From assembly GCA_963677545.2 (NCBI GenBank), contig CAXXKH010000048.1, positions 11,048 through 75,047 on the forward strand: a stretch of DNA of 64,000 bases, read 5' to 3'. Positions 1 to 64,000 of the stretch are shown one piece after another (position 1 is the stretch's first letter; every line of letters begins with the position of its first letter). This stretch comes from Desulfobacterales bacterium. GTDB taxonomy: Bacteria > Desulfobacterota > Desulfobacteria > Desulfobacterales > JAFDDL01. Both the position numbers and the translations under genes were made by a program. Under the pieces are notes generated by a model. That model did not search any database. It was not told where the DNA came from and saw only the letters and a list, made by a program, of their open reading frames with translations.

Positions 1-750
1 GCCGTGGAAACCAACAAGGGCGCCATCGAATGTCAATACGTGATTGTCTGTCCGGGGCCCTGGGTCAAGTCGTTTTGGGATATGCTGGACCTGCCGGATA
101 GAATCGATGTTAAAGACAGGGTGGGAAAAGTCCACAAGGATGTCAGAATGTGGACCTATTATTGTCTCCAGGAAGGAACTCTCGGGGTCGAGCCCGCCAT
201 GGGGCTGGACAACAGCGGCAAAAGACCTCCGGTTATTCATCTGGATTCGGATGCACCGCTCTACTCCAGCGAGGATGGATCGCTGATCACCGACAAGATG
301 TGGGGAATTTACTATAAACCGGACTTTCATTTCGTGGGCATCCAGGGGGGAGCGGCGCCCTACATTGTCGATGAAAACAATGTCGCCGTGGATCCTTACG
401 GCATCGATTCCCCCTATTATGTCGTGGGGCCGGAGTTCGCTCATATGTGGACGTCGGCGCTGGCCCATTGCCAGAAACGTTATGAGGATAAATTCAGCCG
501 TTTCAAAAACGAACCCTCCGGTGGTCTCGGGGCGTTTACCCCGGACAATTTCCCGATTTTCGATACCTTTTGCGACAACTGCTATTTCATCGCGGATTCA
601 AACCACGGCTACAAAATGATCGGTATCGGCGAACTGGTGGCAAAAGAGGTCCTGGGGCGGAGGCAGTCGCTTCTGGAACCGTTCCGGTTTGAAAGATATC
701 GGACCGGAGATCTTCATCCCGTGTCGAACAGTCCTTTCCCCTGGAGTTAA
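1..750 (+). CDS. FAD-dependent oxidoreductase (DAO/sarcosine oxidase beta family, resembles N-methylglutamate dehydrogenase subunit A), 5' truncated by window edge
   Basis: C-terminal motifs FTPDNFP, IADSNHGYKMIG and LLEPFRF...HPVSNSPFPWS resemble MgdA-type proteins; directly followed by ETF genes. Confidence 0.7.
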   Translation, partial: AVETNKGAIECQYVIVCPGPWVKSFWDMLDLPDRIDVKDRVGKVHKDVRMWTYYCLQEGTLGVEPAMGLDNSGKRPPVIHLDSDAPLYSSEDGSLITDKMWGIYYKPDFHFVGIQGGAAPYIVDENNVAVDPYGIDSPYYVVGPEFAHMWTSALAHCQKRYEDKFSRFKNEPSGGLGAFTPDNFPIFDTFCDNCYFIADSNHGYKMIGIGELVAKEVLGRRQSLLEPFRFERYRTGDLHPVSNSPFPWS

Positions 751-773
751 TCCGTATCGTCCAAGGAGAGCGG

Positions 774-1565
774 ATGAAAATTGTCGTTCTGATAAGACAG
801 GTATCGACGGTTGAAATGAATGCGGATTCCATTGAAAAAGCCTTTGGGAGCGCTTTGTCTTCAAAAAAAGACCAATGGATAATCAATCCCCATGATGAGA
901 TCGCCCTGGAAGAAGCGCTGCAAATCAGGGAAACCCACGGCGGAACGGTTACCGCCCTCTCTTTCGGAAAACCGGTGACGGAGGCCGCGGTTCGAAGGGC
1001 ACTGGCAATGGGGGCTGACTCCGGTGTTCTGATTATGGATGAACTGGCCGGAAACTACAGGGATTTCATGCTGGTAGCCCATATCTACCGGCTTTATCTG
1101 GAAACAGTGGGGGTTGACTTGATCCTCACCGGAAGCAAATCGGTTGACGGACAGAGTTTTCTGGTCGGCCCGGCACTTGCCGAGCTGCTCTCCATTCCCT
1201 GTATTTCGATGGTTGTCAATCAGGAGATAAATGGCAAAATGATCCGTTGCCGTAAAAGCACTGAAAGCAGTGAGATAATCATGGAAACCCCCCTGCCCGC
1301 GCTGCTCACCACCGCGGGGGGATTGAACACACCGCGGTATGTTACTATTCCGGGAATAAAACGCGCGGATAAGAAACCGATCGATGTATTGAACCTTTCC
1401 GAAATCGCTTCAAATGAGACCATCTCCGACCGGTTGATGCCGGAGATTGTCTCGTTTCGGCGGCAGCGTAATAAAAGGTCCTTAAAAATGGCCGTCGGAA
1501 AATCCAGCGAAGAAAAAGTCCGCCATCTTCTGGATATGCTGCACGAAAAGTCAGGAATTCTTTAA
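774..1565 (+). CDS. etfB: Electron transfer flavoprotein beta subunit
   Basis: INPHDEIALEEAL, ALAMGAD, GSKSVDG, NTPRY motifs; RBS AGGAGAG upstream. Confidence 0.92.
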   Translation: MKIVVLIRQVSTVEMNADSIEKAFGSALSSKKDQWIINPHDEIALEEALQIRETHGGTVTALSFGKPVTEAAVRRALAMGADSGVLIMDELAGNYRDFMLVAHIYRLYLETVGVDLILTGSKSVDGQSFLVGPALAELLSIPCISMVVNQEINGKMIRCRKSTESSEIIMETPLPALLTTAGGLNTPRYVTIPGIKRADKKPIDVLNLSEIASNETISDRLMPEIVSFRRQRNKRSLKMAVGKSSEEKVRHLLDMLHEKSGIL

Positions 1566-1577
1566 ACGGGGAAAGCA

Positions 1578-2555
1578 ATGTCATCAAGCATACTGGTCAT
1601 TACGGAGCATAATCAACATCGATTCAGCAAATCAACTTTCAGGCTTCTCAGCATGGCTCGTGAAATGTCCGGAAAAACGAAACACTCCGTGTCGGCATTT
1701 GTTCCGGGGCGAATTTCATCGAAAGCGTTAAAAAAATTAACGGCATACGGCGCGGATCGGATTGTTCTCGTGGAAAATGGAAAACTCGATTCGTTTTCAC
1801 TGGATATCTATACACATGTCGTCTCTTCCATTGTCCTGAAGGAAAACGCCGGAATCGTGTTTCTGAACAACAGCACCTCGCACCAGGAGTTGTCGGCTGC
1901 CCTTGCCGCCCGACTGCGGGCCGGGTGCGCCATCAACTGTACCGATGTGCAAAAGCTGAAAAAGGGATTCCTGGTGTCAAAATATATGTATGGCGTTAAA
2001 GCGAAAACGAAATTCAAACTATCGAACAAAATCCTCATCGCCGCAATGCACACCCTGGAGTTCAAATCGATCCCTTCAAAAGGAGCGGGGCGGATCGTAA
2101 AACAAATCATTCCCGTACCTGACTCACTAGTCAACATTCTGGAGCGCAATACCGACAAAAGTCATTCACCTTTAAGTCGCGCGAAAGTGGTCATCTCCGG
2201 TGGTCGGGGAATCGGCGGGCCTGATTTTTCAATCCTGGAGCAGCTTGCGAAGGAGTTGAACGGGGCAGTGGGGGCTTCCCGATCCGCCGTTGATGCCGGA
2301 TGGCGTCCCGCGAGCTATCAAATCGGACAGACCGGTACGATTGTCTCCCCGGATTTGTACATCGCCTGCGGCATTTCCGGCGCCAGCCAGCATCTGGCGG
2401 GCATCGCCGGATCAAAGATCGTGGCGGCGGTAAACAAGGATGCCGACGCGCCCATTTTTTCAAAATCGGATTACGGCATACAGGGAGATCTTTTTGAAAT
2501 TGTTCCCTGCCTGATAAAAGAGCTGAAAGCTTTTAAATCCCGTCGGGATCAGTGA
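1578..2555 (+). CDS. etfA: Electron transfer flavoprotein alpha subunit
   Basis: [49 protein letters not shown]-binding motifs. Confidence 0.93.
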
Positions 2556-2563
2556 GGAGATAG

Positions 2564-3451
2564 ATGTCAAATTCAAGAGAAATTCTCACTTTTCAAATTG
2601 AAGATATCACCGATGAAACGGACATCCCGTTCGCGACTTCTCACCTTGGGTGCGATTGCATGAACCAGGCCGCCCACAGGCACTCCTTCTATGAAATATT
2701 CTATATCGCCTCCGCGTCAGGGTATCATATTGTCGATTCGGAACCGTTGAAAGTCGACCCGCCGCTCTTCTACTTCATTTCTCCCGGACAGATCCACTCC
2801 TGGGAGCTGGCCAGGGCCTTTGAGGGTTTTTTTCTGGCGTTCAGCGAGGAGTTTCTCGTCTTTCCAGCCTCGGGTTTCAGCACGATAGAGGAGGTGACAT
2901 TCTTCCACACCGTCAGCCAATCGCCGGAGCTGCACATCGACGAGGAACAAGCCGGGGAAACCTTTGAATTACTGCGGGATATCAACAGCGAATACGAGGG
3001 CCGGGAGTCCAACCGGGCATCGGTATTGAGGGCCTATCTCCACATCCTGATCGCCCGGCTGCAGCGACTGACACACAGCAATCAAAAGAAGACAAAACCA
3101 TTCCACCGATCATCGCTGGTCAGAAGGTTCAAACATCTCGTAACAAAAAACCTTCTGAACAGGTTGTCGGTGCGGGAATACGCCGAGACTATGGGAATAA
3201 GTGCAAGCCACCTGAACAACGTAATGAAATCCATGACGGGGTATACGCCCGCGCAGCTGATTCACAATGAGATAATGCTCGAAGCGAAGCGCCTGCTGAT
3301 CCATAGCGATCTCACGGTGTCGGAGGTCGGGTATTGCCTCAATTTTGAAGACCCCTCCTACTTTTCCCGATTCTTCAAACGTGAAACCGGATTGAACCCG
3401 AAACAGTTTCGAACGGGAATTCGTGAAAAATACCAGATTTTCAAGGAATAG
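2564..3451 (+). CDS. AraC family transcriptional regulator (cupin + HTH)
   Basis: HRHSFYE cupin motif; C-terminal EAKRLL...FEDPSYFSRFFKRETG AraC signature. Confidence 0.92.
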   Translation: MSNSREILTFQIEDITDETDIPFATSHLGCDCMNQAAHRHSFYEIFYIASASGYHIVDSEPLKVDPPLFYFISPGQIHSWELARAFEGFFLAFSEEFLVFPASGFSTIEEVTFFHTVSQSPELHIDEEQAGETFELLRDINSEYEGRESNRASVLRAYLHILIARLQRLTHSNQKKTKPFHRSSLVRRFKHLVTKNLLNRLSVREYAETMGISASHLNNVMKSMTGYTPAQLIHNEIMLEAKRLLIHSDLTVSEVGYCLNFEDPSYFSRFFKRETGLNPKQFRTGIREKYQIFKE

Positions 3452-3542
3452 TCCCTTCTATAATTATTTCAAAATCCCTATTATGTCTTCGATTCATTTG
3501 GGAGGAGTCAAAAACGTTAACTCTCCCCGGCGTTACCTGTAG

Positions 3543-3639
3543 AGCCATGTTCAAAACGTTTTCCCGACACAAGCGGGATCAAGCCCAAAGCGGATCGCCC
3601 TCCCGGGGATAGGCCAAAAGGGATGTTTTGAAATTGGCT
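3543..3639. repeat. Miniature inverted-repeat element, copy A (97 bp)
   Basis: Ends AGCCATGTTCAAAACG...TGTTTTGAAATTGGCT; aligns along its whole length with the reverse complement of copy B (27094-27192). Confidence 0.85.
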
Positions 3640-3688
3640 GTGTAGTTTGAGTTTTGATTTACAACAAAATAGCAAGGAGTGTGAAAAC

Positions 3689-4078
3689 ATGAAAGTAGGC
3701 GCCGTCACATTTGACGCAAAAAATCCGGAAGAACTGTCCGATTTTTATCAAAAGCTGTTGGGATGGAAGAAGATGCATAACAACACGGAGGACGGCAACT
3801 TTATTATTGTCTACAGTGAAGACGAAAAAGGCCCCATGTTGCTTTTTCAGGAGGATCCCGATTACGAGCCGCCCGTATGGCCCTCCGAGAAGGGGCGCCA
3901 GCAAACAATGGTACACATAGATATCCATGTAACAAAGGATGAGTACGAAGATGCTATCCGGCATGCCATTTCATGCGGAGCTACCCCTGCAAAAACACAA
4001 TTTTCAGATAAATGGAAAGTGATGATAGATCCCGCGGGTCACCCTTTCTGCATAGAGCCGCTTATACAAAGCGAATAA
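3689..4078 (+). CDS. VOC/glyoxalase-like family protein
   Basis: LSDFYQKLLGW, PVWP...QQTMVHIDI, DPAGHPFCI; RBS AAGGAG before ATG 3689. Confidence 0.88.
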   Translation: MKVGAVTFDAKNPEELSDFYQKLLGWKKMHNNTEDGNFIIVYSEDEKGPMLLFQEDPDYEPPVWPSEKGRQQTMVHIDIHVTKDEYEDAIRHAISCGATPAKTQFSDKWKVMIDPAGHPFCIEPLIQSE

Positions 4079-4171
4079 TAGCCTTATATAGCGGCATTAA
4101 GCTTTGTTTCGAGGATTAGAAAATTCCTTTGGAATATGACTTTAACGGTTATCAAAAGGAAATAAATAGAT

Positions 4172-5774
4172 ATGAATAGACGATGTTATCCGGCAGTCGT
4201 TTGTCTGACGTCCTTACTGTTGTGCTTTTCCTGCTCGAAAAAAAATCGCGTGGTTTCACCCGAAGCGAAAGTCACTGGCCCCGTAGCGGTATCTTCCACA
4301 TCATACCCCTTCAACGCGGCGGACCATTCCGAAAAACCCCAGGATCTTTCGGCCTTCAATTACGTCGAAGAGGAGTATTTCATCAGCGGCAACGCCAATG
4401 TGTATGATTACGATTCCGAAGGAAATGTAATTATAAAAACGCCTGATGCACCGTATACGACACGAATCCTTATCCGGCGCCCCGTGGACAAATCAAGCTT
4501 CAGCGGAAATGTTGTCGTGGAACTCAACAATCCGACAGCCCTGTATGATATGGATCTTCAGTGGATGTTCTGCAGGGATTTTTTTCTTGAAAACAGTGAT
4601 ATCTGGGTCGGCGTGACGGTAAAACCCGTTGCCCTCAAAGCCCTCCAGGCATTCAATCCGGAGCGATACGCCCCACTCTCGATGAATAATCCCCAGCCCA
4701 CTGATAAGAGGTGTGAACCCGAGCCCTCTACCCCTGTCGACACGACATCGGAAACCGAAAATGGTCTGGTGTGGGATATTATCAGCCAGGTGGGGGCGCT
4801 CTTGAAAAGCGACAGGGAGGCAAACCCTATCAGGGGCTATAGAGTGGATTACCTGATCGCCACCGGATATTCCCAGACAGGCGGCTATCTCACCACCTAC
4901 ATCAATCTCATACATCCACTCGATACGGCGAAGCTTTCCGACGGAAGCCCCATATACGACGGCTACATGATCGGTGACGGGGATGCATTCATGTTTCCCC
5001 TCAATCAATGCGTCGATGCAGTCCCCCCCCGGAGAAGACGGCGTGGTAATCAAACCCCGCGGGATTCCCATAATCAGCGTGGTCACCCAGGGTTTGCTGA
5101 GCAACACGGCTGTGGCCAGAAGACCGGACAGCGATACGCCGGAGGACATGTTCAGGCGGTATGAGATTCCCGGCGCCGCGCATATCAATCAGAACTGTAA
5201 TGATAACATGCCGTGTGCCGCCGACACTGCAAGAGCGGGCATTCCGGCAGGGGCAGCGAACTGTGAAGGTGTCGTTGAATATGGTGTAACGGATTTTCCC
5301 ATCGAGTTTTTCATGAACAGTGCCTACAACAATCTCTATACCTGGTTGAGAAAAGGTACGCCGCCGCCCAAGGCCGATCCCATCGAAACGGAGGAGCTGA
5401 AAGCCGGCGAGGAATTCCATGTCAAACTGGATGCACACGGAAATGCCCTCGGAGGCGTCAGGAACCCGTATGTAGATATTCCCACTGCAACATACTATGG
5501 GCAGAGCAATCCCTTGGATGAAGCCAGTGCTTTTTTCTGCATGCTTGCCGGACACAAGGTGCCGTTTGATGACGACAAAATTCAGCGTCTATACCCGACG
5601 CGTGAGGATTACCTGAACAGGGTCAATGCCATGGTGGACAAAATGGTGGAAGAGCGGTTTCTGACAGAATCGGACGGGAAGCAGTTGAAAGCTTCGGCGA
5701 GTCAATCGATCCTAAAAACTGGGAGATCCGGGCAGACTTCAGGGGCATCTACTTTAAGACCCGGTAATCTTTAA
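4172..5774 (+). pseudogene. Lipoprotein with alpha/beta hydrolase domain, split by +1 frameshift in C8 run at 5023-5030
   Basis: Lipobox-like FSC; YVEEEYFISG, FSGNVVVE and GYSQTG in ORF 4172-5164; YEIPGAAH and DAHGNALGGVR in overlapping ORF 4974-5774; seven C instead of eight would join them. Confidence 0.8.
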
Positions 5775-5818
5775 AGTTTTTATTAAATCCATAATATCTG
5801 TTAAGGGAATATCCACCA

Positions 5819-6493
5819 ATGAAAACAATCGATAATATTCAAGTAAGTATAAATACTGAAACAGTAAAAAAGAAAATTGGCATAGCCGACGATTCCGATG
5901 AATTTGATGAACTGGAGGAAATGACTAAGCAGGCTCTTACCACGGCAAAGCCGAAAGCAGCTTACAGGGAGGTTTTTGTAGATAAAATAAGTGAAGATAC
6001 AGTTGTCATAGAAAAGGTTAATTTTACAAGCAAAGTAATGCGGTCTAACCTTAAAAATGCAGGGCGAGTATTTGCCTGTGTGCTGACATGTGGCCGGGAA
6101 ATTGACGAATGGGCAAAGGGATTTACGGATATGATGGATAAGTATCTTGCTGATAATATTATGGAGATTATCTTGTATAAAGCAGGAGAATATTTATTCA
6201 ATACCATATCCGAAACATATGGCATCGAGAAGACCGGCTGGATGTCTCCGGGGTCTCTTCCCGACTGGCCTGTTAACGGGCAATCATCATTATTTGAACT
6301 TCTGGGTGATGTTGAAAATGAAATCGGTGTCAAGCTGACTGAAAAACAGATGCTTTACCCGATAAAATCGGTTTCAGGAATCCTTTTCCCTTCCGACATC
6401 AACTATGTCAGTTGTATGCTTTGTACGAAAAAAAAATGTGGTTCCAGAAGAGCCGATTTTGATGCTGAATTGTATAAAACCAAACTGGGATAA
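5819..6493 (+). CDS. Stand-alone vitamin B12-dependent methionine synthase activation-domain-like protein
   Basis: MSPGSLPDWP, IGVKLTEKQMLYPIKSVSG and C-terminal CxxCxxxxCxxR. Confidence 0.85.
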   Translation: MKTIDNIQVSINTETVKKKIGIADDSDEFDELEEMTKQALTTAKPKAAYREVFVDKISEDTVVIEKVNFTSKVMRSNLKNAGRVFACVLTCGREIDEWAKGFTDMMDKYLADNIMEIILYKAGEYLFNTISETYGIEKTGWMSPGSLPDWPVNGQSSLFELLGDVENEIGVKLTEKQMLYPIKSVSGILFPSDINYVSCMLCTKKKCGSRRADFDAELYKTKLG

Positions 6494-6711
6494 AACCATC
6501 TTCGCGAAAATTCGCACACTCTGCATACGCCTCGGTTATAATGTGAAAAATCCGGGGCAATGAACTCACCCCTTGAATTTTGAGGAAATATTTGCATAAT
6601 TGGAACTATACGAATTTTCGTTTGCTTATTGAAATGCAGTACGAAACGGTTGCTCGTGTTGAGCAGGTACAAAACTTGAAAAGACGCTATTAGATTTGAA
6701 AAAGACCGTCA

Positions 6712-7848
6712 ATGGAAAGCTCCTTTAATATCGTTGACATTATCCTGTTGCTCGGTACAACCCAGGGTATCTTTCTGGCCCTCCTGCTTTTTAACAAGCC
6801 GATCAATAAACAACCGAATCGACTTCTGGCCTTATTAGTCATTTCTTATTCCGCTTTTATCGTCGAATCCTCAATATCGGGTACCAGGATCGCCGAAACG
6901 TTTCCACACATTCTCGGTTTGGCCGCTGGTGTGGTATTTTTGGACGGCCCCCTGCACTTTTTGTATGCCCGCTCATTGCTTTCACCCGACATCGGCTTGT
7001 CCAAAAAGGATCTATGCCACTTTGCCCTTTTTTTCGTCTTTTATATCTATTTCCTGTTTCCATTTTATATACAGAGCGGCGCATATAAAATAGCCTTTAT
7101 TCAATCGGCCGAACAATACGGATCGGCGCCCGCCCTTGTGTTTTTCAGTTGGGCGGTCTTGATCCAAGGCCTGTTATATATGATCGCCACCTTCCGGTTG
7201 CTTCAAAAACATTCTGAAAATATAAAAGAAAATTTTTCTTCGATCGAGCGGATAAACCTCGGTTGGTTAAAAAACATCACCCTTATGACCATGGTCACCT
7301 GGACTCTCGGCATCCTTATCGAGTGCCTGCAGATATTTGGCATGGACGCTTCCGTGGAGGCAGCGGTGCCACTGGCGATCGCTGTCCTGATATATGCCAT
7401 GGGGTATATGGGATTGAGACAACCCGAGATTTTTTCAGGCGCCGGAGAACAGGCCGAAACAAAAGATTTAAAAAAATACGAGCGGTCCGGTCTGACCAAG
7501 GATAAGGCCCATGCACTCCACGACAAACTTGTTCATCTGATGGAAACCCGAAAACCATATGCTGACCCGAACCTGAAACTTCGGCATTTGGCGCATTTGA
7601 TTGCCACCACACCGAATTACCTCTCACAAGTCATCAATGAAGAACGGCAACAAAATTTTTACGATTTTGTAAACCGGTATCGTATCGATGCGGCCAGGGG
7701 ACTGATAACCGATCCGGCCAACCGGGAGGAGACGCTACTGTCCATCGCCTATTCGGTGGGATTCAATTCCAAATCGGCCTTTAACACGGCATTTAAAAAA
7801 AACACCGGCATGACCCCTTCCCAATTTAAAAAATCCTCGGCAGCATAG
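6712..7848 (+). CDS. Membrane-anchored AraC family regulator
   Basis: Multiple N-terminal hydrophobic segments; KKYERSGL, NFYDFVNRYRI, GFNSKSAFNTAFKK AraC HTH. Confidence 0.9.
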   Translation: MESSFNIVDIILLLGTTQGIFLALLLFNKPINKQPNRLLALLVISYSAFIVESSISGTRIAETFPHILGLAAGVVFLDGPLHFLYARSLLSPDIGLSKKDLCHFALFFVFYIYFLFPFYIQSGAYKIAFIQSAEQYGSAPALVFFSWAVLIQGLLYMIATFRLLQKHSENIKENFSSIERINLGWLKNITLMTMVTWTLGILIECLQIFGMDASVEAAVPLAIAVLIYAMGYMGLRQPEIFSGAGEQAETKDLKKYERSGLTKDKAHALHDKLVHLMETRKPYADPNLKLRHLAHLIATTPNYLSQVINEERQQNFYDFVNRYRIDAARGLITDPANREETLLSIAYSVGFNSKSAFNTAFKKNTGMTPSQFKKSSAA

Positions 7849-8196
7849 TTGACTTCGAAAAAAAAGGGTGTTTTTGTCATTTTCTCGATTTTTTTCGAAA
7901 AAGGCCCCCTTCTCTCTTCCTGGCTTGCATACAGTTTATAACCTTCTAATTATACAGCCCTTACACACCGGAACCATCTCTTCCAAAAGGTTCGAACCTA
8001 TAGGTTAACCCCAATTCCATGGCCCCATCGCGTTCGGGCTTATAGGGCGAGGCGACGGATTTTCCGAAAGCGGTAAGGTGGCTCAGGTCGAATACGGCAA
8101 TAACCATTCGATCTGTTTCAGCAACGTCAGTTGACAACTTTTAAAAGGGAAATTTTATCGAATTCAACGGAACACTTTTTGAGAAAGGAACGCATC

Positions 8197-9033
8197 ATGA
8201 AAAAAATCAAACCGCTTCTCGTCGCGATGGCAATTTTATTCGCCGTGGAAACTATTCAGGCCGGGCAGGACGGCTGGAATTTCGAACTGGGCGCCGGGGT
8301 ATGCGGTGAAAATGTCTACCCTGGTTCGGATGAATATTATGTCGTCCCCGTACCGAATCTTAAAGTATCTTACACCCGCGGCGTCCTTGACTATTCCCTC
8401 TCCGTTCTGGAGGGGGCGAGCGTAACGTATACGAGTCCGGGTTCGGGATTCCTTGTCAGCTTTAATGTCAACGCCGGGTCGACTCGCAACTCGGAAACAT
8501 ACTCGATCTTGGGGATCGATGTGGATCACAGCGACAAAACCCGAAAACGCCTGGAAGGAACTCCCAATCTGAAGACGTCGGCGACAGTGGAGACGATGTT
8601 GGCCTATCCGACCCCGGTCGGCCTTTTCGGCCTCTCTGCGGCTTATCATCCCACGTCCGTAAAATACAAAAACTCCGGACAAAGTAAAGAAACCGTTCAT
8701 GGCTTTATCTATTCGGCCCTCTATACGATCGGCGGCCCCGTAACGGATCATATGGCATTATCCGGCCTGGTAGGCTTCGAGTTTATGGATAAAAACTACG
8801 CGGACGCATGGTACGGCGTTGACCAGCCCACCGAAATGCTCCCCGGCTTCAAGGCGAATGCCGGATGGCGCAGCGGCATGATTTCCGTGGAAGTGAACTA
8901 CCGGCTTTCGAAACGCATCGAGTTGATTGCGGTGGGGGGTAGTACCATTCTTTTGGGTGATGCCCAGGAAAGTCCTTTCACCGTCGAAAAAAACCAACAC
9001 GCCCTAAGCGTGCAAACCGTTTATCGTTTTTAA
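8197..9033 (+). CDS. MipA/OmpV family outer membrane protein
   Basis: Signal peptide MKKIKPLLVAMAILFA; YPGSDEY, LGDAQESP motifs; C-terminal YRF. Confidence 0.82.
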   Translation: MKKIKPLLVAMAILFAVETIQAGQDGWNFELGAGVCGENVYPGSDEYYVVPVPNLKVSYTRGVLDYSLSVLEGASVTYTSPGSGFLVSFNVNAGSTRNSETYSILGIDVDHSDKTRKRLEGTPNLKTSATVETMLAYPTPVGLFGLSAAYHPTSVKYKNSGQSKETVHGFIYSALYTIGGPVTDHMALSGLVGFEFMDKNYADAWYGVDQPTEMLPGFKANAGWRSGMISVEVNYRLSKRIELIAVGGSTILLGDAQESPFTVEKNQHALSVQTVYRF

Positions 9034-9085
9034 AAGAAACCATTGAGTAGGGCAAAATGGATTTGCCCGGATTAAGGAGAAAAAA

Positions 9086-9415
9086 ATGTTATCCATGTTT
9101 CTTCGCCCAATAAGAAAAACATTACAGACGACGTCGCCGGCTACGCTTCCCGCCAATGATTCGAAACGGCGGACGGCAACCGAAGCGGAAGCATCTTTCG
9201 GGGTACCCGGGGAGCACGTTTCTATTTCACCCGATACGGGGAAAACGCTGTGCGAATATCTGGAGATTATCATCGGCAATGCCGAGTTTATGCAAATAAG
9301 GTATGGGGAAAGCATCCCCTTGAGAAACATAACCGCTATCGCGGAGAAGGCGATAGCCGAAATCCGCTCTATTAAAACAGAGAGCGATCATACGCAAAAA
9401 CAGATGTATAGATAG
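9086..9415 (+). CDS. Hypothetical protein
   Basis: Strong RBS AAGGAG; stop abuts RBS of next gene; no recognised family. Confidence 0.45.
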   Translation: MLSMFLRPIRKTLQTTSPATLPANDSKRRTATEAEASFGVPGEHVSISPDTGKTLCEYLEIIIGNAEFMQIRYGESIPLRNITAIAEKAIAEIRSIKTESDHTQKQMYR

Positions 9416-9423
9416 GAGATAAT

Positions 9424-10245
9424 ATGACGGTTGAAAAATATAACCATCCATACCTTTTTTATGGGTTGTCGACTTCGATTCCATGGTTGTTCTGGTTCGT
9501 TGCCGCCTATGTAAGTCATTTGGAACCGACGAATCAATATTTTGGAGCTATAGTGGCGATTTCAGGGATAATCGGATTGCTCGCTCCAGCGATTGCAGCC
9601 TTTGCGATGATATGGCCATATCCGGATTTACGGCAAGATCTTAAACGACGCATTATTGGTCTCAGGGGGGTTAAATCCGTTTATTTATTCTTTGCCTGTT
9701 TCACCATGTTCGCCAGTATTATTGCAGCCCAGGCTGTATCCCTGCTTTTCGGACATGGTATGGACCAATTTTCATTTTCAGGAATGTCATCCTTTTCCGC
9801 CGGGATTTTTCCGGGCTGGTTTCTGCTGATTTTAGCGCCGCTTGTCGAAGAACTTGCATGGCATTCATATGGAACGGACTGCCTGAGGCTGCGAATGAAT
9901 CTGTTAAAAACATCCATACTATTCGGTGTTTATTGGGCGCTGTGGCATATCCCATTGTCTTTTATAAAGAACTATTACCACAGCAACGTTGCTGAAACAG
10001 GATTGCTTTACAGCCTTAATTTTATGGTAAGCCTTATTCCCTATGTTGTTTTGATGAACTGGCTATATTATAAAACAGATCGCAGCATTCTTGTCGCGGT
10101 TGTCTTTCATATTACGGCCGGCGTTTTCAATGAGATGTTTCAAACGCATCCGGATAGCAAGGTGATTCAAACCGTACTTTTATTACTGCTTTCCATTATA
10201 GTGATCTTAAAGGACCGCCAATTTTTTTTAAATCGGGTTGGGTAA
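9424..10245 (+). CDS. CPBP/CAAX family intramembrane metalloprotease
   Basis: EELAW, WALWH and FH...N motifs in a polytopic membrane protein. Confidence 0.9.
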   Translation: MTVEKYNHPYLFYGLSTSIPWLFWFVAAYVSHLEPTNQYFGAIVAISGIIGLLAPAIAAFAMIWPYPDLRQDLKRRIIGLRGVKSVYLFFACFTMFASIIAAQAVSLLFGHGMDQFSFSGMSSFSAGIFPGWFLLILAPLVEELAWHSYGTDCLRLRMNLLKTSILFGVYWALWHIPLSFIKNYYHSNVAETGLLYSLNFMVSLIPYVVLMNWLYYKTDRSILVAVVFHITAGVFNEMFQTHPDSKVIQTVLLLLLSIIVILKDRQFFLNRVG

Positions 10246-10388
10246 AGCCCCCGGTAATCTCGGGCTTCCCCAAGCAGCATTTTCAGCAATATCATCGGGC
10301 GACCGCAGCCAACTTTTTCAGGTCGATCTCGTCAACGCCATTTTTTCACCGTATCAAGTTTTCTTCTCTTTTTTGCCATAAATCATGT

Positions 10389-10417
10389 CTTGACACAAAA
10401 TATCGTTCATAATAGCA
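10389..10417 (+). promoter_or_regulatory. Sigma70-type promoter for riboswitch 1
   Basis: TTGACA-N17-TAGCAT; the same block recurs at 14188-14216. Confidence 0.6.
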
Positions 10418-10524
10418 TTTCCGTTTTGTATAATTGCATACTATTAAAAACGATCAAATAATTACTATATTTTTCCTTGGAAAAGAATGTAATAACATTG
10501 TAAGAAATTGATATTGAAATAGAA

Positions 10525-10606
10525 ATGAGGAAGCCGGGTGAAATTCCCGCACTGGCCCGCAACTGTGATTCCGGTGTTATTGACACCGGATAAGTCAGGT
10601 ACTCAT
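10525..10606 (+). ncRNA. Cobalamin riboswitch 1 (short, class-II-like)
   Basis: GGAAGCCGGGTGAAATTCCCGCACTGGCCCGCAACTGT core, AAGTCAG B12-box-like segment, closing helix ATGAG/CTCAT. Confidence 0.85.
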
Positions 10607-10681
10607 ATAACTGAATATCCTCGAGGACCGGGATGGCTTATAGCACTCCAGCTTTCATTGGATTTGGTTGATGCCATGATT

Positions 10682-10710
10682 AAAGATACGCCCGGGCGTG
10701 TCTTTTTTTT
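10682..10710 (+). terminator. Intrinsic terminator (attenuator) of riboswitch 1
   Basis: AAAGATACGCCCGGGCGTGTCTTT hairpin followed by T-run. Confidence 0.8.
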
Positions 10711-10868
10711 ATATAGTATTGCTCTTTGTTGTAGATCCTCCATCCTCAATGGTTATTCCCGATTCGATTATCGAAAAATACTTCTTATATGATTTACCTC
10801 TTTTTTTGTCTCTTCATAGCGTTGAGCGAACCATCGAAAAGAGAGCAATCATTTCATCAACTAACATA

Positions 10869-12686
10869 GTGCCTGAACGAAAACGGATATTTTTTACATT
10901 TCAGTGAGTTGCTTCGAAAAAAAGATGCGAAGATTTTCTACTTTTACGCAATTTTACTTGCATAGTTGATGCTGTACTGGTATTTAACGTTTGGAATTAA
11001 CAATAAAAACCTGAATAAAACATCAAACAAAAGAAAAAAATCTTCGCGGAAAAACAATATGAGAAAAGTCATCGAAAAGCAACTAAAATTTGGCCAGCTG
11101 GACATCGACAAGATTGAAATCGATATTCAGAGCCGAGACGAAATTCCTCAACTCCTACTGGGGCTGCAAGCCATTTACCGGGACGTGCCCCTCCGAAAGA
11201 AAATTTTCCGAATTCTGGAAAGTATCGTGCCGGAAAACACCAGCAAAATAACTGGTCGTCCCGGAATGAATCTATGGGAAATCCTTGTTCTCGGAACGAT
11301 TCGTCTGAACTGCAATTTTGATTACGACAAGTTGGTGGAAATCGCAAACGAACACAAAACCGTTCGTGAATTTTTAGGGCATATTGATTTTAGTAATCGT
11401 TATGCGCTCCAGACGGTTAAAGACAACGTGCCTCTGCTGACCCCTGAAGTGCTTGATCAAATTGGAAGCCTGGTTATTGATAAAGGGCACGCGCTGTTTG
11501 GACATAAGGAAAAACCTCTTACTGGGCGTTGCGACTCTTTTGTCGTTGAGACTGATGTTCACTTTCCCACTGACATCAACCTCCTGTGGGACTCGATGCG
11601 AAAAACAATTACACTTATTGCTCGGATTTTTTCGGATTTGGAGCTTACCGAATGGCGACAGAGCGACTATATCTTGCGTAAAATCAAAAAGATGTTCAAT
11701 AAGGCCAATAAACTGAAACGCTCGAAAAACGAAGCTGAAAGCATCGCTGCCCACCAAACATATATCGATACCGCAACGGGATATGTCCTGCGCGTCCGAC
11801 GGGACATCGAGATTTTAAGAGGCATGGGCTACGACAGCATCCTTAGGCTGGCCGCAGTCGAACAATATTTGGCCCATGCCGAGCGGCAGATTGATCAGAT
11901 ACAGCGTCGTGTGATCGATGATGAAACCATCCCCCACCATGAGAAAGTCTTTTCGATTTTCGAGACGCATACCGAGTGGATCAGTAAATGGAAAGCCGGC
12001 GTTCCTCAGGAACTGGGGCTGAAAGTGTGCATACTTGAGGATCAACACGGCTTTCTCCTGCACCATCAGGTCATGAAGGGGCAGACAGATGACCAGGTCG
12101 CTGTTGAAATGGTCTCCGCCGCGAAACGAAAATTTCCTGAATTGAACGGTTGTAGCTTTGACAAGGGATCCCACAGTCCCGACAACCAAACAAAGCTTCC
12201 TGGCATCATAGACAACGTTGCTCTGCCCAGGAAGGGCAAATTATCTGAAAAGGCAAAAGCCATCGAGCATGCACAGGATTTTGTCCACGCGAGGCGAAAG
12301 CATTCAGCTGTCGAGTCTGCCATCAATGCGCTGGAAAACCATGCTTTGGATCGCTGCCCTGACCACGGTTTATATGGTTTTAAGAGATATGTTTCTTTGG
12401 CAGTGCTTGCTCGAAACATTCAGATATTAGGTGCCAAGATACAACGGAAAGAACAAAAGCGTTTACACCGAGAAGAAAAAGCAGCACTAAAACGCTACAG
12501 GCAAGCAGCGTAATTGTATTTTTTGAATTTTGTCACTACCGGGGCATAGGTGTTTCTAAACTCGAACTCCAACGCCTTGGTTGAATAAAATTTTATTACT
12601 TCTTTCAATATGAAGCGCCTGCATTTACTGAATGCGCTTCAGCACTATTTTTTAACGATGAGTTTACCCGGTTTTCGTTCAGGCAC
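10869..12686 (+). mobile_element. Insertion sequence, ISNCY-like, with TIRs and target-site duplication
   Basis: Perfect 16-bp IR GTGCCTGAACGAAAAC (10869-10884) / GTTTTCGTTCAGGCAC (12671-12686); TAACATA repeated at 10862-10868 and 12687-12693 (9-bp CTAACATAG if the IRs are drawn 1 bp shorter). Confidence 0.92.
11059..12513 (+). CDS. DDE transposase (ISNCY/IS5-like)
   Basis: GRPGMNLW, CDSFVVETDVHFPTD, EKVFSIFE, SFDKG, HSAVESAINALE motifs. Confidence 0.9.
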   Translation: MRKVIEKQLKFGQLDIDKIEIDIQSRDEIPQLLLGLQAIYRDVPLRKKIFRILESIVPENTSKITGRPGMNLWEILVLGTIRLNCNFDYDKLVEIANEHKTVREFLGHIDFSNRYALQTVKDNVPLLTPEVLDQIGSLVIDKGHALFGHKEKPLTGRCDSFVVETDVHFPTDINLLWDSMRKTITLIARIFSDLELTEWRQSDYILRKIKKMFNKANKLKRSKNEAESIAAHQTYIDTATGYVLRVRRDIEILRGMGYDSILRLAAVEQYLAHAERQIDQIQRRVIDDETIPHHEKVFSIFETHTEWISKWKAGVPQELGLKVCILEDQHGFLLHHQVMKGQTDDQVAVEMVSAAKRKFPELNGCSFDKGSHSPDNQTKLPGIIDNVALPRKGKLSEKAKAIEHAQDFVHARRKHSAVESAINALENHALDRCPDHGLYGFKRYVSLAVLARNIQILGAKIQRKEQKRLHREEKAALKRYRQAA

Positions 12687-12716
12687 TAACATAGAAGAAC
12701 AATAAGGAGCAACAAA

Positions 12717-14117
12717 ATGAAAGTATGTCTGATTAACCCGCCAATTATTCAGTCGTCAGCACAAAACCCAACTGTATATCCGCAGCTTGAAATGGCGTAC
12801 ATTGCCGCTGTTCTGGAAAAACATCACGATGTAACGATTATTGACACTGTCGCGGAGAGTTGGAAGACCGTTGAACAAATTGAAACTGGCTGTGATGAAA
12901 AAAAATACCGCGGGGGTTTAACGAACGAAGAAATAACTGGCAGGATAACCCATTGCATGCCTGATGTTGTCGTAATCCAGGTTATGTATGACGGACGCGT
13001 CCAGGCCGGATTTGAAATCGCATCTCTCGTGAAAAAAGTTGATGATAAAATAACAACTGTTTTTGAAGGACTATTCCCGTCGACGAGGCAAGTAGAGTGT
13101 CTTTCAAACCGAAATATTGATTTTGTGGTACGGGGCGAACCCGAATATACCATACTTGAACTGGTTAATGTTCTTGAAAAAGGCAACTCCGGTAATCTGG
13201 AAAAAGTGAGGGGTATAAGTTACGTTAAAGACGGCGAAGTAATCGACAATCCTTTAAGGCCCGGAATTGACAATCTGGATTTACTGCCTTTTCCCGCCAG
13301 GCGCCTGCTTCCAATGGATGCATATTTTGAAGCAAGTACAGAGAGCCCGCTCGGAATGGGAAGACTTCATAAACGTTACACGCCGATGCTCACAAGCAGA
13401 GGATGTCCGCAGGCGTGTATTTTCTGTTTTTATCACATCATGATGGGCAGAAAATGGCGGGGCAGAAGCCCGGAGAATGTACTGTGCGAGATAGAACAAT
13501 TGATCGGGACTTATGATATCAAGCAAATTAATTTCAGCGATATCAATATGTCCCATGACAGAAAACGGATGGAAGCAATCTGCGACCGCATGATTGAAAG
13601 AAATTTTAATATTGAATGGCTGGTTCCCCAGGGCCTGAGGGCCGATACGCTTGACGAAACACTTCTGAAAAAAATGAGCAAAGCCGGCTGTCGGGGATTT
13701 TGTGTCGCTCCGGAATCCGGTGTCCAGCGCGTTGTCGATCGGATCAAAAAGAATATGGACTTGAAGGCCGTTGAAAACGCGGTTGCCTTGGCCAGTAAAG
13801 AAGGCATTGACACAAGAGCTTATTTCATTCTCGGTTTTCCGGGCGAGACAAAAGAGGATATGAAGAAAACCATTGAATTCGCCTATAAGCTAAAGCGGTT
13901 AGGTGCCAAGCATTTTCTATTTAATATTGCTACGCCCATTTTTGGAACAGAACTTTACGAACTGGCCAGGCGAGAAGGTCTCCTGAAAGAAAACGGGGGC
14001 GACGGCATCCCGGATAACGTGTATCCGTCAATTGAAACCGAGGAATTTACCGCGGCTTATATACAGGATATCTGTTTACAGGCAAATAAATCAATGAACC
14101 GGGCAGAGAAGGTATAA
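12717..14117 (+). CDS. B12-binding-domain radical SAM protein
   Basis: SRGCPQACIFC (CxxxCxxC), LDLLPFPAR, ESG, FILGFPGET; N-terminal Rossmann-type B12 domain with GEPE. Confidence 0.92.
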   Translation: MKVCLINPPIIQSSAQNPTVYPQLEMAYIAAVLEKHHDVTIIDTVAESWKTVEQIETGCDEKKYRGGLTNEEITGRITHCMPDVVVIQVMYDGRVQAGFEIASLVKKVDDKITTVFEGLFPSTRQVECLSNRNIDFVVRGEPEYTILELVNVLEKGNSGNLEKVRGISYVKDGEVIDNPLRPGIDNLDLLPFPARRLLPMDAYFEASTESPLGMGRLHKRYTPMLTSRGCPQACIFCFYHIMMGRKWRGRSPENVLCEIEQLIGTYDIKQINFSDINMSHDRKRMEAICDRMIERNFNIEWLVPQGLRADTLDETLLKKMSKAGCRGFCVAPESGVQRVVDRIKKNMDLKAVENAVALASKEGIDTRAYFILGFPGETKEDMKKTIEFAYKLKRLGAKHFLFNIATPIFGTELYELARREGLLKENGGDGIPDNVYPSIETEEFTAAYIQDICLQANKSMNRAEKV

Positions 14118-14324
14118 CGATAAACAGATAATCGCTGCAAACGATAGACGATCAAGTTCTCTTCTCTTTTTTGGCTTAAATTATATCTTGACACAAAATA
14201 ACGTTCATAATAGCATGGCTGGTCAGTATGCTTACGTATACTCGTCGAAGCCGGCCATTAACTGGTAATAATTTTTTGGAGAAGAGTATATTGACAATAT
14301 AAAATAGTAATTTTTTCGTTGGAA

Positions 14325-14401
14325 ATGAGGAAGCCGGGTGAAATTCCCGCACTGGCCCGCAACTGTGATTCTGATGCACTTCAGATAAGTCAGATACTCA
14401 T
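14325..14401 (+). ncRNA. Cobalamin riboswitch 2 (short, paralog of riboswitch 1)
   Basis: Core identical to riboswitch 1; variable hairpin differs (TCTGA/TCAGA versus TCCGGTGT/ACACCGGA); upstream of a BtuB-like gene. Confidence 0.88.
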
Positions 14402-14474
14402 GTAGCTGAATATCCTCGAGGACCGGGATAGGTTATAGCATACCCTTCCATCAGGTTTGGTTGATGCTATGATT

Positions 14475-14504
14475 GAAGACACGCCCGGGCGTGTCTTTTT
14501 TTTT
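14475..14504 (+). terminator. Intrinsic terminator (attenuator) of riboswitch 2
   Basis: AAGACACGCCCGGGCGTGTCTT hairpin plus T-run. Confidence 0.8.
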
Positions 14505-14598
14505 GGAGCATTTCTCTTTGTTGTAGTCTCCTCCCCCATCCTCCAAGGTTATTCCCGATACGATTATCGAGAATTTTTCAAAAATTAAGGAGATGCGG

Positions 14599-16575
14599 AT
14601 GAAATCATTACCTGTGAGACAATGGTTGTGCTTGATAATGGCTGGATTATGGCTCTTGTCGATCCCGGCATTTGCTGCTGAAGATGAGGAGGACGGAAAA
14701 AAATCGAAACAGGAAACGGAACAGGTGGAAGAAGCCAAAGACAAAACGGCAGCGGAAAGCGCCACTAAGCAGATGGACAATATGATTGTCACGGCAAGCC
14801 GCGTGGATGAATCCCTGCGCATGGTAACGAAATCGGTGACCGTCGTGACGGAGAAAGACATTCGGCAAAAAGGGACTCAATCCGTTGTTGACGTGTTGAA
14901 TGATGTTCCCGGTATCGTGGTCAACTCCTACGGCCCTCCGGGCGGTGCGGATTACATGTACGTCCGTGGCGCCGAGAACGGTAAAACCCTTGTCATGATT
15001 GACGGGGTCCGGGTACAGAATCCCGGTTCCGTCTCCAACGCCCTGAGCCTTGCCTATCTGAGGACGGACAATATCGAACGGATAGAAGTTGTCCGGGGGG
15101 CTGAAAGCGTTTTGTACGGCTCCAGTGCCATGGGCGGCGTCATCAATATCATTACCAAAAAAGGAAAGGGCAAGCCGTCGGTTACAGCCGGGTTTGAAGG
15201 TGGCTCCTTCGAGACCTATAAAGAACACGCCGAGATCAGGGGAGGCGATGACCGAAAAGACTACAGCCTCCAGGCAACCCAGACGAACATTGGCGGCCTG
15301 TCAAAAGCGGACAGCCCGGAACAGGAAGAAGACGATTACGCAAACACATCCGTCTCGGGAAAGTTCAATGTACAAATCACGGACAAAACGGAGGTCGGGA
15401 TCTCCGCCGCCTACAATTCCACCGATATGGAGTATGACAACTCACCCGATCCAGACACTGGTCTTGGCAGGGACGGGTACGATGTATTGTACAACGACAT
15501 ACTTTTCGGAAGCGTCCACCTGGATCAGAAGATAAGCAACTGGTGGGATACCTCCCTGAAAGGGGGATACACCTACAATGAAACCGAATATTTCGATGCC
15601 GCCACGGGAACGGATGTATTCATGTACAGCTATGAAGGCCAGACCCAGACAGCCTCGTGGCAGAACGACCTCCATCTCGGCGAAAAAGACATGCTTATAG
15701 CGGGTATCGACTATATCCAGGAACAGGCAAAAATGAATTCCGGCACATCGTTTCCGGTCGACGACGAAAGCGCCTATACCGTAAGCGGATTCATCAACAA
15801 TATCTGGACACCGACGGATAGTATAAATATCTCCGCCGGACTGCGCTACGATGAGCACGAGAATTTCGGATCGGCAACGACGTACCAGCTTTCGGCGGCT
15901 TATTTTTTCGACAGGACCGGAACCAAGGTCCGGGGCAGCTACGGCACGGGGTTCAAGGCGCCCAGCCTGCTTCAGTTGTACTATCCCTACGGCTACGGAA
16001 ATACGGACCTGGATCCCGAGGAAAGCGAGTCTTATGAAGTCGGCATCGACCAGTACCTGCTCGATGACAGGCTGACCATTTCGATCACCTATTTCCACAA
16101 TGATATTACGGATCTGATCGGGACGCAGAGTGTCGGCGGGGTAACCCAGTTTTACAACGTTGCAGGCGTCGAGGCGGAAGGTTTGGAGACGACCCTGAGC
16201 TGGCGTCTGTCCAGAGAGTTGACCCTCAACCTCCACTACACCTACCAGGAATCGATCGATGAATCTTTGAACCGCCAGAGGACCCATATCCCCGAAAACA
16301 CCGGCGGCGGATCGATCAATTACACGCCATGGGAGAAATTCAACTGGAATCTGTCCGCCCAGTATATGGGGGATCGGTACGCCGCAAAACTGGGGAGCGA
16401 ATATCCCGAGGTGCCGGAACGTATTTTATTCAACACCAAAGCCTCCTACGATATCAAAGAGTGGCTCCGGTTAACCGTCAGGATCGAGAACCTCACGGAT
16501 GAAGACTATCAGTCCATGTACGGCTATACGGGTCCGGGAATCGCTTTTTATGGCGGTATCGACGTGAAATATTAA
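14599..16575 (+). CDS. btuB: TonB-dependent receptor, BtuB-like
   Basis: Signal peptide, TonB box MIVTASR, plug motif IERIEVVRGAESVLYGSSAMGGVINIIT, YGTGFKAP; directly under a cobalamin riboswitch. Confidence 0.85.
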   Translation: MKSLPVRQWLCLIMAGLWLLSIPAFAAEDEEDGKKSKQETEQVEEAKDKTAAESATKQMDNMIVTASRVDESLRMVTKSVTVVTEKDIRQKGTQSVVDVLNDVPGIVVNSYGPPGGADYMYVRGAENGKTLVMIDGVRVQNPGSVSNALSLAYLRTDNIERIEVVRGAESVLYGSSAMGGVINIITKKGKGKPSVTAGFEGGSFETYKEHAEIRGGDDRKDYSLQATQTNIGGLSKADSPEQEEDDYANTSVSGKFNVQITDKTEVGISAAYNSTDMEYDNSPDPDTGLGRDGYDVLYNDILFGSVHLDQKISNWWDTSLKGGYTYNETEYFDAATGTDVFMYSYEGQTQTASWQNDLHLGEKDMLIAGIDYIQEQAKMNSGTSFPVDDESAYTVSGFINNIWTPTDSINISAGLRYDEHENFGSATTYQLSAAYFFDRTGTKVRGSYGTGFKAPSLLQLYYPYGYGNTDLDPEESESYEVGIDQYLLDDRLTISITYFHNDITDLIGTQSVGGVTQFYNVAGVEAEGLETTLSWRLSRELTLNLHYTYQESIDESLNRQRTHIPENTGGGSINYTPWEKFNWNLSAQYMGDRYAAKLGSEYPEVPERILFNTKASYDIKEWLRLTVRIENLTDEDYQSMYGYTGPGIAFYGGIDVKY

Positions 16576-16577
16576 GG

Positions 16578-17324
16578 ATGTCAATATTGAATGTAAAAGG
16601 CCTGGTTCTCGATCTCAAGCGCTTGGATTGGGACGGTAAAATCAGTTTTCTGGATTGGAGCGACAAAGTCTCTTCCGTTATTTTCCTTCCAGGCTGTAAT
16701 TTCCGTTGTCCCTTCTGCCATGTGGTAAGACTTGTTCTTGCTCCGGAGAAGCTTAAAACAATTCCTTTTGAAAAAGTTGAAGCCAAACTCAAAGAGAATA
16801 AAGAATGGATCGGGGCAGTGAGCATTACGGGTGGAGAACCGACCCTTCAAAGCAGCTTGCCTGAATTGTGTCTTAAACTGAAAGATATGCAGTTTCTGGT
16901 AAAATTGGATACAAACGGAACCAACCCCGTCATGCTTAAAGGACTCAGGGATAGAGCACTCGTGGACTACGTAGCGATGGAAATAAAAGCGCCGCTGACA
17001 GTGGAAAAATATTCCGTGGGAACTGGTGTCAATGCAGAACATTTGCTTCCGAATGTAAAAAAAAGCATCCGCTTACTGATGACATCCGATATGGACTATG
17101 AATTCAGGACCACCGTTGTTCCCACCATACATAGTATAGAGGATATAAAACAGATATGCCGCGACTTGAAAGGGTGCAAGAGATATGTTCTGCAAAAGTT
17201 CGTCACCATCGGGGAGACTGTCATCAACCCTGATTTCATGTTGAAATCATTAAGCGAAGAGGAGATGCGGAAGTTTGTGGATGCCGCCCAGGAAGTAATT
17301 CCAAACGCAAGACGCAGATATTGA
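16578..17324 (+). CDS. Anaerobic ribonucleoside-triphosphate reductase activating protein-like radical SAM enzyme
   Basis: GCNFRCPFCH, ITGGEPTL, KLDTNG, YEFRTTVVP, YVLQKF. Confidence 0.85.
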   Translation: MSILNVKGLVLDLKRLDWDGKISFLDWSDKVSSVIFLPGCNFRCPFCHVVRLVLAPEKLKTIPFEKVEAKLKENKEWIGAVSITGGEPTLQSSLPELCLKLKDMQFLVKLDTNGTNPVMLKGLRDRALVDYVAMEIKAPLTVEKYSVGTGVNAEHLLPNVKKSIRLLMTSDMDYEFRTTVVPTIHSIEDIKQICRDLKGCKRYVLQKFVTIGETVINPDFMLKSLSEEEMRKFVDAAQEVIPNARRRY

Positions 17325-17520
17325 GATGATTTAGTTGAATGCCAGGCTCGTATCGATCAGCCTTTATCATAATTATGTACGTCCCGATCTAATTCGCGCA
17401 GGTGGTTTTTGAATACATGTTCAGCGGCATGGAACAATGGGAGAAAAAGATCGAGGCCCAGAAGAGGGCGCTGCGGAGTTGCCTCTGGCCTTCGGCGCAA
17501 CAAACGGGGAAACGGAAAAG

Positions 17521-18654
17521 ATGAATATCGAGTGCGGAAAGAAGATAGCTTTGTTTTTGATTGCCGTTGCGGTTCTGTTTGCAGGCACAGGGGTGGCTAT
17601 GTGCGCCGATTCCGGGGTTCCCCTCGAATATGCAAAATATTTCCGCATCGAGGAATGGTCGGGCTGCAAGCTGGCGACAATCCTGTCCCCCCGGGATCGG
17701 GAAAAGGTCGCCTGCCGGTTTCTGCTGGTGCCGCGGGGAACTCCCGTGCCGGAAAACTATCCGAAGGCACAGGTGTTTCGGGTTCCTGTAGAGCGCGTGG
17801 TTTCCTTTTCCACCACGCATCTCGCCTACATCGACACTGCCGGAAAAACGGGAGACCTGGTCGGGCTGTCCGGTTTCAAGTACGTCAACACCCCTTCGGT
17901 TCGGCATCTCATAGAATCCGGGAAGCTTGAAGAAATAGGGCAGATGAACAGTCTGAAATTGGAAACGGTGCTGGATCTCTCGCCGGATCTCATCCTGACC
18001 GCCGACATGGATTCGGCCTACGCCGTTCATTCCAGGCTGCTGGAGGCCGGATTGCCGGCGGTACCGATCATGGATCACGTGGAAGAACATCCCCTGGGGC
18101 GCTGTGAGTGGATCAAGCTTCTGGCGCTTTTCCTGGGTACGGAATCCCACGCCGACGCGCTCTTCAAAGATATTGCCGGACGCTATCACGCCATGGTTCT
18201 AAAAACGGCCTCGGCACGAAACAGACCCAGGGTCATTGAGGGGGCGCCGTTTCAGGGGCAGTGGTACATTGCGAGGGGAGACAGCTTCGTCGCCCAGTTT
18301 ATCCGGGATGCCGGGGGCGATTATTACTGGTCCCACATTCCCGGAACCGACAGCGTTCCGATGGATGTGGAGACCGTCTACGAACCCGCCCTGGCGGCCG
18401 ACATATGGCTCAATCCCGGAGGATGGACAAGCCTGAAAGACGGTCTTTCCGCTGACCCGCGTTTTGCGGTGATACCGGCAATGAAACTCGGGAAGGTATT
18501 CAATTACAACAAGCGCCTCAATCGATGGGGCGGGAATGACTACTGGGAGTCGGGCATGCTGAGACCGGACGAAGTGCTGGCCGACCTCATCGCCATTCTA
18601 CACCCCGAGATACTCCCGGACCGCGAACTCGTCTATTACCGGAAGCTGGAATGA
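17521..18654 (+). CDS. ABC transporter substrate-binding protein (BtuF/iron-siderophore type)
   Basis: Signal peptide; LEYAKYF, PVERVV, EEHPLGRCEWIK, NDYWESGMLRPD. Confidence 0.88.
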   Translation: MNIECGKKIALFLIAVAVLFAGTGVAMCADSGVPLEYAKYFRIEEWSGCKLATILSPRDREKVACRFLLVPRGTPVPENYPKAQVFRVPVERVVSFSTTHLAYIDTAGKTGDLVGLSGFKYVNTPSVRHLIESGKLEEIGQMNSLKLETVLDLSPDLILTADMDSAYAVHSRLLEAGLPAVPIMDHVEEHPLGRCEWIKLLALFLGTESHADALFKDIAGRYHAMVLKTASARNRPRVIEGAPFQGQWYIARGDSFVAQFIRDAGGDYYWSHIPGTDSVPMDVETVYEPALAADIWLNPGGWTSLKDGLSADPRFAVIPAMKLGKVFNYNKRLNRWGGNDYWESGMLRPDEVLADLIAILHPEILPDRELVYYRKLE

Positions 18655-18678
18655 CAAAAGGCGGCGCTTCTTGAAGCA

Positions 18679-19735
18679 ATGGCCGCACAGCAACGGGACC
18701 TTGACATTTCTGAAATTTTGTCAAAAGTAAAAGTGACCATTATGATACGTGAAGAACATGCCGAATTCAACCACCTTGCACGTCTCAGCTTTGCCGCACC
18801 TTTTGATATCAATATGCCGCCGGAATGGACGCTTTGCGGATTCGTCGACGGAAAGATGGCGACGACGTATTCATCCTGTCCCATGACAATGCGGTTCAAC
18901 GGCAGCCGCGTAGCAATTGCCGGCATTACTGTTGTAACCACAATGCCTCTTTACAGGCAGATGGGCATACTGAGAAAGATAACTGAAACACATTAAAAAA
19001 ACTTTACGAGACCGGGAAGCTTTCCATTTCCGCCCTGAACGCATCAAACGCCGCAATATACCAGAGATACGGGTATGGCATCGTTTCATTTAAAAAAGCC
19101 TATACTACGAAGCCTCAATTCCTGAAATTCGCGTTGAAAAAGCGTCCCGGTGGAGAATTGCGGGAAGTCGACGATCAAAGCGACGGACTGTTGCTCGAAC
19201 TGTATCATCGGTTTGCTGAAAAAAGAACAGGGTATCTTCATCGCAATGAAAAATTCGAAGTGTCTCCCGCTGTTCCCTTTACCGTTTTGACTTTTCCGCC
19301 GCCGTCGCCCATCCCCGCCGTACGTATTGTATATTACGAAGGCGGCAAGGCTCTCGGCTACCTGATATACAGCGTGGAACAGGAAATCGTCGGGGGGAGT
19401 CCGATGGGGCAGCGCCTGTTCATCCGGGATATTGCGTGGCTGTCGCCTTCAGCTTACGGGGGATTGTGGGAATTCCTGTCGCACATGGATCTTGTGCGTG
19501 ATATTATTTGGCTGCGAATTCCGCCCGACGACCCGCTGCCTTGCCTGGTGCTTGAGCCGAAGGCACTTAACGGCGTAACAAGCGATGGGCTGCTCGCGAG
19601 GATAGTCGATGTCGAAAAAGCATTGCCGAAACGGCAAAGATCGGAAGGCTTGATGTATACGATTCCGATGTGTTGAAGTTATGGGACCGCGTAATGAAAA
19701 CCGAACACAAGCCCTTCTGCCCGGATATGTTCTGA
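18679..19735 (+). pseudogene. Eis-like GNAT acetyltransferase pseudogene
   Basis: AGITVVTT.P.YR.MG, then (other frame) AIYQRYGYG, LLARIVDVEKAL and terminal KPFCPDMF*; several frameshifts and most of the C-terminal domain deleted. Confidence 0.75.
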
Positions 19736-19950
19736 AAAGATTCCGGGGCGGTCTTCCAGAAGCAAAACGAAAATATCGAGAGTTCGACCCCCTGTTTTCC
19801 CCGGGCTTTTCCACGGCAGGCATCATCTCGCGCATCGATTGCACCTTGACAACATATCGAAATTCTGGCATATAATTGATTTAAATAAACAAGTTTCTTT
19901 CGATATCAGGGTGAAAGTGTAAATCCATATTATCAAAGGATCTTTCAGTA

Positions 19951-20859
19951 ATGACAGGTAAAGCTGTTAAAGCAAACCTCCCCCGTAAAGACAACAACCT
20001 GAAGAATATCCCCGCCGACTCGATCCTGAACTCCATTTCCGCTCATATCGCCATACTGGATAAAAACGGAACGATTTTAGAGACCAACCGCGCCTGGCGG
20101 GATTTTGCGGTATCGAACGATGTGATGATTCGCCCGGACATGACAGGGGTCAACTACCTCTCACTGTGCGACAATACGGAGGGGGAGTCATTTCCCGAGG
20201 CCAGGGCGGTGTCTGACGGCATAAGGGCGGTAATCGCGGGAGAGCTTGACGAGTTTGTAAAGGATTATGCCTGCCATTCAAGAACCGAGAAAAGATGGTT
20301 TTACATGCGGGTCACCAGGCTCATGTACAAAGGGCCGTTACGGGTGGTAGTCGCCCATGAAAATATTACAGGACTAAAACTGGCTGAAGAAGCCTTGAAG
20401 GACCGGAAAAGGGCGCTGATTCAGAAAGCCGAAGACCTGGATGAGCTTAATGCGGCCCTCAAAGTACTCCTTAAACAGAGGGATCAAGACAAAAAAGAAC
20501 TGGAAGAAAAAATCATATCCAATATTAACCAGCTTGTCCTGCCATGTCTTGAGAAGATAAAGACAAGCACATCAGTGGCAAGGCGGAACGAGCAGATTGA
20601 GCTGCTGGAGGAAAACCTCTCGGAGGTTACATCTCCACTGCTTAAAAACATATCGATTAAATTCCGTTCGCTGACACCCAGGGAAATAATGGTGGCCAAC
20701 TTTATTAAAAACGGGAGAACAAGCAAGGAGATTGCGGAGATCATAAATATCTCCCTTGATACGGTTGATTTCCATAGAAAAAATATAAGAAGCAAACTGG
20801 GCCTCACCAATAAAAAAGACAATCTCAGATCTTTCCTGCTCAGCCTGTCGGAGCCGTAG
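19951..20859 (+). CDS. PAS-domain LuxR-type transcriptional regulator
   Basis: PAS_4-like IAILD...NRAW...YACHS...RWF; LTPRE...GRTSKEIA...TVDFHRKNIRSKLG HTH. Confidence 0.9.
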   Translation: MTGKAVKANLPRKDNNLKNIPADSILNSISAHIAILDKNGTILETNRAWRDFAVSNDVMIRPDMTGVNYLSLCDNTEGESFPEARAVSDGIRAVIAGELDEFVKDYACHSRTEKRWFYMRVTRLMYKGPLRVVVAHENITGLKLAEEALKDRKRALIQKAEDLDELNAALKVLLKQRDQDKKELEEKIISNINQLVLPCLEKIKTSTSVARRNEQIELLEENLSEVTSPLLKNISIKFRSLTPREIMVANFIKNGRTSKEIAEIINISLDTVDFHRKNIRSKLGLTNKKDNLRSFLLSLSEP

Positions 20860-20977
20860 GTTTTAGCTACCACTTTTACCCCGTTTAACACCCATTGGTA
20901 CTACAATTACAATCTGAGATAATAGTATTGAGTTTCAGGTTATATTTTTTATTAGCCCCAAAAACGGGAGGGATATC

Positions 20978-21169
20978 ATGTTATACAGCATTGCAAACCT
21001 TGGAAATGACAAACTGGATAAAATCAAGGCACTGGAAAGCGATATCGGTAAAACAATGATCGCTTTTTCCGGCCAGGATCTAAAATTAACTGATCTGTCA
21101 GAGGACCAGTTGGCAAAGATCAAAACAGTGGAGGAAAGTACCGGACTTGTGCTGGTAGCAGTGGCATAG
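20978..21169 (+). CDS. Small hypothetical protein with internal duplication
   Basis: RBS GGGAGGG; two repeats LDKIKALESDIGKTMIA / LAKIKTVEESTGLVLVA. Confidence 0.7.
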   Translation: MLYSIANLGNDKLDKIKALESDIGKTMIAFSGQDLKLTDLSEDQLAKIKTVEESTGLVLVAVA

Positions 21170-21186
21170 CTGTTTTTTTTTCGCAT

Positions 21187-21213
21187 AAGGCGGGGCTGTT
21201 TGCCCCGCCTTTA
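21187..21213. terminator. Hairpin between convergent genes, probable bidirectional terminator
   Basis: TAAGGCGGGGC...GCCCCGCCTTTA. Confidence 0.65.
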
Positions 21214-21219
21214 TTTGCA

Positions 21220-21241
21220 GGAAAACGTTTTGAAAATGGCT
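21220..21241. repeat. Solo end of the miniature inverted-repeat element (copy E)
   Basis: GGAAAACGTTTTGAAAATGGCT, identical to the right end of copy C. Confidence 0.7.
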
Positions 21242-22332
21242 CAGTTGCTTTTCTTTTTGCATACAAGCAACGAATGACTGAGACCAAGGGCGCGATGTTC
21301 CGACACCAGCGTAAGCCCCGCCTGATCGATGAGCCGCAACATGGTTTTACCGTCGTACATGCGGCTGTTGCCGTTGGCAAGGCAGGTGAAATAGAGAGAG
21401 GTCATGATGAGGCAATAGGCGCCGACCTCCAGCGGCTGATGATCCCAGAAGGTGTCCATGATAAACACGGTTCCATCCGGATTCAGGGCCTCCCGGACCC
21501 GTGTGAGGATGCTCACGATCTCGGCTTCCGAAAAACAGCAGAGGAACTGGCTCATCCAGGCGGCATCCCGGTTTTCAGGGAGCACGGATGCATCATCGAG
21601 TAAATCGACGGGAAAAAAATCGATCCGGCCGGATTGGCCGGCGCCACCGACATTTTCAGCCGCGACTGCCACCTGCTCTGGAAGATCAACCACCGTAACC
21701 TGAACCTCCCTGTCGTATTCGGCACACCGCAAAGACCACTTTCCGGTGTTTCCGCCGATATCCAGAAGCGTTCGCGGCCTGTTTTCCCCGGAAAAAACGA
21801 TCTCTAGCGCTTCGGAAAAAGCGGAATCCGAATAGTAGTGATCGAACGCGAACCAGCTGCTGCGTGCCGGTTCCGGCAGACTGGTCAGCGCCCTGTAGAT
21901 GGTGGGCCATTCGCCGAAAACCTTGAGCCCGGAAGGTTTTCCCCGGTCGATGGCCTCTTCGAGATGGAACATGGCCTGATAGCAGACATCATGGGAAAAA
22001 TCAAAGTTGATCTGGGTGGTTTTATCGCGAAGGATAATATAGCCGATTTTGTTCAGCCGGTATTTGTCCCCGTTTTTTTTCACCACATTTTCCGCAAGCC
22101 CCGCCTCCAGAAGCACCGTGAGACCGTAACGGCTGACGCCGGTCTCCTCCGCCAGAGCGTCGATGCCGCTGCCGCCCTGTAAGGAAGTCTTTTCAAGGGC
22201 TTCCAAAACCCCCTTTTTCCAAAGCAGGCGAACGGCCTGAAAAGCGATGGGCGCCATGGCAAGTCTGTTTGCGTCCCATGAAGCGTCGGCAACCCCCTGA
22301 TGTGGATTCTCCGAAAAAAGTTCCTTTGTCAT
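21241..22332 (-). CDS. Class I SAM-dependent O-methyltransferase (family 2), type found in aryl-polyene/dialkylresorcinol clusters
   Basis: LAMAPIAFQ, FDHYYSD, LLDIGGNTGKW, WMSQFLCCFSE, YFTCLANGNSRMY. Confidence 0.85.
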   Translation of the reverse strand: MTKELFSENPHQGVADASWDANRLAMAPIAFQAVRLLWKKGVLEALEKTSLQGGSGIDALAEETGVSRYGLTVLLEAGLAENVVKKNGDKYRLNKIGYIILRDKTTQINFDFSHDVCYQAMFHLEEAIDRGKPSGLKVFGEWPTIYRALTSLPEPARSSWFAFDHYYSDSAFSEALEIVFSGENRPRTLLDIGGNTGKWSLRCAEYDREVQVTVVDLPEQVAVAAENVGGAGQSGRIDFFPVDLLDDASVLPENRDAAWMSQFLCCFSEAEIVSILTRVREALNPDGTVFIMDTFWDHQPLEVGAYCLIMTSLYFTCLANGNSRMYDGKTMLRLIDQAGLTLVSEHRALGLSHSLLVCKKKSN

Positions 22333-22367
22333 ACAATCCCTCTCCATTTAAAAATCAATGCGCCGGT

Positions 22368-23282
22368 CTAACGCGCCTGGATTTCCGCGATGCGTTTTCC
22401 GATCGAGCGCCGGCGAAAAGTGTTGACGGTCTTAAGAAGCAGGTTGACCACCGGAAAAACCAGATAGAGCATAATTATCAGATAGCATTTGAAGAGCCGT
22501 ATTCTGCCAAGCCTGGCGGGGTCGCCCGGGACTCCTTTGGCCCGGATGAACCGGGCCCAGAACCCAAAAACGAATTTGATCCGCTCTTCCAGGATCGCCA
22601 ACTCCGGATTGACCTTCACGGCCCCGGCATTGACGAGCGCTTCCCGAAGCCCGTCGAACCGCCCTGAGCTAAGCGCCGTACCGATAATGGGGGTAAAGCG
22701 GGCGGCCCGCCGAAGCTCCGCTTCCGATATTCCCGCCGGGGGGAATATCCATAGAAACCGATCTCTCTTCCCCGTCATCATCCATCGGACAATGGTAACG
22801 GCGCTCAGCATATTCGCCGCCGGATCGCACAGGCTGATGTTGCCCACCGGATGCCCCCCCGCCGATTCGATAAGCCCGAGAAGCTCTTTATGGGCGCGAA
22901 CCCACATATTCCGGCTTCCGCCCACCGTCAGGACCGGTTTCCCCGATAACAGCGTTCGGGCCGCCGGATCGCTGAAAAAGGCACGCAGGGGAAGGGAAGG
23001 GGATAAATACCAGGGTTGATAGGCGATGAGGATCAAATCGAAATGCGCGCCCGGATCCACCGGCACCGGCTCGATGTCACATGGAATCCCTAGAACCGAT
23101 TCCGGCATGACATCCAGAAAACGGTTCACCTGCCAGGGAAAAGAAAACCCTTCCTTCGGTTTCAATGCCCTGTATGTAACCTCGACATCGTTTTCGGCCG
23201 CAAGCGGCTGGACGACGGCGTCAATGACGTTTCGAAGCTGACCGGTTTGTGAAAAATAAATCGCAAGTATCTTTTTTTTCAT
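22368..23282 (-). CDS. darA: Dialkylresorcinol condensing enzyme DarA-like
   Basis: YFSQTGQL, FPW, YQPWYLSPSLP, RNMW, SAVTIVRWM, PPAGIS motifs. Confidence 0.8.
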   Translation of the reverse strand: MKKKILAIYFSQTGQLRNVIDAVVQPLAAENDVEVTYRALKPKEGFSFPWQVNRFLDVMPESVLGIPCDIEPVPVDPGAHFDLILIAYQPWYLSPSLPLRAFFSDPAARTLLSGKPVLTVGGSRNMWVRAHKELLGLIESAGGHPVGNISLCDPAANMLSAVTIVRWMMTGKRDRFLWIFPPAGISEAELRRAARFTPIIGTALSSGRFDGLREALVNAGAVKVNPELAILEERIKFVFGFWARFIRAKGVPGDPARLGRIRLFKCYLIIMLYLVFPVVNLLLKTVNTFRRRSIGKRIAEIQAR

Positions 23283-23322
23283 GAACACCACTTCACTGCA
23301 ATAAGAAACTTATTATATTCCT

Positions 23323-23706
23323 TCAAGAATTGATGATGGTGATTGGGAAAGCTGCGAGTTGGTTATCAACCGAGGCAAGCGGTATATCTTCGATTTTGGC
23401 TTGGGCGGTAAGCATTCGATCGAAAGGATCACAATGCGAAATATCCCAAGACCCCGCCAGTTGGGCATGTTCATGTGTGATGGAAAGAGATTTAAATCCC
23501 GCCCTTAATATCCATTCCGATACATTTTTTGCAACCATGCCAGCTTCAGGAAGCTTTCCGATTCTGAATTTGGTGGCTATTTCCCAGACGGATGCGCTAC
23601 TCACATAGGCGTCATTGTTCCTGTTTTTCAAATAATCACTAATTCCGAAAGGCAATTTAGGATCATTAAACAACCACCACAAAAAAATATGTGTATCCAG
23701 AAGCAT
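23323..23706 (-). CDS. vapC: Type II toxin, PIN domain (VapC family)
   Basis: LLDTHIFLW, SSASVWEI, DPFDRML. Confidence 0.9.
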   Translation of the reverse strand: MLLDTHIFLWWLFNDPKLPFGISDYLKNRNNDAYVSSASVWEIATKFRIGKLPEAGMVAKNVSEWILRAGFKSLSITHEHAQLAGSWDISHCDPFDRMLTAQAKIEDIPLASVDNQLAAFPITIINS

Positions 23707-23708
23707 CG

Positions 23709-23933
23709 CTATAATTCCCAACCAGTCATCTCGTCTTCCGGCAACGGTTCAAAAAATGAATCCGTCACGGCGCCTTTTGCAATCCCCGGCATTCGCTCTT
23801 TCACAGGAGCAAGCGGGACAAGCTTGGCATATGGTTTGCCCGCTTTCCCGATGACAATTTCTTCTCCGGTATGAGCACGTTCTAACAATTTCGAAAAATG
23901 TGTTTTGGCGTCATGAACATTAACAATAAGCAT
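23709..23933 (-). CDS. Type II antitoxin, Phd/YefM family
   Basis: VNVHDAKTHFSKLL...GEEIVI.KAGKP.AKLVP; direct repeat GTTAGTC twice at 23954-23973 upstream (possible operator). Confidence 0.88.
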   Translation of the reverse strand: MLIVNVHDAKTHFSKLLERAHTGEEIVIGKAGKPYAKLVPLAPVKERMPGIAKGAVTDSFFEPLPEDEMTGWEL

Positions 23934-24094
23934 AATAGCCAACCCTCTTTATGGTTAGTCAACAAAGTTAGTCTATATCAAGACAAACAAAAACGCAATC
24001 TTTTAAAAAAAATGTTTTATCCAAGTGTTACTAATAGTTAAGCAATCAGGGTCAAGGAATGGCGGGCTTCACCCTTTTTTAAATAATCCGATTT

Positions 24095-24354
24095 TTAATA
24101 ACAACCTGTGTCCGGGTTGCCCGCCCTGGTAACCTTTCCGGTCTCTTTATTTTTCCAGTAACCCCGGTGCGGAAGCGCCCAGTTGAATGTATTCGCTCCC
24201 GGGCGCGGGCAGTCATTCACGCAGCTCCCGCAATACCAGCACTCTTCGGGATGCAGGATGATCGGGGGGGTCCTTTCTCTGAATTCGGAATATATACATC
24301 TATCGGACATATCTCGACACAATGGTTGCATCCATTGCAGATATCCGGATCCAC
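24095..24354 (-). pseudogene. 2x[4Fe-4S] ferredoxin (AprB-like) remnant, frameshifted and 5' truncated
   Basis: DICNGCNHCVEICP in one frame, EECWYCGSCVNDCP in the next; shift in the G7 run at 24264-24270; stop just upstream. Confidence 0.7.
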
Positions 24355-24391
24355 GGGACCTTATCGATACATTTCCTTCCATTCTCCATCA

Positions 24392-24720
24392 TCACCTGCA
24401 GTACAGCGTATCGAATTCACCGCCCGTAAAAAAATTGACCAGTATCGCGGCGGTTGTATTCTTCGCCTGTTTTACTATCCTTGGGGCATGGATTCGCATT
24501 CGGTAATTTTCCGGTTCGCCTGTCCTCATTTCTGAAGGATTCATAGTGCCCTTCGTTGCGAAGAGGAATGTGGAAAGCCAGTACAATCAGATGGTCCCTG
24601 GAAACAAATTTGAGATCGTTTTCGATGAATTTGAACTGGTCTTCACGCAGACCGCCCCGGGAACCCCTTTTTCATCCGGATCCTTTATCCCGTTTTTGTT
24701 GAGATCTTCATAATAAGTCA
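24392..24720 (-). pseudogene. Collapsed remnant of a calcineurin-like metallophosphoesterase
   Basis: Three abutting fragments: YYEDLNKNGIKDPDEKGVPG (N-terminal), GGLREDQFKFIENDLKFV...LAFHIPL (middle), YRMRIHAPRIV...VNFFTG (C-terminal). Confidence 0.6.
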
Positions 24721-24746
24721 CCTGCTTAACGGAGTGCCATTTATTG

Positions 24747-25364
24747 TTATCCAATCATCACCAGCCCGGCGAGCCACGACATGGATTCGCCGTCACCGGT
24801 CGTTTTCATGCCGCCGAACTCGGACGGCCATCCGCATTTTTTCATGAGGTCAAGCACATCGATGCCGAAACCGGACATGGACGGTCGGGCATGTTCCGGG
24901 TGGCGGCAGAGTCCGCCGGACAGCCTGCGGCATTCGGAATGCTCCCGGCAGAAAATGCCTTTGCAGGACCCGCCCGCAAAAGCCCTTGAATCCGTATATC
25001 CCATGCCGACGGCGTAGGCCTCGATGCCGGAAGTCAATTCGTGTAGAAACCGTCCCAAGTCCTGTCTTTCAGCCGAGAAAAGCGCCGACAGGGGGACCAC
25101 CAGACGAACAGCCACGGCCCATGGCAGCTGTTTTTGAAGCTCCCTGAAACCAGAAGGACCCGATACCTGGGGTGGACAGCTATGCGAAAAACCGTAGCTC
25201 GGGCAGGCGGCGCACAATTTTGCAAATTTCTCTTCCACCAGGATATCAGAAGCTGCAATTGCACGGGCGTCGCTTGCGCCTTCTGAGAATGCAAACCTTA
25301 CGATATCGTAAAGGTGGAACGATGGGATAGTATCGTCTGTTTTCGTTTCTTGAATAATGGTCAT
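24747..25364 (-). CDS. DUF2284 family Cys-rich metal-binding protein
   Basis: CAACPSYG..SCPP, AGGSCK..FC....C, CRHP..ARPSMSGFGIDV. Confidence 0.85.
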   Translation of the reverse strand: MTIIQETKTDDTIPSFHLYDIVRFAFSEGASDARAIAASDILVEEKFAKLCAACPSYGFSHSCPPQVSGPSGFRELQKQLPWAVAVRLVVPLSALFSAERQDLGRFLHELTSGIEAYAVGMGYTDSRAFAGGSCKGIFCREHSECRRLSGGLCRHPEHARPSMSGFGIDVLDLMKKCGWPSEFGGMKTTGDGESMSWLAGLVMIG

Positions 25365-25381
25365 CACTGTATATTCTTTAA

Positions 25382-27211
25382 TCAAATTTGGATGCTGATG
25401 CCCAGCACCCAGGTCAAGGGCGGCGCCAGAAGGCCGTCAGCCCAGTAGTAGGTCTCATCCGTAAGGTTTTCGATCTCGCTGAAAACACTGAACCGACCGA
25501 AAGACTGTTCGGCCCTGAGATCCACCAGGATATAGTCCGGAACGGATCGTGTATTGCTCCTGTTTCGGTAGACCTCGGAGGAATATTTCCCGCCTGCCAC
25601 CAGGGAGAGGCTCGTCGTCGGCTGCCAGTAGATATCCAGATCAACAATATGTTCCGCTTTGCCCGGCAGAGTCAGCCCGGTATCCCGGTCTTCAGCTTTC
25701 ATATAAGTGTAGGACGATTTGATCTTGAATGTTTTTTGCAGCTGCCAGCTCACGGCGACATCACCCCCGACATAACGCACATTCCCGAAATTATGGTATT
25801 CCCCCATACCGTCATCCGCGGTGATATAGGTAATACGGTCCATGAGCTTGTTATAGAAAAAAGAGAAGCTGAGGGACAGGTCGGGATGGGGGATAGTAAA
25901 AAGCGAGAGGCTCATATTTTCAGCCTGTTCCATGTCGAGGTCCGGGTTCGGACGTGTGGAGCTGGTTTCGTTATAACGCTGGTAAAATGACGGCAGATTG
26001 TCGGTGCGACCATATGCGGCGGCAACACGCCACTTCTCCTTTTTATACACCACTTTTACTTCCGGATTCAGACTGTTATCGAAACTGGAGTGGTAGTTTC
26101 CCCGGAGTCCGGCTGATAGAGTCAGGGGATACCGGGAAAAGGTCCAGGATTGGGTGGCAAACAGGGAAATTGAATGCTCCGCCTGGTCTTCGAATCCGGT
26201 ACCCATGGCCCGGTCCCAGGTGAATGAAATTCCGGCGTCGAGATCCTCTTTGCCGGTGATATTGAGGGCGCCGGTAATATCCTGGCCGAACTTATAAACT
26301 TTCAAGGTTTTATCAAGCTCCCTGCTTGGGTCCGTATTGTGCCGGTATCCGTCATTGTAGTGGGTGCTGCTTGCGAAGTCTAGAATGTTCGCCTGGAGTG
26401 CATAAACGGTGCTTCGAGTCTCTTTCCGGGAATAAGGTGTCGGGTAATCCGGCAGGCCGCTGGAACCCCGTTCGTCCCGCAAATAATCGACGGAAAAGAG
26501 GACGGGGGAGTTCCCTTCCGGCGTATAGCTCAATTTCACTCCGGCCTGACTGCGTTCCTTGTCGTTGTTTATTTTGTAGCCGTCGGAGGATTCATATCCG
26601 CCGTTCACGCCGATGATAAACCGACCAGCGGCAACATTTACGGACGCCGCTGCATCCCGGGTGCCATAATTGCCGCCATAGACCTTGGCATTTCCGGAGA
26701 AACGTCGAAGCGTCCGGGTGGTAATAAGGATAACCCCGCCGGCGGCGTCCTGTCCATAGACAAGCCCACCCTTTCCCCGAAGCACCTCGATGGTTTCAAC
26801 ATCATCCGGGGAAACGAAATCCCAGTTGATGCCCCCATGGCTGGAGGTGGGGTCGTTGATGGGGCGGCCGTCCACGAAGACCTTCACTTTAGTAGACCCG
26901 TGAATACTCACGGAACTGTCGCCGGCCTTGACACCAGGCACGTTATTCAGGACGTCCCCGATTTTCAGGGCCTTCACGTCGCGGATTTCTTGCGCGGTCA
27001 GAACGATGGTGTCCCCCTCATCGGCGGCATATGCCGCAAGGGGAATTATCAGAGTAAACGTGAGGAGCAGTAAAATTGTGAAAATGGCAACACAGCCAAT
27101 TTCAAAACGTCCTATTTTGACAAATTTCCAGTCGGTCGATCCGCCTTGGGCTTGGTCCCGATTTTGGCGGGAAAAATGTTTTGAAAATGGCTCAGCAGGT
27201 TTTTCTTCCAT
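25382..27211 (-). CDS. TonB-dependent receptor (plug + barrel) with in-frame repeat insertion in its signal peptide
   Basis: VLNNVPGV, VDGRPIN, IEVLRG...YG..AAGGVI plug motifs; NPDL; beta-barrel-like C-terminus. Confidence 0.88.
   Translation of the reverse strand: MEEKPAEPFSKHFSRQNRDQAQGGSTDWKFVKIGRFEIGCVAIFTILLLLTFTLIIPLAAYAADEGDTIVLTAQEIRDVKALKIGDVLNNVPGVKAGDSSVSIHGSTKVKVFVDGRPINDPTSSHGGINWDFVSPDDVETIEVLRGKGGLVYGQDAAGGVILITTRTLRRFSGNAKVYGGNYGTRDAAASVNVAAGRFIIGVNGGYESSDGYKINNDKERSQAGVKLSYTPEGNSPVLFSVDYLRDERGSSGLPDYPTPYSRKETRSTVYALQANILDFASSTHYNDGYRHNTDPSRELDKTLKVYKFGQDITGALNITGKEDLDAGISFTWDRAMGTGFEDQAEHSISLFATQSWTFSRYPLTLSAGLRGNYHSSFDNSLNPEVKVVYKKEKWRVAAAYGRTDNLPSFYQRYNETSSTRPNPDLDMEQAENMSLSLFTIPHPDLSLSFSFFYNKLMDRITYITADDGMGEYHNFGNVRYVGGDVAVSWQLQKTFKIKSSYTYMKAEDRDTGLTLPGKAEHIVDLDIYWQPTTSLSLVAGGKYSSEVYRNRSNTRSVPDYILVDLRAEQSFGRFSVFSEIENLTDETYYWADGLLAPPLTWVLGISIQI
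27094..27192. repeat. Miniature inverted-repeat element, copy B (99 bp), in frame within TonB receptor 5' end
   Basis: AGCCAATTTCAAAACG...TGTTTTGAAAATGGCT; 99 bp = 33 codons with no stop on the - strand. Confidence 0.88.
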
Positions 27212-27269
27212 ATAATGTCTGCTTTCTTGCGAAGTGTTCCGGTTTTATGAGTGTCCTCGATATTTATTT

Positions 27270-27611
27270 CAAAGGTGACGCCGGATCGAACCACATCAGA
27301 GATTCGCTCAGATTGACCACCTCTCCGACAACAATGATGGCCGGTGGTTTGACGCCTACCATGCGGGCTTTTTAAACGATGTTCCCAGATTGCCGATCAC
27401 CACGACTTGTCTGTGGGTGGTTCCCTATCGGATAAGGGCAACGGGGGTTTCGGCCGGTTTCCAATGGCCGTCAGATTCCGTATGATTCGGGAAGCTTTTT
27501 CACCCCCATGAAAATGACCTGGGACGATTCAATGCATTTCAGCCCTTTGACGGTGATCAATCCCGGATTGCCGGGACCGGCCCCCACGAGATAGACTTTG
27601 CCACGGTTCAT
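27270..27611 (-). pseudogene. Uroporphyrinogen-III C-methyltransferase (CobA/CysG-A) remnant
   Basis: [23 protein letters not shown] joined to VIFMGV...TPVALIR*GTT...PPAIIVVGEVV; large internal deletion, stops and frameshifts. Confidence 0.8.
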
Positions 27612-30600
27612 GTAATCTTTTCTCCTTCATCGGTCGCCTCTTCGATATCCCCCTCCACAGAAAGGAACGCATCCCGGAGTTTTTCCTCCATGTCGGGATC
27701 GGCGTTCCACATCCCCCGGCTGATGGCCTCCAGGAGTTTATCGAGTATATTGTGCATGGCATAGGGATTGACCTCTTTCATCCACTCTTGCATTTCCCTA
27801 TTCAGAGGCACCTTTTCGGCAAACCGCCGGTACATCCAGTCATCCACCACATTCGCCGTGGCATCCCAGCCAAGGATGATGTCCATGGCCTTTGAAATGT
27901 CTCCCGCGCCTTTGTAGCCGTGGCGTTTGAGGCCTTCCAGCCAGGTCGGATTGAGAAGACGGGAGCGGAAGACATGCCGGGCTTCTTCGGTGGTGGTGCG
28001 GACCTTCACCTGGTCGGGGTCCGCCGAATCCCCCGACAGGGAGAAGGGGCGTTTGCCCTGAACCGCGTGAACCGCCGTGATGAGGCCGCCGTGGTAGTTA
28101 TAGAAATCAGTACAGGCCATCATATCCTTTTCGCGGGTGTCCTCGTTTTTCACCGTGACCGACATGCGGGAGAGGGTGCGGCGAAAGTGCTTCTCTGCGG
28201 CCTGCCCGAATGTGTTCCGGCCGTAGGCATAGGAAGACCACTGAATGTACATGTTTCCCAGATCGTCGGTGGTCTCCCAGGCCTTGGATTCCACGAGTTG
28301 CGCCACCCCGGCGCCGTAGCTTCCCGGTGGCGATCCGAAGATGCGGAAGGTAGCCTGGCGGAAAGCATCGTCTTCATTCAGACCGTCATTTTTCAGATCC
28401 CGCATGTCCCGGAATACATGACGGCGGATGAAATTGGTTTCGGGTTTTTCTTCCAGCATCGCCACCATTTGTACTGCCCGGTCGATGAGGTCCATCAGGA
28501 GGGGAAAGGCGTCCCGGAAGATACCGGAGACCCGCGGGGTAACGTCGATACGGGGTCTTCCCAGCTCCGCGGCGGGAATAATCTCGACCCCCCGGACATT
28601 GCCGGAGCCTTTCTGCCATATCGGTTTGGCTCCCAGGAGATAAAGTGTTTCCGCCACGTCGTCCCCCTTGGAGCGCATGGTGGGGCTGGCCCAGAGAATC
28701 AGTCCCACATTGTCAGGATAACTTCCGTGTTCCGAAAGATACCGTTCGATCAGAGCATCCCCCAGCTTTTTTCCCACCTCCCAGGCTGCCGGCGTCGGAA
28801 TTTTCTGGGGATCCACGGAGAAAAAATTCCTTCCGGTGGGAAGAATATGGGCCTGGCCCCGGCTGGGGGCGCCGGAGGGGCCGGGCCGGACGAAACGACC
28901 GTCCAGGGCGGAGAGACAGGCGGCTTGCTCTTCCACGGTTTGCTGAAGCCTGTGGACCAGATCATCCTCGATAAAGGTAAGGGCCGCTGTGCAGTCCGGG
29001 TCGGTTTTTCCCAGGTGACGCTGCTGTACCGCCGCCACCGGATTTTCTTCCGGTGGTGTTAGCAGCAGATCCGAGACCATGGCCTCGCAGAGGGTGTGGG
29101 CTCTTTCAAGCATCTGACCCGCAGTCGTTGTTGTCGATGCTTCGACGATACGACCCCGGTTTTCCGAAAGGGCGTGAACATCATGCCCCATGGTTTTCAC
29201 CACGGCCCCCCGCAGGGAGGGGATATCCCCGTTTGCCAGCCGCGTCATCTGCACCACGGTCCGTGCCATAGACTCCCCCGCGGGTGCACGCCCCAGAATG
29301 TGCAGCCCGTCAGAGATCATGGTGTCGCCGATGTCGCTCAAATAGTCGTGGAGGGTTTCGATGAAGGATTCCGGATCCGCCAGGGCGGCCTCTTTTTCAA
29401 GTTCCAGGTCCTGGACAATTTCGGCCTTCTCCGCCGCCTCCCAGATCATCCTGATCAGAAGCTCCCGTTTGCCCTGGTCCTGGGTAAGGGCTTCCCGGTA
29501 TTCCTGGAGGCGGTTTTCCACCTCGGCCAGGTCTTCGTACAGGCCCGCATTGGTGAGGGGCGGCGGCATGTGGTCGATGATGCAGGCGAAGGAGCGCCGT
29601 TTGGCCTGGGTCCCTTCGCCGGGATCGTTGATGATGTAGGGGTAGATATTGGGGAGTTCCATGATGGCCAGGTCCGGATAACATTCCGGACCGAGGCCCA
29701 CGGCCTTTCCCGGAAGCCATTCCAGGCTGCCGTGCTTGCCCACATGGATCACGGCATCCGCCCCGAACACATCCCGGATCCACCGGTAGTGGGCGAGATA
29801 ATGGTGGGGAGGCGACAGGTGCTGGTCATGGTAGAGCTTATCCAGCTGTTCGAAATAGCCCCGGGGGGGCTGAATGGTGATGAAGAGATTGCCGTTCAGA
29901 AGTCCGGGAAAGAGAAGACGGCCCTCGTGCACGAAGAGATCGCCGGGCATTTCGCCCCAATCTTCTTTCATTTTCTTTTGGATCGTTTCCGGAAGTTCTT
30001 CTTCCCATGGTTCGTACTCCTCCGCCTCCGCGGTCGCCCGGGTCCTTTCGGCCATCTGCTCGGGAAGGAGCCAGCGTCGGTCCGTGGTCATGCACGCCAG
30101 TATCGCATGGGCCAGATCATCGCCGCTTTCATACAGTCCGTCCACACGATACCCCTTTTCGGACATGACCCGGACGAGATCCGCCACGCTGGCAAAGGAG
30201 TCCAGCCCCGAAGCACAGCCGATGCGATCATTCCGGGGAGGATAGTGATGAAAGATGATGGCGATTTTCTTTTCGACGTTCCGTTTCCGCGAAAGGGCAG
30301 CCCAGTTAAGGGCCAGCCGGACCATTTTCTCCATCCGTTCCGGAATGGGAACATACCGGTTCACCGCCGCTCCGGTGACCGGGTCCATGGAGACGCACTG
30401 CTTGGATGCCACCGGCACCGAGATAATGACGCCGTCCAGCTCCGGCTGGGCCACGGAGATGGTGATATCCACATTATTCAGTCCCTGGTCGCTCTCCTCC
30501 CACTCTTCAATGCTTCTTCCGGTGGAAATAGCCTGGATCACCGGCACCCTCAACTTTTCAAGCAGCCCCTTGTACTCCTTAGCCGCGGCCGCCAGGCTGA

Positions 30601-31408
30601 ACATTACCGGGTTGAGCAGTACGTCAATGACCGGTTTGCCGTCTTCCATGAAAAACCGCTCCACCACATAGTCGGCGCCCCGGTTGCCCAGCAGAGTGTC
30701 TTTGAAACGCATGTGGAACACACAAATGACGTTGGCGCCCTGCCGTTCAACTTCCCGGACCATGGCGTCGATATGGTCCTTGTTATTGCTGGTCCAGAAA
30801 TTCTGGTAGAACCAGATCCCCACCGTGGGCTTGTCACGCGAAAGACGGCCGCGGTAAGCATCGGGATCTTCGATAAAACCGTGATCCGGGTGGTAGAGCC
30901 CTTCGTAGGGCGGTTTGACCGGCGGCTTCGGAAGTATTGGACCATCAAGAACACGGTGGTAAAAATATATGAGGAGATTTTTCAGGTTTTCCACGCCACC
31001 GTAGCGGTAGTAGCGGCTCAGGATCTGCCAGGTATCGTCCGCGAGGCCGTCGGAGTGCTGTTCCACGAACCGCATGGATTCCGGGTTGCTGCCGGTGGGC
31101 TGGATATGGAAATAGGGGCATGTTTCGTTCCGGTTGCGTTTTTCCGCAAGGGCCGCAATCAGTGCCTCCCACGCGGGGCAGGACTGGCTCCCGGCCATGA
31201 GGGTAACCACCAGCACATCCGCGGCAAGGGCGCAGGCCACGAACGCGGCCTGGCTTCCCGGGTTCTCTTCCAGCTGGGTGCGGGTTCGGGCATAAATCGT
31301 GAGGGGGGAGACGTCCTCCGTAAAGAGACGGGCCGCTTCGCTCAGATTCGGGATTTCGTTCGATGTAACGCTGAAATAGACAAGCTTCATTTTCATCTCT
31401 TCTCCCAT
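27608..31408 (-). CDS. cobN: CobN/magnesium-chelatase-H family large subunit
   Basis: [50 protein letters not shown]...HGYKGA. Confidence 0.93.
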
Positions 31409-31414
31409 GGCGCG

Positions 31415-32218
31415 CTACCGTTCCTCCGCGATCCGCTGATGAAGACTTTCAATGGGAATGAAATAGGGACAGTCATGGATGGCATCCGTCCTGACATCCA
31501 CGCGGATACGGAATATTCGCTCTAAAAGCACCGGGGTGATGATTGCCGACGGGGGGCCGGTCTCCACAATCCTTCCGTCGCTGAGAGCCGCGATGGTGTG
31601 GGCATACCGGGCGGCCTGGTTGAGGTCATGCAGCACCATCACCGTGGCGATGCCGAGACTGCGGTTCAGTTCCCGGACAAGTTCCAGCACCTCGAACTGG
31701 TAGCAGATATCCAGGAAGGTGGTGGGCTCGTCCAGGAGAAGGATCTCGGGCTTACGGGCCAGGGCCAGGGCCAGCCAGGCCCGTTGCCGTTCCCCGCCGG
31801 AGAGGGAGGACATCATGCGCTCCCGAAGGCCGGTGAGCCGGGTTCGGGAAAGGGCTTCGTCCACGATACCCCAGTCCCCTTTTCTCATGCGACCGTTCCA
31901 TTTCAGATGGGGATTCCGACCGTACCCCACCAGGTCCCGAACCGTAAAATCCGGCGGCGCCGATGGGCTCTGGGGCAGAAAAGCCACCCGCCTCGCCAGG
32001 GCCTTTGGGGCGTACCGATGGACCGGTTTTCCGTCCAGGAGAACCGAACCGCCCCGGGGGCGCAAGGCGCCGGCAAGCCCCTTTAATATCGTCGATTTGC
32101 CGGAGCCGTTGGGACCGATAAGCACCAGGATTTCCCCGGGGTTCAGGGAAAGGGTCACGTCGTGAACCACCGGCGACTGTTTACCGTATCCCAACTGAAG
32201 ATGATCTGCCTTTAGCAT
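31415..32218 (-). CDS. ABC transporter ATP-binding protein (BtuD/FepC type)
   Basis: GPNGSGKST, LSGGERQR, LLLDEPT, VLHDLNQA. Confidence 0.95.
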   Translation of the reverse strand: MLKADHLQLGYGKQSPVVHDVTLSLNPGEILVLIGPNGSGKSTILKGLAGALRPRGGSVLLDGKPVHRYAPKALARRVAFLPQSPSAPPDFTVRDLVGYGRNPHLKWNGRMRKGDWGIVDEALSRTRLTGLRERMMSSLSGGERQRAWLALALARKPEILLLDEPTTFLDICYQFEVLELVRELNRSLGIATVMVLHDLNQAARYAHTIAALSDGRIVETGPPSAIITPVLLERIFRIRVDVRTDAIHDCPYFIPIESLHQRIAEER

Positions 32219-32229
32219 GAGATAGACTC

Positions 32230-33228
32230 CTAATGCTGCATCGCTTTGCTTCGCAGCAGATACAGAAAGAACGGCGCACCCAGAAGCGCCATGATGATCC
32301 CCACCGGCACCTCCACCGGATCGAGAGCCACCCGGGATATCGTGTCGCAGACCATCACCAGGGCGGCGCCCGAGAGCGCACTGGCCGGAAGCAGGTACCG
32401 GTAGTCCGACCCGATGAGAAGCCGGGTGATATGGGGGACGATGAGACCCACAAATCCCAGGAGACCCGCCACACTCACTGCACTGCCGGCCAGCAGGGCG
32501 GAAAGGGCGACAAAAAATAGTCGGGTACGCTCCACGTGCAGTCCCAGCCCCTGGGCCATTTCATCCCCCAGCATGAGAATATTGAGCCTGCGGGCGGAAA
32601 GACTCGCTAGAAAGAAACCGAACACAGTGTATGGCGCGATGATGACGAGATGCTTCCATGTCCTGGCCGAAAGCCCCCCTACCATGTATCCGATTACCGA
32701 GTGGACCCGGTCCGGAAAGAAAATCATCAGCCCCGTGATCATGGCGCCGAGAAACGAGGAGACCGCCACCCCCGCCAGGATGAGACGATAAGGCCGGACT
32801 CCCTGTTGCCAGGCCAGCAGATAGACCAGCATGGTGGTGACCAGGGCGCCGCCGAAGGCCACCGGTGGCAGCAGGTAATATATGCCGGGGTACAGGATCA
32901 GAATAATGACACCCGCCAGACCGGCGCCGGCGGACACGCCGATGATGTTGGGGGCGGCCAGGGGATTTCGCATGATTCCCTGGAGCAGACACCCGGAAAG
33001 AGAGAGACAGACACCGACACAGCCCGCCACCAGGGTCCGGGGGAGCCGTATATTCACGACGATCTGGTAATCCGTCCCCCTTTCCGGCCCCAGAAGGGTG
33101 GCCAGAATCTCGGGAATGGAGAGCTTCAGCGACCCCAGGCCCAGGCTGAAGATAAATCCCAGGACACAGGTAAGGCCCAGCAGGAGCAGCACCAGAATGC
33201 GTTTTCTCCTTCGTCCTTCTGCGTTCAT
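32230..33228 (-). CDS. ABC transporter permease (BtuC/FecCD type)
   Basis: IRLPR, RNPLA.P..IGV..GA, GFVGLIVPH, PVGI...LGAPFF. Confidence 0.95.
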   Translation of the reverse strand: MNAEGRRRKRILVLLLLGLTCVLGFIFSLGLGSLKLSIPEILATLLGPERGTDYQIVVNIRLPRTLVAGCVGVCLSLSGCLLQGIMRNPLAAPNIIGVSAGAGLAGVIILILYPGIYYLLPPVAFGGALVTTMLVYLLAWQQGVRPYRLILAGVAVSSFLGAMITGLMIFFPDRVHSVIGYMVGGLSARTWKHLVIIAPYTVFGFFLASLSARRLNILMLGDEMAQGLGLHVERTRLFFVALSALLAGSAVSVAGLLGFVGLIVPHITRLLIGSDYRYLLPASALSGAALVMVCDTISRVALDPVEVPVGIIMALLGAPFFLYLLRSKAMQH

Positions 33229-33230
33229 TG

Positions 33231-34211
33231 CTATTTCCCCCTATATAAAAGCGCCGCCAGATACCGAAGGGCCTCAGGGAATTCGTCATTCGGCTTGTAG
33301 AGAAAATATTCCTTGGGAAGTACGTGGAACCGGCCGTTCCGAATCGCCTGGAGAGTGGACCAGGCAGCGTTGGTTTCGTACTCCTTTCGAAGCCGGTCCC
33401 GGCACTCCGCCACATCGCCCATGGTGTTGAGAAGGATGATGTCCGGATCGAGTTGAACGATTTTCTCAAGGCTGAAGTCCACCCGGGTTTTATCCCTCAG
33501 TCGGTACCGGTCCGCAATGACGTTTTCAGCCCCCAGCAGAGAGAGCATCACACCAGCCTGGGAGCCGGGCAGTTCGCAGGAAATCGAATTGGATGTGGTG
33601 AAAATCACCAGCACCCGGGGGGGCGTTCGTCCGGCACAACCCTGAATAATCCCGTTTACTTCCGTCGCCATATTTTCAAGATCGGTTTTTACCTGACCCT
33701 GAGTCCCGTTTATTCTGGCAAAAAGATCGAGGATGTGCCTGTAGTCGTGGTAATTCACATAATTGAAGTAAGCGTAGGCAATATCGTTCTGTTCCAGGAT
33801 TGGAATCATGGCCCGGAAATTTCCCACATCCGAGGAGATCACCAGGTCCGGCTCGAGGGCGATTATCTTTTCCACATTGGGATTGTTGAAAGAGCCCACC
33901 ACTTCGGCTTTCCGGGCCCGGGCGGGCACACGAAGGTCTCCCGCGCAACGGCCCACCACCTCCCCGCCCGTCTGGTCCCACAGGTCCAGAAGGGAAGTGA
34001 GCAGCACCACGGTGCGTTTCGGATGCTTTGGAAGTACCGAGAGACTCCCATCCGGCAGCCTGCAGCTAACAGTTGCGGAGGTTTCCGCCGCAATGAGGGA
34101 TTTCGGTACATTTCGAACGTCTACATTTTTCGAATCACCATTACATGCCCAAAGAGAGAGAAGCATGAAAAAGGTCAAAAAAGCAAAGCGAAACAATGCC
34201 GAACAAAACAT
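33231..34211 (-). CDS. ABC transporter substrate-binding lipoprotein
   Basis: Lipobox LWAC; PNVEKIIALEPDLVI, SLEKIVQLDPDII, AIRNGRF. Confidence 0.9.
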   Translation of the reverse strand: MFCSALFRFAFLTFFMLLSLWACNGDSKNVDVRNVPKSLIAAETSATVSCRLPDGSLSVLPKHPKRTVVLLTSLLDLWDQTGGEVVGRCAGDLRVPARARKAEVVGSFNNPNVEKIIALEPDLVISSDVGNFRAMIPILEQNDIAYAYFNYVNYHDYRHILDLFARINGTQGQVKTDLENMATEVNGIIQGCAGRTPPRVLVIFTTSNSISCELPGSQAGVMLSLLGAENVIADRYRLRDKTRVDFSLEKIVQLDPDIILLNTMGDVAECRDRLRKEYETNAAWSTLQAIRNGRFHVLPKEYFLYKPNDEFPEALRYLAALLYRGK

Positions 34212-34213
34212 CT

Positions 34214-34999
34214 CTACGATTCCTTCCCCACCAGGGCCGCGCCGACAGCACCGTTGAACTGGGGATGATCGGGCACATGGATATCCGCCATCAGCGCGTC
34301 TTCCAGGGCTTCCACAATACCCGCGTTAAGCCCGCCACCCCCGGTCAGCAGAATTTCCGGCGAAACACCGGCCTTCCTGGCCATGCCGGCGATGCGGTTC
34401 GCCAGCGACCGGTGAATCCCCGCGGCGATATCCTCCCGTTTCTTCTTTCGCGCCACCAGGGATATTACTTCCGATTCGGCGAACACGACACAGGTACTGT
34501 TAATAGTCAAGGGCCTCGCCGAAGTCAATGACAAGGGGCCCAGATCTTCGATATTCAGTTCCAGCACCCGGGCCAGGGATTCGAGGAAACGCCCCGTGCC
34601 GGCGGCGCACTTGTCGTTCATGGCGAAATTCAATACATCGTGATGCCCGTCAAGCGTGATAACCTTGCTGTCCTGCCCACCGATATCGATAACCGTCTGG
34701 ACCGCCACGCCTTCCGGTGCGGACCACCGGGCGCCCCGGGCGTGGGCCTTGATTTCGGTAACGGTATCGTGGGCGGTTTCGATGCTTCGCCGGCTGTAGC
34801 CCGTAGCGGTAATACGGCGAATCTCTTCCGGATTGACGCCGTTTTTCTCGGCTATGTCGGCGGTCAGCTTCTTCGATGTCCCGTCTGCATCGATGCCGGT
34901 GGGTTTTTTATCGAAGCCGATCAACCGTTCGGCATCGTCCATAATGGCCACCTTGATATACGTGGAACCGGCATCGATGCCCGTAAAATAAGAACTCAT
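34214..34999 (-). CDS. ATP-dependent [4Fe-4S] activase (HgdC/BcrAD/DCCP-reductase, ASKHA family)
   Basis: GIDAGST, TGY.R, DIGGQDSK, MNDKCAAGTGRFLE, STCVVFAESEVIS. Confidence 0.93.
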   Translation of the reverse strand: MSSYFTGIDAGSTYIKVAIMDDAERLIGFDKKPTGIDADGTSKKLTADIAEKNGVNPEEIRRITATGYSRRSIETAHDTVTEIKAHARGARWSAPEGVAVQTVIDIGGQDSKVITLDGHHDVLNFAMNDKCAAGTGRFLESLARVLELNIEDLGPLSLTSARPLTINSTCVVFAESEVISLVARKKKREDIAAGIHRSLANRIAGMARKAGVSPEILLTGGGGLNAGIVEALEDALMADIHVPDHPQFNGAVGAALVGKES

Positions 35000-36309
35000 A
35001 ATTCCTCCGATCGTGCTTTTCTTTTTCTGACCCCCAGCATCTCGATGAACGCCTCGATACGCGTTCGCAGTTGTTCCACATCTTCGGGATTGTAATCCGT
35101 TTCGATGCGGAGGAGGGGAACATTTATCTCTTTCAGGTTTTTTTCCATCCGGTGAACTTCAAAATCATATATTACGCATCCCTTGAGTACGTGGTAGAGC
35201 ACACCGTCCGCGGCATATTCTTTCGCCATCCGGCGGATCAGGAATAACCGGTCGTCATTGGGGGCAAAGGAGGGACACACGCAGGGCGCCAGGTATCTGG
35301 AGGCAATGCCCGCCATTTGATCCCCCAGGCTTTTTTCCGTATGCCCCACCGGATCATAGAGGTACCGATCTCCGGCACAAGACTCGTCAAACACCACAAC
35401 CCCGCCCATCTCCTCCACCAGGGTGGGAATTTTCAGGTTGGGAAAAATTGCGGGGCTTCCCGCAATCAGCACCCTCGGCCTGTTTTCACCACAAATGGAA
35501 TGCTCCCGGTGTACATCAGCTTCGAGAGTTTCGTTCAGCCGGGCAAGAGCTCCGGACCAGTCCGGCAAAGCGGCATAGGCATAGGAATTGATGACTGCCG
35601 TGGTCTGTCGACCCCAGATCACGGGTCTGCCGTCTTTCCGAATCGAAAGCAACCGTCTGATTTCGGACTGGCAGTGGGCGGATTGCGCCGTGGCCGCGGA
35701 GAGTCTCCCGGAAGTAATCCGGTTCTTTCCCCGGCCGTTTCCGGCGTATGCTTCCACCCTGGATTTCAGAGCATATACCTGCTCCATCCACATACGACGG
35801 GAGGCATTCGAATCCTTGACGTGGGGTGTTTCCAGCAGCCAGACTTCCTTGAAGGCCGACAGTTCCTCCCCGAGCTTCCGCTTGGCATCGCAGGTGGTGG
35901 GAACGATGACCACATCGCAAAGGTCAAAGAGATCCAGCCCGCTTTGCATGGACAGTCCCATGGCCGACTTCACAAGCGGGCAGCCATCCCTCGGCACACG
36001 GTCTTCACCGAGTTGCGAGGAATCGTAGCATCCAGCGCACAGACGAATAGGGACGGCGCCGGCAGCATAAATAAGCTCTTCGGGAACCACCATGCAGTAC
36101 ACCCCTATGACGGGTTTTCCCCGGTTTTCTTCACCCAGTACCGACTCGAGATCGTTTCGTACAAACACCGACTCCATAATGTCGTAGAAATAGTCCAGCT
36201 CTCCGGGTGAATCCGGTATTTCCCGAAGCTGCGCCAATTCGCCGGCAGCCTGACGGGAAATATTTCTTACCAACCGTTTTTCTTTTTTTCTTATCGATTT
36301 TTCATTCAT
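34996..36309 (-). CDS. 2-hydroxyacyl-CoA dehydratase (HGD-D) family protein, double-cubane-cluster (DCCP)-like
   Basis: GVYC..PEEL, RLC, DGCPLVKS, TTCDAKRK, DESC, CVCPSF, KGC..Y, IETDY..ED.EQL.TRIEAF.E; single gene next to an activase. Confidence 0.85.
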   Translation of the reverse strand: MNEKSIRKKEKRLVRNISRQAAGELAQLREIPDSPGELDYFYDIMESVFVRNDLESVLGEENRGKPVIGVYCMVVPEELIYAAGAVPIRLCAGCYDSSQLGEDRVPRDGCPLVKSAMGLSMQSGLDLFDLCDVVIVPTTCDAKRKLGEELSAFKEVWLLETPHVKDSNASRRMWMEQVYALKSRVEAYAGNGRGKNRITSGRLSAATAQSAHCQSEIRRLLSIRKDGRPVIWGRQTTAVINSYAYAALPDWSGALARLNETLEADVHREHSICGENRPRVLIAGSPAIFPNLKIPTLVEEMGGVVVFDESCAGDRYLYDPVGHTEKSLGDQMAGIASRYLAPCVCPSFAPNDDRLFLIRRMAKEYAADGVLYHVLKGCVIYDFEVHRMEKNLKEINVPLLRIETDYNPEDVEQLRTRIEAFIEMLGVRKRKARSEEL

Positions 36310-36327
36310 AATGATGCTCGATTTTTT

Positions 36328-37281
36328 TCATGATTGTTCCTCCGTATTATTGATGGAAAGGGATGTGATTCGATTCTTGAAAAACCGCTTCGTGGAAGAC
36401 CGGTAAATGGTTATGCCGAGGTAAGACGCCGAAAGCGCGTCGGGCTCGGGACAGTTTTCGACACACTTCAGGCAGAGGGTGCAGTCGGGAAAAGTGACAT
36501 CCTTCCGTCCGCGGGAACGACAGACCTCTTCGATATCCACGGGACAGACGTTGTAGCAGATTTCGCACCGAGTGCAGTTTTCGTCGTTTTTCTTAAGTTT
36601 CAGAAAGCTTATCTTTCGATACCAGGAGAGAATCAGCCCCAGGGGGCAGAGGGTGCACCAGAACCGACGTTTGGCAAAGGCGAACAGAAATGCGATTCCC
36701 GAAAAGGTCAGGCCCAGAGAGGACATGACGATGGTGGTGGCGTTTTTGAAATTGACGGCTACCCGGTCCGGGTTCCCCACAAGAAGCGGCAGAATATACT
36801 TCCCGGGGCAAAGCTGGCAATAGGGGATGTTCAGCCCCAGGGCTACGCAGGGGCACCCCACCGGAAACGCCGCCCAGATCGGCAGCAGCAGGGCGATGGA
36901 AAAAAAAGCCCACTTAACCCAGGAAAGGCCTTTTTTCAGCCCCGTGGAGAAACGGATGCCGCTGATCCCCAGCTTCTTTCTCACCCAGTCGAAAACATCC
37001 TGGAAAAGGCCCAGGGGGCAGATCCATCCGCACCAGGCCTTTCCCAGGACAATCACCAGGAGGGAGAAAAACAGGAGGCGTTGTGCAAACATCAGCATAC
37101 TCTCGGCGGTGAAAGTACCCAGCGTTCGCTGAAGGGTAAGCATGAAACAGGTGCCGGCCCGGGCCCGGACATAACAGCAGGAAAACGTCGGCAGGAAATA
37201 GCCGAAGTAGAGCCCCGCATAAGCGCCGAACAGCAGCACGATAAAAGCCGAAATCAGTATGGTCCAGCGAAGTTTCGTCAT
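36328..37281 (-). CDS. Membrane-bound 4Fe-4S binding protein (NapH/MauN/RdxA-like)
   Basis: WCGWICPLG, YCQLCP, FWCTLCPLG and two CxxCxxCxxxCP motifs; TM segments. Confidence 0.9.
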   Translation of the reverse strand: MTKLRWTILISAFIVLLFGAYAGLYFGYFLPTFSCCYVRARAGTCFMLTLQRTLGTFTAESMLMFAQRLLFFSLLVIVLGKAWCGWICPLGLFQDVFDWVRKKLGISGIRFSTGLKKGLSWVKWAFFSIALLLPIWAAFPVGCPCVALGLNIPYCQLCPGKYILPLLVGNPDRVAVNFKNATTIVMSSLGLTFSGIAFLFAFAKRRFWCTLCPLGLILSWYRKISFLKLKKNDENCTRCEICYNVCPVDIEEVCRSRGRKDVTFPDCTLCLKCVENCPEPDALSASYLGITIYRSSTKRFFKNRITSLSINNTEEQS

Positions 37282-37283
37282 AT

Positions 37284-38378
37284 TCAGATCTCTATCCTGT
37301 GGTTTTTAAAAACTGCCATTTGCCGCGTCTCCTGCCATCTCTTCCGGCGGGCATGACCCCATATGCCGAGGAGACACAACCCGCAACCGATAATGGCCCA
37401 GAAGACAAACCCGACGGTTTTACTCCGCCATTCCGGACGGTTTTTATGGACCTCCGTCGGCATGGTGGAAATATAGGTCCTCCCCGATGCCGAGTCCCGA
37501 TGGAACGTCACGTAGATATACCGCTGCCAGTCCGCGGCCAGGGCCCTGTCGTCGGTGGGAATAATTTCAAAGATGCCGCTTTCGTCGGTGACGGCACTCT
37601 TCCGCCACCCGGCCCCTTCGGCAATAATATCAACCTGCGCTCCGGCAAGGGGAGCACCTTTGAACTTCACCATCATTTCATAACTGCGATGGGAGGTCTG
37701 GCTGCCGCCTCCTGACCTTGATTTCGCGGTGTTGATCACCGGGCCGATTTCGAGGGGCATACGCGCGGGATCGTCAAAAAAAACCACCGACACGCTTCCC
37801 ACGTTCCCGCCGCTCTTGCGATGAGGGATCAGCTGTTTGGCGCAGAAGTGAACCGGCTCAAAAACGCCATCGCCGTCCATATCGAGCTTTTCGGCAACGG
37901 CATGGGCCCCCAGTAAATATCTTCCGGTCAAATTTTCGTCCGGGGGAAGAGTGACAATATCTCCCCCCCCGGTAATCTCCTTCAAGGTATGCACCACGCC
38001 GTCGGGATCCCTTAAAAATACGGATGCCGTTTCGGCTATGGTTTCACCGAAGGAGTGAAAAGCACCGTCCGCCGCCATCACCTCCAGGGTCAACCGTTTC
38101 GGGTCCTGGTTAGCGGTCCTGCGAAGTTTCCTCTGTTTTCGAATCTCCCGCCAGGGAAGGGCTTCCGGGTTCGGATCGCTGATATATTTTTCCTGATCTA
38201 AAAGACGCCAGCAGCAGACCGGAACCGCATCCACCGTCCCGGCTGCTGCCGGCGTCAGGGGGGGACTCATCGCCAGGAAAAGTACCGGAAAGAATCGTAT
38301 CACGGTGAGTCTGTGTTTGATAAAAGACAAAATTTTCATACATAAATTCCTTCCAGTACAGTTCCAGACACGTAGCAT
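37284..38378 (-). CDS. Hypothetical exported protein with C-terminal membrane anchor (DUF4198-like C-terminal fold)
   Basis: Signal-like segment; PLEI.P, V.FKGAPLAGA.V, TDESG motifs; C-terminal TM helix; start may be 38339. Confidence 0.65.
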   Translation of the reverse strand: MLRVWNCTGRNLCMKILSFIKHRLTVIRFFPVLFLAMSPPLTPAAAGTVDAVPVCCWRLLDQEKYISDPNPEALPWREIRKQRKLRRTANQDPKRLTLEVMAADGAFHSFGETIAETASVFLRDPDGVVHTLKEITGGGDIVTLPPDENLTGRYLLGAHAVAEKLDMDGDGVFEPVHFCAKQLIPHRKSGGNVGSVSVVFFDDPARMPLEIGPVINTAKSRSGGGSQTSHRSYEMMVKFKGAPLAGAQVDIIAEGAGWRKSAVTDESGIFEIIPTDDRALAADWQRYIYVTFHRDSASGRTYISTMPTEVHKNRPEWRSKTVGFVFWAIIGCGLCLLGIWGHARRKRWQETRQMAVFKNHRIEI

Positions 38379-39161
38379 CTATCTTACCTCGAAAGTCAGG
38401 GAAGAAGTGAATGAGTACTCATCCGCCTCTTCCGGATCGGGATAAGGCGCCTTGTGGTTCGCTTTGAGAATCCAGGGGCCGGAGTGAAGAATCTTGATCT
38501 CTCCCAGCCCCTTGCTGTTGGTCCGGGTGCTGTAGGCCCAGTCGTCCTCCTGAGAAAACCCCACGTAGGTGGCGTTGACGTATTCTGCCACCGGCTTTCC
38601 CTTGAAGAGGAGCTTGAACTGGAAATAATCTCCTGCTTTCAGGTCAGCGGGATTGTCCAGAGGGATAAACTCCAAAGCGTCCCCCACTGGGGTTTCAAGA
38701 ACCTTGGTTCCGGAAGGACTTCCCACATTGAGGATCGCCTTACCATACATACCGATATATCGGGAAGATAAGACGTTCTTAAGGCCCTTCCGGGGCTGCT
38801 GCTTATACCCCTCGGTGGTTTTGGTGGAAAATCCCTCTTTGCGTTTCACCATGCCCAAGTAAGTACCCGGGGCGAGCCTCTTAGCGGACTCGTATTGGAA
38901 TTCGTTGACGGCATCGACGCCGATTCTCTCACCGGACGGATCGATGAGATAGATCTCCCCGAGCCGGTCGCCGCCCACGAGGATATCCCCCACGGGATTG
39001 TAGAAATGATGCCCCCATCCCACGGTAAACCTGGCGGTGGATTTTCCGGCGGGGGTATAGTCGTTTACATTGAGCCACATGTAGTGGGCCTGGGTTTCGA
39101 TGGAAAAAAAACAAATGCTGAAGAAAAATGCAGTGAAAACTACCTGTTTAAAAATACGCAT
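38379..39161 (-). CDS. DUF4198 family periplasmic protein (associated with Co/Ni uptake)
   Basis: Signal ending TQA-H; GWGH, LEFIPL.NP, LFKGKP, TNSKG, GPW. Confidence 0.85.
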   Translation of the reverse strand: MRIFKQVVFTAFFFSICFFSIETQAHYMWLNVNDYTPAGKSTARFTVGWGHHFYNPVGDILVGGDRLGEIYLIDPSGERIGVDAVNEFQYESAKRLAPGTYLGMVKRKEGFSTKTTEGYKQQPRKGLKNVLSSRYIGMYGKAILNVGSPSGTKVLETPVGDALEFIPLDNPADLKAGDYFQFKLLFKGKPVAEYVNATYVGFSQEDDWAYSTRTNSKGLGEIKILHSGPWILKANHKAPYPDPEEADEYSFTSSLTFEVR

Positions 39162-39183
39162 GAATATCCTCCTTTTTCATTGG

Positions 39184-41402
39184 TTACCAGTCGAGCTTTA
39201 GCTCAAGCAAAAAACTGCGTTCTCTTCCGATGGAATACTCGTAATACTCCTCATCGAATAGGTTCTCCACCGACAGAGAAACCCGTATTTTTTTAATATA
39301 CCGCGTCTCATAGGGAATATTGGCAATTGCTTTGGCTTCCCAGATCCAGACGGTTGAATCCGCTTTGTAGACATTCGGGATATCGGTGTTGTATTTGGTA
39401 TTATAAATACGGCCGGCATATCGCCCCGCCAGGTTGAACGACAACCAGTCGTAAACATAATTTGCACCGATATTGATGGTTTCATCCGGCATGCCGGTGA
39501 CGCTTTTACCCACCATTCCGGGGTCATGATCCTGTCTGGTAATTTCGGAATCATTGTATGTGTAATTGCCCCAGATTGTGAAAGAATCAAAAGGGATAAT
39601 GGATGCACTCAGCTCGACGCCCTGAATGCGAACCTCTCCGGCATTGTCTTTTCTGGAATCCCCGGCGTCATCATTGTAAGAGTAAATGAGATTCTCAATA
39701 TCGGAGTGAAACAACATGACCTCTGTTTTGACTTTTCTTCCGAGAAAGTATTTAACAACGCCAATTTCGTAATTGAGAATGGTTTCGGAATCCAGATCCG
39801 GGTTGGAGTAAACCATCCGGCTGCTGGACTCATAAGTACGGTAAAGATCGTAAATGGTTGGAGATCGGAAGGCCTTTCCCACGGAGCCTTTCAAAATGGT
39901 CTCCTTGCTCAGGGTCCACACCAGGGATAATTTCGGGCTGACAGCGGAGTTATCCACATCGTCGAGTATCGTCGGATTTTCCGTGCTGCCGCTTTTCCCG
40001 TCGTATGCTTCCCAGAAATCCGCCCGAATCCCGGCATAGATAGTGAATTTGTCCTTGATCGCCTCTATTTCATCCTGGACATACAGGGCATAATACTGGT
40101 CCTTACCCAGTGTTAACTCCATTTTTCCCGATATTTTGCTGTCTTCGTCCTGATAATAAGCCACATCGAACTGACCCTGGTCGAAATCATTATATCTACC
40201 GTAAACACCGGTGGTGATATGATGCCGGCCGCCGATATCGAAATTCAACTGCAGGTCGGTAAAAAAGGTATCCGTATCGAATTCCTTGACATTGCCGCCG
40301 GCATCATAATACCCCTCGCCCGTTGCCGCCGAAGCCGTGGTGTACCACATATCCTCATGCTGGTAGCCGAATTTTCCGAGAAAGGTGAGGGGGCCGAAGA
40401 TTTCCGTATATGTCGTCATGTAAGATGAATTTGTTATATCGCGGGGACTCGACAGATAGTACTTTTCGGCAATGGATACGTACTCCCCGTTCCCGACATC
40501 GACCCTTCCATCGAAAACCGGATTTCCGTCTGCATCCGTTATGTATGTATGGGGGGGGGCATATTCATAGAAAGTTGATTCCACCTGGCCTTCCAGTCGA
40601 ATGGACCCGGTTTCCGACAGTTCATATTTCGACGTAAAGCTTATCCCCCATTGATCTTCGTTTCGGTCTCCTGTATCACCGACGATCCAGGCGGCTTGAT
40701 CGGTCCGGGTCTTCATGAAAAAACCGCCCCTGAGATCACCGTCTCCGGATCTTATGGTTCTCTGGACATAACTTCTGGGATAACCGAATAACTCTTCATC
40801 CCTTTCAAACCAAGCCGAAAGCTGAATTTTTCTCCGACCCTGTTCCCGATATAGCCGCTGTAGGAGAGATTGTCGTCACTTCCGAGACGTGTCTTGAGCC
40901 CGGCCTCGAACTGATCGGGCATTTTCGTAATAACATTGATGGTTCCGCCCATGGCGTTACCGCCGTAAAGTGCCGAGGCAGGTCCCCGGACAATCTCAAT
41001 CCGCTCGACATTTTCGACGCCGACATTGTCCCATCTGTGACCGCCGTACCAGCCGCTGTTGAGCGGCATGCCGTTCAACATCAAGAGTGTGTGACTGGCG
41101 CTGGGAAGTCCCCTCAACTTTCCTTCAAAATACCCCGCCTCATACTGAAGAGCCTCGTCAAGCCTGTTGAACGTAAACGATTCCAGTTCTTCTTTTGTTA
41201 CCACCGATACGGCGGCGGGAGCGAGACCCATCTCCTTTTCGCTTCTTGTGGCCGTAACAATCAGTTCGTCCAGAAAAAAAGAATCCTTTATACTGCTCAA
41301 TTTTTTTGTTTCCGAAAATGTCTCCTGTGCGAAGCAGGTGAGCGGTGCTGCCAGCACACCTGCAACAATCAAAAAAAACAATCCTGCTAAAACCGTTTTC
41401 AT
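39184..41402 (-). pseudogene. TonB-dependent receptor split by one missing base at ~40808
   Basis: Plug ORF 40752-41402 and barrel ORF 39184-40716; adding one A to AAA 40807-40809 restores RLGFERDEELFGYPRSYV, collinear with paralog 42730-44916. Confidence 0.85.
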
Positions 41403-41553
41403 TTCGAGCCTCCATGCAATTCAAATACATGTGCGCCTCCTTACCAAAAAAACCCACGCCCGGAGGGGCGCAAGCATTCCGTTTTTAATCCTGTCAGTAC
41501 AATTGTTTATCAGCAAACGACCCTGTATCCCGAGGGGTTTACTTGAAAAATCA

Positions 41554-41722
41554 CAGGCAGGTCTTCTGACTCTCCCGCCTTTGCCGCCGCCTTCCCACCG
41601 CCTCCCGGGCGGCAGTGGCATATGTTGCAGCAAAGGTTCCCTGTATAAGGGCGGGATCACAGCGGCGGGTCCGCTCCCGATTCTCACGGGATTCCCTGTT
41701 GGGTCCTTCCGGACACCTGTGT
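41554..41722 (-). ncRNA. Cobalamin riboswitch 3
   Basis: - strand AGGGAATCCCGTGAGAATCGGGAGCGGACCCGCCGCTGT...GCCACTG...GGGAAGG...AGTCAGAAGACCTGCC; hairpin plus T-run near 41446-41470. Confidence 0.92.
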
Positions 41723-41874
41723 TTCAGTAAGAAAGACAGTTTATTCGAATTTCTCCGGCAACATCATTCCGGCCGCATTCGATTCATTAAATACTACTGG
41801 TGCTTTTTCCAGTTTTGAATATGTTGCCGACCACCTCCTTTCTACGACAAGCTCCGTTCCGGATCGTCTGAAAT

Positions 41875-41909
41875 AAAAAATCCCGGACCGAAGTAATTCG
41901 ATCCGGGAT
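41875..41909 (-). terminator. Attenuator terminator of riboswitch 4
   Basis: - strand ATCCCGGATCGAA..TTCGGTCCGGGAT-TTTTT. Confidence 0.82.
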
Positions 41910-41980
41910 GTCCCTTTTTTATCCGCAGATATTCGTCTGAAACACAACGCCGTCCGCGCAGTCGTGTCTCCTATATGTTT

Positions 41981-42132
41981 CAGGCAGGTCTTCTGACTTC
42001 CGGATCATCCTACCGGCTGCGCCTTCCCGACCTTTCGGCCAGTGACATCATGCAGCTTTCGTCCCCGATTACAGCGGCGGGCCCGTCCCCGATTCCCACG
42101 GAGTTCCCTATTAAGCTCTTTCGAGCGCCTTT
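41981..42132 (-). ncRNA. Cobalamin riboswitch 4
   Basis: - strand AGGGAACTCCGTGGGAATCGG...CCCGCCGCTGT...GGGAAGG...AGTCAGAAGACCTGCC; TTGACA-N16-TATAAT at 42179-42152 upstream. Confidence 0.93.
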
Positions 42133-42228
42133 AATACTAGTTGTTCCGACGATTATAAATGCCTTGGAGCGAATGTCAAGCGGAAAAATAAGAATAGTGA
42201 CACCGCCCGTATCGGGGCATAAAGTCGG

Positions 42229-42610
42229 CTACCAATCAATCGTCACCTCGGCGAAATAACTGCGTTCGCGTCCCAAGCTGCTCTCGAAATATGATTATCT
42301 CCGTATCGTTGTATGTGTAGTTCCCCCCATGCATTCAGCCATTTGAAAGGATATATCGATGTCTACAATTCTAACCCGTCAATCTTGGCCTCGCCGGCAT
42401 TGTCCTTGAAACGATCACCGCCAACGGTGCAGTAGTGAATAAAATCGATGCTTTCCGTATGAAAGCCCGTCAGCGACGGTTTCAGACTCCTGCCGAAGGG
42501 GTACAGGTATTGAAAGACGCCGAGCTCATAATTGATCCGGGTTTCCGTTCACAATTCCGTTACTGCTTCGGTAGTAGGTTCGATACAGTTCGCAGAGCGA
42601 CGGCGGTTTG
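42229..42610 (-). pseudogene. C-terminal remnant of a further TonB-dependent receptor paralog
   Basis: Fragments KPPSL.ELYRTY, NYELGV.QY, FKDNAGEAKIDGLE, NYTYNDTEI, YFESSLGRERSYFAEVTIDW* match the neighbour 42730-44916. Confidence 0.8.
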
Positions 42611-42729
42611 CATTCTATAACGGATTTCATTCGCGAAAACCTGCTTTTGAGCCGTCTTTTCTTATTATTGAATTTATCACATCTTTCAATCTTTTTTATG
42701 CAACGCCGGAGATAATCATACGTTCCGTA

Positions 42730-44916
42730 TTACCACTTAAGCCTTACCTCCGCAAAATAGTTGCGCTCTCTCCCTATGCTGCTAAAGTATTCCTTATCAA
42801 AGAGATTTTCCACAACAAATGATACTTCCGCATGTTTCCAGGGAGAAACTGTTATTTTAGTTTCCCACAGCCAGCACCGAGAATGGCCACCATAGACACC
42901 ATCGATATCGGTATTATATTTATTCGTATAAATTCTTCCCAGATACCGACCCCTCAGGCTGGCGGCAATCCATTTGTAACTGATTTCCGTACCGAGATTG
43001 ATCGTCCTGACAGGCATCCCCGTGATTGTTTTACCTTCCATCTCCGGATCATGATCGTTTTTTTCGATCTTTGAATCATTATAGGTATAATTGCCCCACA
43101 AATTAAGCCAGTCAAATGGTCTAACCGATGCTTCGAACTCAATGCCGTTAATCCGGGCCTCGCCCGCATTATCTTTGTAGCTATCATCATCTATTCTGTA
43201 CGAGTAAATCAGATCTTCAATATCCGTATGAAAACAAGTCGCTGAAATTTTAAGCGCGCGATTAAAAAAGTATTGATTAACCCCAATTTCATAGTTCCAC
43301 AGGGTTTCCGGATTTATGTCCGGATTTGAGTAAACCATGCCACCATTACCTTTTCTATAAGTACGAAAAAGGTCGTAAAGAGTTGGCGGACGGAAAGCGC
43401 CTCCGGCAGATCCTTTTATGATAGTGTTGGCAACAGGCTTCCAGACAACCGACAGCTTGGGACTGATTGCATAATCGTCCCTGTCGTCCAAGTCTACTTC
43501 GTCACCGACAATTCCGCTTCTCCCGTCAAAAGCCTCCCAACAGTCAAAACGGGCGCCGGTGAAAAGGGTCAGTTTATCCGTTAGCTGCCACTCATCCTGA
43601 AGATAGGCCGCGTAGAAGCGGTCCGTACCCAGGGTTATCTCAGTCTTTGGAGTTGTTATGCTGTTCTCGTCCCGGTAATAAGCCAGTTCAAAGCGTCCCT
43701 GATCAAAATCGTCGTAACGATAATAGAGACCGGCGATTAGAATATGGTTGTCGCCAATAGGAATATTGGTTTGCATATCGCTAAACCAAGCATTCGAATA
43801 ATATTCCTTCAGATATCCAGGGGCATTGTCATAGTTTTCGGAACCCTCGGCTTGATCTGACGTTTTCCAATAGTCCTCCTTTTGGTAGCCGACCTTTCCG
43901 ATAAAGTCGATTGATCCGAACGACTCCCTGTAAGTCAACATATATGATGGGGTTTCAATTTCTTGTATCCCGGACGTGAGGTAGTCTGGAGGAGATACGG
44001 TAGCTTTTTTGCCATTTCCCGCATCAACACTGCCGGTAAAGGTCGGGTTGCCGCTCGCATCTCGCAGGTAGGTATGGGGGCGGCCTTTAGCAGCTTCTGT
44101 ATGTCCCGTTTGAAAATCAAAGGCAAGACTTCCTGTATCTGTCAGATCATATACGGCATTAAGGTTAACATTCCACCGTTTTTCGCGGCTATCCCCATAA
44201 TCGCCGACTACCCATCTTTTTCTTCCCGATGTATCAAGCGTTTCGTAGCCGCCCGTCAATGTTCCTGATCCGGATTTAATGTTTCTTCGTACCAACGAAG
44301 TCGGATAGCCGTCCGTCTCTTCAAATTCGTAACCCACCCTGAGGCTTAGCTTATCGGCAAAGCGGTCACCAACATGTAAGCTGTAACGAGACGTGTCATC
44401 ACTGCCATAACCTACGGCTACACCCGCCTCAAACTTCTTCGGCGTAGAAGTAATGATATTTATTACGCCACCCATGGCATTACCCCCGTATAATGCCGAC
44501 GCTGGGCCACGAATAATCTCGATACGCTCCACATCTCCTATTGCAATATTATCCCATCTTACGTGGCCATACCAACCGGTATTTAAGGGCTTTCCGTTTA
44601 CTACGACCAAAGTGTGCGCTTCATTTGGCGTCCCCCGAAGTTGTCCGTTATATATGCCGCTTTCAAATTTTAAGACATCATCAATTGTGTGAATATCTCT
44701 GAATTTCATATCTTCTTTTGAAACAACCGTAACGTTGCCCGGTGCGCTGTCCACATCTTTTTCCATTCTGGTGGCCGTCACTACCATTTTATTCAATTCG
44801 AGCGTCTTTTTTTCTTGATTAACTTCCTCCTCTGCCATACCAATTGCCGGCAATGCCAAGGCCAAGAACGTAATCAAAATACCTATCAACATCACCATTT
44901 TAAAAATCTTTTCCAT
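42730..44916 (-). CDS. TonB-dependent receptor (cobalamin-riboswitch-controlled)
   Basis: Signal peptide, MVVTATR TonB box, VERIEIIRGPASALYGGNAMGGVINII, C-terminal W. Confidence 0.93.
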   Translation of the reverse strand: MEKIFKMVMLIGILITFLALALPAIGMAEEEVNQEKKTLELNKMVVTATRMEKDVDSAPGNVTVVSKEDMKFRDIHTIDDVLKFESGIYNGQLRGTPNEAHTLVVVNGKPLNTGWYGHVRWDNIAIGDVERIEIIRGPASALYGGNAMGGVINIITSTPKKFEAGVAVGYGSDDTSRYSLHVGDRFADKLSLRVGYEFEETDGYPTSLVRRNIKSGSGTLTGGYETLDTSGRKRWVVGDYGDSREKRWNVNLNAVYDLTDTGSLAFDFQTGHTEAAKGRPHTYLRDASGNPTFTGSVDAGNGKKATVSPPDYLTSGIQEIETPSYMLTYRESFGSIDFIGKVGYQKEDYWKTSDQAEGSENYDNAPGYLKEYYSNAWFSDMQTNIPIGDNHILIAGLYYRYDDFDQGRFELAYYRDENSITTPKTEITLGTDRFYAAYLQDEWQLTDKLTLFTGARFDCWEAFDGRSGIVGDEVDLDDRDDYAISPKLSVVWKPVANTIIKGSAGGAFRPPTLYDLFRTYRKGNGGMVYSNPDINPETLWNYEIGVNQYFFNRALKISATCFHTDIEDLIYSYRIDDDSYKDNAGEARINGIEFEASVRPFDWLNLWGNYTYNDSKIEKNDHDPEMEGKTITGMPVRTINLGTEISYKWIAASLRGRYLGRIYTNKYNTDIDGVYGGHSRCWLWETKITVSPWKHAEVSFVVENLFDKEYFSSIGRERNYFAEVRLKW

Positions 44917-45052
44917 CCTAAAAATATCCTTTCACTTTGCTGTTAGCCTCTTCACGATTTTTCGGTACACGCTTATCAATAGGCATACCTACCAATATGT
45001 CTGCCAGTAGGGGTATGACGGATATTCATCGTACCTGTTGGCCTGCAGACCA

Positions 45053-45088
45053 AAAAAAATCCCGAATCGAAAAACTCGATCCGGGATA
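45053..45088 (-). terminator. Attenuator terminator of riboswitch 5
   Basis: - strand ATCCCGGATCGAG..TTCGATTCGGGAT-TTTTTT. Confidence 0.8.
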
Positions 45089-45157
45089 TCCCTTTTTTAT
45101 CCGCAAATATCTACTTGAAACACAACGTTGTCCTCGCAACCGTGCTCTTATATATCT

Positions 45158-45309
45158 CAGGCAGGTCTTCTGACTTTCGGATCATCCTACCGGCTGCGCC
45201 TTCCCGGCCTTTCGGCCAGTGGCATCATGCAGTGTTCGTCCCCGATTACAGCGGCGGGCCCGTCCCCGATTCTCACGGGGTTCCCTATTAAGCTCTTCCG
45301 AGCGCCTTT
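45158..45309 (-). ncRNA. Cobalamin riboswitch 5
   Basis: Near-identical to riboswitch 4; upstream of the TonB receptor ending at 44916. Confidence 0.93.
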
Positions 45310-45715
45310 ACTATTGATTTTAAATTTTGTGTTACACATCATTGTTATTATGTCAAGAAGAAAAAAGATTTCAAAGTTGAGAAGCCAAAAAGCGACTTGC
45401 GGAGCGATTTGGACAAGCCTGTAGGCAAGCAAAAGGTACAGCACCGAATAAAAGAGAAAATGTATGAGGCTGATTCCCTGGCATGCTCGAAATATCAAAG
45501 TGAATTGAAAGATAATATATTTTGAAGTTGACAGGTGCCGGAACGGCATATTATGTTGAATAGTCGTTAAAACTTGCAATAAGAAATTGCAATAGTATTT
45601 AAAAGAAAAAAATAAAATAACAGTAAATAAGCCACGAAGGTCATGATTCCAAATGGATCAAAAACGTCGTGGTTTTTTTTATGAACGGATGACATAAAGT
45701 AAAGGAGTTTTGGTA

Positions 45716-46582
45716 ATGAAAATTAAATGTGTGATTTATTGTTTGGCAATGATGACATTTCTGGCCGGTTACGTTGGAAACGGCTATTCGGGGCAACTGG
45801 AACGAGAAAGCGATAAAACGAAACCCCAATTTTACCTCGTTGGTATCGGACCGGGAGATGCGGATCTCATAACCCTGAGGGGACTCAAAGCCATTGAGGA
45901 TGCCGATCTGATTTTTTGTTCTGAAAGTTCCCAAGAAAAATTTTCAGCCTACCTTACAGGAAAAGAATTGATTGATGGCAGTACTTACGGAACATCCCGC
46001 TATTATGGGAAAGACTGTTCCAAGCTTGAGAAAGAAGAACAAAAAGAGTGTAAACGTTGCACTGAAAAACGGAACGAACTCATAAAAAAAATCCGCCGGG
46101 CAGTTAAAGAAGGAAGCTCTGTTGCAGTTCTTGGAAGCGGCGACCCCTTCATATATGGGCCATCTGTCTGGTTTCTGGAGGAATTTTCCGATCTTGATCC
46201 GGTTATCGTACCGGGACTCAGCAGTTTCAACTCAGCCAACGCAGCACTGGGAAAGTCAGTGACCGAAAGCCAACCGACAAAATCGGTTATACTGACGATC
46301 GGATATTCTCCTGAATCTCACAAGACAATTGAAGACCTGTCGGTACATAAAGCAACGATGGTCATCTATATGCCGAAAGATTTACCGGATCTCGTCAAAC
46401 GATTGTCCGTCCATTACTCCCAAGAGACACCTGTAGCCCTGGTCTCTTATGCAGGATACAAGGAAAAGGAAAGAGTCGTGAAAGGCACACTGAAGACCAT
46501 TCTTGATATTGTTGAAAAGGAAAAAGAAATAAAATATTACTTGGTATATGTGGGAGATTTCTTAAATTACCATCGTAAGTAA
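45716..46582 (+). CDS. Tetrapyrrole (corrin/porphyrin) methylase family protein with putative signal peptide
   Basis: FYLVGIGPGDADLITLRG, SGDPFIYG, VPGLSSF..A, TMVIYM, TPVALV, GTL; N-terminal MKIKCVIYCLAMMTFLAGY. Confidence 0.88.
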   Translation: MKIKCVIYCLAMMTFLAGYVGNGYSGQLERESDKTKPQFYLVGIGPGDADLITLRGLKAIEDADLIFCSESSQEKFSAYLTGKELIDGSTYGTSRYYGKDCSKLEKEEQKECKRCTEKRNELIKKIRRAVKEGSSVAVLGSGDPFIYGPSVWFLEEFSDLDPVIVPGLSSFNSANAALGKSVTESQPTKSVILTIGYSPESHKTIEDLSVHKATMVIYMPKDLPDLVKRLSVHYSQETPVALVSYAGYKEKERVVKGTLKTILDIVEKEKEIKYYLVYVGDFLNYHRK

Positions 46583-46618
46583 ATGGGGAAACTGGAACAA
46601 ATTCAGATCTTTTAAAAC

Positions 46619-46652
46619 AAAAATCCCGGACCGAAGTAATTCGATCCGGGAT
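46619..46652 (-). terminator. Attenuator terminator of riboswitch 6 (may also end the + strand methylase transcript)
   Basis: Same hairpin as at 41875-41909. Confidence 0.78.
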
Positions 46653-46691
46653 ATCCCTTTTTTATCCACAGATATCCCTTTTTTATCCACA
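46650..46691. repeat. 21-bp tandem duplication
   Basis: GATATCCCTTTTTTATCCACA twice; single copy in the paralogous leaders. Confidence 0.9.
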
Positions 46692-46743
46692 GATATCCAT
46701 TTGAAACACAACGCCGTCCGCGCAGTCGTGTTCGCTATGTGTT

Positions 46744-46897
46744 CAAGGCAGGTCTTCTGACTTTCGGATCATCCTACCGGCCGCGCCTTCCCGGCCTTGC
46801 GGTCAGTGGCATCCTGCGGCTTTCGTCCCCGGTTACAGCGGCGGGCCCGTCCCCGATTTTCACGGAGTTCCCTATTAAGCTCTTTCGAGCGCCTTTT
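46744..46897 (-). ncRNA. Cobalamin riboswitch 6 (no sense gene downstream)
   Basis: Near-identical to riboswitches 4, 5 and 7, with a compensatory pair change. Confidence 0.92.
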
Positions 46898-46937
46898 GCA
46901 TTAATTTGAAAATGATAGGCGCACCTGCAATATGTCT

Positions 46938-46966
46938 TGACATTGTCTGGCGAAATTTTTAGTATT
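46938..46966 (+). promoter_or_regulatory. Sigma70-type promoter of the toxin-antitoxin operon
   Basis: TTGACA-N17-TAGTAT, then RBS AGGAGG. Confidence 0.65.
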
Positions 46967-46990
46967 AAAAAATGAAAAAGGAGGAACAAT

Positions 46991-47281
46991 ATGCTGTCAC
47001 GTCCCAAACGCAGCGAAAAACTCGACCTTCGGCTGACACCGGATGCGAAGAAGGCACTGCTGGCAGCGGCGGTCGCTTCGCATAAATCGGTAAGTGAGTT
47101 CGTTTTGGAAAGTGCATTGGCGCGGGCCGATGAAACACTAGCGGATCGGCGGATGTTCCATCTTGACGCCACACAATGGAAGGCCTTTCTTGACGCACTT
47201 GATGCACCACCTCGTCCTCTGCCTCGTCTGGAGCGACTCTTCAAAGAGCCCTCATTTTTCGATCCCGGGTCCGATAAGTAA
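46991..47281 (+). CDS. DUF1778 RHH antitoxin (TacA/AtaR type)
   Basis: KLDLRL, SVSEFVLESA, F..ALDAPP. Confidence 0.9.
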   Translation: MLSRPKRSEKLDLRLTPDAKKALLAAAVASHKSVSEFVLESALARADETLADRRMFHLDATQWKAFLDALDAPPRPLPRLERLFKEPSFFDPGSDK

Positions 47282-47283
47282 CC

Positions 47284-47778
47284 ATGGTCCAGAGCGTCGA
47301 AAAGCTCAAACGGAACCATCCGGTGGATGTTTTCGATTGCGGCCGAGAGGCGTTAAACCGCTATCTGTCACGATACGCATGGCAGAACCAGCAGGCCGGC
47401 GCATCCCAAACGTACGTCGGTATGTCGGATACTGAAATTGTTGGCTATTATACCCTGGCGGTGGGCCAGGTTGCATTTGGGGAAGCCCCGGAGCGACTGA
47501 CAAAAGGATTGGCGAAACATCCAGTGCCGATCATGTTGATAGCGCGTCTGGCGGTGGATCACCGCTGGCAGGGGCAGGGCGTCGGAGGGGCGCTGTTGAG
47601 GGATGCCATGTGGCGCACCTTGCAAGCCGCGGACATCGCCGGCATCCGCTCCTTTGCGGTTCATGCAAAAGACGAGAACGCAAAACGCTTCTACCAGCAT
47701 TTCGATTTTATCCCCTCCCCAACGGATCCCCTTCATCTATTTGTTCTTCTCAAGGACGTGCGTCGGCTCTTCAGCTGA
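47284..47778 (+). CDS. GNAT acetyltransferase toxin (TacT/AtaT type)
   Basis: FDCG..ALN.YL, VGYYTL, P...IARLAVD..WQGQGVG, VHAK...A..FY. Confidence 0.92.
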   Translation: MVQSVEKLKRNHPVDVFDCGREALNRYLSRYAWQNQQAGASQTYVGMSDTEIVGYYTLAVGQVAFGEAPERLTKGLAKHPVPIMLIARLAVDHRWQGQGVGGALLRDAMWRTLQAADIAGIRSFAVHAKDENAKRFYQHFDFIPSPTDPLHLFVLLKDVRRLFS

Positions 47779-47782
47779 TTGG

Positions 47783-48967
47783 TTATTCTTCCGGAAGTTT
47801 CAAAAAGTATTTGAGCTGGTACCCGGGAAAAAGATCGGGATGAATGATGGCGGCCAGATCTTCAACAACCTCTTCCCGCTTATCAATGGATTCCCAGTAC
47901 CAGGGCTGGGTTATCCAGATCTTTTTTTCACGGACCGGCTTGGTGACCCGCAAAATCTCCGCTGCATCCATCAACTGCCGCATGGATGCAATACCACGTC
48001 CGGGAGCGACTTCGAGAATGTACAGATCGGCGTCCCTGGCACGCATGTAGAACTCTTCCAGGGTAATACTGCCGTATCCCACCATGTACTGCATCGCTTC
48101 CAGGCCGTTGAAGAGGTAGTCGCCGCCGGCGAGCGCAAACATTCGGGCCTGACAGGAATCCGGCCTCGGGACATGCACCTTCTTGAGGTATACCCCCCCG
48201 GACAATATCCTGGGTTTTTTCGTTGCCCGGGCCGTTGTTATCGATACGGCGTCGACTTTTCGGGCGGCCTTTTCGAAGAACCGGTTTGCTTCATCTTCCT
48301 TGTCATAGAAGGCCGCCAGGAATTTGACCCATTCCGTCTGTGCCAGGGGATGCTTCTCATCAAAAAAATCGACGATTGCCACCGGGATGTTCAATTTGTC
48401 CAGCATGGGGAGCAGTTTCTGGTTCCAGTCCCTGGCAAAAACGATCTCCGGATTCAAGGCCCTGAGCCGTTCGTAATCCATCGGGTTCCCGTTCCCCAAA
48501 TCAACGATATCACCCGCTTCTATCCGGCTTTGGATACCGTCGATATAGGATTCGCTATTGTCGATGCAGATACCCGAGATGGTATCCAGAAGCCCGAGGG
48601 GTCTTAGAAGAGCGGCGTTGATGGTGGAATTCAAGGCAACCCTGGTAACAGGAATTTCAATCCTGGGAAGATCTTCATAGCCGGGCAGGGGGGCCTTTCC
48701 CCTGGGGCACAGCAGCAATTCCCGTCCGGCGCCGTCGGTTACCACCTTGTATCCGTTATCCAGATAGGCGAGCTTAAAGTGTGCGGCATACCGGACGGAG
48801 GACAAGGCCCCCCCGTTATCTTCGGCGGACAGATCAAATGTCCCGGCTAAAAGGAAGACCATTATGCCTGCTGTTATTAGAACGGCTTTCCCGAAAACAG
48901 GCAGACAGTGAATAACCGTGAACGTACTTTTCTTCCTACGCTTCAAGTCCTCAGCTTTGAAACACAC
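47783..48967 (-). CDS. ABC transporter substrate-binding protein (BtuF-like), last gene of the nitrogenase-like operon
   Basis: VRYAAHF, PVTRV, EKHPLAQTEWVKF, DLAAIIHP; paralog of 17521-18654; start overlaps upstream stop. Confidence 0.88.
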   Translation of the reverse strand: MCFKAEDLKRRKKSTFTVIHCLPVFGKAVLITAGIMVFLLAGTFDLSAEDNGGALSSVRYAAHFKLAYLDNGYKVVTDGAGRELLLCPRGKAPLPGYEDLPRIEIPVTRVALNSTINAALLRPLGLLDTISGICIDNSESYIDGIQSRIEAGDIVDLGNGNPMDYERLRALNPEIVFARDWNQKLLPMLDKLNIPVAIVDFFDEKHPLAQTEWVKFLAAFYDKEDEANRFFEKAARKVDAVSITTARATKKPRILSGGVYLKKVHVPRPDSCQARMFALAGGDYLFNGLEAMQYMVGYGSITLEEFYMRARDADLYILEVAPGRGIASMRQLMDAAEILRVTKPVREKKIWITQPWYWESIDKREEVVEDLAAIIHPDLFPGYQLKYFLKLPEE

Positions 48968-50333
48968 CGCTCTCTCCTTCCCCGAACGAATAGGGGTACT
49001 GGCTGGTCAGCCTGCAGTTGAGGATCGCCTCTATGAAGGTCAACCCTCCCGCAAACCCCAGATACGGCCGGTGTACCAGATTGGTCCTGTTGAATTCCGG
49101 CATGCTGGTTTGAATGAAAAATTGGGGGGATAAATCCACCTGATTCAGTAGATATTCCTCAAAGGCGGAACCGAAGGTAATTACCGGCCGTTGTTTATGT
49201 AGGGCCGACAGGGTCTGATCCATACCGGGATTCAGGAGAATTTGGACCCCTTCATCCCTGCACGGAAGCAACCCGGTCTCTCCGGGAGTCAAGGTTTCCC
49301 GGCCGGAAATTCCCAAAATGACCGGACGACAGCCCAGGTAGTCATGGAGGAACGACCCCAGTCCGGCGACAAACGCCCACTCGCCGAAAATGGCCACCGG
49401 CAGGCCCCTTATCTTCTCGGTTCTTGATGAGTGGGTCAGTGCCAGGAAGCCCTCCCTGCGGCAATGTTCCTCTTCCCGTTTCAATGCATCGGAGCGGGGT
49501 ATTCCCATATCCCCGCACACATCGTCCAGGAGACCGCGGGTAGCATCAAAACCAATGGGCATCCGCTTTGCTGTGACATAGGGCTGATTGAACCGCTTCT
49601 TCATGAATTCGGCAATCTCGATGCCGTACTCCGGATTGATCACCACATTAAGGCCCGCCGAAACAAGATTGCGGATCTCCTCCAGGTTGGCGCCGGCCGC
49701 CAGAACCGTGTTGACCTTCAGTCCTGCCATTCCCATCAGACGCCGAATCTCCCTGGCATCGTGCTTCCAGCTATATTGGGTGATAGGCAGGCCCAGAATA
49801 TTGACGGTATTTCGGGCGGGCGCGGCCTTCGGATCGGTCTCCTTCTCGATGAGCTTGATAATGGCTTCCGAGTATCCTTTCGAAATGCTTCTGGCGCACC
49901 CGGTGGACTCCAGGTAGAGTATCCGGGAGGAGAGGTCGTGATCCATGAGAATGTTGTCGGCATCCTCGCCGATGAGGCTCAGGCTGCACGAATTGATAAC
50001 GGCAATGCACCGGCCCCGGCCCTTTTGAACCAGCAGTTCCACAGCCTGTACCAGCTTGTCGCTGATGCCTAGAATGACATCGGTATCCGTTATCTCCGTA
50101 CAGGGGATCCGGGGGTGGCCATCCACCGCCAGGCGATTGAAACGGTTCGCATTCCGCTCGCAAATCGGATGGCAGCCCTCTACCATTCCGGCGGCAAACC
50201 CCGTACAGGAACTCGGTCCGTTCACCAGGATATCGACACCGTCGATGCCGGAAAGGGCAGAGAGAGCGCCGCCCAGGGAACAGGGCAGGCCGTGGTTCAA
50301 TCCCTGATCGTCAACAGTTATTGCTTGATTCAT
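48951..50333 (-). CDS. Nitrogenase component-1-like oxidoreductase subunit 2
   Basis: PCSLGGA, NGPSSC, NSC...IGED (Cys ~18/43/116); VNILG, PIGF..T, RPYLGFAG. Confidence 0.88.
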   Translation of the reverse strand: MNQAITVDDQGLNHGLPCSLGGALSALSGIDGVDILVNGPSSCTGFAAGMVEGCHPICERNANRFNRLAVDGHPRIPCTEITDTDVILGISDKLVQAVELLVQKGRGRCIAVINSCSLSLIGEDADNILMDHDLSSRILYLESTGCARSISKGYSEAIIKLIEKETDPKAAPARNTVNILGLPITQYSWKHDAREIRRLMGMAGLKVNTVLAAGANLEEIRNLVSAGLNVVINPEYGIEIAEFMKKRFNQPYVTAKRMPIGFDATRGLLDDVCGDMGIPRSDALKREEEHCRREGFLALTHSSRTEKIRGLPVAIFGEWAFVAGLGSFLHDYLGCRPVILGISGRETLTPGETGLLPCRDEGVQILLNPGMDQTLSALHKQRPVITFGSAFEEYLLNQVDLSPQFFIQTSMPEFNRTNLVHRPYLGFAGGLTFIEAILNCRLTSQYPYSFGEGESGVFQS

Positions 50334-51630
50334 TTCGCCATCCTTCCACACCGGTGAATTGCAGCCATCGGGACCACTCCACAAACAGGTTCAGCAATCC
50401 CCGGGGTCCCACCGGCGGGAACAGCGGCACCTCCCGGACCAGCAGCCCCGGCTGGTGGTTCGGAATCGGGGCGTGGTGAGAGGAGCACTGCAGATACACA
50501 TCCGCTTTTTTTTGAAGATTGTTTGCCAGCACCGCTTCGAGATCCATGCCGGAATTCACCGGACAGGAGAGGCCGCCGGGGGCGTCCAGAAAATCCGCTT
50601 CGAAATAACCGGTGCTGAGGATGTTCATCTCCAGAATGTCGGCTTGAAGCAAATCCAGGAATTCCACCAGCCAGCCCAGGTGGAGGGGGGCGGTGTTCAC
50701 AATTATCTTGAGCCCCTTAAAAGGGTTTCCACGTCGCGACATTTCCTGAAGAAAAAAATCTTTTTCCGCCGCCATCAGCTCTTCGATATCCACATCCAGT
50801 TTCAAGGCGTCCCTGATGGCGGAAAGCCAGGTGCGGGTATCTTCAAATCCGCCGGGAAATCCTTCCTGAATATAGGGTGTCTGGAACTTCTGGCATAATC
50901 GTTCGCACACCGAAAGGGACTGGTTGGTGGATGCCGGCAGGTTCAATGCCGCCCGGGGCACATCGGGCAGCGCCTTAAAATCCAGGTTCCGGACGAATCG
51001 GGTGTTTATATCAAGCCCCAGCAGTGCCAGAAGACGCCTGACCTCCATGAAATCGATATCCGCGGTGGGTATAAGACTTCGCTCGGCCACCAGGTTCACC
51101 CGGCGGGGGTCGATGTCGGACGCAGGTTTCAAAAAACGGTCGATCAAATCGAAATAGGCGCTGTTGATCCCTTCGAAGTGATCTCCCTTCAGGAATCCGC
51201 CCATGGAGAAATAGACCACCTCCCGGCCGGTCCGGTCGGACATCTCCTCGCACACCCCCGAAACGTCATCTCCGATCACTTCCACCGTGCAGCTTGGAAT
51301 CACCAGGAGGGGAAAATCCGGAAATGCCGCGAGGGTCTCCTCGATTTTCTGCCGCAGCAGATCTTCTCCGCCGAAGATCAGCTCATTTTCCGACAGGGCC
51401 GTGGTGCGAAAATTCATTCGCGGCGGGCTGAAGTCGTGGATTATCTCCCCTTCCCGAAGAAGCATCTGCTGGCAGAACTTCAGGCCGTAATGGGCACATC
51501 CCGGGGTACCGTGAAGCAGCACAGCTGTATTGCGAAGATTCAGCAGCACACTCAACGCCCCCACAAGCGTACAGGAGAGCTGGCTGCCCTTGACCCGGGG
51601 AATACTGTATTTGTGTTTATTCTCAGACAT
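50311..51630 (-). CDS. Nitrogenase component-1-like oxidoreductase subunit 1
   Basis: SCTLVGA, HGTPGC, LSE.ELIFGGE..L, PSC.VEVIGDD (Cys ~20/45/114). Confidence 0.9.
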   Translation of the reverse strand: MSENKHKYSIPRVKGSQLSCTLVGALSVLLNLRNTAVLLHGTPGCAHYGLKFCQQMLLREGEIIHDFSPPRMNFRTTALSENELIFGGEDLLRQKIEETLAAFPDFPLLVIPSCTVEVIGDDVSGVCEEMSDRTGREVVYFSMGGFLKGDHFEGINSAYFDLIDRFLKPASDIDPRRVNLVAERSLIPTADIDFMEVRRLLALLGLDINTRFVRNLDFKALPDVPRAALNLPASTNQSLSVCERLCQKFQTPYIQEGFPGGFEDTRTWLSAIRDALKLDVDIEELMAAEKDFFLQEMSRRGNPFKGLKIIVNTAPLHLGWLVEFLDLLQADILEMNILSTGYFEADFLDAPGGLSCPVNSGMDLEAVLANNLQKKADVYLQCSSHHAPIPNHQPGLLVREVPLFPPVGPRGLLNLFVEWSRWLQFTGVEGWRNESSNNC

Positions 51631-52438
51631 GGCGCCTCATCAGTGCATCGAGACCATCCTGGTCAAACGGTGTGGGACAGACCAGCTTCGGCTGCTGGGC
51701 GACCCGTTTCGACAGCGCTTCGAACATGCCCGCCACCTCATGCCCGGCGTCATATTCCATCACGGTCTGTCGGTTGATCTCCGCCTTGTGAAAAAGTTCA
51801 TCCCTGGGGAAAAAGGCCACCATCTCGGACCCGACCGACCGGGCGAACTCGTCGATCAGCTCTCTCTCCCACGGCTTATTGAAACGGGCATTGCCGATAA
51901 TGCCTGCCAGACGCCCCTTGTCGGCGGATGAAAACCGGGCAACGCATTTGCAGATATTGTTGGCGGCGTACAGGGCCATGAACTCGCCGGAAGTGACAAC
52001 GTAGATCTCCTCGGCGTAGTTCTTCCGTATGGGAACCGCAAACCCGCCGCAGACCACATCCCCCAGAACATCGTAAAGAATGATATCGATGTCGGGAGTA
52101 ATCACCGACAGTTTTTCCAGAACCTCGAACATGGAGATGATGCCGCGGCCGGCACATCCGATGCCCGGTTCGGGCCCCCCGGCCTCGATGGTCAGGACGC
52201 CGCCATATCCCGTTTTCAGAATTTCCTCTTTGGTAACACCGGCCGGTCCGTTGGCCCGGAGCGTATCGAGAACAGTGGGCTGGAGCAGACCATTGTGAAG
52301 CATCTGGGTAGAGTCATGTTTGGGGTCGCAGCCGATCTGCAGAATTTTATTCCCCGAGTTCGAGAGGCAGACCGACAGATTGGTCGTGATGGTCGATTTG
52401 CCGATACCGCCTTTGCCGTAGATTGCAATTTGTTTCAT
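51623..52438 (-). CDS. NifH/CfbC-like Fe protein (nitrogenase-like reductase)
   Basis: YGKGGIGKST, GCDPKHDST, GGPEPGIGCAGRG, DVLGDVVCGGFA, MALYAANNI. Confidence 0.95.
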   Translation of the reverse strand: MKQIAIYGKGGIGKSTITTNLSVCLSNSGNKILQIGCDPKHDSTQMLHNGLLQPTVLDTLRANGPAGVTKEEILKTGYGGVLTIEAGGPEPGIGCAGRGIISMFEVLEKLSVITPDIDIILYDVLGDVVCGGFAVPIRKNYAEEIYVVTSGEFMALYAANNICKCVARFSSADKGRLAGIIGNARFNKPWERELIDEFARSVGSEMVAFFPRDELFHKAEINRQTVMEYDAGHEVAGMFEALSKRVAQQPKLVCPTPFDQDGLDALMRRHV

Positions 52439-52476
52439 CCGTAATTCTCCAGGTTTAATTCGGACTGCCGGAAAAC

Positions 52477-52510
52477 AAAAATCCCGGACCGAAGTAATTC
52501 GATCCGGGAA
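52477..52510 (-). terminator. Attenuator terminator of riboswitch 7
   Basis: Same hairpin as riboswitches 4 and 6, about 40 nt before the nifH-like start. Confidence 0.8.
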
Positions 52511-52579
52511 ATCCCTTTTTTATCCACAGATATTCGTCTGAAAAACGGCGCCGTCCGCGCAGCCGTGATTCCATATGCC

Positions 52580-52731
52580 CAGGCAGGTCTTCTGACTTTC
52601 GGATCGTCCTACCGGCTGCGCCTTCCCGGCCTTTCGGCCAGTGGCATCATGCAGCTTTCGTCCCCGATTACAGCGGCGGGCCCGCCCCCGATTCCCACGG
52701 GGTTCCCTGTTAAGCTCGTTAGAGCACCTTT
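52580..52731 (-). ncRNA. Cobalamin riboswitch 7, leader of the nitrogenase-like operon
   Basis: Near-identical to riboswitches 4-6; TTGACA on the - strand at 52777-52772. Confidence 0.93.
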
Positions 52732-52850
52732 GCAAATGTATTCGCCTGTTCATATAAAGTGCTGAAAAATATGTCAAGCCGAAAGAGACAGTGGAACAGG
52801 GTAACCGCATTTGGATTTTTATAAGGCGCTATGGCTGTTTCAAGAGAATG

Positions 52851-52885
52851 AACGTCGAACATCGAACATCCAACGTCCAATTTTG
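52851..52885. repeat. Degenerate 7-bp tandem repeat
   Basis: AACGTCG AACATCG AACATCC AACGTCC AATTTTG. Confidence 0.75.
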
Positions 52886-53037
52886 AATATTGATTTGTCG
52901 GATAGATATGTTAAATACAGGCTATCAGCACATCCGGGCAACGTGAGGGGAAAGCGGTTGGATTGATATAAAACACGGCGTTTCCCCCCTTATATCCCCA
53001 AAACCTGAATCGGCGCGGGGTTTGTTTACAGCACATT

Positions 53038-53418
53038 ATGAGACGACGGCAACTAGGCATATACGGACTGATCCTGTTTGTGGTGGGGACTTTGATTGTT
53101 CCCATCATGCACAAGTGGGAGCTGTATCACGCCCATAACGACGGGACCGGAAACACGTGTCATCCGTGTTGCTCGCACAAGCATTCGTCGGATTGTGAGA
53201 CGCCGGATTCTTCGCGAAACTCCCAACCGACCAAAAAACACCACGATCCTTCCACCTGCCCGATCTGTCAGCTTGCGAAAATGCCGGTCACTATAGCGGA
53301 GGTTGGGATTCCCGAGGTGCAATTCGAGCCGATCGAAATCGCACCGCCAATCACACCGCAACAACCGGAGTTCAAAACCCCACGCCTTCTGCCATTTTCC
53401 TGCGGGCCTCCTGTTTGA
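53038..53418 (+). CDS. DUF2946-like His/Cys-rich leader protein
   Basis: N-terminal hydrophobic segment, HHD..TCPICQ, Pro-rich tail ending SCGPPV; upstream of a TonB receptor. Confidence 0.75.
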   Translation: MRRRQLGIYGLILFVVGTLIVPIMHKWELYHAHNDGTGNTCHPCCSHKHSSDCETPDSSRNSQPTKKHHDPSTCPICQLAKMPVTIAEVGIPEVQFEPIEIAPPITPQQPEFKTPRLLPFSCGPPV

Positions 53419-53525
53419 TTCTGCTCCACACATAATCGCATTCATACATCGTTCATACGCAACGCCTTTGTAGAGGTGCGTGTATGGATTGTCCCCGAAC
53501 AGAATCACTTGAAGGAGTTCGTGCT

Positions 53526-55550
53526 ATGAAAAGAATATTTGTGTTTATTACAGCCGTGCTGTATTGCGCGTCGTTTGTTTGTGCCGAGGAAGTCTTCACG
53601 CTTCCGGACTTAGTGGTGACGGCAACCGGAAGCGAGAAAGAGTTGTTTGATACATCTCTGCCCATGAATCTGTTGGAAAACAGCGATCTGGAGGAGAAAA
53701 TTGCGGTCTCAGTGGCTGAGATCTTTCAGGAAGAGCCCGGTGTGGATGTGGTGACTACGGGACCGGGGAGTGTACACCCCATGATCCGTGGGCTCTACGG
53801 TGAGCGGGTGCTCGTGCTTATCAATGGCGTACGCCTGTCCGAACAGCGCCCCGGAGGCAATCATGTGTTGTCACTCGATCCCGCGCGGATTGAGCGCGTC
53901 GAAGTGGTTCGCGGCCCGGCATCGGTGCTCTATGGTTCCGATGCAATCGGAGGCGTGATTAACTTCATCACGAAGCGTGCCGGCGAGGAAACCTCACCCG
54001 AAGCCCGTTTCGGCGGCGAAGCAGATATTCGGTATAGTAGCGCAACGGACGGTTTAAAGGAGTCGGCGCACCTGCGTTTCGGTCGGGGCCGCTTCAACGG
54101 CTATGCCGGGGGAACCTACAGGGACACAGGCAACGTCGAAACCCCGGAAGGCGAGCTTTCGAACAGCTTTTACGACGGCTACACAGTCTGGGGCGGCGGC
54201 AATTATATCGCCGACCGATGGAAGGCATACGCCGATTATTCGCTTATAGAAGCGGACATCGGCATCCCCGGCCCCGCCGCCTTTGCCGAGGACTATTTCA
54301 AAGGCGAGAAGCATCAGCGGCTTTCACTTGGGTTTGAAGCCGACGGGTTCGACAGTGCCGCCGAACGCTTCAACATCGATTTTGGTTGGCAGCGGCATAA
54401 CAGGCATCGTTACCGCCGCAAAACGGACGCCATACCGCCTGTCATTCAGGGCGACCTCGAAGTCAATATCCGGGTCGACATCGACACCTATACGCTTAAG
54501 CCGCAAATGGTTCTTGTTCCCAACGACACGCACCGGGTGGCGATCGGCCTGGACACGTTCTACGAAAACGCGACGTCCGACCGCACACTCCGGGACAGCG
54601 CTTCGTCCTGGGTGAATCCGGGTTTCGATGGTGTTCCCGTTATTCCGGATTCGACGCGTTTTGGCGTAGGTGCGTTTGTGCAGGACGAGATAACCCTGGG
54701 CGACCGCTGGATTGTTACGCCGGGACTCCGTGGGGACTGGATTGAAGCACAAACCGACGGGCATCCCCGCCATCAGCTGACAGGTAAGGAGACATCCGAA
54801 AGCAGCGCGATAAGCGGGAATCTCGGCCTGCTTTTTAGGGTAAGTAACGAAATCAATCTTTACGGCAATGTGGGGCGAGCGTTCCGTTCACCAACCCTGC
54901 TGGAGCTGTATTTCTATGGGCCGCACGACGTCGGAAACGACATCGGCGATCCGGACCTCGATCCCGAAAAAAGCTGGAACTTCGATATCGGGCTGAAAAT
55001 CCGGACCGATCGACTTCAGACAATGATCAGCGTTTTCTACAACACGGTCGACGACTACATCATCAAGGAGAACCAGGGAGACGGCAACTACTACTATATG
55101 AACTACGCTGAAGTATCCCTGTATGGCGCCGAAGCGGGCCTGGATTACGATTTTGGCAGCGGCTTCTCGGCGTTCGCCTCCGTTTCGTATGTGCGTGGAG
55201 AGAATGACGATTCGGGGGAAGATCTTACGGGCATTCCGCCGTTGAAAGGCCGATACGGGGTGCGCTACGATGCGATACTGGGTGCAAAAAATCGACTCTG
55301 GGTGGAACTCGCCGGGATGACCGCCACGGACCAGGATGAGACCGGTCCCAACGAGCGCGAGACCGATGGCTACACACGCGGCGACGTTCGTGTGGGAGTC
55401 GATATCGGCGAGACATGGCGCTTCGTGGCGGCCGTTGAAAACGTCTCCGATGAACTATACCAGGATCACCTCTCGTCAGCATGGCAGTCGTTCGGATTGA
55501 ACGATCAATCCGGCCGAAATGTGAAGGTGATGGTTAAGGCGAGATTCTGA
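53526..55550 (+). CDS. TonB-dependent receptor (metal/heme-type, not riboswitch-linked)
   Basis: RBS AAGGAG, signal peptide, LVVTAT, IERVEVVRGPASVLYGSDAIGGVINFIT, FRSP, Y.DHLS, C-terminal F. Confidence 0.93.
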   Translation: MKRIFVFITAVLYCASFVCAEEVFTLPDLVVTATGSEKELFDTSLPMNLLENSDLEEKIAVSVAEIFQEEPGVDVVTTGPGSVHPMIRGLYGERVLVLINGVRLSEQRPGGNHVLSLDPARIERVEVVRGPASVLYGSDAIGGVINFITKRAGEETSPEARFGGEADIRYSSATDGLKESAHLRFGRGRFNGYAGGTYRDTGNVETPEGELSNSFYDGYTVWGGGNYIADRWKAYADYSLIEADIGIPGPAAFAEDYFKGEKHQRLSLGFEADGFDSAAERFNIDFGWQRHNRHRYRRKTDAIPPVIQGDLEVNIRVDIDTYTLKPQMVLVPNDTHRVAIGLDTFYENATSDRTLRDSASSWVNPGFDGVPVIPDSTRFGVGAFVQDEITLGDRWIVTPGLRGDWIEAQTDGHPRHQLTGKETSESSAISGNLGLLFRVSNEINLYGNVGRAFRSPTLLELYFYGPHDVGNDIGDPDLDPEKSWNFDIGLKIRTDRLQTMISVFYNTVDDYIIKENQGDGNYYYMNYAEVSLYGAEAGLDYDFGSGFSAFASVSYVRGENDDSGEDLTGIPPLKGRYGVRYDAILGAKNRLWVELAGMTATDQDETGPNERETDGYTRGDVRVGVDIGETWRFVAAVENVSDELYQDHLSSAWQSFGLNDQSGRNVKVMVKARF

Positions 55551-55561
55551 TATAAGCTGAC

Positions 55562-55628
55562 ATCCGATGCCTCCCGAAGGTGCGCATCAAAGTAATGCAA
55601 TGAGCACATCCTCAGGGGGGCATCGGAT
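55562..55628. terminator. Long hairpin between convergent genes
   Basis: ATCCGATGCC...GGCATCGGAT perfect 10-bp arms with imperfect inner stem. Confidence 0.6.
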
Positions 55629-55648
55629 TTGTTGGGCCAGCTCAAATA

Positions 55649-55807
55649 TTATTTTTTGGTCATCTCCTTGCCGCAACACATCAGGGGAACACTGCAGGCA
55701 TCCTCCGATCCGGTACTACAGGCACACGCTTTTTTTACTGCCAGTTCCAGACCGCATGCCTCGCAGTAAAACAGATCGCCTTCTTTCATGTCACAACATT
55801 TTGCCAT
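55649..55807 (-). CDS. Small Cys-rich protein, desulforedoxin-like
   Basis: RBS AGGAGG; 52 aa with 9 Cys: CC, YCEACG, CAC, C, LMCCGKEM. Confidence 0.75.
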   Translation of the reverse strand: MAKCCDMKEGDLFYCEACGLELAVKKACACSTGSEDACSVPLMCCGKEMTKK

Positions 55808-56067
55808 GGGAAAACCTCCTTTTGTTGTTTTGCCGGGGTAATGAATTCCTCTTTTTAACCCTTTGGGCTTATATCTGTCAAACAAAGGGCACGTTGCGGC
55901 CTTGGTTGTCAGTGTCGAGACCGGTGAAACCAGTTGTTGCCATGTTCGTTGATTTTGCCAATCAGGTCGACAGTGCCGGCGATTTCATCGATGACATCAA
56001 TTCCATCATCGTAGTGGATCCATCGGTATTGATCACTTCGTAGGAACCTGTCCCCATTTCACATTAC

Positions 56068-56161
56068 AGCCAATTTTACGTTCCATTTTGACCGATCTCA
56101 ATGGAAGCGAACTGCCTCGGGATTGATCCCCTTGTGCCAGGAAAACGTTTTGAAAATGGCT
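56068..56161. repeat. Miniature inverted-repeat element, copy C (94 bp)
   Basis: AGCCAATTTTACG...CGTTTTGAAAATGGCT; interior similar to copy B. Confidence 0.8.
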
Positions 56162-56314
56162 CAACAGTTAAATATCATTGATAATATTAAGAGCCTTGAG
56201 GACAAAAGCAACTATTAAAATAAACCATATGAGTCTTTTCCACCATCGTTTTTGTTTTTCAGTTGCTCCAAAATGAAAAACATCTGTTTCATTCGCCATC
56301 CCCCACCAGCCCCA

Positions 56315-56379
56315 ACCAAACTTCGCGATTCAGTGGCGCGCGGCTCTTTGCGCGACCGACTGCAAGCGCCTTGTTGGGT
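56315..56379 (-). mobile_element. Integron attC-like site 1
   Basis: - strand ACCCAAC-N5-GCTTGCAG...CTGAATC-N5-GTTTGGT with one extrahelical base. Confidence 0.65.
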
Positions 56380-56872
56380 TTTGTATAAATTGCATCACCT
56401 CGTCTACGTTTTTTAGACGAATTTTTGTTTTAAAAAAGTTTTCATAAATCACGGAATGGCCATAATATGAACTCTTACTTTTTCTCTCGTAATACTGAGA
56501 TGCCCAAGTGATTAATTCTTTAAGCCCTGCTTCTGATTCTTCTCTGCCCATATGTTTTTTGCTTTCTGAGCCCCTATTTTGGAGCCTTTTAAGGCAGATA
56601 TCACACGGTAGATCAAGCCATATAACAGATTGAGCATCATCCAAATAGGACTCTGCTATATGTCCAAATACCCCTTCAGCAATCCAAGAATCTGAACGCT
56701 TGCTTTGCTGAATCATACTTTGAACTTTTTTGATTTCTCGTGGTGTATCAAACCCACCTGGTTCCCAGAAAATCTCATCAAAATGAATAATAGGTATTGA
56801 AAAATTTGCTGAAAGTTTTTTTGCTAACCAAGTTTTACCACTCCCACTATTTCCTAAAATGATCGATCTCAT
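56330..56872 (-). CDS. P-loop NTPase, adenylate-kinase/FlaR-like; probable gene cassette
   Basis: GNSGSGKT, H.D.IFWEPG, WIAEG, IWLDLP; visibly AT-rich relative to neighbours; flanked by attC-like sites. Confidence 0.85.
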   Translation of the reverse strand: MRSIILGNSGSGKTWLAKKLSANFSIPIIHFDEIFWEPGGFDTPREIKKVQSMIQQSKRSDSWIAEGVFGHIAESYLDDAQSVIWLDLPCDICLKRLQNRGSESKKHMGREESEAGLKELITWASQYYERKSKSSYYGHSVIYENFFKTKIRLKNVDEVMQFIQNPTRRLQSVAQRAARH

Positions 56873-56884
56873 ATTGTGACCCAA

Positions 56885-56944
56885 AAACAACAATTGAACT
56901 CACGGGCACCGCTTTATCGCCTCCCGTGAAGTGAAGGGTTAGTG
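56885..56944 (-). mobile_element. Integron attC-like site 2
   Basis: - strand CACTAAC-N5-ACTTCACG...CGTGAGT-N6-GTTGTTT; L boxes pair fully except one extrahelical T. Confidence 0.7.
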
Positions 56945-56947
56945 GCT

Positions 56948-57031
56948 TTACTTATCGCCTTGACTCTCAACAAAAACCGCGCCTGTCTTTACTGGATCAA
57001 AACCTTCCGGCCACTTCGTAGAAGAATCATA
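56948..57031 (-). pseudogene. 3' remnant of a cassette gene resembling a pentapeptide-repeat protein C-terminus
   Basis: YDSSTKWPEGFDPVKTGAV...DK* ending just before attC-like site 2. Confidence 0.45.
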
Positions 57032-57528
57032 TGCAGTTTTCTGACATTACATGATCGTTACCAAGATTAAAATCTCCCAATCAGCCTTGAAGCCGCGTAT
57101 GCGGTGCTGGTTGCGTAAAGAATGTTTGCGGCTTTCCGGCATTCGCCGATCATGTGGAAGTCCTTTGCGCAGCGGCTGAATTTCAAAGCTTCGTCATGGA
57201 GAGGCATATGTCTGGAGTTTCTGTTTATTATCGTCTCCACAGCTCGGCGTTGGAATTTATCCCGCCGTCGGCACACGACAATTGTTCTTCTCCCAAGACC
57301 AGGTTTACCTGTAACCTCTCAGTAACCCCATGCCTGAACCGGCAAGCCGGAGTCGACGGTCTGCAGTCGGCAGTCAACAGCCGGCGGATTGAAATCTATT
57401 TCATTTTCCATTAACCTTATCGAAAGATGCACGCTTTTGCGTGTATGTTTCTGAGAAAGGGTCTATAATGTTCGGGTCTTCTCTAAACTCCAATGGCAAG
57501 TAAAGATTTGAATAAAAATCTCATTCCG

Positions 57529-58458
57529 CTATTCTTTAGCCTTGGAATCCAGATCCTTTACACATCTAAACCCAACCGCAAAATCACACCAGTTCCCGGA
57601 GAGTCCTTTCCGGTAATACACTCTTTTACACATCGCTCCTGAATGCCAGCTACCGCCTCGAATCAATCGAAAGCTCCCTTTTTCCGGACCTTTGGGATTA
57701 TCTTTTTCACTCACCTTGTAATAATCCCTGGAATAAATGTCGCCGATCCATTCCCAAACGTTTCCCCCCATATCGTACAAGCCATATCCGTTGGGCTCGT
57801 AGCTCTCTACAGGATTGATAAGGTTCCGCCATTGGCCGGCATCATTTCTTGCCCCTTTCTTGGTCCATTTGCTGCCGTTCGGGAAATCCATATCAACCAA
57901 TCCGCCACGGGCCGCATATTCCCACTCCGCTTCAGTCGGCAATCTTTTTCCCGCCCATTGTGCGTACCCCATGGCATCGACCCAACTAATACCAACCACC
58001 GGATAGTTCAGGTAGTCATCGCCACATCTGAAGGTATCCGAATTCCAGAATTCAGGCAGCTTTTTTCCTATCTCTTCACAAAAGCGTTTATACTCACCGT
58101 TGGTAACTTCGTGCCTGTCCATATAAAAGGAATCCACCTTCACTCTATGGGAAGGGCTGTAATTATACCCTTCTTCTGAATCCTTACCCATCATAAACTC
58201 TCCCCCCTGTATTAAAACCATGGGAGGGTCGCTTTTTTTAATTTCCTGGCCGGACGATGTCATTCCAATCAGCAAAAGGACAATAATGCAAAAGAATACT
58301 ATCTGAGCCAATTTCAAAACGCTCCATTTCGGCCGATCTCTACGTTGGGCAAAAATTTCAATCCTCGAAATACCCCAAGTATTCCTGTGGTTGAAATTTC
58401 CGCTCCGCCTTGAGCTTGACCGAACTGAAACATTTTGAAAATGGCTCGTCTTTTTCAT
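57529..58458 (-). CDS. Formylglycine-generating-enzyme (SUMF1/FGE-sulfatase) family protein with in-frame repeat insertion
   Basis: F.MG, EVTN..Y, PVV.ISW.DA, RLPTEAEWEYAARGG, NGYGLYDMGGNVWEW, RGGSW, GFRC; RBS AGAGGA before ATG 58458. Confidence 0.92.
   Translation of the reverse strand: MKKTSHFQNVSVRSSSRRSGNFNHRNTWGISRIEIFAQRRDRPKWSVLKLAQIVFFCIIVLLLIGMTSSGQEIKKSDPPMVLIQGGEFMMGKDSEEGYNYSPSHRVKVDSFYMDRHEVTNGEYKRFCEEIGKKLPEFWNSDTFRCGDDYLNYPVVGISWVDAMGYAQWAGKRLPTEAEWEYAARGGLVDMDFPNGSKWTKKGARNDAGQWRNLINPVESYEPNGYGLYDMGGNVWEWIGDIYSRDYYKVSEKDNPKGPEKGSFRLIRGGSWHSGAMCKRVYYRKGLSGNWCDFAVGFRCVKDLDSKAKE
58306..58446. repeat. Miniature inverted-repeat element, copy D (141 bp, long form), in frame within FGE gene
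   Basis: AGCCAATTTCAAAACG...CATTTTGAAAATGGCT; 47 codons with no stop on the - strand. Confidence 0.88.
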
Positions 58459-58805
58459 GTTTTTTCCTCTTGTGGGGTTGATGCCAATTTTTATGGTGTA
58501 GAGCATATAGTGTCTTATCCATTATCCCGCTGAAACGATACTGCGAAAAACAAGACGCTCTGATGTGTTGATTCAAACTTGAGACACTTGAAACTGTACT
58601 GCGGGGTGACGGATAAAAATCGGCTGGGCTGAGCCGTATTTATTATATTTTCGGTATGCTTAGCATGATATACAGGGTTTGTAAAGATCGTTGAAACTTC
58701 TATTCTCACGCAAAGCCGCCAAGATCGCCAAGAAAATTTTGATCACTTGATTGATTTTCCGGTAGCTTGACACAAATATCCCATTTGCCTATTATCCTGC
58801 CTGCC

Positions 58806-59570
58806 ATGAATAAACCCCAATGTTGCATAAAAAAGACGGAGAAAATCTCGAAAAAGGTTAGGTGCAAGAGGACTCCAGATCCTTCGTTCCCAAGGGATTG
58901 CAGTAGTTCACTACAGCTTCACCCTTGGTGCCTTGACTCTGAAGTCCTCAGGCGTTTGCAACACTGGGGTAGTCCCCCAACATTTTTGCGAATTGCACTC
59001 CTTGTGCTGGCAACGGCCTTTTTTTTTACGGGTAGCGCCGCTGCCGGGGATCAAACCGCCGAGGACATCGCTCCCCGGTACGGGCTTGCCGTTATCTCAG
59101 GCAATCCATTCGACCCGGTATCGAATATCCACTTTATTCAACTCTCGGCCTTCGGGATCTGGGATTACGACAAGGTATGGCATCACCGGGCTCCCGAGGC
59201 AATGCGCTTCAAGGTGGAAGTAAATGCCGGGGCAACTTTCACCCCCAACATCCGCACGGTCCTCTCCACGGAGATGATGGCACTTTATTATTTTAAATCT
59301 CTTTCCACGCCCCGGCTGGCGCCTTTCATCTCCACCGGTATCGGGCTCATCTATACCGATTTCCAGACAAGAGACAAAGGACCGCCCCCCGAAGAGATGG
59401 GGTCGCGGATAAACTTCAATCCACAGATCGGCATCGGGACGGAAATCAACGTTCAGGATGGTCCGCCCTTTTTTGCGGAATTCCGGATGAGCCATATCTC
59501 GAACGCCGATTTAAACGATGACAACCGGGGGCTCAACTCGGTTGTTTTTCTATTCGGACGTTTCTTTTGA
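58806..59570 (+). CDS. Acyloxyacyl hydrolase / PagL-like outer membrane beta-barrel (start uncertain)
   Basis: GIG.IYTDF, INFNPQIGIG, HISNA.L...N.G.NS, C-terminal F; TTGACA-N17-TATTAT at 58767-58795. Confidence 0.8.
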   Translation: MNKPQCCIKKTEKISKKVRCKRTPDPSFPRDCSSSLQLHPWCLDSEVLRRLQHWGSPPTFLRIALLVLATAFFFTGSAAAGDQTAEDIAPRYGLAVISGNPFDPVSNIHFIQLSAFGIWDYDKVWHHRAPEAMRFKVEVNAGATFTPNIRTVLSTEMMALYYFKSLSTPRLAPFISTGIGLIYTDFQTRDKGPPPEEMGSRINFNPQIGIGTEINVQDGPPFFAEFRMSHISNADLNDDNRGLNSVVFLFGRFF

Positions 59571-60724
59571 GCGGCAATCACACATCACCGGTGCATTGTG
59601 ATCGGACACCCGTGGTTGTCCGCAGCGCCACGGTAACCGCTCTGTCCAAAAATCTGGACGGGCTGTGGGAGAAACTCCTTTGCGGGAAAACCGCCATGGC
59701 TCCCATCACCCGGTTCAAAACAGATCATTACACTTCGAGTGTCGGGGCATGTATCGAGGATCTGCCGGCCGGCGGGCCCGCATCCATGATCCACGAACTC
59801 ATCTCACGTCTTTTTAAGAACTGGGGGACGATGCTGGCCGATACCTTCATCCTCACGGCAAGCACAAAATCCGGCATCGACAATCTCGAAAAAACACTTC
59901 GGGGGGATCCGGCGGAGACCCGGGATATCCTTCTTCCGTCTCTGCCTGATATTGTTTCCGAAAAATCAGGGCTCGCGGGCGGAGGAATCAATATCAGCGC
60001 GGCATGCGCCTCCGCGACTGTTGCCATAGCCCGGGCCGCGGCCATGATTGCATCCGGAAGAAGAGAAGTGGTGCTGGTCTGCTGCCTCGATCTTCTCACG
60101 GAATTTATCTATTCGGGATTTTCCGCCCTGAGGGCTTTGTCTCCAACCCCTCCCCGTCCCTTTGACCGCGGCAGGGACGGGCTCTCCCCGGGGGAAGGGG
60201 CCGCCGCCCTGCTTTTGATGAGCCGGGCACGAGCCGAAAAGGAGAAGATCTCTTCCCTGGGAAGCATCGCAGGATGGGGCATCGCGAACGATGCCACCCA
60301 TATCACGGCGCCCGCCCGGAACGGCTGTGGCCTGATCCAGGCGGTTCGGGGGGCACTGGAAATGTCGGGCATAGGGGCCGAAGGGATTTCAGCCGTCAGC
60401 GCCCACGGTACCGGAACGGTCTACAACGACGCCATGGAGATCACGGCGTTCAGGGAGGTGTTCGGGAAGCGGAACCTTCCGGTTTTTTCCGTCAAAGGCG
60501 CCATCGGGCATATCCTGGGGGCCGCTGGCGGCATAGAGGTCGTGCTGGGGCTGAAAACACTCTCGGAGCAGACAGCGCCGCCCACGGTGGGGCTATCGAC
60601 ACCCATGGAGGGGGCGGAAGGGATGGTCAGCGGGGAGCCGGTTGCATTTTCGGGGAACCGGCTGCTGACTACCAACTCCGGTTTCGGGGGTATCAATGCG
60701 GCTTTAATTTTAGAATCTGGATAA
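59567..60724 (+). CDS. Beta-ketoacyl-ACP synthase (FabF-like, aryl-polyene type)
   Basis: SAACAS, PFD.GRDG..PGEGA, NDA.H, AHGTGT.YND, K..IGH.LGAAG, SGFGG.N. Confidence 0.92.
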   Translation: MSGNHTSPVHCDRTPVVVRSATVTALSKNLDGLWEKLLCGKTAMAPITRFKTDHYTSSVGACIEDLPAGGPASMIHELISRLFKNWGTMLADTFILTASTKSGIDNLEKTLRGDPAETRDILLPSLPDIVSEKSGLAGGGINISAACASATVAIARAAAMIASGRREVVLVCCLDLLTEFIYSGFSALRALSPTPPRPFDRGRDGLSPGEGAAALLLMSRARAEKEKISSLGSIAGWGIANDATHITAPARNGCGLIQAVRGALEMSGIGAEGISAVSAHGTGTVYNDAMEITAFREVFGKRNLPVFSVKGAIGHILGAAGGIEVVLGLKTLSEQTAPPTVGLSTPMEGAEGMVSGEPVAFSGNRLLTTNSGFGGINAALILESG

Positions 60725-60732
60725 CAGAAAAA

Positions 60733-60822
60733 GCGATGGAAGAGGGAAGATCGCTCCGCTCGGACGAGGGAAGATAAAAAAAGCTTTTCATGCTTACATC
60801 ATCCCTCTTCCATCTTCCTTCG
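60733..60822. repeat. Inverted arrays of 7-bp purine-rich units
   Basis: GATGGAA GAGGGAA GAT...ATC ATCCCTC TTCCATC TTCCTTC. Confidence 0.6.
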
Positions 60823-60894
60823 CCGTTATGTTATTATGCTTTTCTCTGCGTCACTGCGTCTCTACGCGAGAATTGCTTTTTTAAAAGGAGTTAA

Positions 60895-61617
60895 ATGGAA
60901 GCACATATAACCGGCATCGGCTGGGTGACATCGAAGAACTCGGGGGGTCTCAAAGAGCTCGACACCTTTGAAATGACCACCGACCCGCTGCCGGATATTC
61001 CCATCGCCGACCTGGGGCCAGCCGCCCGGCGGATGGATGCCTATTCCAGGCTGGGAATGAGCGGCATACGCCACGCCCTCCGGGATGCCGGTCTCGTCGA
61101 ACGGCCAGAACTACAGGTCTCCACGAAAGGCACGAAAAACACGAAAACAGATTCCTACAAGAAGAAGCGCAACATCGGCATCGTTACCGCCACGCAATAC
61201 GCATGTCTCGACACCGACGTGGCCTATCACGGCACTGCCAGCCCGGCGCTCTTCTCCTACACCCTGCCGAATACGTTTCTTGGCGAGGCGGCGATCCACT
61301 TCGGCCTCACCGGCCCCACTTACGTTATCAACGGGAGAACGCCCCTCGATACCGGCGTTCTTGAAATGGCCCTTGACTCTATCTTCTTCGGTGAGACTGA
61401 TATGATGCTCTGCGGTGTTGTGAACCCGCCGCCGCCCCGGGCGCTGCCGGACGCACCGCCGGTTTCCCTTGGCGCACTCTTTTTCGTGGTTGAGCGACAA
61501 ACGGGGGAAAAACCTTCCTATGGTTCGGTTCGTTTTAACACAAAGGGTTTGATCGAGTTTGATGGCTCTGAAATCGGGGGGCTCGCAGAGCTTGTTCACC
61601 AGTGTAGGAAAAGATAG
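60895..61617 (+). CDS. Ketosynthase chain-length-factor-like protein
   Basis: ITGIG, RMD.YSRLG, SPALFSYTLPN, GP; catalytic Cys absent. Confidence 0.8.
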   Translation: MEAHITGIGWVTSKNSGGLKELDTFEMTTDPLPDIPIADLGPAARRMDAYSRLGMSGIRHALRDAGLVERPELQVSTKGTKNTKTDSYKKKRNIGIVTATQYACLDTDVAYHGTASPALFSYTLPNTFLGEAAIHFGLTGPTYVINGRTPLDTGVLEMALDSIFFGETDMMLCGVVNPPPPRALPDAPPVSLGALFFVVERQTGEKPSYGSVRFNTKGLIEFDGSEIGGLAELVHQCRKR

Positions 61618-61788
61618 CTGAATTATATCTCCACGAAAGAAATAGTCTCGCGCAAAGCCGCCAAGAGCGCAAAGAGAAAAATCTAATGAAGGGAAGGAAT
61701 TCCCCTGAACTCATACCAAGCTACTGGAGAAAGAGGTTTTTTAATGAGAATGAATTCCCCGTTTGATCACGATCAGTAACCAAATCCG

Positions 61789-62166
61789 TTATTCATCTTC
61801 AGCAAACCACCGGGCTACTTCGTCCATCGATTTGAAAACTTGAACGTAAATCGGAGGCTCATTCATTTCGGTAAAAACTTGCAGCATTCGTGCTATCCCG
61901 AATTCCAGGTCTCTTGAAGTGAGAAAAGCTGTTTTCCCGTCTTTTCTTTTTTCTACAAGATGTTTTACGGAATCGACTATTTGCCGGAACTGATCGCTGG
62001 CTATTTTATTAAGAAGAGCCTCGCTGAAATCCCATATGACATTTTTGGTCGGGTTGCCCGCATAAAACGCTCTGTTTGCAGACAACCCTTCTTCAAACGT
62101 TACTTCCCCGGTTACTATAAATCTTGTCAATTGTTTATCATTGTCGGTTTCAACTCTAATCGGCAT
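61789..62166 (-). CDS. Hypothetical protein (SpoIIAA/STAS-like fold)
   Basis: RBS AGGAGA before ATG 62166; IWDFS, KTA...DLEFG.ARM, F.S..EA..W pattern. Confidence 0.7.
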   Translation of the reverse strand: MPIRVETDNDKQLTRFIVTGEVTFEEGLSANRAFYAGNPTKNVIWDFSEALLNKIASDQFRQIVDSVKHLVEKRKDGKTAFLTSRDLEFGIARMLQVFTEMNEPPIYVQVFKSMDEVARWFAEDE

Positions 62167-62177
62167 AACATCTCCTG

Positions 62178-62807
62178 TTAATTTTTTCTGATACGCGGCT
62201 CGGTGCCCTGCCGGATTCTCCGGATGTTTGCGGCATGCCGGAAAAGGATAAAAATGAATATGAGCGTTGCAAGACCTGAAAAAATTACGGAATGGGTTCT
62301 GAAAGAGGTGAAAACCGGCAGGGCCGCGGCGAAGCAGATGGATGCGAGCGATACCATGCGCCGACGCCAGAGGGTCAGAAAGAAAACGGCCAGGGCAAGC
62401 CCACAGGCGACGGGAGAAATCATCAGAAAACACCCGATCGCCGTTGCAACCCCCTTCCCGCCCGAACGGCCCATGAAATACGCCGGATAGAGATGCCCGG
62501 CAAAAGCGAAGAATGCCGCGAGAGACACGAACAACTCCCAATGAAAAAAACTTTCAAACATGGGATACAGCCGCATCGCCAGGTAGACAGGCGTTGCCCC
62601 CTTCAGGACATCCCCGAGAAGCACCGCTGCCCCGAGCTGGTTCCCGGCAACCCGCCGTACATTGGTGGCGCCGACGTTGCCGCTGCCGAGCCGCCGGATA
62701 TCCTTGTCTGAAAACAGGCGGGTCAGCAGGATCCCCACCGGGATCGATCCCACGAGATAGGCCAGCAAAACCATACCGAGCAGCAATAAGAGTGTTAACC
62801 AGTTCAT
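62178..62807 (-). CDS. plsY: Glycerol-3-phosphate 1-O-acyltransferase
   Basis: YLVGSIP, GSGNVGATN..R, D.LKG, GH.YP, GGKGVAT, RH.ANI.R...G.E. Confidence 0.95.
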   Translation of the reverse strand: MNWLTLLLLLGMVLLAYLVGSIPVGILLTRLFSDKDIRRLGSGNVGATNVRRVAGNQLGAAVLLGDVLKGATPVYLAMRLYPMFESFFHWELFVSLAAFFAFAGHLYPAYFMGRSGGKGVATAIGCFLMISPVACGLALAVFFLTLWRRRMVSLASICFAAALPVFTSFRTHSVIFSGLATLIFIFILFRHAANIRRIRQGTEPRIRKN

Positions 62808-63086
62808 GGTCTATGCATACCATTTAGGCGCGGGAAAGGCTATAGGAAGCCAGGCGATTGCATGTAGGTCAACACCAGAAAGGAGTGCCTGAAGTTCCGG
62901 AGTCGTTTCATTACGCCTTTTAAATCAAACAGACAGAATATCAAAACTTTAGGCGCTTTAAACTTTTATCAATGCCATTCTTCCGACCCGAATGGCCGAG
63001 AAAAGCTTTTACACTTCCTATTCCGATATGTTAAAGCGCTTTCTTACAAAAGTGTATGAGAACAAAAAGAGGGATGCTCAAAACAA

Positions 63087-64000
63087 ATGAATGTTTATAT
63101 AAATGATATGACGGCGTTTCTGCCCAACGCTCCGGTTTCGAACGACGCCATCGAGGACGTACTTGGCAGGATAGATGGCTACCCTTCACGGCTGAAACGC
63201 ACAGTATTAAAAAACAACGGTATTAAAAACCGTTACTATGCCATCGACCCGGACACCGGGGAATGACCCACACCAACGCACAACTGGCGGCGGAAGCCGT
63301 AAAGCGACTGAAACCTTTCGATGACTACACAACGGATATTATCCAATGCCTCTGCTGCGGGACCACGAGCCCGGACCTGCTCCTGCCCGGTCACGGCCTG
63401 ATGGTCCAGGGGGAACTCGGTTTGCCGCCCTGTGAGGTGATTACCGGCGCCGGCATCTGCCTTTCGGGAATGATCGCCTTCAAGTATGCATATATGAACA
63501 TTGCCACCGGTATGTCGGAAAATGCCGTTTGTGTCGGTTCGGAACTCTCCTCTTCCTTCATGCGCTCCTCTTTCTTCTCCACCGTGCCAAAGGAAGGCGC
63601 CGATGTCGAAAAACGCCCTCTGCTTGCCTTTGACACCGATTTCCTGAGATGGATGCTCTCCGACGGCGCCGGCGCCGCATTTCTATCCGCGACGCCAAAT
63701 CCGGACAGGCTTTCCCTTCGGGTGGACTGGATGGATTACACGGCCTATGCGGGTGAATATGACACCTGCATGTACGCCGGCGGTATCAGGACCGAAGAGG
63801 GGCACCTGGTCGGGTGGCGGCACCTGAATGGAGACCCGGGAACAGACCGGATGTTTCCCATGGCTGTCAAGCAGGATATCCGCCAGCTCGACCGAAACAT
63901 CGTCGGGACCATGAAACGAACGCTCAAAACCTCTATCGCGAAGCATGGTCTTGCAGCCGATAAAATCGACTGGTTCCTGCCCCACTATTCATCCCTCTAT
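63087..64000 (+). pseudogene. darB: KAS III, DarB/StlD-like beta-ketoacyl-ACP synthase; frameshift at ~63263, 3' truncated by window edge
   Basis: MNVYIND..AFLPN.PVSN...LKNNGI..RYYAID then TGA at 63264; shifted frame continues THTNAQLAAEA, CGTTSPD..PGH, GICLSG, FLRWMLSDGAGA, FLPHYSS. Confidence 0.8.

Follow-up and report, generated by a model that had tools for sequence, protein, structure and literature searches.

The stretch of Desulfobacterales DNA analysed here (the window, 64,000 nucleotides in length) harbors a minus-strand gene row that spans 17.4 kb and begins behind a single promoter and a tandem pair of B12 riboswitches of the terminator type (Table 1). ORF and Pfam searches recovered all eleven items of the tightly spaced row, from a TonB receptor to a DUF2284 protein, on the minus strand and each where a sequence-only reading had located it. 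B12 control, as postulated by the same reading, was likewise borne out, with two cobalamin aptamers that exceed the Rfam gathering threshold of 31.5 bits and cover model positions 1-189, each followed by a terminator-like hairpin, downstream of a sigma-70-type site. From receptor 1 through CobN the intergenic gaps range from -4 to 22 nt, and 396 nt separate CobN from receptor 2. Two modules that are each conserved on their own, A (41402-34214) and B (34211-24747), are fused in the row, and at their junction only 2 nt separate the activase gene from that of the binding protein. Module A comprises, in this order, a TonB receptor, a soluble DUF4198 protein, an anchored DUF4198-fold protein, a NapH-like polyferredoxin, a double-cubane protein (DCCP) and its archerase, and module B a heme-type binding protein, a FecCD/ABC importer, CobN, a dead cobA, receptor 2 and DUF2284.

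Table 1. Features of the gene row and its leader, in order of transcription; positions are counted from the first nucleotide of the window.
Feature	Position	Strand	Evidence
Sigma-70-type promoter-like site, TTGACA-16-TATAAT	42152..42179	-	12/12 consensus matches
Cobalamin riboswitch aptamer 1	41966..42147	-	RF00174, 108.1 bits
Terminator-like hairpin after aptamer 1	41909-41880		13-bp stem and T run
Cobalamin riboswitch aptamer 2	41539..41735	-	RF00174, 90.6 bits
Terminator-like hairpin after aptamer 2	41475-41452		10-bp stem and T run
TonB-dependent receptor 1	39184..41402	-	Plug 40752-41402, barrel 39184-40716 (Pfam)
Soluble periplasmic DUF4198 metal-capture protein	38379..39161	-	PF10670, 131.3 bits (cut-off 34)
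Exported 364-aa DUF4198-fold protein, C-terminal helix anchor	37284..38378	-	Model and hydropathy
NapH-like membrane polyferredoxin, four helices, 2x[4Fe-4S] domain	36328..37281	-	Fer4_5, 56.6 bits (cut-off 22)
DCCP (HGD-D protein)	34996..36309	-	PF06050, 294 bits; 7-Cys motif C72, C91, C110, C140, C311, C345, C378
Archerase-type ATP-dependent reductase (BcrAD_BadFG)	34214..34999	-	193 bits, full length
Periplasmic binding protein (Peripla_BP_2)	33231..34211	-	IsdE 100.7 bits, BtuF 42.5 bits
FecCD-type permease	32230..33228	-	321 bits
ABC ATPase	31415..32218	-	Pfam
CobN-type class I chelatase large subunit	27608..31408	-	PF02514, 1334 bits
cobA/SUMT-type tetrapyrrole methylase remnant	27264..27626	-	N- and C-terminal TP_methylase-like fragments, three frames
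Dispersed repeat copy, ~105 nt, between CobN and receptor 2	27089..27195	.	>150 blastn matches in genome
TonB-dependent receptor 2	25382..27211	-	Pfam
DUF2284 Cys-rich predicted metal-binding protein	24747..25385	-	111 bits; 4-nt overlap with receptor 2

Within the window sequence receptor 1, which is 47-50% identical to the receptor at 42730-44916, reads in two frames. One extra base after 40806 was identified in the contigs of runs X2 (depth 15.1/15.1) and X5 (2/2), the X1 contig being without it (0/4.44), and since its inclusion restores a single frame of 739 aa, the break in the frame probably reflects either a polymorphism or a fault in the assembly. For receptor 2, the true start is probably located downstream of 27211.

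The DCCP of module A shows the spacing C72-18-C91-18-C110-29-C140-170-C311-33-C345-32-C378, to be compared with the published motif CX19CX18-19CX29CX166-170CX32-34CX32C (PMC7317905); its first spacing of 18 is also found in the solved protein by HMMER alignment. The seven cysteines are invariant across 16 relatives, the best solved relatives are 6ENO/7YYL (E 1e-59, residues 32-425), and model NF040772 (double-cubane cluster protein; cluster IV, FldB/C family) scores 335.1 bits, just under its cut-off of 350. Judged by its motif, the protein belongs to the true 7-Cys double-cubane type and is paired with an archerase of its own, whose gene overlaps that of DCCP by 4 nt, and the DCCP-activase pair proposed by the sequence-only reading hence stands. 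The solved DCCP of Carboxydothermus hydrogenoformans was described as having no known physiological substrate or partner, and its cluster was reported to have a lower potential than dithionite and Ti(III) citrate. The N-terminal extension, which narrows the substrate channel in the solved enzyme, is retained in the window protein and would fit small-molecule catalysis at the cluster rather than a pure electron relay.

The polyferredoxin scores 78.4 bits with the NapH family model TIGR02163, below the cut-off of 213, and fold comparison gave no solved relative; within the genome, matches of at least 80 bits are found at two places only, the window and contig C49. In 27 polyferredoxin sequences 16 cysteines are invariant, whereby C35, C45, C155 and C158 are predicted outside, i.e., in the periplasm, and C84, C88, C209 and C212 inside, a placement derived from hydropathy and charge alone (four helices, positive-inside loops). 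When docked as fold models, DCCP and polyferredoxin residues 200-317 reached a score of 0.81, which is a model confidence and not a measurement, as compared to 0.00 for the best of three controls; by rough counts, based on alignments made here, 58 of 80 solved complexes reach this mark, as do 2 of 110 mismatched pairs. Between the docking runs at least 98% of the contacts coincide, and the partner pLDDT is at least 76. In the modelled interface, the C236-C246 and C277 cluster motifs would face DCCP residues 318-342, beside the ligands C311, C343 and C345, and would lie away from the C-terminal helix and the N111 region, to which the archerase was reported to bind in the solved DCCP complex.

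The soluble DUF4198 protein, which gives 87 bits to Zcp (9MHI), possesses a conserved GH motif and a histidine directly behind its predicted signal peptide; of the Zcp triad H29, H31 and H142, the H142 position is occupied by serine and the N-terminal part falls outside the alignment. With PF10670 the anchored protein scores only 24 bits (cut-off 34), and the best fold matches of its model (pLDDT 83.8; helix 316-359) are Zcp (E 3e-9) and Ni-bound IsDUF4198, so that by its model this protein has the DUF4198 (Zcp) fold. DUF4198 proteins were described to bind Zn, Co, Ni and Cu via histidine sites and to have TonB receptors and NikR among their neighbours.

Conservation of module A was surveyed in 86 de-duplicated locus groups besides the window (15 genome loci, one paralogous locus of this genome and 80 metagenome loci), the denominators given below being the groups with enough flank. 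The polyferredoxin gene is located directly upstream of the DCCP gene in 65/69 groups and the archerase gene downstream in 56/59; an anchored protein is encoded upstream in 30 of 54 groups, DUF4198 occurs in 12 of 41, and in 29 of 52 a DsbD_2 membrane protein follows downstream, which is rich in cysteines (C109 and C146 invariant, C24 nearly so). In the window DsbD_2 is absent and the FecCD importer takes its place. The conserved partners of DCCP are the membrane polyferredoxin, periplasmic proteins of the DUF4198 fold, the DsbD_2 protein and TonB receptors. Module A is a conserved unit and apparently an undescribed metal-uptake module around an ATP-driven double-cubane reductase. Outer-membrane uptake is not universal, as a TonB receptor is encoded in 22 of the 41 well-flanked groups and in none of the other 19, and loci of 35-45% identity comprise polyferredoxin, DCCP, archerase and DsbD_2 only. 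A second copy of module A, on contig C49, is without riboswitch and without CobN. A cobalamin riboswitch adjoins module A in 6 of 39 scanned loci (none in 33), and a review mentions that some riboswitch-preceded TonB receptors were predicted to be cobalt-specific. Among these loci, L050 encodes, behind the riboswitch, a receptor, a CobO adenosyltransferase, the anchored protein, polyferredoxin, DCCP, archerase, DsbD_2, CbiB and a CobD-type aminotransferase, and in L055 the riboswitch is followed by a 356-aa gene and then by module A. As a separate observation, secreted TP_methylase-like lipoproteins are encoded near module A in 6 of the 80 metagenome loci and in the window, a hint that the ligand may be a tetrapyrrole and not a free ion.

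In module B, the sequence of the binding protein resembles the heme binder IsdE more closely than BtuF. The window CobN passes the TIGR02257 (CobN) cut-off of 822 with 975.7 bits and scores 785 bits to CobN 7c6o, 533 to ChlH and 364 to HmuS 9d26. Hydrophobic 19-residue windows above 1.6 start only at residues 50-57, with none at the C-terminus, and HmuS is depicted with transmembrane segments at both ends according to a figure legend. An assignment as HmuS/BtuS-type was considered and rejected, the scores being nearer to CobN and ChlH and the terminal transmembrane pair being absent; a HmuS-type paralogue (1165 bits) with its own receptor resides on contig C37. Profile searches gave no match for ChlI/ChlD or CobS/CobT on the contig of the window; for the window itself the sequence-only reading had noted the same. 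The idea of a CobN with no AAA+ partner did not survive the search of the whole genome, which located ChlI at C11:308622-309611 (432 bits to TIGR02030), next to it a ChlD-like AAA-VWA gene at C11:309677-311493 (split over two frames and truncated where the contig ends) and, beside both, a CobO-like gene; CobS/CobT were not found in the genome (93.6% complete), and CbiD of the early-insertion route was. Orthologues (45-58% identity) were identified at 26 places in other genomes, and 20 of these loci were fetched. FecCD/ABC genes are neighbours in 16 of them, a TonB receptor in 13, CcsA/ResB-like proteins in 10 and, within 10 kb, ChlI/ChlD in 9, while riboswitches were present in 6 of the 7 loci scanned. 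Module B represents a unit common in this phylum, a tetrapyrrole importer and a class I chelatase behind a B12 riboswitch. ChlI/ChlD on C11 and beside the orthologues mean that the window CobN is not an orphan, and the linkage to receptor, CcsA/ResB-like proteins and heme-type importer suggests that it probably acts on an imported substrate.

A general linkage of DCCP and CobN, as implied by the sequence-only reading, was not confirmed by the neighbourhood survey: CobN is located near the DCCP gene in 3 of 41 well-flanked DCCP groups, all of the closest clade, and DCCP was found in none of the 20 CobN-orthologue loci. Within this clade (DCCP identity of at least 58%), all four well-flanked groups have a FecCD importer and/or CobN next to the module, in varied gene order, and one locus (L047) unites ChlD/ChlI, CobN and the DCCP module. 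Of the import-reduce-(de)chelate pathway proposed earlier, the part that stands is a B12/cobalt-linked uptake context for DCCP. With ChlI/ChlD encoded elsewhere and the DCCP-CobN linkage unconserved, the dechelation part largely falls, and DCCP is probably not the partner of a stand-alone dechelatase.

The account favoured here, tentatively and at slightly less than an even chance, assumes that modules A and B are co-expressed supply lines for B12 salvage and not a reductase-dechelatase pair. When B12 is scarce, both modules would be expressed. The archerase would charge the double-cubane cluster using ATP, and the ferredoxin domain of the polyferredoxin would dock on DCCP, whereby electrons may pass from the polyferredoxin 2x[4Fe-4S] domain via the Cys quartet on the cytoplasmic side and then that on the periplasmic side, and so reach the periplasmic face. 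At this face, the receptor-imported metal would be handled by the soluble DUF4198 and the anchored DUF4198-fold proteins; under B12 control it would be cobalt, released when an inert Co(III) form or a chelate is reduced. Module B would import a tetrapyrrole or corrinoid precursor, into which CobN together with ChlI/ChlD from C11 would insert cobalt. In sulfidic habitats cobalt is expected as Co(II), hence the need for a very low-potential reduction is left unexplained, which counts against this account. Further points against it are the scarcity of riboswitches at module A loci (only 6/39 scanned), the 19 of 41 groups without TonB receptor, the CobO gene inside the L050 module, which equally fits a cob(II)-to-cob(I) corrinoid reductase, the DCCP N-terminal extension, the TP_methylase-like lipoproteins and the serine at the third Zcp histidine.

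Alternatively, DCCP and archerase may be the corrinoid reductase that has been missing in anaerobes, a low-potential enzyme taking cob(II) to cob(I). The pair would then act in the cytoplasm on salvaged corrinoids before their adenosylation, with the polyferredoxin as no more than its membrane electron donor. This idea is consistent with CobO, followed by CbiB and the CobD-type gene, in L050, with the CobO-like neighbour of ChlI/ChlD on C11, with riboswitch control and with a cluster potential lower than those of dithionite and Ti(III) citrate; the unrelated RACE class was reported to reduce corrinoid cobalt at the expense of ATP. However, it is rather unlikely, as most module A loci are without riboswitch (33 of 39 scanned) and without B12 gene, only one of the 41 DCCP groups has CobO, and the DUF4198-fold, DsbD_2 and periplasm-side Cys features would be left without a role. 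The dechelation idea, by analogy with HmuS, would have DCCP/archerase reduce an imported metallated tetrapyrrole in the cytoplasm, from which a stand-alone CobN removes or exchanges the metal. ChlI/ChlD in the genome, beside 9 of 20 orthologues and in L047, the preference of the window CobN for CobN over HmuS, a true HmuS-type paralogue on C37, the rarity of the DCCP-CobN linkage (3/41 and 0/20) and the membrane and periplasmic nature of the constant DCCP partners render this unlikely, even though the row is tightly packed with 2 nt between activase and binding protein, FecCD and/or CobN adjoin all four well-flanked closest-clade modules in different orders, the binding protein is heme-type, and the conversion of heme to protoporphyrin by HmuS was reported to need a reductant (membrane fraction and NADH). 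Still less probable is a mer-type system, in which module A imports a soft metal or metalloid compound and reduces it in the cytoplasm, B12 control being secondary in some lineages. A periplasmic binder, a Cys-rich DsbD_2 permease (downstream in 29/52 groups, with invariant C109 and C146) and a cytoplasmic reductase would match such a layout, the DCCP N-terminal extension suits a small substrate, and a preprint by Haft and Gwadz links double-cubane proteins to an importer and SelD; against this, the window has the FecCD importer instead of DsbD_2, docking indicates electron exchange with the polyferredoxin, and DUF4198 proteins bind Ni, Co and Zn by histidines, not thiolates. That module A is a B12-independent back-up of a B12-dependent process, repressed by B12 like metE and unrelated to cobalt or corrinoid uptake, is highly improbable, as its constant neighbours are TonB receptors, metal-capture proteins and importers and a B12-dependent counterpart is not evident, the gene order of L055 and the reported riboswitch control of B12-independent isozymes (metE, nrdD) notwithstanding.

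The supply-line account relates to several known systems. With HmuS/BtuS of the Bacteroidota, described as reductant-dependent (PMC6460266), the window CobN shares superfamily and receptor linkage, and with CobN-ChlI-ChlD/CobNST it shares a full-length CobN above the curated cut-off and, in the genome, ChlI and ChlD; unlike in CobNST systems, the organism has the early-insertion route (CbiD), and this type of CobN has genes for a TonB receptor, for CcsA/ResB-like proteins and for a heme-type importer as neighbours. Zcp (Neisseria) and IsDUF4198 (Ideonella) have the family in common with the soluble and the fold with the anchored protein, along with periplasmic capture beside TonB receptors, but in the window control is by B12 and not by Zur or NikR, the third Zcp zinc ligand is not kept, and one copy is membrane-anchored beside a redox protein. 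NapH/NosR/PceC-type proteins, for which electron transport across the membrane was proposed, resemble the window polyferredoxin in Fer4_5, four helices, CX3CP-type motifs and the C-terminal 2x[4Fe-4S] domain; the window protein differs by an extra invariant Cys quartet at the predicted outer face, by the lack of a detectable FMN-binding domain and by its partner, a cytoplasmic ATP-driven reductase rather than the quinol pool or a respiratory reductase. In the SAO locus, a bioinformatic inference of the Haft and Gwadz preprint, a double-cubane protein and activase likewise reside beside an importer for a metal-containing compound, yet with another ABC family, a MerB-like enzyme and selenoproteins, and the main text of that preprint contains zero occurrences of NapH, DsbD and 'TonB-dependent'. 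Finally, DCCP/DCCP-R of Carboxydothermus hydrogenoformans (6ENO, 7YYL) shares fold family, 7-Cys motif and the adjacent archerase-type reductase with the window pair. For the latter pair, in contrast, a membrane polyferredoxin is a constant partner, uptake proteins are encoded alongside, and some lineages place it under a B12 riboswitch. A B12/cobalt-linked uptake system would provide a physiological context for the double-cubane enzyme.

The operon was read as a fusion of two B12-starvation modules, namely module A, which runs from the first TonB receptor to the archerase (the BcrAD_BadFG activase, i.e. the ATP-dependent reductase of the HGD-D or double-cubane protein, DCCP), and module B, which runs from the heme-type importer to the DUF2284 gene, for which nothing informative was obtained from the literature searched. 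Every gene listed by the sequence-only reading was found to be present, and the B12 control claimed along with them is borne out by the promoter and two full cobalamin aptamers that head the gene row, a terminator-like hairpin residing behind each aptamer. From receptor 1 to CobN the intergenic spacing amounts to -4 to 22 nt, and the 396-nt gap past CobN contains the decayed cobA together with a single copy of a ~105-nt dispersed repeat. Most contigs of the genome carry matches to this repeat (over 150 by blastn, at 71-89% identity), and if receptor 2 is taken in its longest frame, its first codons overlap with the copy in the gap. Receptor 1 is probably no pseudogene, because an extra base after position 40806 is present in other assemblies, i.e. 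in the contigs of two other runs, and is absent from the contig of the lowest-depth run; with this base the receptor forms one frame of 739 aa.

The window and the stretch just upstream of it (locus L045, C48:1-11100) are a dense B12-acquisition island, with seven cobalamin riboswitches in the former and two in the latter, one of which precedes a CobN-family gene. Downstream of one riboswitch of the window come a NifH-like gene, two nitrogenase-component-1-like genes and the gene of a Peripla_BP_2 binding protein, a row that makes up a second B12-controlled reductase system of the ATP-driven, low-potential kind. Behind another, no ORF was found on the - strand, its place being taken by a + strand gene whose product has a TP_methylase domain and an N-terminus resembling a signal peptide, and a further riboswitch precedes a receptor 47-50% identical to receptor 1. 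Of two weaker matches, one is followed by an unassigned 515-aa gene and a radical SAM gene of the B12-binding type, the other by genes for a TonB receptor, a radical SAM protein and a binding protein.

Features of the operon and of the surrounding B12 island
Feature	Coordinates	Strand	Remark
Gene row	42180-24747	-	
Sigma-70 site	42179-42152	-	12/12 match; aptamers follow
Module A	41402-34214	-	
TonB receptor (first)		-	split over two frames in the window
DUF4198		-	
Exported protein, C-terminal anchor		-	364 aa
Fer4_5 membrane polyferredoxin		-	
HGD-D protein		-	
BcrAD_BadFG activase		-	
Module B	34211-24747	-	
Peripla_BP_2/FecCD/ABC importer		-	
CobN		-	
cobA-type methylase fragments		-	three frames
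Dispersed repeat copy	27089-27195		
Second TonB receptor		-	
DUF2284		-	
Weaker riboswitches and their genes	10493-18654	+	38.7 and 36.9 bits
Island receptor	42730-44916		
Riboswitch before island receptor	45143-45324	-	
TP_methylase-domain gene	45710-46582	+	
Riboswitch	46730-46909	-	
NifH-like row	47783-52746	-	
Riboswitch of NifH-like row	52565-52746	-	122 bits
CobN-family gene upstream of the window	C48:3542-6869		two frames

For CobN, the sequence-only reading had proposed the lack of any AAA+ partner, which holds for CobS and CobT, neither of which was found in the window's own genome, but not for the ChlI/ChlD type, as a ChlI gene and a ChlD-like gene were identified at the end of contig C11 (locus L044, G000:C11:296000-311493, G000 being the own genome). 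Here, the ChlD-like gene is split over two frames and truncated by the end of the contig, with ChlI, ABC, ABC-2 and CobO-like genes downstream. The own genome possesses six CobN-family genes as well as CbiD, which belongs to the early-insertion route. An HmuS-type identity, suggested by analogy, was ruled out by scores that place the CobN of the window as CobN-type, the HmuS-type gene (1165 bits to HmuS, 9d26) being located on contig C37, where genes for a TonB receptor and two membrane proteins follow it. Two other CobN-family genes are an HmuS-leaning one, adjoined by a receptor and a FecR-like gene, and a ChlH-type one next to an ABC system of the peptide/nickel type; the three genes reside in loci L013, L011 and L014 on contigs C37 and C6. 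CobN orthologues (E 1e-150 or better) are encoded in 59 of 401 genomes, and 20 loci were fetched of the 26 places with at least 45% identity, those left out being G250, the second place in G017, G191, two in G354 and G313. FecCD/ABC genes were found near the orthologue in 16 of the 20 loci, TonB receptors in 13, CcsA/ResB-like proteins in ten, ChlI/ChlD in nine and double-cubane genes in none, while riboswitches are present in six of the seven loci scanned for them. By the whole-genome searches and this survey a stand-alone CobN was ruled out. The CobN of the window is part of a widespread, riboswitch-controlled importer-plus-chelatase unit, normally with ChlD/ChlI, and not a stand-alone dechelatase, a result which corrects an attractive but unsupported idea; the unit is encoded in organisms in which the early route of cobalt insertion is already present.

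The identity of the HGD-D protein follows from its best solved relatives, the Carboxydothermus double-cubane protein (E 1e-59), and from the published 7-Cys motif, its score of 335 bits against the NCBI double-cubane model lying slightly below the cut-off of 350. Seven of its cysteines are invariant among 16 relatives and C91 varies, which appears to be the non-ligand cysteine of the motif. Close relatives (E 1e-80 or better, own genome counted) are rare in genomes: among 401 of the phylum they occur in 8, and among 81 relatives in 5.

The neighbourhood of the DCCP gene was surveyed in 80 metagenome loci, taken as the best of 473 confirmed ones, in 15 genome loci and in the paralogous locus on contig C49, all of which were collapsed at 95% nucleotide identity into 86 groups, loci with too short a flank being dropped from each denominator. 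A polyferredoxin gene lies directly upstream in 65/69 groups and an archerase gene downstream in 56/59, so that a dedicated membrane polyferredoxin accompanies one large double-cubane subfamily nearly always. Often this subfamily is also encoded with metal-capture proteins (anchored protein, 30/54; DUF4198, 12/41), a Cys-rich DsbD_2 membrane protein (29/52; C109 and C146 invariant, C24 near-invariant) and TonB receptors (22/41). A FecCD permease is rare (4/41), and in the window the FecCD importer occupies the exact position that DsbD_2 has in other loci. CobN was found in 2/41 groups, or 3/41 if a partial gene at the end of L070 is included, which was added by hand as its 180 bits are below the 300-bit threshold. 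All CobN and FecCD cases reside in riboswitch-bearing loci, and both neighbourhood surveys rule out a general DCCP-CobN linkage. The second module A of the own genome (L042, G000:C49:94000-113999; 52-55% identity) encodes a DUF4198 protein, a TonB receptor, a short anchored protein, polyferredoxin, double-cubane protein, archerase and a 634-aa anchored-like protein, and neither riboswitch nor CobN was found in it; a group II intron match is located at 19037-19310 of this locus. A small anchored protein of ~176 aa, which has a linker of low complexity and, at its C-terminus, a Cys-rich motif (CGGCG..C..L..PRC), recurs in ten loci of the 35-40% identity group (L079, L082, L088, L097, L108, L113 and other metagenome loci). 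In three metagenome loci (L063, L062, L069), secreted molybdopterin-oxidoreductase-like/TP_methylase fusion proteins and an amino-acid-permease-family gene precede the module, and TamA/TamB-like genes follow it.

Regarding the partners, the modelled fold of the anchored protein (pLDDT 83.8) corresponds to that of two DUF4198 proteins, Zcp and Ni-bound IsDUF4198, and the literature describes DUF4198 proteins as binding Zn, Co, Ni and Cu via His sites and as adjoined by TonB receptors. The polyferredoxin possesses four helices, for which the positive-inside rule predicts the invariant C35, C45, C155 and C158 at the outer face and C84, C88, C209 and C212 together with the 2x[4Fe-4S] domain at the inner face. 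The fold search returned no solved relative at E 0.001 or better, and the PDB profile search yielded generic 2x[4Fe-4S] domains only. In the complex model the ferredoxin domain docks on DCCP with a score of 0.81, as compared to 0.00 for the best of three controls, a mark met by 58/80 solved versus 2/110 mismatched pairs, counts which are rough because own alignments were used. Contacts agree to at least 98% between runs, and the partner pLDDT is at least 76. The docked cluster motifs face DCCP residues 318-342, beside the DCCP cluster ligands, on a surface apart from that which binds the archerase in the solved complex. The model thus supports electron exchange between polyferredoxin and DCCP, whereby ferredoxin-domain complexes of related enzymes may have shaped the prediction.

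Cobalamin riboswitches adjoin module A in 6 of 39 scanned loci (L027, L029, L047, L050, L055 and L070, of which L027 and L070 are one organism), and in several lineages the module is located under such riboswitches and next to corrinoid salvage genes. In L050, a riboswitch leads a row of receptor, CobO adenosyltransferase, anchored protein, polyferredoxin, reductase, archerase, DsbD_2, CbiB and CobD-type aminotransferase. L047, the nearest relative with long flanks, has the order ResB-like, FecCD, ABC, CobN, anchored protein, polyferredoxin, reductase, archerase, riboswitch, receptor, ChlD and ChlI. Secreted TP_methylase-like lipoproteins locate near the module in 6/80 metagenome loci and in the window (45710-46582). 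Riboswitches and other Rfam elements were looked for as a substrate clue in distant loci, and there was none in 7 loci or in 8 additional ones.

Module A was read as an uptake-coupled reductase. ATP would charge the double-cubane cluster of the cytoplasmic DCCP, and the electrons would travel through the polyferredoxin to the periplasmic side of the membrane, with DUF4198-fold proteins there as recipients of the metal, presumed to be cobalt in the operon of the window. Module B would import a tetrapyrrole, to be metallated by CobN with ChlI/ChlD. What the analysis shows is how the operon is built, conserved and regulated and that ChlI/ChlD exist; the path of the electrons, the identity of the metal and the substrates are inferred. 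That module A represents a new uptake machine, in which very-low-potential electrons run through the polyferredoxin as a four-helix Fe-S membrane wire and free by reduction an inert, TonB-delivered metal held by the DUF4198-fold proteins, which is then taken up (cobalt under B12 riboswitches, maybe another metal in the many loci lacking them), is put forward as a speculative and on balance rather unlikely proposal. Among the weightiest points against the uptake-coupled reading are the small-substrate architecture of the solved double-cubane enzyme and the many module A loci that lack a receptor or a riboswitch. Three main rivals stand beside it, namely a cytoplasmic reductase converting cob(II) to cob(I) corrinoids, a mer-like reductase of an imported compound, and the reduce-then-dechelate scheme of the sequence-only reading.

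According to the literature consulted, double-cubane cluster proteins have no known physiological substrate or partners. If true, the proposal of a new uptake machine would provide their first physiological role and the first case of electrons being exported at the expense of ATP to acquire a nutrient. In the literature searched, no prior description was found of DCCP with a membrane polyferredoxin and metal-uptake proteins, partly B12-riboswitch-controlled, nor of a double-cubane/2-hydroxyacyl-CoA-dehydratase-type gene controlled by a B12 riboswitch or adjoined by TonB receptors. Such clusters may already be listed in supplementary material, namely in the profile tables of the Haft and Gwadz preprint, the NapH-like gene clusters of the flavinylation study, the DUF4198 network of the Zcp paper or the DUF4198 neighbourhoods of the signal-strapping paper. 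The locus and the ~86 related groups turn the question of the DCCP role into concrete assays. The parts of the operon belong to known families, and module B represents a unit of known type. B12-regulated cobN/chlID and TonB receptors were reportedly noted by Rodionov in comparative genomics of B12 and Ni/Co uptake.

What the first reader, a model, noticed from the sequence alone, without database searches (positions are those of the whole stretch)
47783..52780. Cobalamin-riboswitch-controlled nitrogenase-like reductase operon (NifH + two D/K-type subunits + corrinoid-type binding protein)
Seen: a complete cobalamin riboswitch and terminator lead into four genes with overlapping start/stop regions: nifH-like, two different component-1-like subunits and a BtuF-like binding protein. 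Each subunit keeps three Cys at NifD/NifK P-cluster spacing (~20/45/114 and ~18/43/116). No nifEN, nifB or recognisable FeMo-co ligand motif is present. Known: characterised nitrogenase-like enzymes are DPOR, COR, homodimeric CfbD and methylthio-alkane reductase; I know none under B12 control. Inference: a heterotetrameric reductase made during corrinoid starvation that reduces or remodels an imported tetrapyrrole or corrinoid (salvage, ring reduction or metal release), or replaces a B12-dependent reaction.
Basis: partly seen in the sequence, partly recalled or inferred. Interest (0 to 1): 0.92.

Follow-up and report, generated by a model that had tools for sequence, protein, structure and literature searches.

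The report
B12-riboswitch-controlled nitrogenase-like reductase operon
A vitamin-B12-sensing RNA switch controls a rare, uncharacterised nitrogenase-like enzyme whose genes always sit among import and metal-insertion genes for B12/heme-type molecules, which points to a new job for this enzyme family.

Summary
On the minus strand a full-length cobalamin riboswitch (122 bits) and a 12-bp terminator lead into four overlapping genes: a NifH-like gene, two different component-1 genes (D-like, K-like) and an exported Peripla_BP_2 binding protein. D and K each keep three Cys at the NifD/NifK P-cluster columns.

The D subunit belongs to a rare clade. It has 15 full-length relatives at 60-73% identity and occurs in 2 of 401 genomes of the order. 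It scores far below every NCBIfam Nif/Bch/Cfb cut-off and shares 16-20% identity with NifD, NifE and MarD structures.

In 6 of 7 orthologous loci a CobN-type chelatase lies within about 20 kb, and every locus with held flank carries TonB receptor genes or fragments. A cobalamin riboswitch heads the array in only 2 of the 4 loci with enough upstream DNA.

Best reading (0.5): an ATP-driven reductase that works on an imported metallated tetrapyrrole, probably a corrinoid, and is repressed by B12 in this genome. The substrate is unknown. My searches found nothing in print on B12 control of such an enzyme.

The parts
52815..52843 (-). promoter-like site (TTGAAA-17-AAAAAT) about 70 nt upstream of the aptamer
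   Evidence: This is a consensus match only: 4 sites were found in the region against 4.0 expected from shuffles, so it is weak evidence.
52565..52746 (-). cobalamin riboswitch aptamer
   Evidence: RF00174, 122 bits against a gathering score of 31.5, full model 1-189. It is 79-89% identical over aptamer plus platform to three other leaders in the window.
52472..52509 (-). intrinsic terminator of the expression platform (12-bp stem, loop of 4, T-run)
   Evidence: The same hairpin sequence follows the riboswitches at 46909, 45324 and 42147.
51623..52438 (-). NifH-like ATP-dependent Fe protein (271 aa)
   Evidence: PF00142 E 3.3e-102. CfbC model 349.9 bits against a cut-off of 402, and nifH 346.9 against 394.35, so below both; best PDB match 6nzj_A, E 1.8e-92.
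50311..51630 (-). D-like component-1 subunit (439 aa); C20/C45/C114 at the P-cluster columns
48951..50333 (-). K-like component-1 subunit (460 aa from ATG 50333; the listed ORF starts at TTG 50384); C18/C43/C116
47783..48967 (-). exported Peripla_BP_2 solute-binding protein (394 aa from GTG 48967; gene callers start at Met36, 48862)
   Evidence: The hydrophobic N-terminal segment spans residues 17-48.
27608..31408 (-). cytoplasmic CobN-type chelatase (1266 aa); associated with the operon by synteny in other genomes, not part of it
   Evidence: PF02514, 1334 bits; no signal or membrane segment at either end. CobN lies next to H-D-K in L009, L010, L022, L023 and G268.
31415..34211 (-). Peripla_BP_2, FecCD permease and ABC ATPase genes of the neighbouring riboswitch-led operon (associated importer)
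   Evidence: The same importer genes flank H-D-K in L010 and L023 and in 10 of 10 clostridial loci.
41539..42147 (-). two tandem cobalamin riboswitches heading the TonB receptor ... CobN operon
   Evidence: 108.1 and 90.6 bits.

Best explanation
The four genes encode a nitrogenase-like (NFL) two-component reductase plus a periplasmic binding protein. The reductase consists of a NifH-type ATPase/electron donor and a D-K catalytic core with a six-cysteine inter-subunit cluster site.

How I think it works: a metallated tetrapyrrole, most likely a corrinoid or corrinoid-like compound, enters through TonB-dependent receptors and a BP/FecCD/ABC importer. In the cytoplasm the H-D-K enzyme uses ATP-driven low-potential electrons to reduce it, either at the ring or at the metal. 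This feeds or follows a cytoplasmic CobN-type (de)chelatase. In this genome the operon is transcribed only when cobalamin is scarce, because ligand binding to the leader favours the terminator.

Shown here: the riboswitch, terminator and gene anatomy; the cluster-ligand cysteines; that the clade is distinct; the conserved neighbourhood.

Inferred: OFF-switch behaviour (from how terminator-type cobalamin riboswitches usually work), D2K2 assembly, cytoplasmic action on the imported ligand, and the nature of the substrate.
For: (1) Direct cis control. The aptamer, a terminator 44 nt before the ATG, and a Shine-Dalgarno sequence are all in place. The leader is a 79-89% copy of the leaders in front of TonB receptor genes in the same island.

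(2) Conserved neighbourhood.
- CobN is held near H-D-K in 6 of 7 loci (window 16 kb away; L009, L010, L022, L023, G268). The seventh, L021, is a 7-kb contig.
- TonB receptor genes or fragments are in the window, L009, L010, L021, L023 and G268.
- A Peripla_BP_2 gene follows K in the window, L009, L010 and G268, and precedes H in L010 and L023.
- FecCD plus an ABC ATPase are in L010 and L023.
- CbiZ, a corrinoid-salvage amidohydrolase, is next to the operon in L009.

(3) In the Desulfobacter MAG a cobalamin riboswitch (83.5 bits) lies 129 nt before a TonB receptor gene. That gene opens an 11-gene same-strand array (largest gap 115 nt) that ends in H-D-K-BP.

(4) Distant relatives at 25-29% D identity in 10 of 10 clostridial loci have FecCD and ABC between H and D-K. 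The coupling of this part of the NFL tree to chelate importers is therefore old.

(5) The enzyme looks functional. H has the NifH signature. D and K keep 3+3 cluster cysteines. All frames are intact. The same gene string, including the riboswitch-H junction, is bridged by contigs of other runs.

(6) The D-K co-fold gave weak support: median ipSAE 0.49 against a best control of 0.17. The mark was reached by 58 of 80 solved complexes and 2 of 110 mismatched pairs. But at 0.60 or under, only 7 of those 80 reached it, and so did both mismatches. The runs agree in at least 63% of contacts and the partner's pLDDT is at least 78. NifDK-like complexes are solved, so the pass may reflect likeness to them.

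(7) CobN-like proteins in TonB-receptor loci are documented in metalloporphyrin salvage. HmuS removes iron from heme in an NADH-dependent manner (PMC12583661, passages). The BtuS family was proposed for metalloporphyrin salvage (PMC6460266, passages citing Rodionov 2003).
Against: - The riboswitch is absent from 2 of the 4 orthologous loci with at least 10 kb of upstream DNA: none within about 180 kb in D. variabilis and none within 20 kb either side in G268.
- The binding protein's nearest folds are unnamed iron SBPs, the heme binders RhuT/BhuT and the siderophore binder CeuE, not BtuF. Its best PDB sequence E-value is only 0.0069.
- The divergent neighbour at 53484..55550 scores highest on the TonB heme/hemoglobin receptor model, 279.7 bits against a cut-off of 316.85.
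- The known tetrapyrrole-reducing NFL enzymes (DPOR, COR, CfbCD) use a [4Fe-4S] cluster with fewer Cys. A full six-Cys P-cluster set is typical of Group IV enzymes that act on small molecules (Chem Rev 2026, PMC13474568, passages).
- There is no expression or biochemical evidence.
- The genome has CbiD, so it is probably not a pure B12 auxotroph.
Confidence: 0.5

Rival explanations
1. Iron (or other metal) acquisition. H-D-K reductively releases the metal from imported heme or a siderophore-type chelate. The CobN-like protein acts as the dechelatase, as HmuS does. The B12 riboswitch would be a lineage-specific add-on, gained by leader duplication.
For: - The binding protein's fold is nearest to heme and siderophore binders.
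- The adjacent TonB receptor scores best on the hemin-receptor model.
- D. variabilis and G268 lack the riboswitch.
- The leader is a recent paralog of other leaders in the island.
- HmuS dechelation needs a reductant (PMC12583661).
- The clostridial relatives sit in FecCD/ABC loci with no riboswitch.
Against: - B12 riboswitches are not known to govern iron uptake (established knowledge).
- Two independent loci put the genes under a cobalamin riboswitch.
- CbiZ is adjacent in L009.
- The CobN proteins here lack the signal and membrane anchors of periplasmic HmuS (against PMC12583661).
Confidence: 0.2
2. A B12-independent bypass. H-D-K is a small-molecule reductase, for example Mar-like C-S cleavage yielding methanethiol for methionine. 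It is switched on when B12-dependent enzymes fail.
For: - D-K has the full six-Cys P-cluster set.
- K's best PDB sequence match is the Mar chain 9d9u_C, E 1.2e-19.
- Position 235 is Cys in 6 of 16 relatives.
- The invariant H385 aligns with the NifD His ligand column.
- A nifB exists in the genome.
- Riboswitch control of B12-independent isozymes is a known pattern (established knowledge).
Against: - The Cys at the cofactor column is not conserved; it is Thr/Ser in the window protein.
- There is no nifB/marB gene, and I annotated no sulfur-metabolism gene, next to H-D-K in any of the 7 loci.
- The genes are embedded in chelate importer and CobN genes.
- Structural-alignment identity to MarD is 18-19%.
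Confidence: 0.12
3. De novo biosynthesis. H-D-K performs a CfbCD/DPOR-like ring reduction in making a modified tetrapyrrole or corrinoid cofactor.
For: - H scores highest on the CfbC model.
- A tetrapyrrole methylase gene lies 1.2 kb away.
- The genome has the anaerobic cobalamin gene cbiD.
- Group VI NFL enzymes were proposed for such roles (bioRxiv 10.1101/765248, passages).
Against: - No biosynthetic genes are co-operonic in any locus; the conserved partners are uptake genes.
- The operon is present in only 2 of 401 genomes of the order, so it is not a core pathway step.
- The CfbD model scores 32.6 bits against a cut-off of 268.4.
Confidence: 0.1
4. An alternative nitrogenase (Nfa-like N2 fixation).
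For: - D-K has six P-cluster Cys.
- H is NifH-like, best PDB E 1.8e-92.
Against: - nifD scores 63.6 bits against a cut-off of 653.55.
- The cofactor Cys is not conserved.
- There is no nifB or nifEN in the locus.
- The genome already has nifHDKENB.
- The operon is under B12 control, not nitrogen control.
Confidence: 0.02

Closest known systems
CfbCD, Ni-sirohydrochlorin a,c-diamide reductive cyclase (NFL Group IV-B)
   Same: It has a NifH-type ATPase and a component-1 fold, and it acts on a metallated tetrapyrrole. The H protein here scores highest on the CfbC model, 349.9 bits.
   Different: - Both scores are below the cut-offs: CfbC 402, and CfbD 32.6 against 268.4.
- CfbD works as a homomer with one [4Fe-4S] cluster (PMC13474568). 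Here there are two different subunits with 3+3 Cys.
- The gene context here is uptake, not F430 synthesis.
Methylthio-alkane reductase MarHDK (Group IV-C; PDB 9fmg, 9d9u)
   Same: It has the H + D + K architecture and a P-cluster cysteine set. K's best PDB sequence match is 9d9u_C, E 1.2e-19. Foldseek TM-score to the D model is 0.66-0.68.
   Different: - Identity in the structural alignment is 18-19%.
- The Cys that holds Mar's catalytic cluster is not conserved here.
- There is no marB and I annotated no sulfur-metabolism genes; the neighbours are importer and CobN genes.
NifDK / NifEN
   Same: Same fold. D's best PDB sequence match is a NifEN fusion, 9i0g_A, E 7.6e-20. The six cluster cysteines align.
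   Different: - nifE scores 84.4 bits against a cut-off of 505.1, and nifD 63.6 against 653.55.
- In the tree, the genome's own NifD and NifE lie outside the 75-row clade that holds this family.
- The genome has a separate true nif cluster.
DPOR / COR (BchLNB, BchXYZ; Group V)
   Same: ATP-dependent NFL enzymes that reduce a tetrapyrrole ring. BchB is K's second-best PDB match, E 5.8e-19.
   Different: All Bch models score far below their cut-offs, for example BchB 111.5 against 490.35. DPOR's cluster has 3 Cys plus 1 Asp (PMC13474568), against 3+3 Cys here.
HmuS/BtuS CobN-like metalloporphyrin salvage loci of Bacteroidota
   Same: A TonB-dependent receptor and a CobN-family protein work together in reductant-dependent handling of an imported metallotetrapyrrole (PMC12583661 and PMC6460266, passages).
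   Different: HmuS is membrane-anchored in the periplasm and uses NADH. The CobN proteins here show no signal or membrane segment. No NFL enzyme is part of the Hmu systems as described in the passages I read.
Uncharacterised clostridial NFL loci (H-BP-FecCD-ABC-D-K; Butyricicoccus, Anaerofilum, Neobittarella and others)
   Same: The NFL genes are interleaved with a FecCD-type importer in 10 of 10 loci.
   Different: D identity is 25-29%. There is no cobalamin riboswitch, and no CobN or TonB receptor gave a tblastn hit.

Membership tests
Nitrogenase-like (NFL) superfamily | NifH-type Fe protein (P-loop and two cluster Cys) | tested here: met
   PF00142 E 3.3e-102 over residues 2-268. The alignment to 6nzj_A keeps GKGGIGKST, CAGRG and VCGGFA.
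Nitrogenase-like (NFL) superfamily | Two component-1 (Oxidored_nitro) subunits with cluster cysteines at the inter-subunit site | tested here: met
   PF00148 E 4.5e-56 and 4.9e-54. D C20/45/114 and K C18/43/116 align with the genome's own NifD/NifK cysteines.
True nitrogenase (Nif/Vnf/Anf) | Reaches the NifD/NifK family score | tested here: not met
   nifD 63.6 bits against a cut-off of 653.55; nifK 22.4-32 against 427.3.
True nitrogenase (Nif/Vnf/Anf) | Conserved Cys and His ligands of the catalytic cofactor (Av Cys275/His442, numbering from PMC13474568) | tested here: inconclusive
   The Cys column holds S234 or T235, and position 235 is Cys in 6 of 16 relatives, so this ligand is not conserved. 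H385 is invariant and aligns with the His column, but in a gappy loop with pLDDT under 50.
True nitrogenase (Nif/Vnf/Anf) | nifE, nifN and nifB alongside | tested here: not met
   None is in the window. The only nifB and nifEN are on contig C2 with the canonical nif cluster.
CfbCD | Reaches the CfbC and CfbD family scores; a single homomeric D gene | tested here: not met
   CfbC 349.9 against 402; CfbD 32.6 against 268.4. Two different D/K genes are present.
DPOR / COR | Reaches the BchN/B/Y/Z and BchL/X family scores | tested here: not met
   BchB 111.5 against 490.35; BchN 38.9 against 419.95; BchZ 56 against 529; BchL 229.1 against 345.15.
Methylthio-alkane reductase (Mar) | Close sequence likeness to MarD/MarK; conserved Cys/His for the catalytic cluster; marB | tested here: not met
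   D against 9d9u_A, E 6e-12. K against 9d9u_C, E 1.2e-19. Structural-alignment identity 18-19%. The Cys is not conserved. No radical-SAM NifB-like gene is in the operon.
IsrHDK (IV-F), NfaHDK (IV-A), Group VI Nfl | Placement inside these clades in a tree with named references | not tested
   No named reference sequences for these groups could be fetched with the tools. None of the 101 nearest representatives reached any Nif/Bch/Cfb D-type or K-type NCBIfam model at E 1e-70, though 22 carry a NifH/CfbC-type domain as H-D fusions. NCBIfam matched no model named for Isr, Nfa or Group VI.
Cobalamin riboswitch (RF00174) | Full aptamer above the gathering score, with an expression platform before a gene | tested here: met
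   122 bits against 31.5, model 1-189. The terminator is at 52509..52482.
BtuF (B12-specific binding protein) | Specific likeness to BtuF rather than to the Peripla_BP_2 class as a whole | tested here: not met
   Only the class model hits (PF01497, 54.5 bits). The one NCBIfam hit is a ferrichrome binder, 20.9 bits against 374. The best PDB sequence match is 5ggx_A, E 0.0069. The Foldseek hits listed through rank 50 show no entry described as BtuF.

The most novel reading that the evidence does not exclude
This would be the first nitrogenase-like enzyme used for nutrient salvage rather than biosynthesis or small-molecule reduction. A P-cluster-type H-D-K reductase would reductively labilise or remodel an imported foreign metallotetrapyrrole: an unusable corrinoid, or possibly F430-, siroheme- or heme-type compounds from sediment neighbours. 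A cytoplasmic CobN-type enzyme could then strip or swap the metal, giving the cell cobalt or a corrin scaffold when B12 is scarce. The control was acquired by copying a btuB-type riboswitch leader in front of the operon.
Probability: 0.25. Interest if true: 0.9.

Novelty: new variant of a known kind. Interest (0 to 1): 0.76.

Why it matters
A 2026 review of nitrogenase-like enzymes calls uncovering the function of the many uncharacterised systems one of the field's greatest challenges. It also says gene context has been of little help (PMC13474568, passages).

Here the context is unusually informative. A ligand-defined RNA switch (B12) and a conserved set of neighbours (TonB receptor, chelate ABC importer, CobN) narrow the candidate substrates to imported metallated tetrapyrroles. 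One carrier, Desulfosarcina variabilis str. Montpellier, has a complete genome on record.

If the reading holds, it adds a new reaction class to the family and a new ATP-driven step to corrinoid or metal salvage in anaerobic sediments. It would also show how a riboswitch leader cassette can be copied to recruit an operon into the B12 regulon.

Tried and rejected
- Close-relative scan of genome contigs with the single D protein found nothing. The allowed second scan, with alignment A1, found 12 loci.
- Rfam scans found no riboswitch in L009, L010, L021-L023, L002, L011-L020, L029, L031 or L032. L024-L027 were not scanned with Rfam.
- Expression: no RNA holder was listed for the stretch. The four runs I laid are contigs, so they say nothing about transcription.
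- A rough count on the 35 substitutions listed within the four genes gave 16 synonymous and 19 non-synonymous. The table omitted 21 further differences and the runs are closely related, so I draw no conclusion about selection.
- The ESM Atlas look-up returned only generic Oxidored_nitro clusters.
- A tree with named Mar, Isr, Nfa, Group VI, Cfb and Bch references could not be built, because no named reference sequences were obtainable.
  - I used NCBIfam cut-offs, PDB comparisons and a FastTree of 114 rows instead.
  - Of the 100 representatives P0023-P0122, 4 shorter than 300 aa were dropped.
  - 22 fusion proteins were cut to their last 450 residues.
  - 9 of the 15 family relatives were used.
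  - FastTree support only; long-branch warnings were printed.
- Distances between C53, C127, C242, C382 and H385 and the cluster site could not be measured, because structure prediction returns no coordinates.
- Rodionov et al. 2003 (PMID 12869542) is not held. Its BtuS proposal is cited only as quoted in PMC6460266.
- Supplementary files of papers were not consulted. Those of the Chem Rev 2026 review and of North et al. 2020 may list this clade under Group IV-D or IV-E.
- I considered that the H-D-K genes might be decaying and rejected it for the window: all four frames are intact. The G268 copy, however, does carry an IS element in D and a split CobN.

Full report
**1. What is at the coordinates**

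All features lie on the minus strand.
- Rfam's cobalamin model matches 52746..52565 over its whole length: 122 bits against a gathering score of 31.5, E 4.1e-30.
- Fifty-six bases further on, a hairpin of 12 pairs (7 G-C, loop of 4) at 52509..52482 is followed by TTTTTGTTTT.
- GGAG lies 8 nt before the ATG at 52438.
- Four ORFs follow with overlapping ends. H is 52438..51623, D is 51630..50311, K is 50384 or 50333..48951, and the binding protein (BP) is 48967..47783.
- Pfam gives Fer4_NifH (E 3.3e-102), Oxidored_nitro twice (E 4.5e-56 and 4.9e-54) and Peripla_BP_2 (E 1.4e-14).
- K most likely starts at ATG 50333. That start sits behind a GGAG-containing stretch, and the orthologs align from it.
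- The BP has a basic N-terminus and a hydrophobic segment (residues 17-48) before '...DLSAED'. I read it as exported. This is an inference from sequence; no signal-peptide predictor was available.

**2. Cluster ligands**

- In a MAFFT alignment with the genome's own NifD, K, E and N, D C20/C45/C114 share columns with NifD C76/C102/C169. K C18/C43/C116 share columns with NifK C24/C49/C107. I recall these columns as the P-cluster ligand positions.
- The D cysteines are invariant in 16 of 16 family sequences. The K cysteines are invariant in 7 of 7.
- Only C20, C45 and C114 stay invariant when 15 relatives at 20-30% identity are added.
- The clade also has cysteines of its own: C53, C127 and C242 in D, and C78, C146 and C335 in K.
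- The column of the NifD cofactor cysteine holds S234 (MAFFT) or T235 (HMMER against 9p1x_A). Position 235 is Cys in 6 of 16 relatives and S, T, R, N or H in the rest.
- The invariant H385 aligns with the NifD histidine column. The region is gappy, and residues 385-387 of the AlphaFold model have pLDDT under 50. I treat this as open.

**3. Family placement**

- No D or K family model of NCBIfam comes near its cut-off. The scores are nifE 84.4 against 505.1, nifD 63.6 against 653.55, BchB 111.5 against 490.35 and CfbD 32.6 against 268.4.
- H is NifH/CfbC-like but just below both cut-offs. Its best PDB match has E 1.8e-92.
- The best PDB sequence matches are weak. D matches a NifEN fusion at 7.6e-20. 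K matches chain C of the R. rubrum methylthio-alkane reductase at 1.2e-19 and BchB at 5.8e-19 (entry titles).
- The D model (pLDDT 84.5, pTM 0.84) superposes about equally on NifD, NifE and MarD: TM-score 0.65-0.69 at 16-20% identity.
- The word-indexed search of 5.8 billion proteins gave 22 hits at E 1e-5 or better among 8000 scored candidates. Fifteen are full-length relatives at 60-73% identity, and there is the window's own cluster.
- The exhaustive search of 1.84 billion representatives gave 1138 hits at E 0.001 or better, but only 12 at 1e-30 or better. One full-length representative exceeds 50% identity (P0016, 60%). The next best are at 32% or less.
- None of the 101 nearest representatives reaches a Nif, Bch or Cfb D/K-type model at E 1e-70. 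Twenty-two carry a NifH/CfbC domain, so they are H-D fusions. The ten nearest, scanned singly, are also all below cut-off.
- A FastTree of 114 rows puts the family (11 rows) in one clade with support 100 on a stem of 1.23 changes per site. That clade sits inside a 75-row clade (support 99) of unnamed NFL proteins. The genome's own NifD and NifE lie outside it. The method is quick and long-branch warnings were printed.
- Isr, Nfa and Group VI could not be tested.

**4. Rarity**

- Of 41 genomes sampled among relatives, none but the window's own has an ortholog. The other hits, at 31% identity or less, are nif genes or fusions.
- In a sample of the order, 2 of 401 genomes have a match at E 1e-60 or better: the window's genome and G268.
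- Named carriers are a Desulfobacter sp. MAG and Desulfosarcina variabilis str. Montpellier (record titles).

**5. Neighbourhoods**

Seven orthologous loci were read: the window, L009 (with L028), L010, L021, L022, L023, and G268 (L031 and L032).

| Locus | Gene order around H-D-K |
|---|---|
| L010, D. variabilis | CobN - TonB receptor - BP - H - D - K - BP - BP - FecCD ... BP - ABC ATPase - TonB receptor |
| L023 | CobN - TonB receptor - BP-length ORF (343 aa, not scanned) - H - D - K - FecCD - ABC - TonB receptor |
| L022 | D - K - CobN |
| L009, Desulfobacter | TonB receptor - ORF - Fer4_5 - HGD-D - BcrAD - two ABC genes - H - D - K - BP; opposite strand: CbiZ, TonB receptor, CobN |
| G268 | TonB plug fragment - H - D (cut by a DDE transposase ORF) - K - double BP - CobN (two ORFs) - TonB receptor |

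- In the window, the next operon downstream is led by two tandem riboswitches. It carries a TonB receptor, DUF4198, Fer4_5, HGD-D, BcrAD, BP, FecCD, ABC, CobN, a further TonB receptor and DUF2284.
- CobN is therefore held near H-D-K in 6 of 7 loci. The seventh, L021, is a 7-kb contig.
- The CobN proteins show no hydrophobic segment at either end. This differs from HmuS, which is described as anchored by terminal helices (PMC12583661).
- Ten clostridial loci with D at 25-29% identity all have FecCD and ABC between H and D-K. Six of the ten also gave a BP hit.

**6. The riboswitch link**

- It is direct in the window.
- In the Desulfobacter MAG, a cobalamin riboswitch (83.5 bits) lies 129 nt before the TonB receptor gene. 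That gene opens the 11-gene same-strand array, whose largest gap is 115 nt. The riboswitch is about 10.2 kb upstream of H.
- In D. variabilis, none of 32 genome-wide matches lies within about 180 kb of the locus.
- In G268 there is none within 20 kb either side.
- The three metagenome contigs hold none, but they are short. The clostridial loci hold none.
- Within the window, four leaders share 79-89% identity over 263-285 aligned columns, covering both aptamer and terminator hairpin. They are the operon's own leader, those at 46909 and 45324, and the first of the tandem pair at 42147. They are paralogous cassettes.
- The simplest reading is that this lineage placed the operon under B12 control by copying a leader that already served TonB receptor genes.
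- The genome holds 18 cobalamin riboswitches (9 on this contig), 6-7 CobN paralogs, a CbiD gene and one canonical nifHDKENB cluster.

**7. The binding protein**

- Its family is wider than the reductase's: 49 hits, including Bacillota at 39-45% identity.
- The model is confident (pLDDT 90.9).
- Its nearest solved folds are unnamed iron SBPs (4hn9, 4n01), the heme binders RhuT and BhuT, and the siderophore binder CeuE. The listed hits through rank 50 include no entry described as BtuF.
- The ligand class is therefore open among heme, siderophore and corrinoid.

**8. Assembly**

Co-folding D with K gave a median ipSAE of 0.49 against a best control of 0.17, which the tool rates as weak support.
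- The mark was reached by 58 of 80 solved complexes and 2 of 110 mismatched pairs.
- At 0.60 or under, only 7 of those 80 reached it, and so did both mismatches.
- The runs agree in at least 63% of contacts, and the partner's pLDDT is at least 78.
- NifDK-type complexes are solved, so the pass may reflect likeness to them.

**9. Presence in other data**

- Twenty public runs from 7 studies hold the stretch or part of it.
- In one run a single contig covers 47700-52506 with 29 differences. In another, a contig bridges 51310-52676, that is the H start and most of the aptamer.

**10. Literature**

No paper held both 'nitrogenase-like' and 'cobalamin riboswitch'. The other combinations returned nothing relevant:
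- 'nitrogenase-like' with B12 and riboswitch (I read passages of one of the two hits);
- with CobN (listing only);
- with corrinoid (passages of three hits);
- with TonB-dependent (listing only);
- with transport terms (listing only);
- riboswitch terms with nitrogenase or nifH (listing only).

The 2026 Chem Rev review (PMC13474568, passages) lists the assigned functions as Nfa, Cfb, Mar, Isr and DPOR/COR. It calls Group VI 'proposed tetrapyrrole'. The words corrinoid, TonB and riboswitch do not occur in it. The Group VI preprint (10.1101/765248, passages) describes a different context, rich in radical SAM genes.

**11. Reading**

The anatomy and the conserved neighbours point to a cytoplasmic ATP-driven reductase that acts on what the adjacent importer brings in, together with a CobN-type (de)chelatase.
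- B12 control in two lineages and CbiZ in one favour a corrinoid.
- The fold of the binding protein, a hemin-type receptor next door and the riboswitch-free loci keep heme or iron salvage alive as a rival.
- The six-Cys site keeps a small-molecule role possible.
- The substrate cannot be settled by computation.

Noticed in passing
window 46623-46909 (-) and 45710-46582 (+): A complete cobalamin riboswitch (111.8 bits) with its terminator (46652..46623) has no sense gene downstream. It points into the 3' end of a convergent tetrapyrrole methylase gene (PF00590, E 1.4e-44). It may be a riboswitch-controlled antisense RNA or a stranded leader copy.
   Followed up: partly
window 52430-52860, 46570-47000, 44910-45400, 41800-42220 (-): Four riboswitch leaders share 79-89% identity over aptamer plus terminator hairpin, so they are paralogous cassettes spread within one island. 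The fifth, at 41735, is only 50-56% alike.
   Followed up: yes
window 34214-37281 (-); L009 2155-5240: A second ATP-driven redox module sits in the riboswitch-led uptake operon: a membrane Fer4_5 polyferredoxin, an HGD-D protein and a BcrAD/BadFG-type ATPase. In the Desulfobacter MAG the same module lies in the array with the nitrogenase-like genes. Its function is unknown.
   Followed up: partly
window 39184-41402 (-): The TonB receptor behind the tandem riboswitches is split into a Plug ORF (40752..41402) and a barrel ORF (39184..40716). The barrel frame stays open upstream of its ATG, which suggests a frameshift, either real or an assembly error.
   Followed up: partly
L031 17503-19898 and L032 5519-8885 (G268): In the only other carrier among 400 sampled genomes of the order, the D gene is interrupted by a 1.9-kb insert that encodes a DDE transposase, and CobN is in two ORFs. 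That copy looks decayed.
   Followed up: yes
L011-L020: Ten clostridial loci (Butyricicoccus, Anaerofilum, Neobittarella and others) share the order NifH-like - (BP) - FecCD - ABC ATPase - D-like - K-like, with no riboswitch. I found no description of this arrangement in the literature searched.
   Followed up: partly
P0030-P0170 (about 22 of the 101 nearest representatives); L002 in G011: Many of the nearest relatives are single proteins of 690-770 aa that fuse a NifH/CfbC-type domain to a D-like domain.
   Followed up: partly
window 10493-10621 and 14281-14419 (+): Two weak cobalamin riboswitch matches (38.7 and 36.9 bits) precede two gene groups. One is an ORF with no family hit plus a B12-binding radical SAM gene. 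The other is a TonB receptor, a radical SAM gene and a BP.
   Followed up: no
window 48807: Contigs of two runs (X8, X14) carry a one-base insertion behind 48807, in the 5' part of the binding-protein gene. The N-terminal region or start of that gene may therefore differ between strains.
   Followed up: no
genome G000, contigs C6, C37, C48: The genome holds 6-7 CobN-family genes and 18 cobalamin riboswitches, an unusually large set.
   Followed up: no
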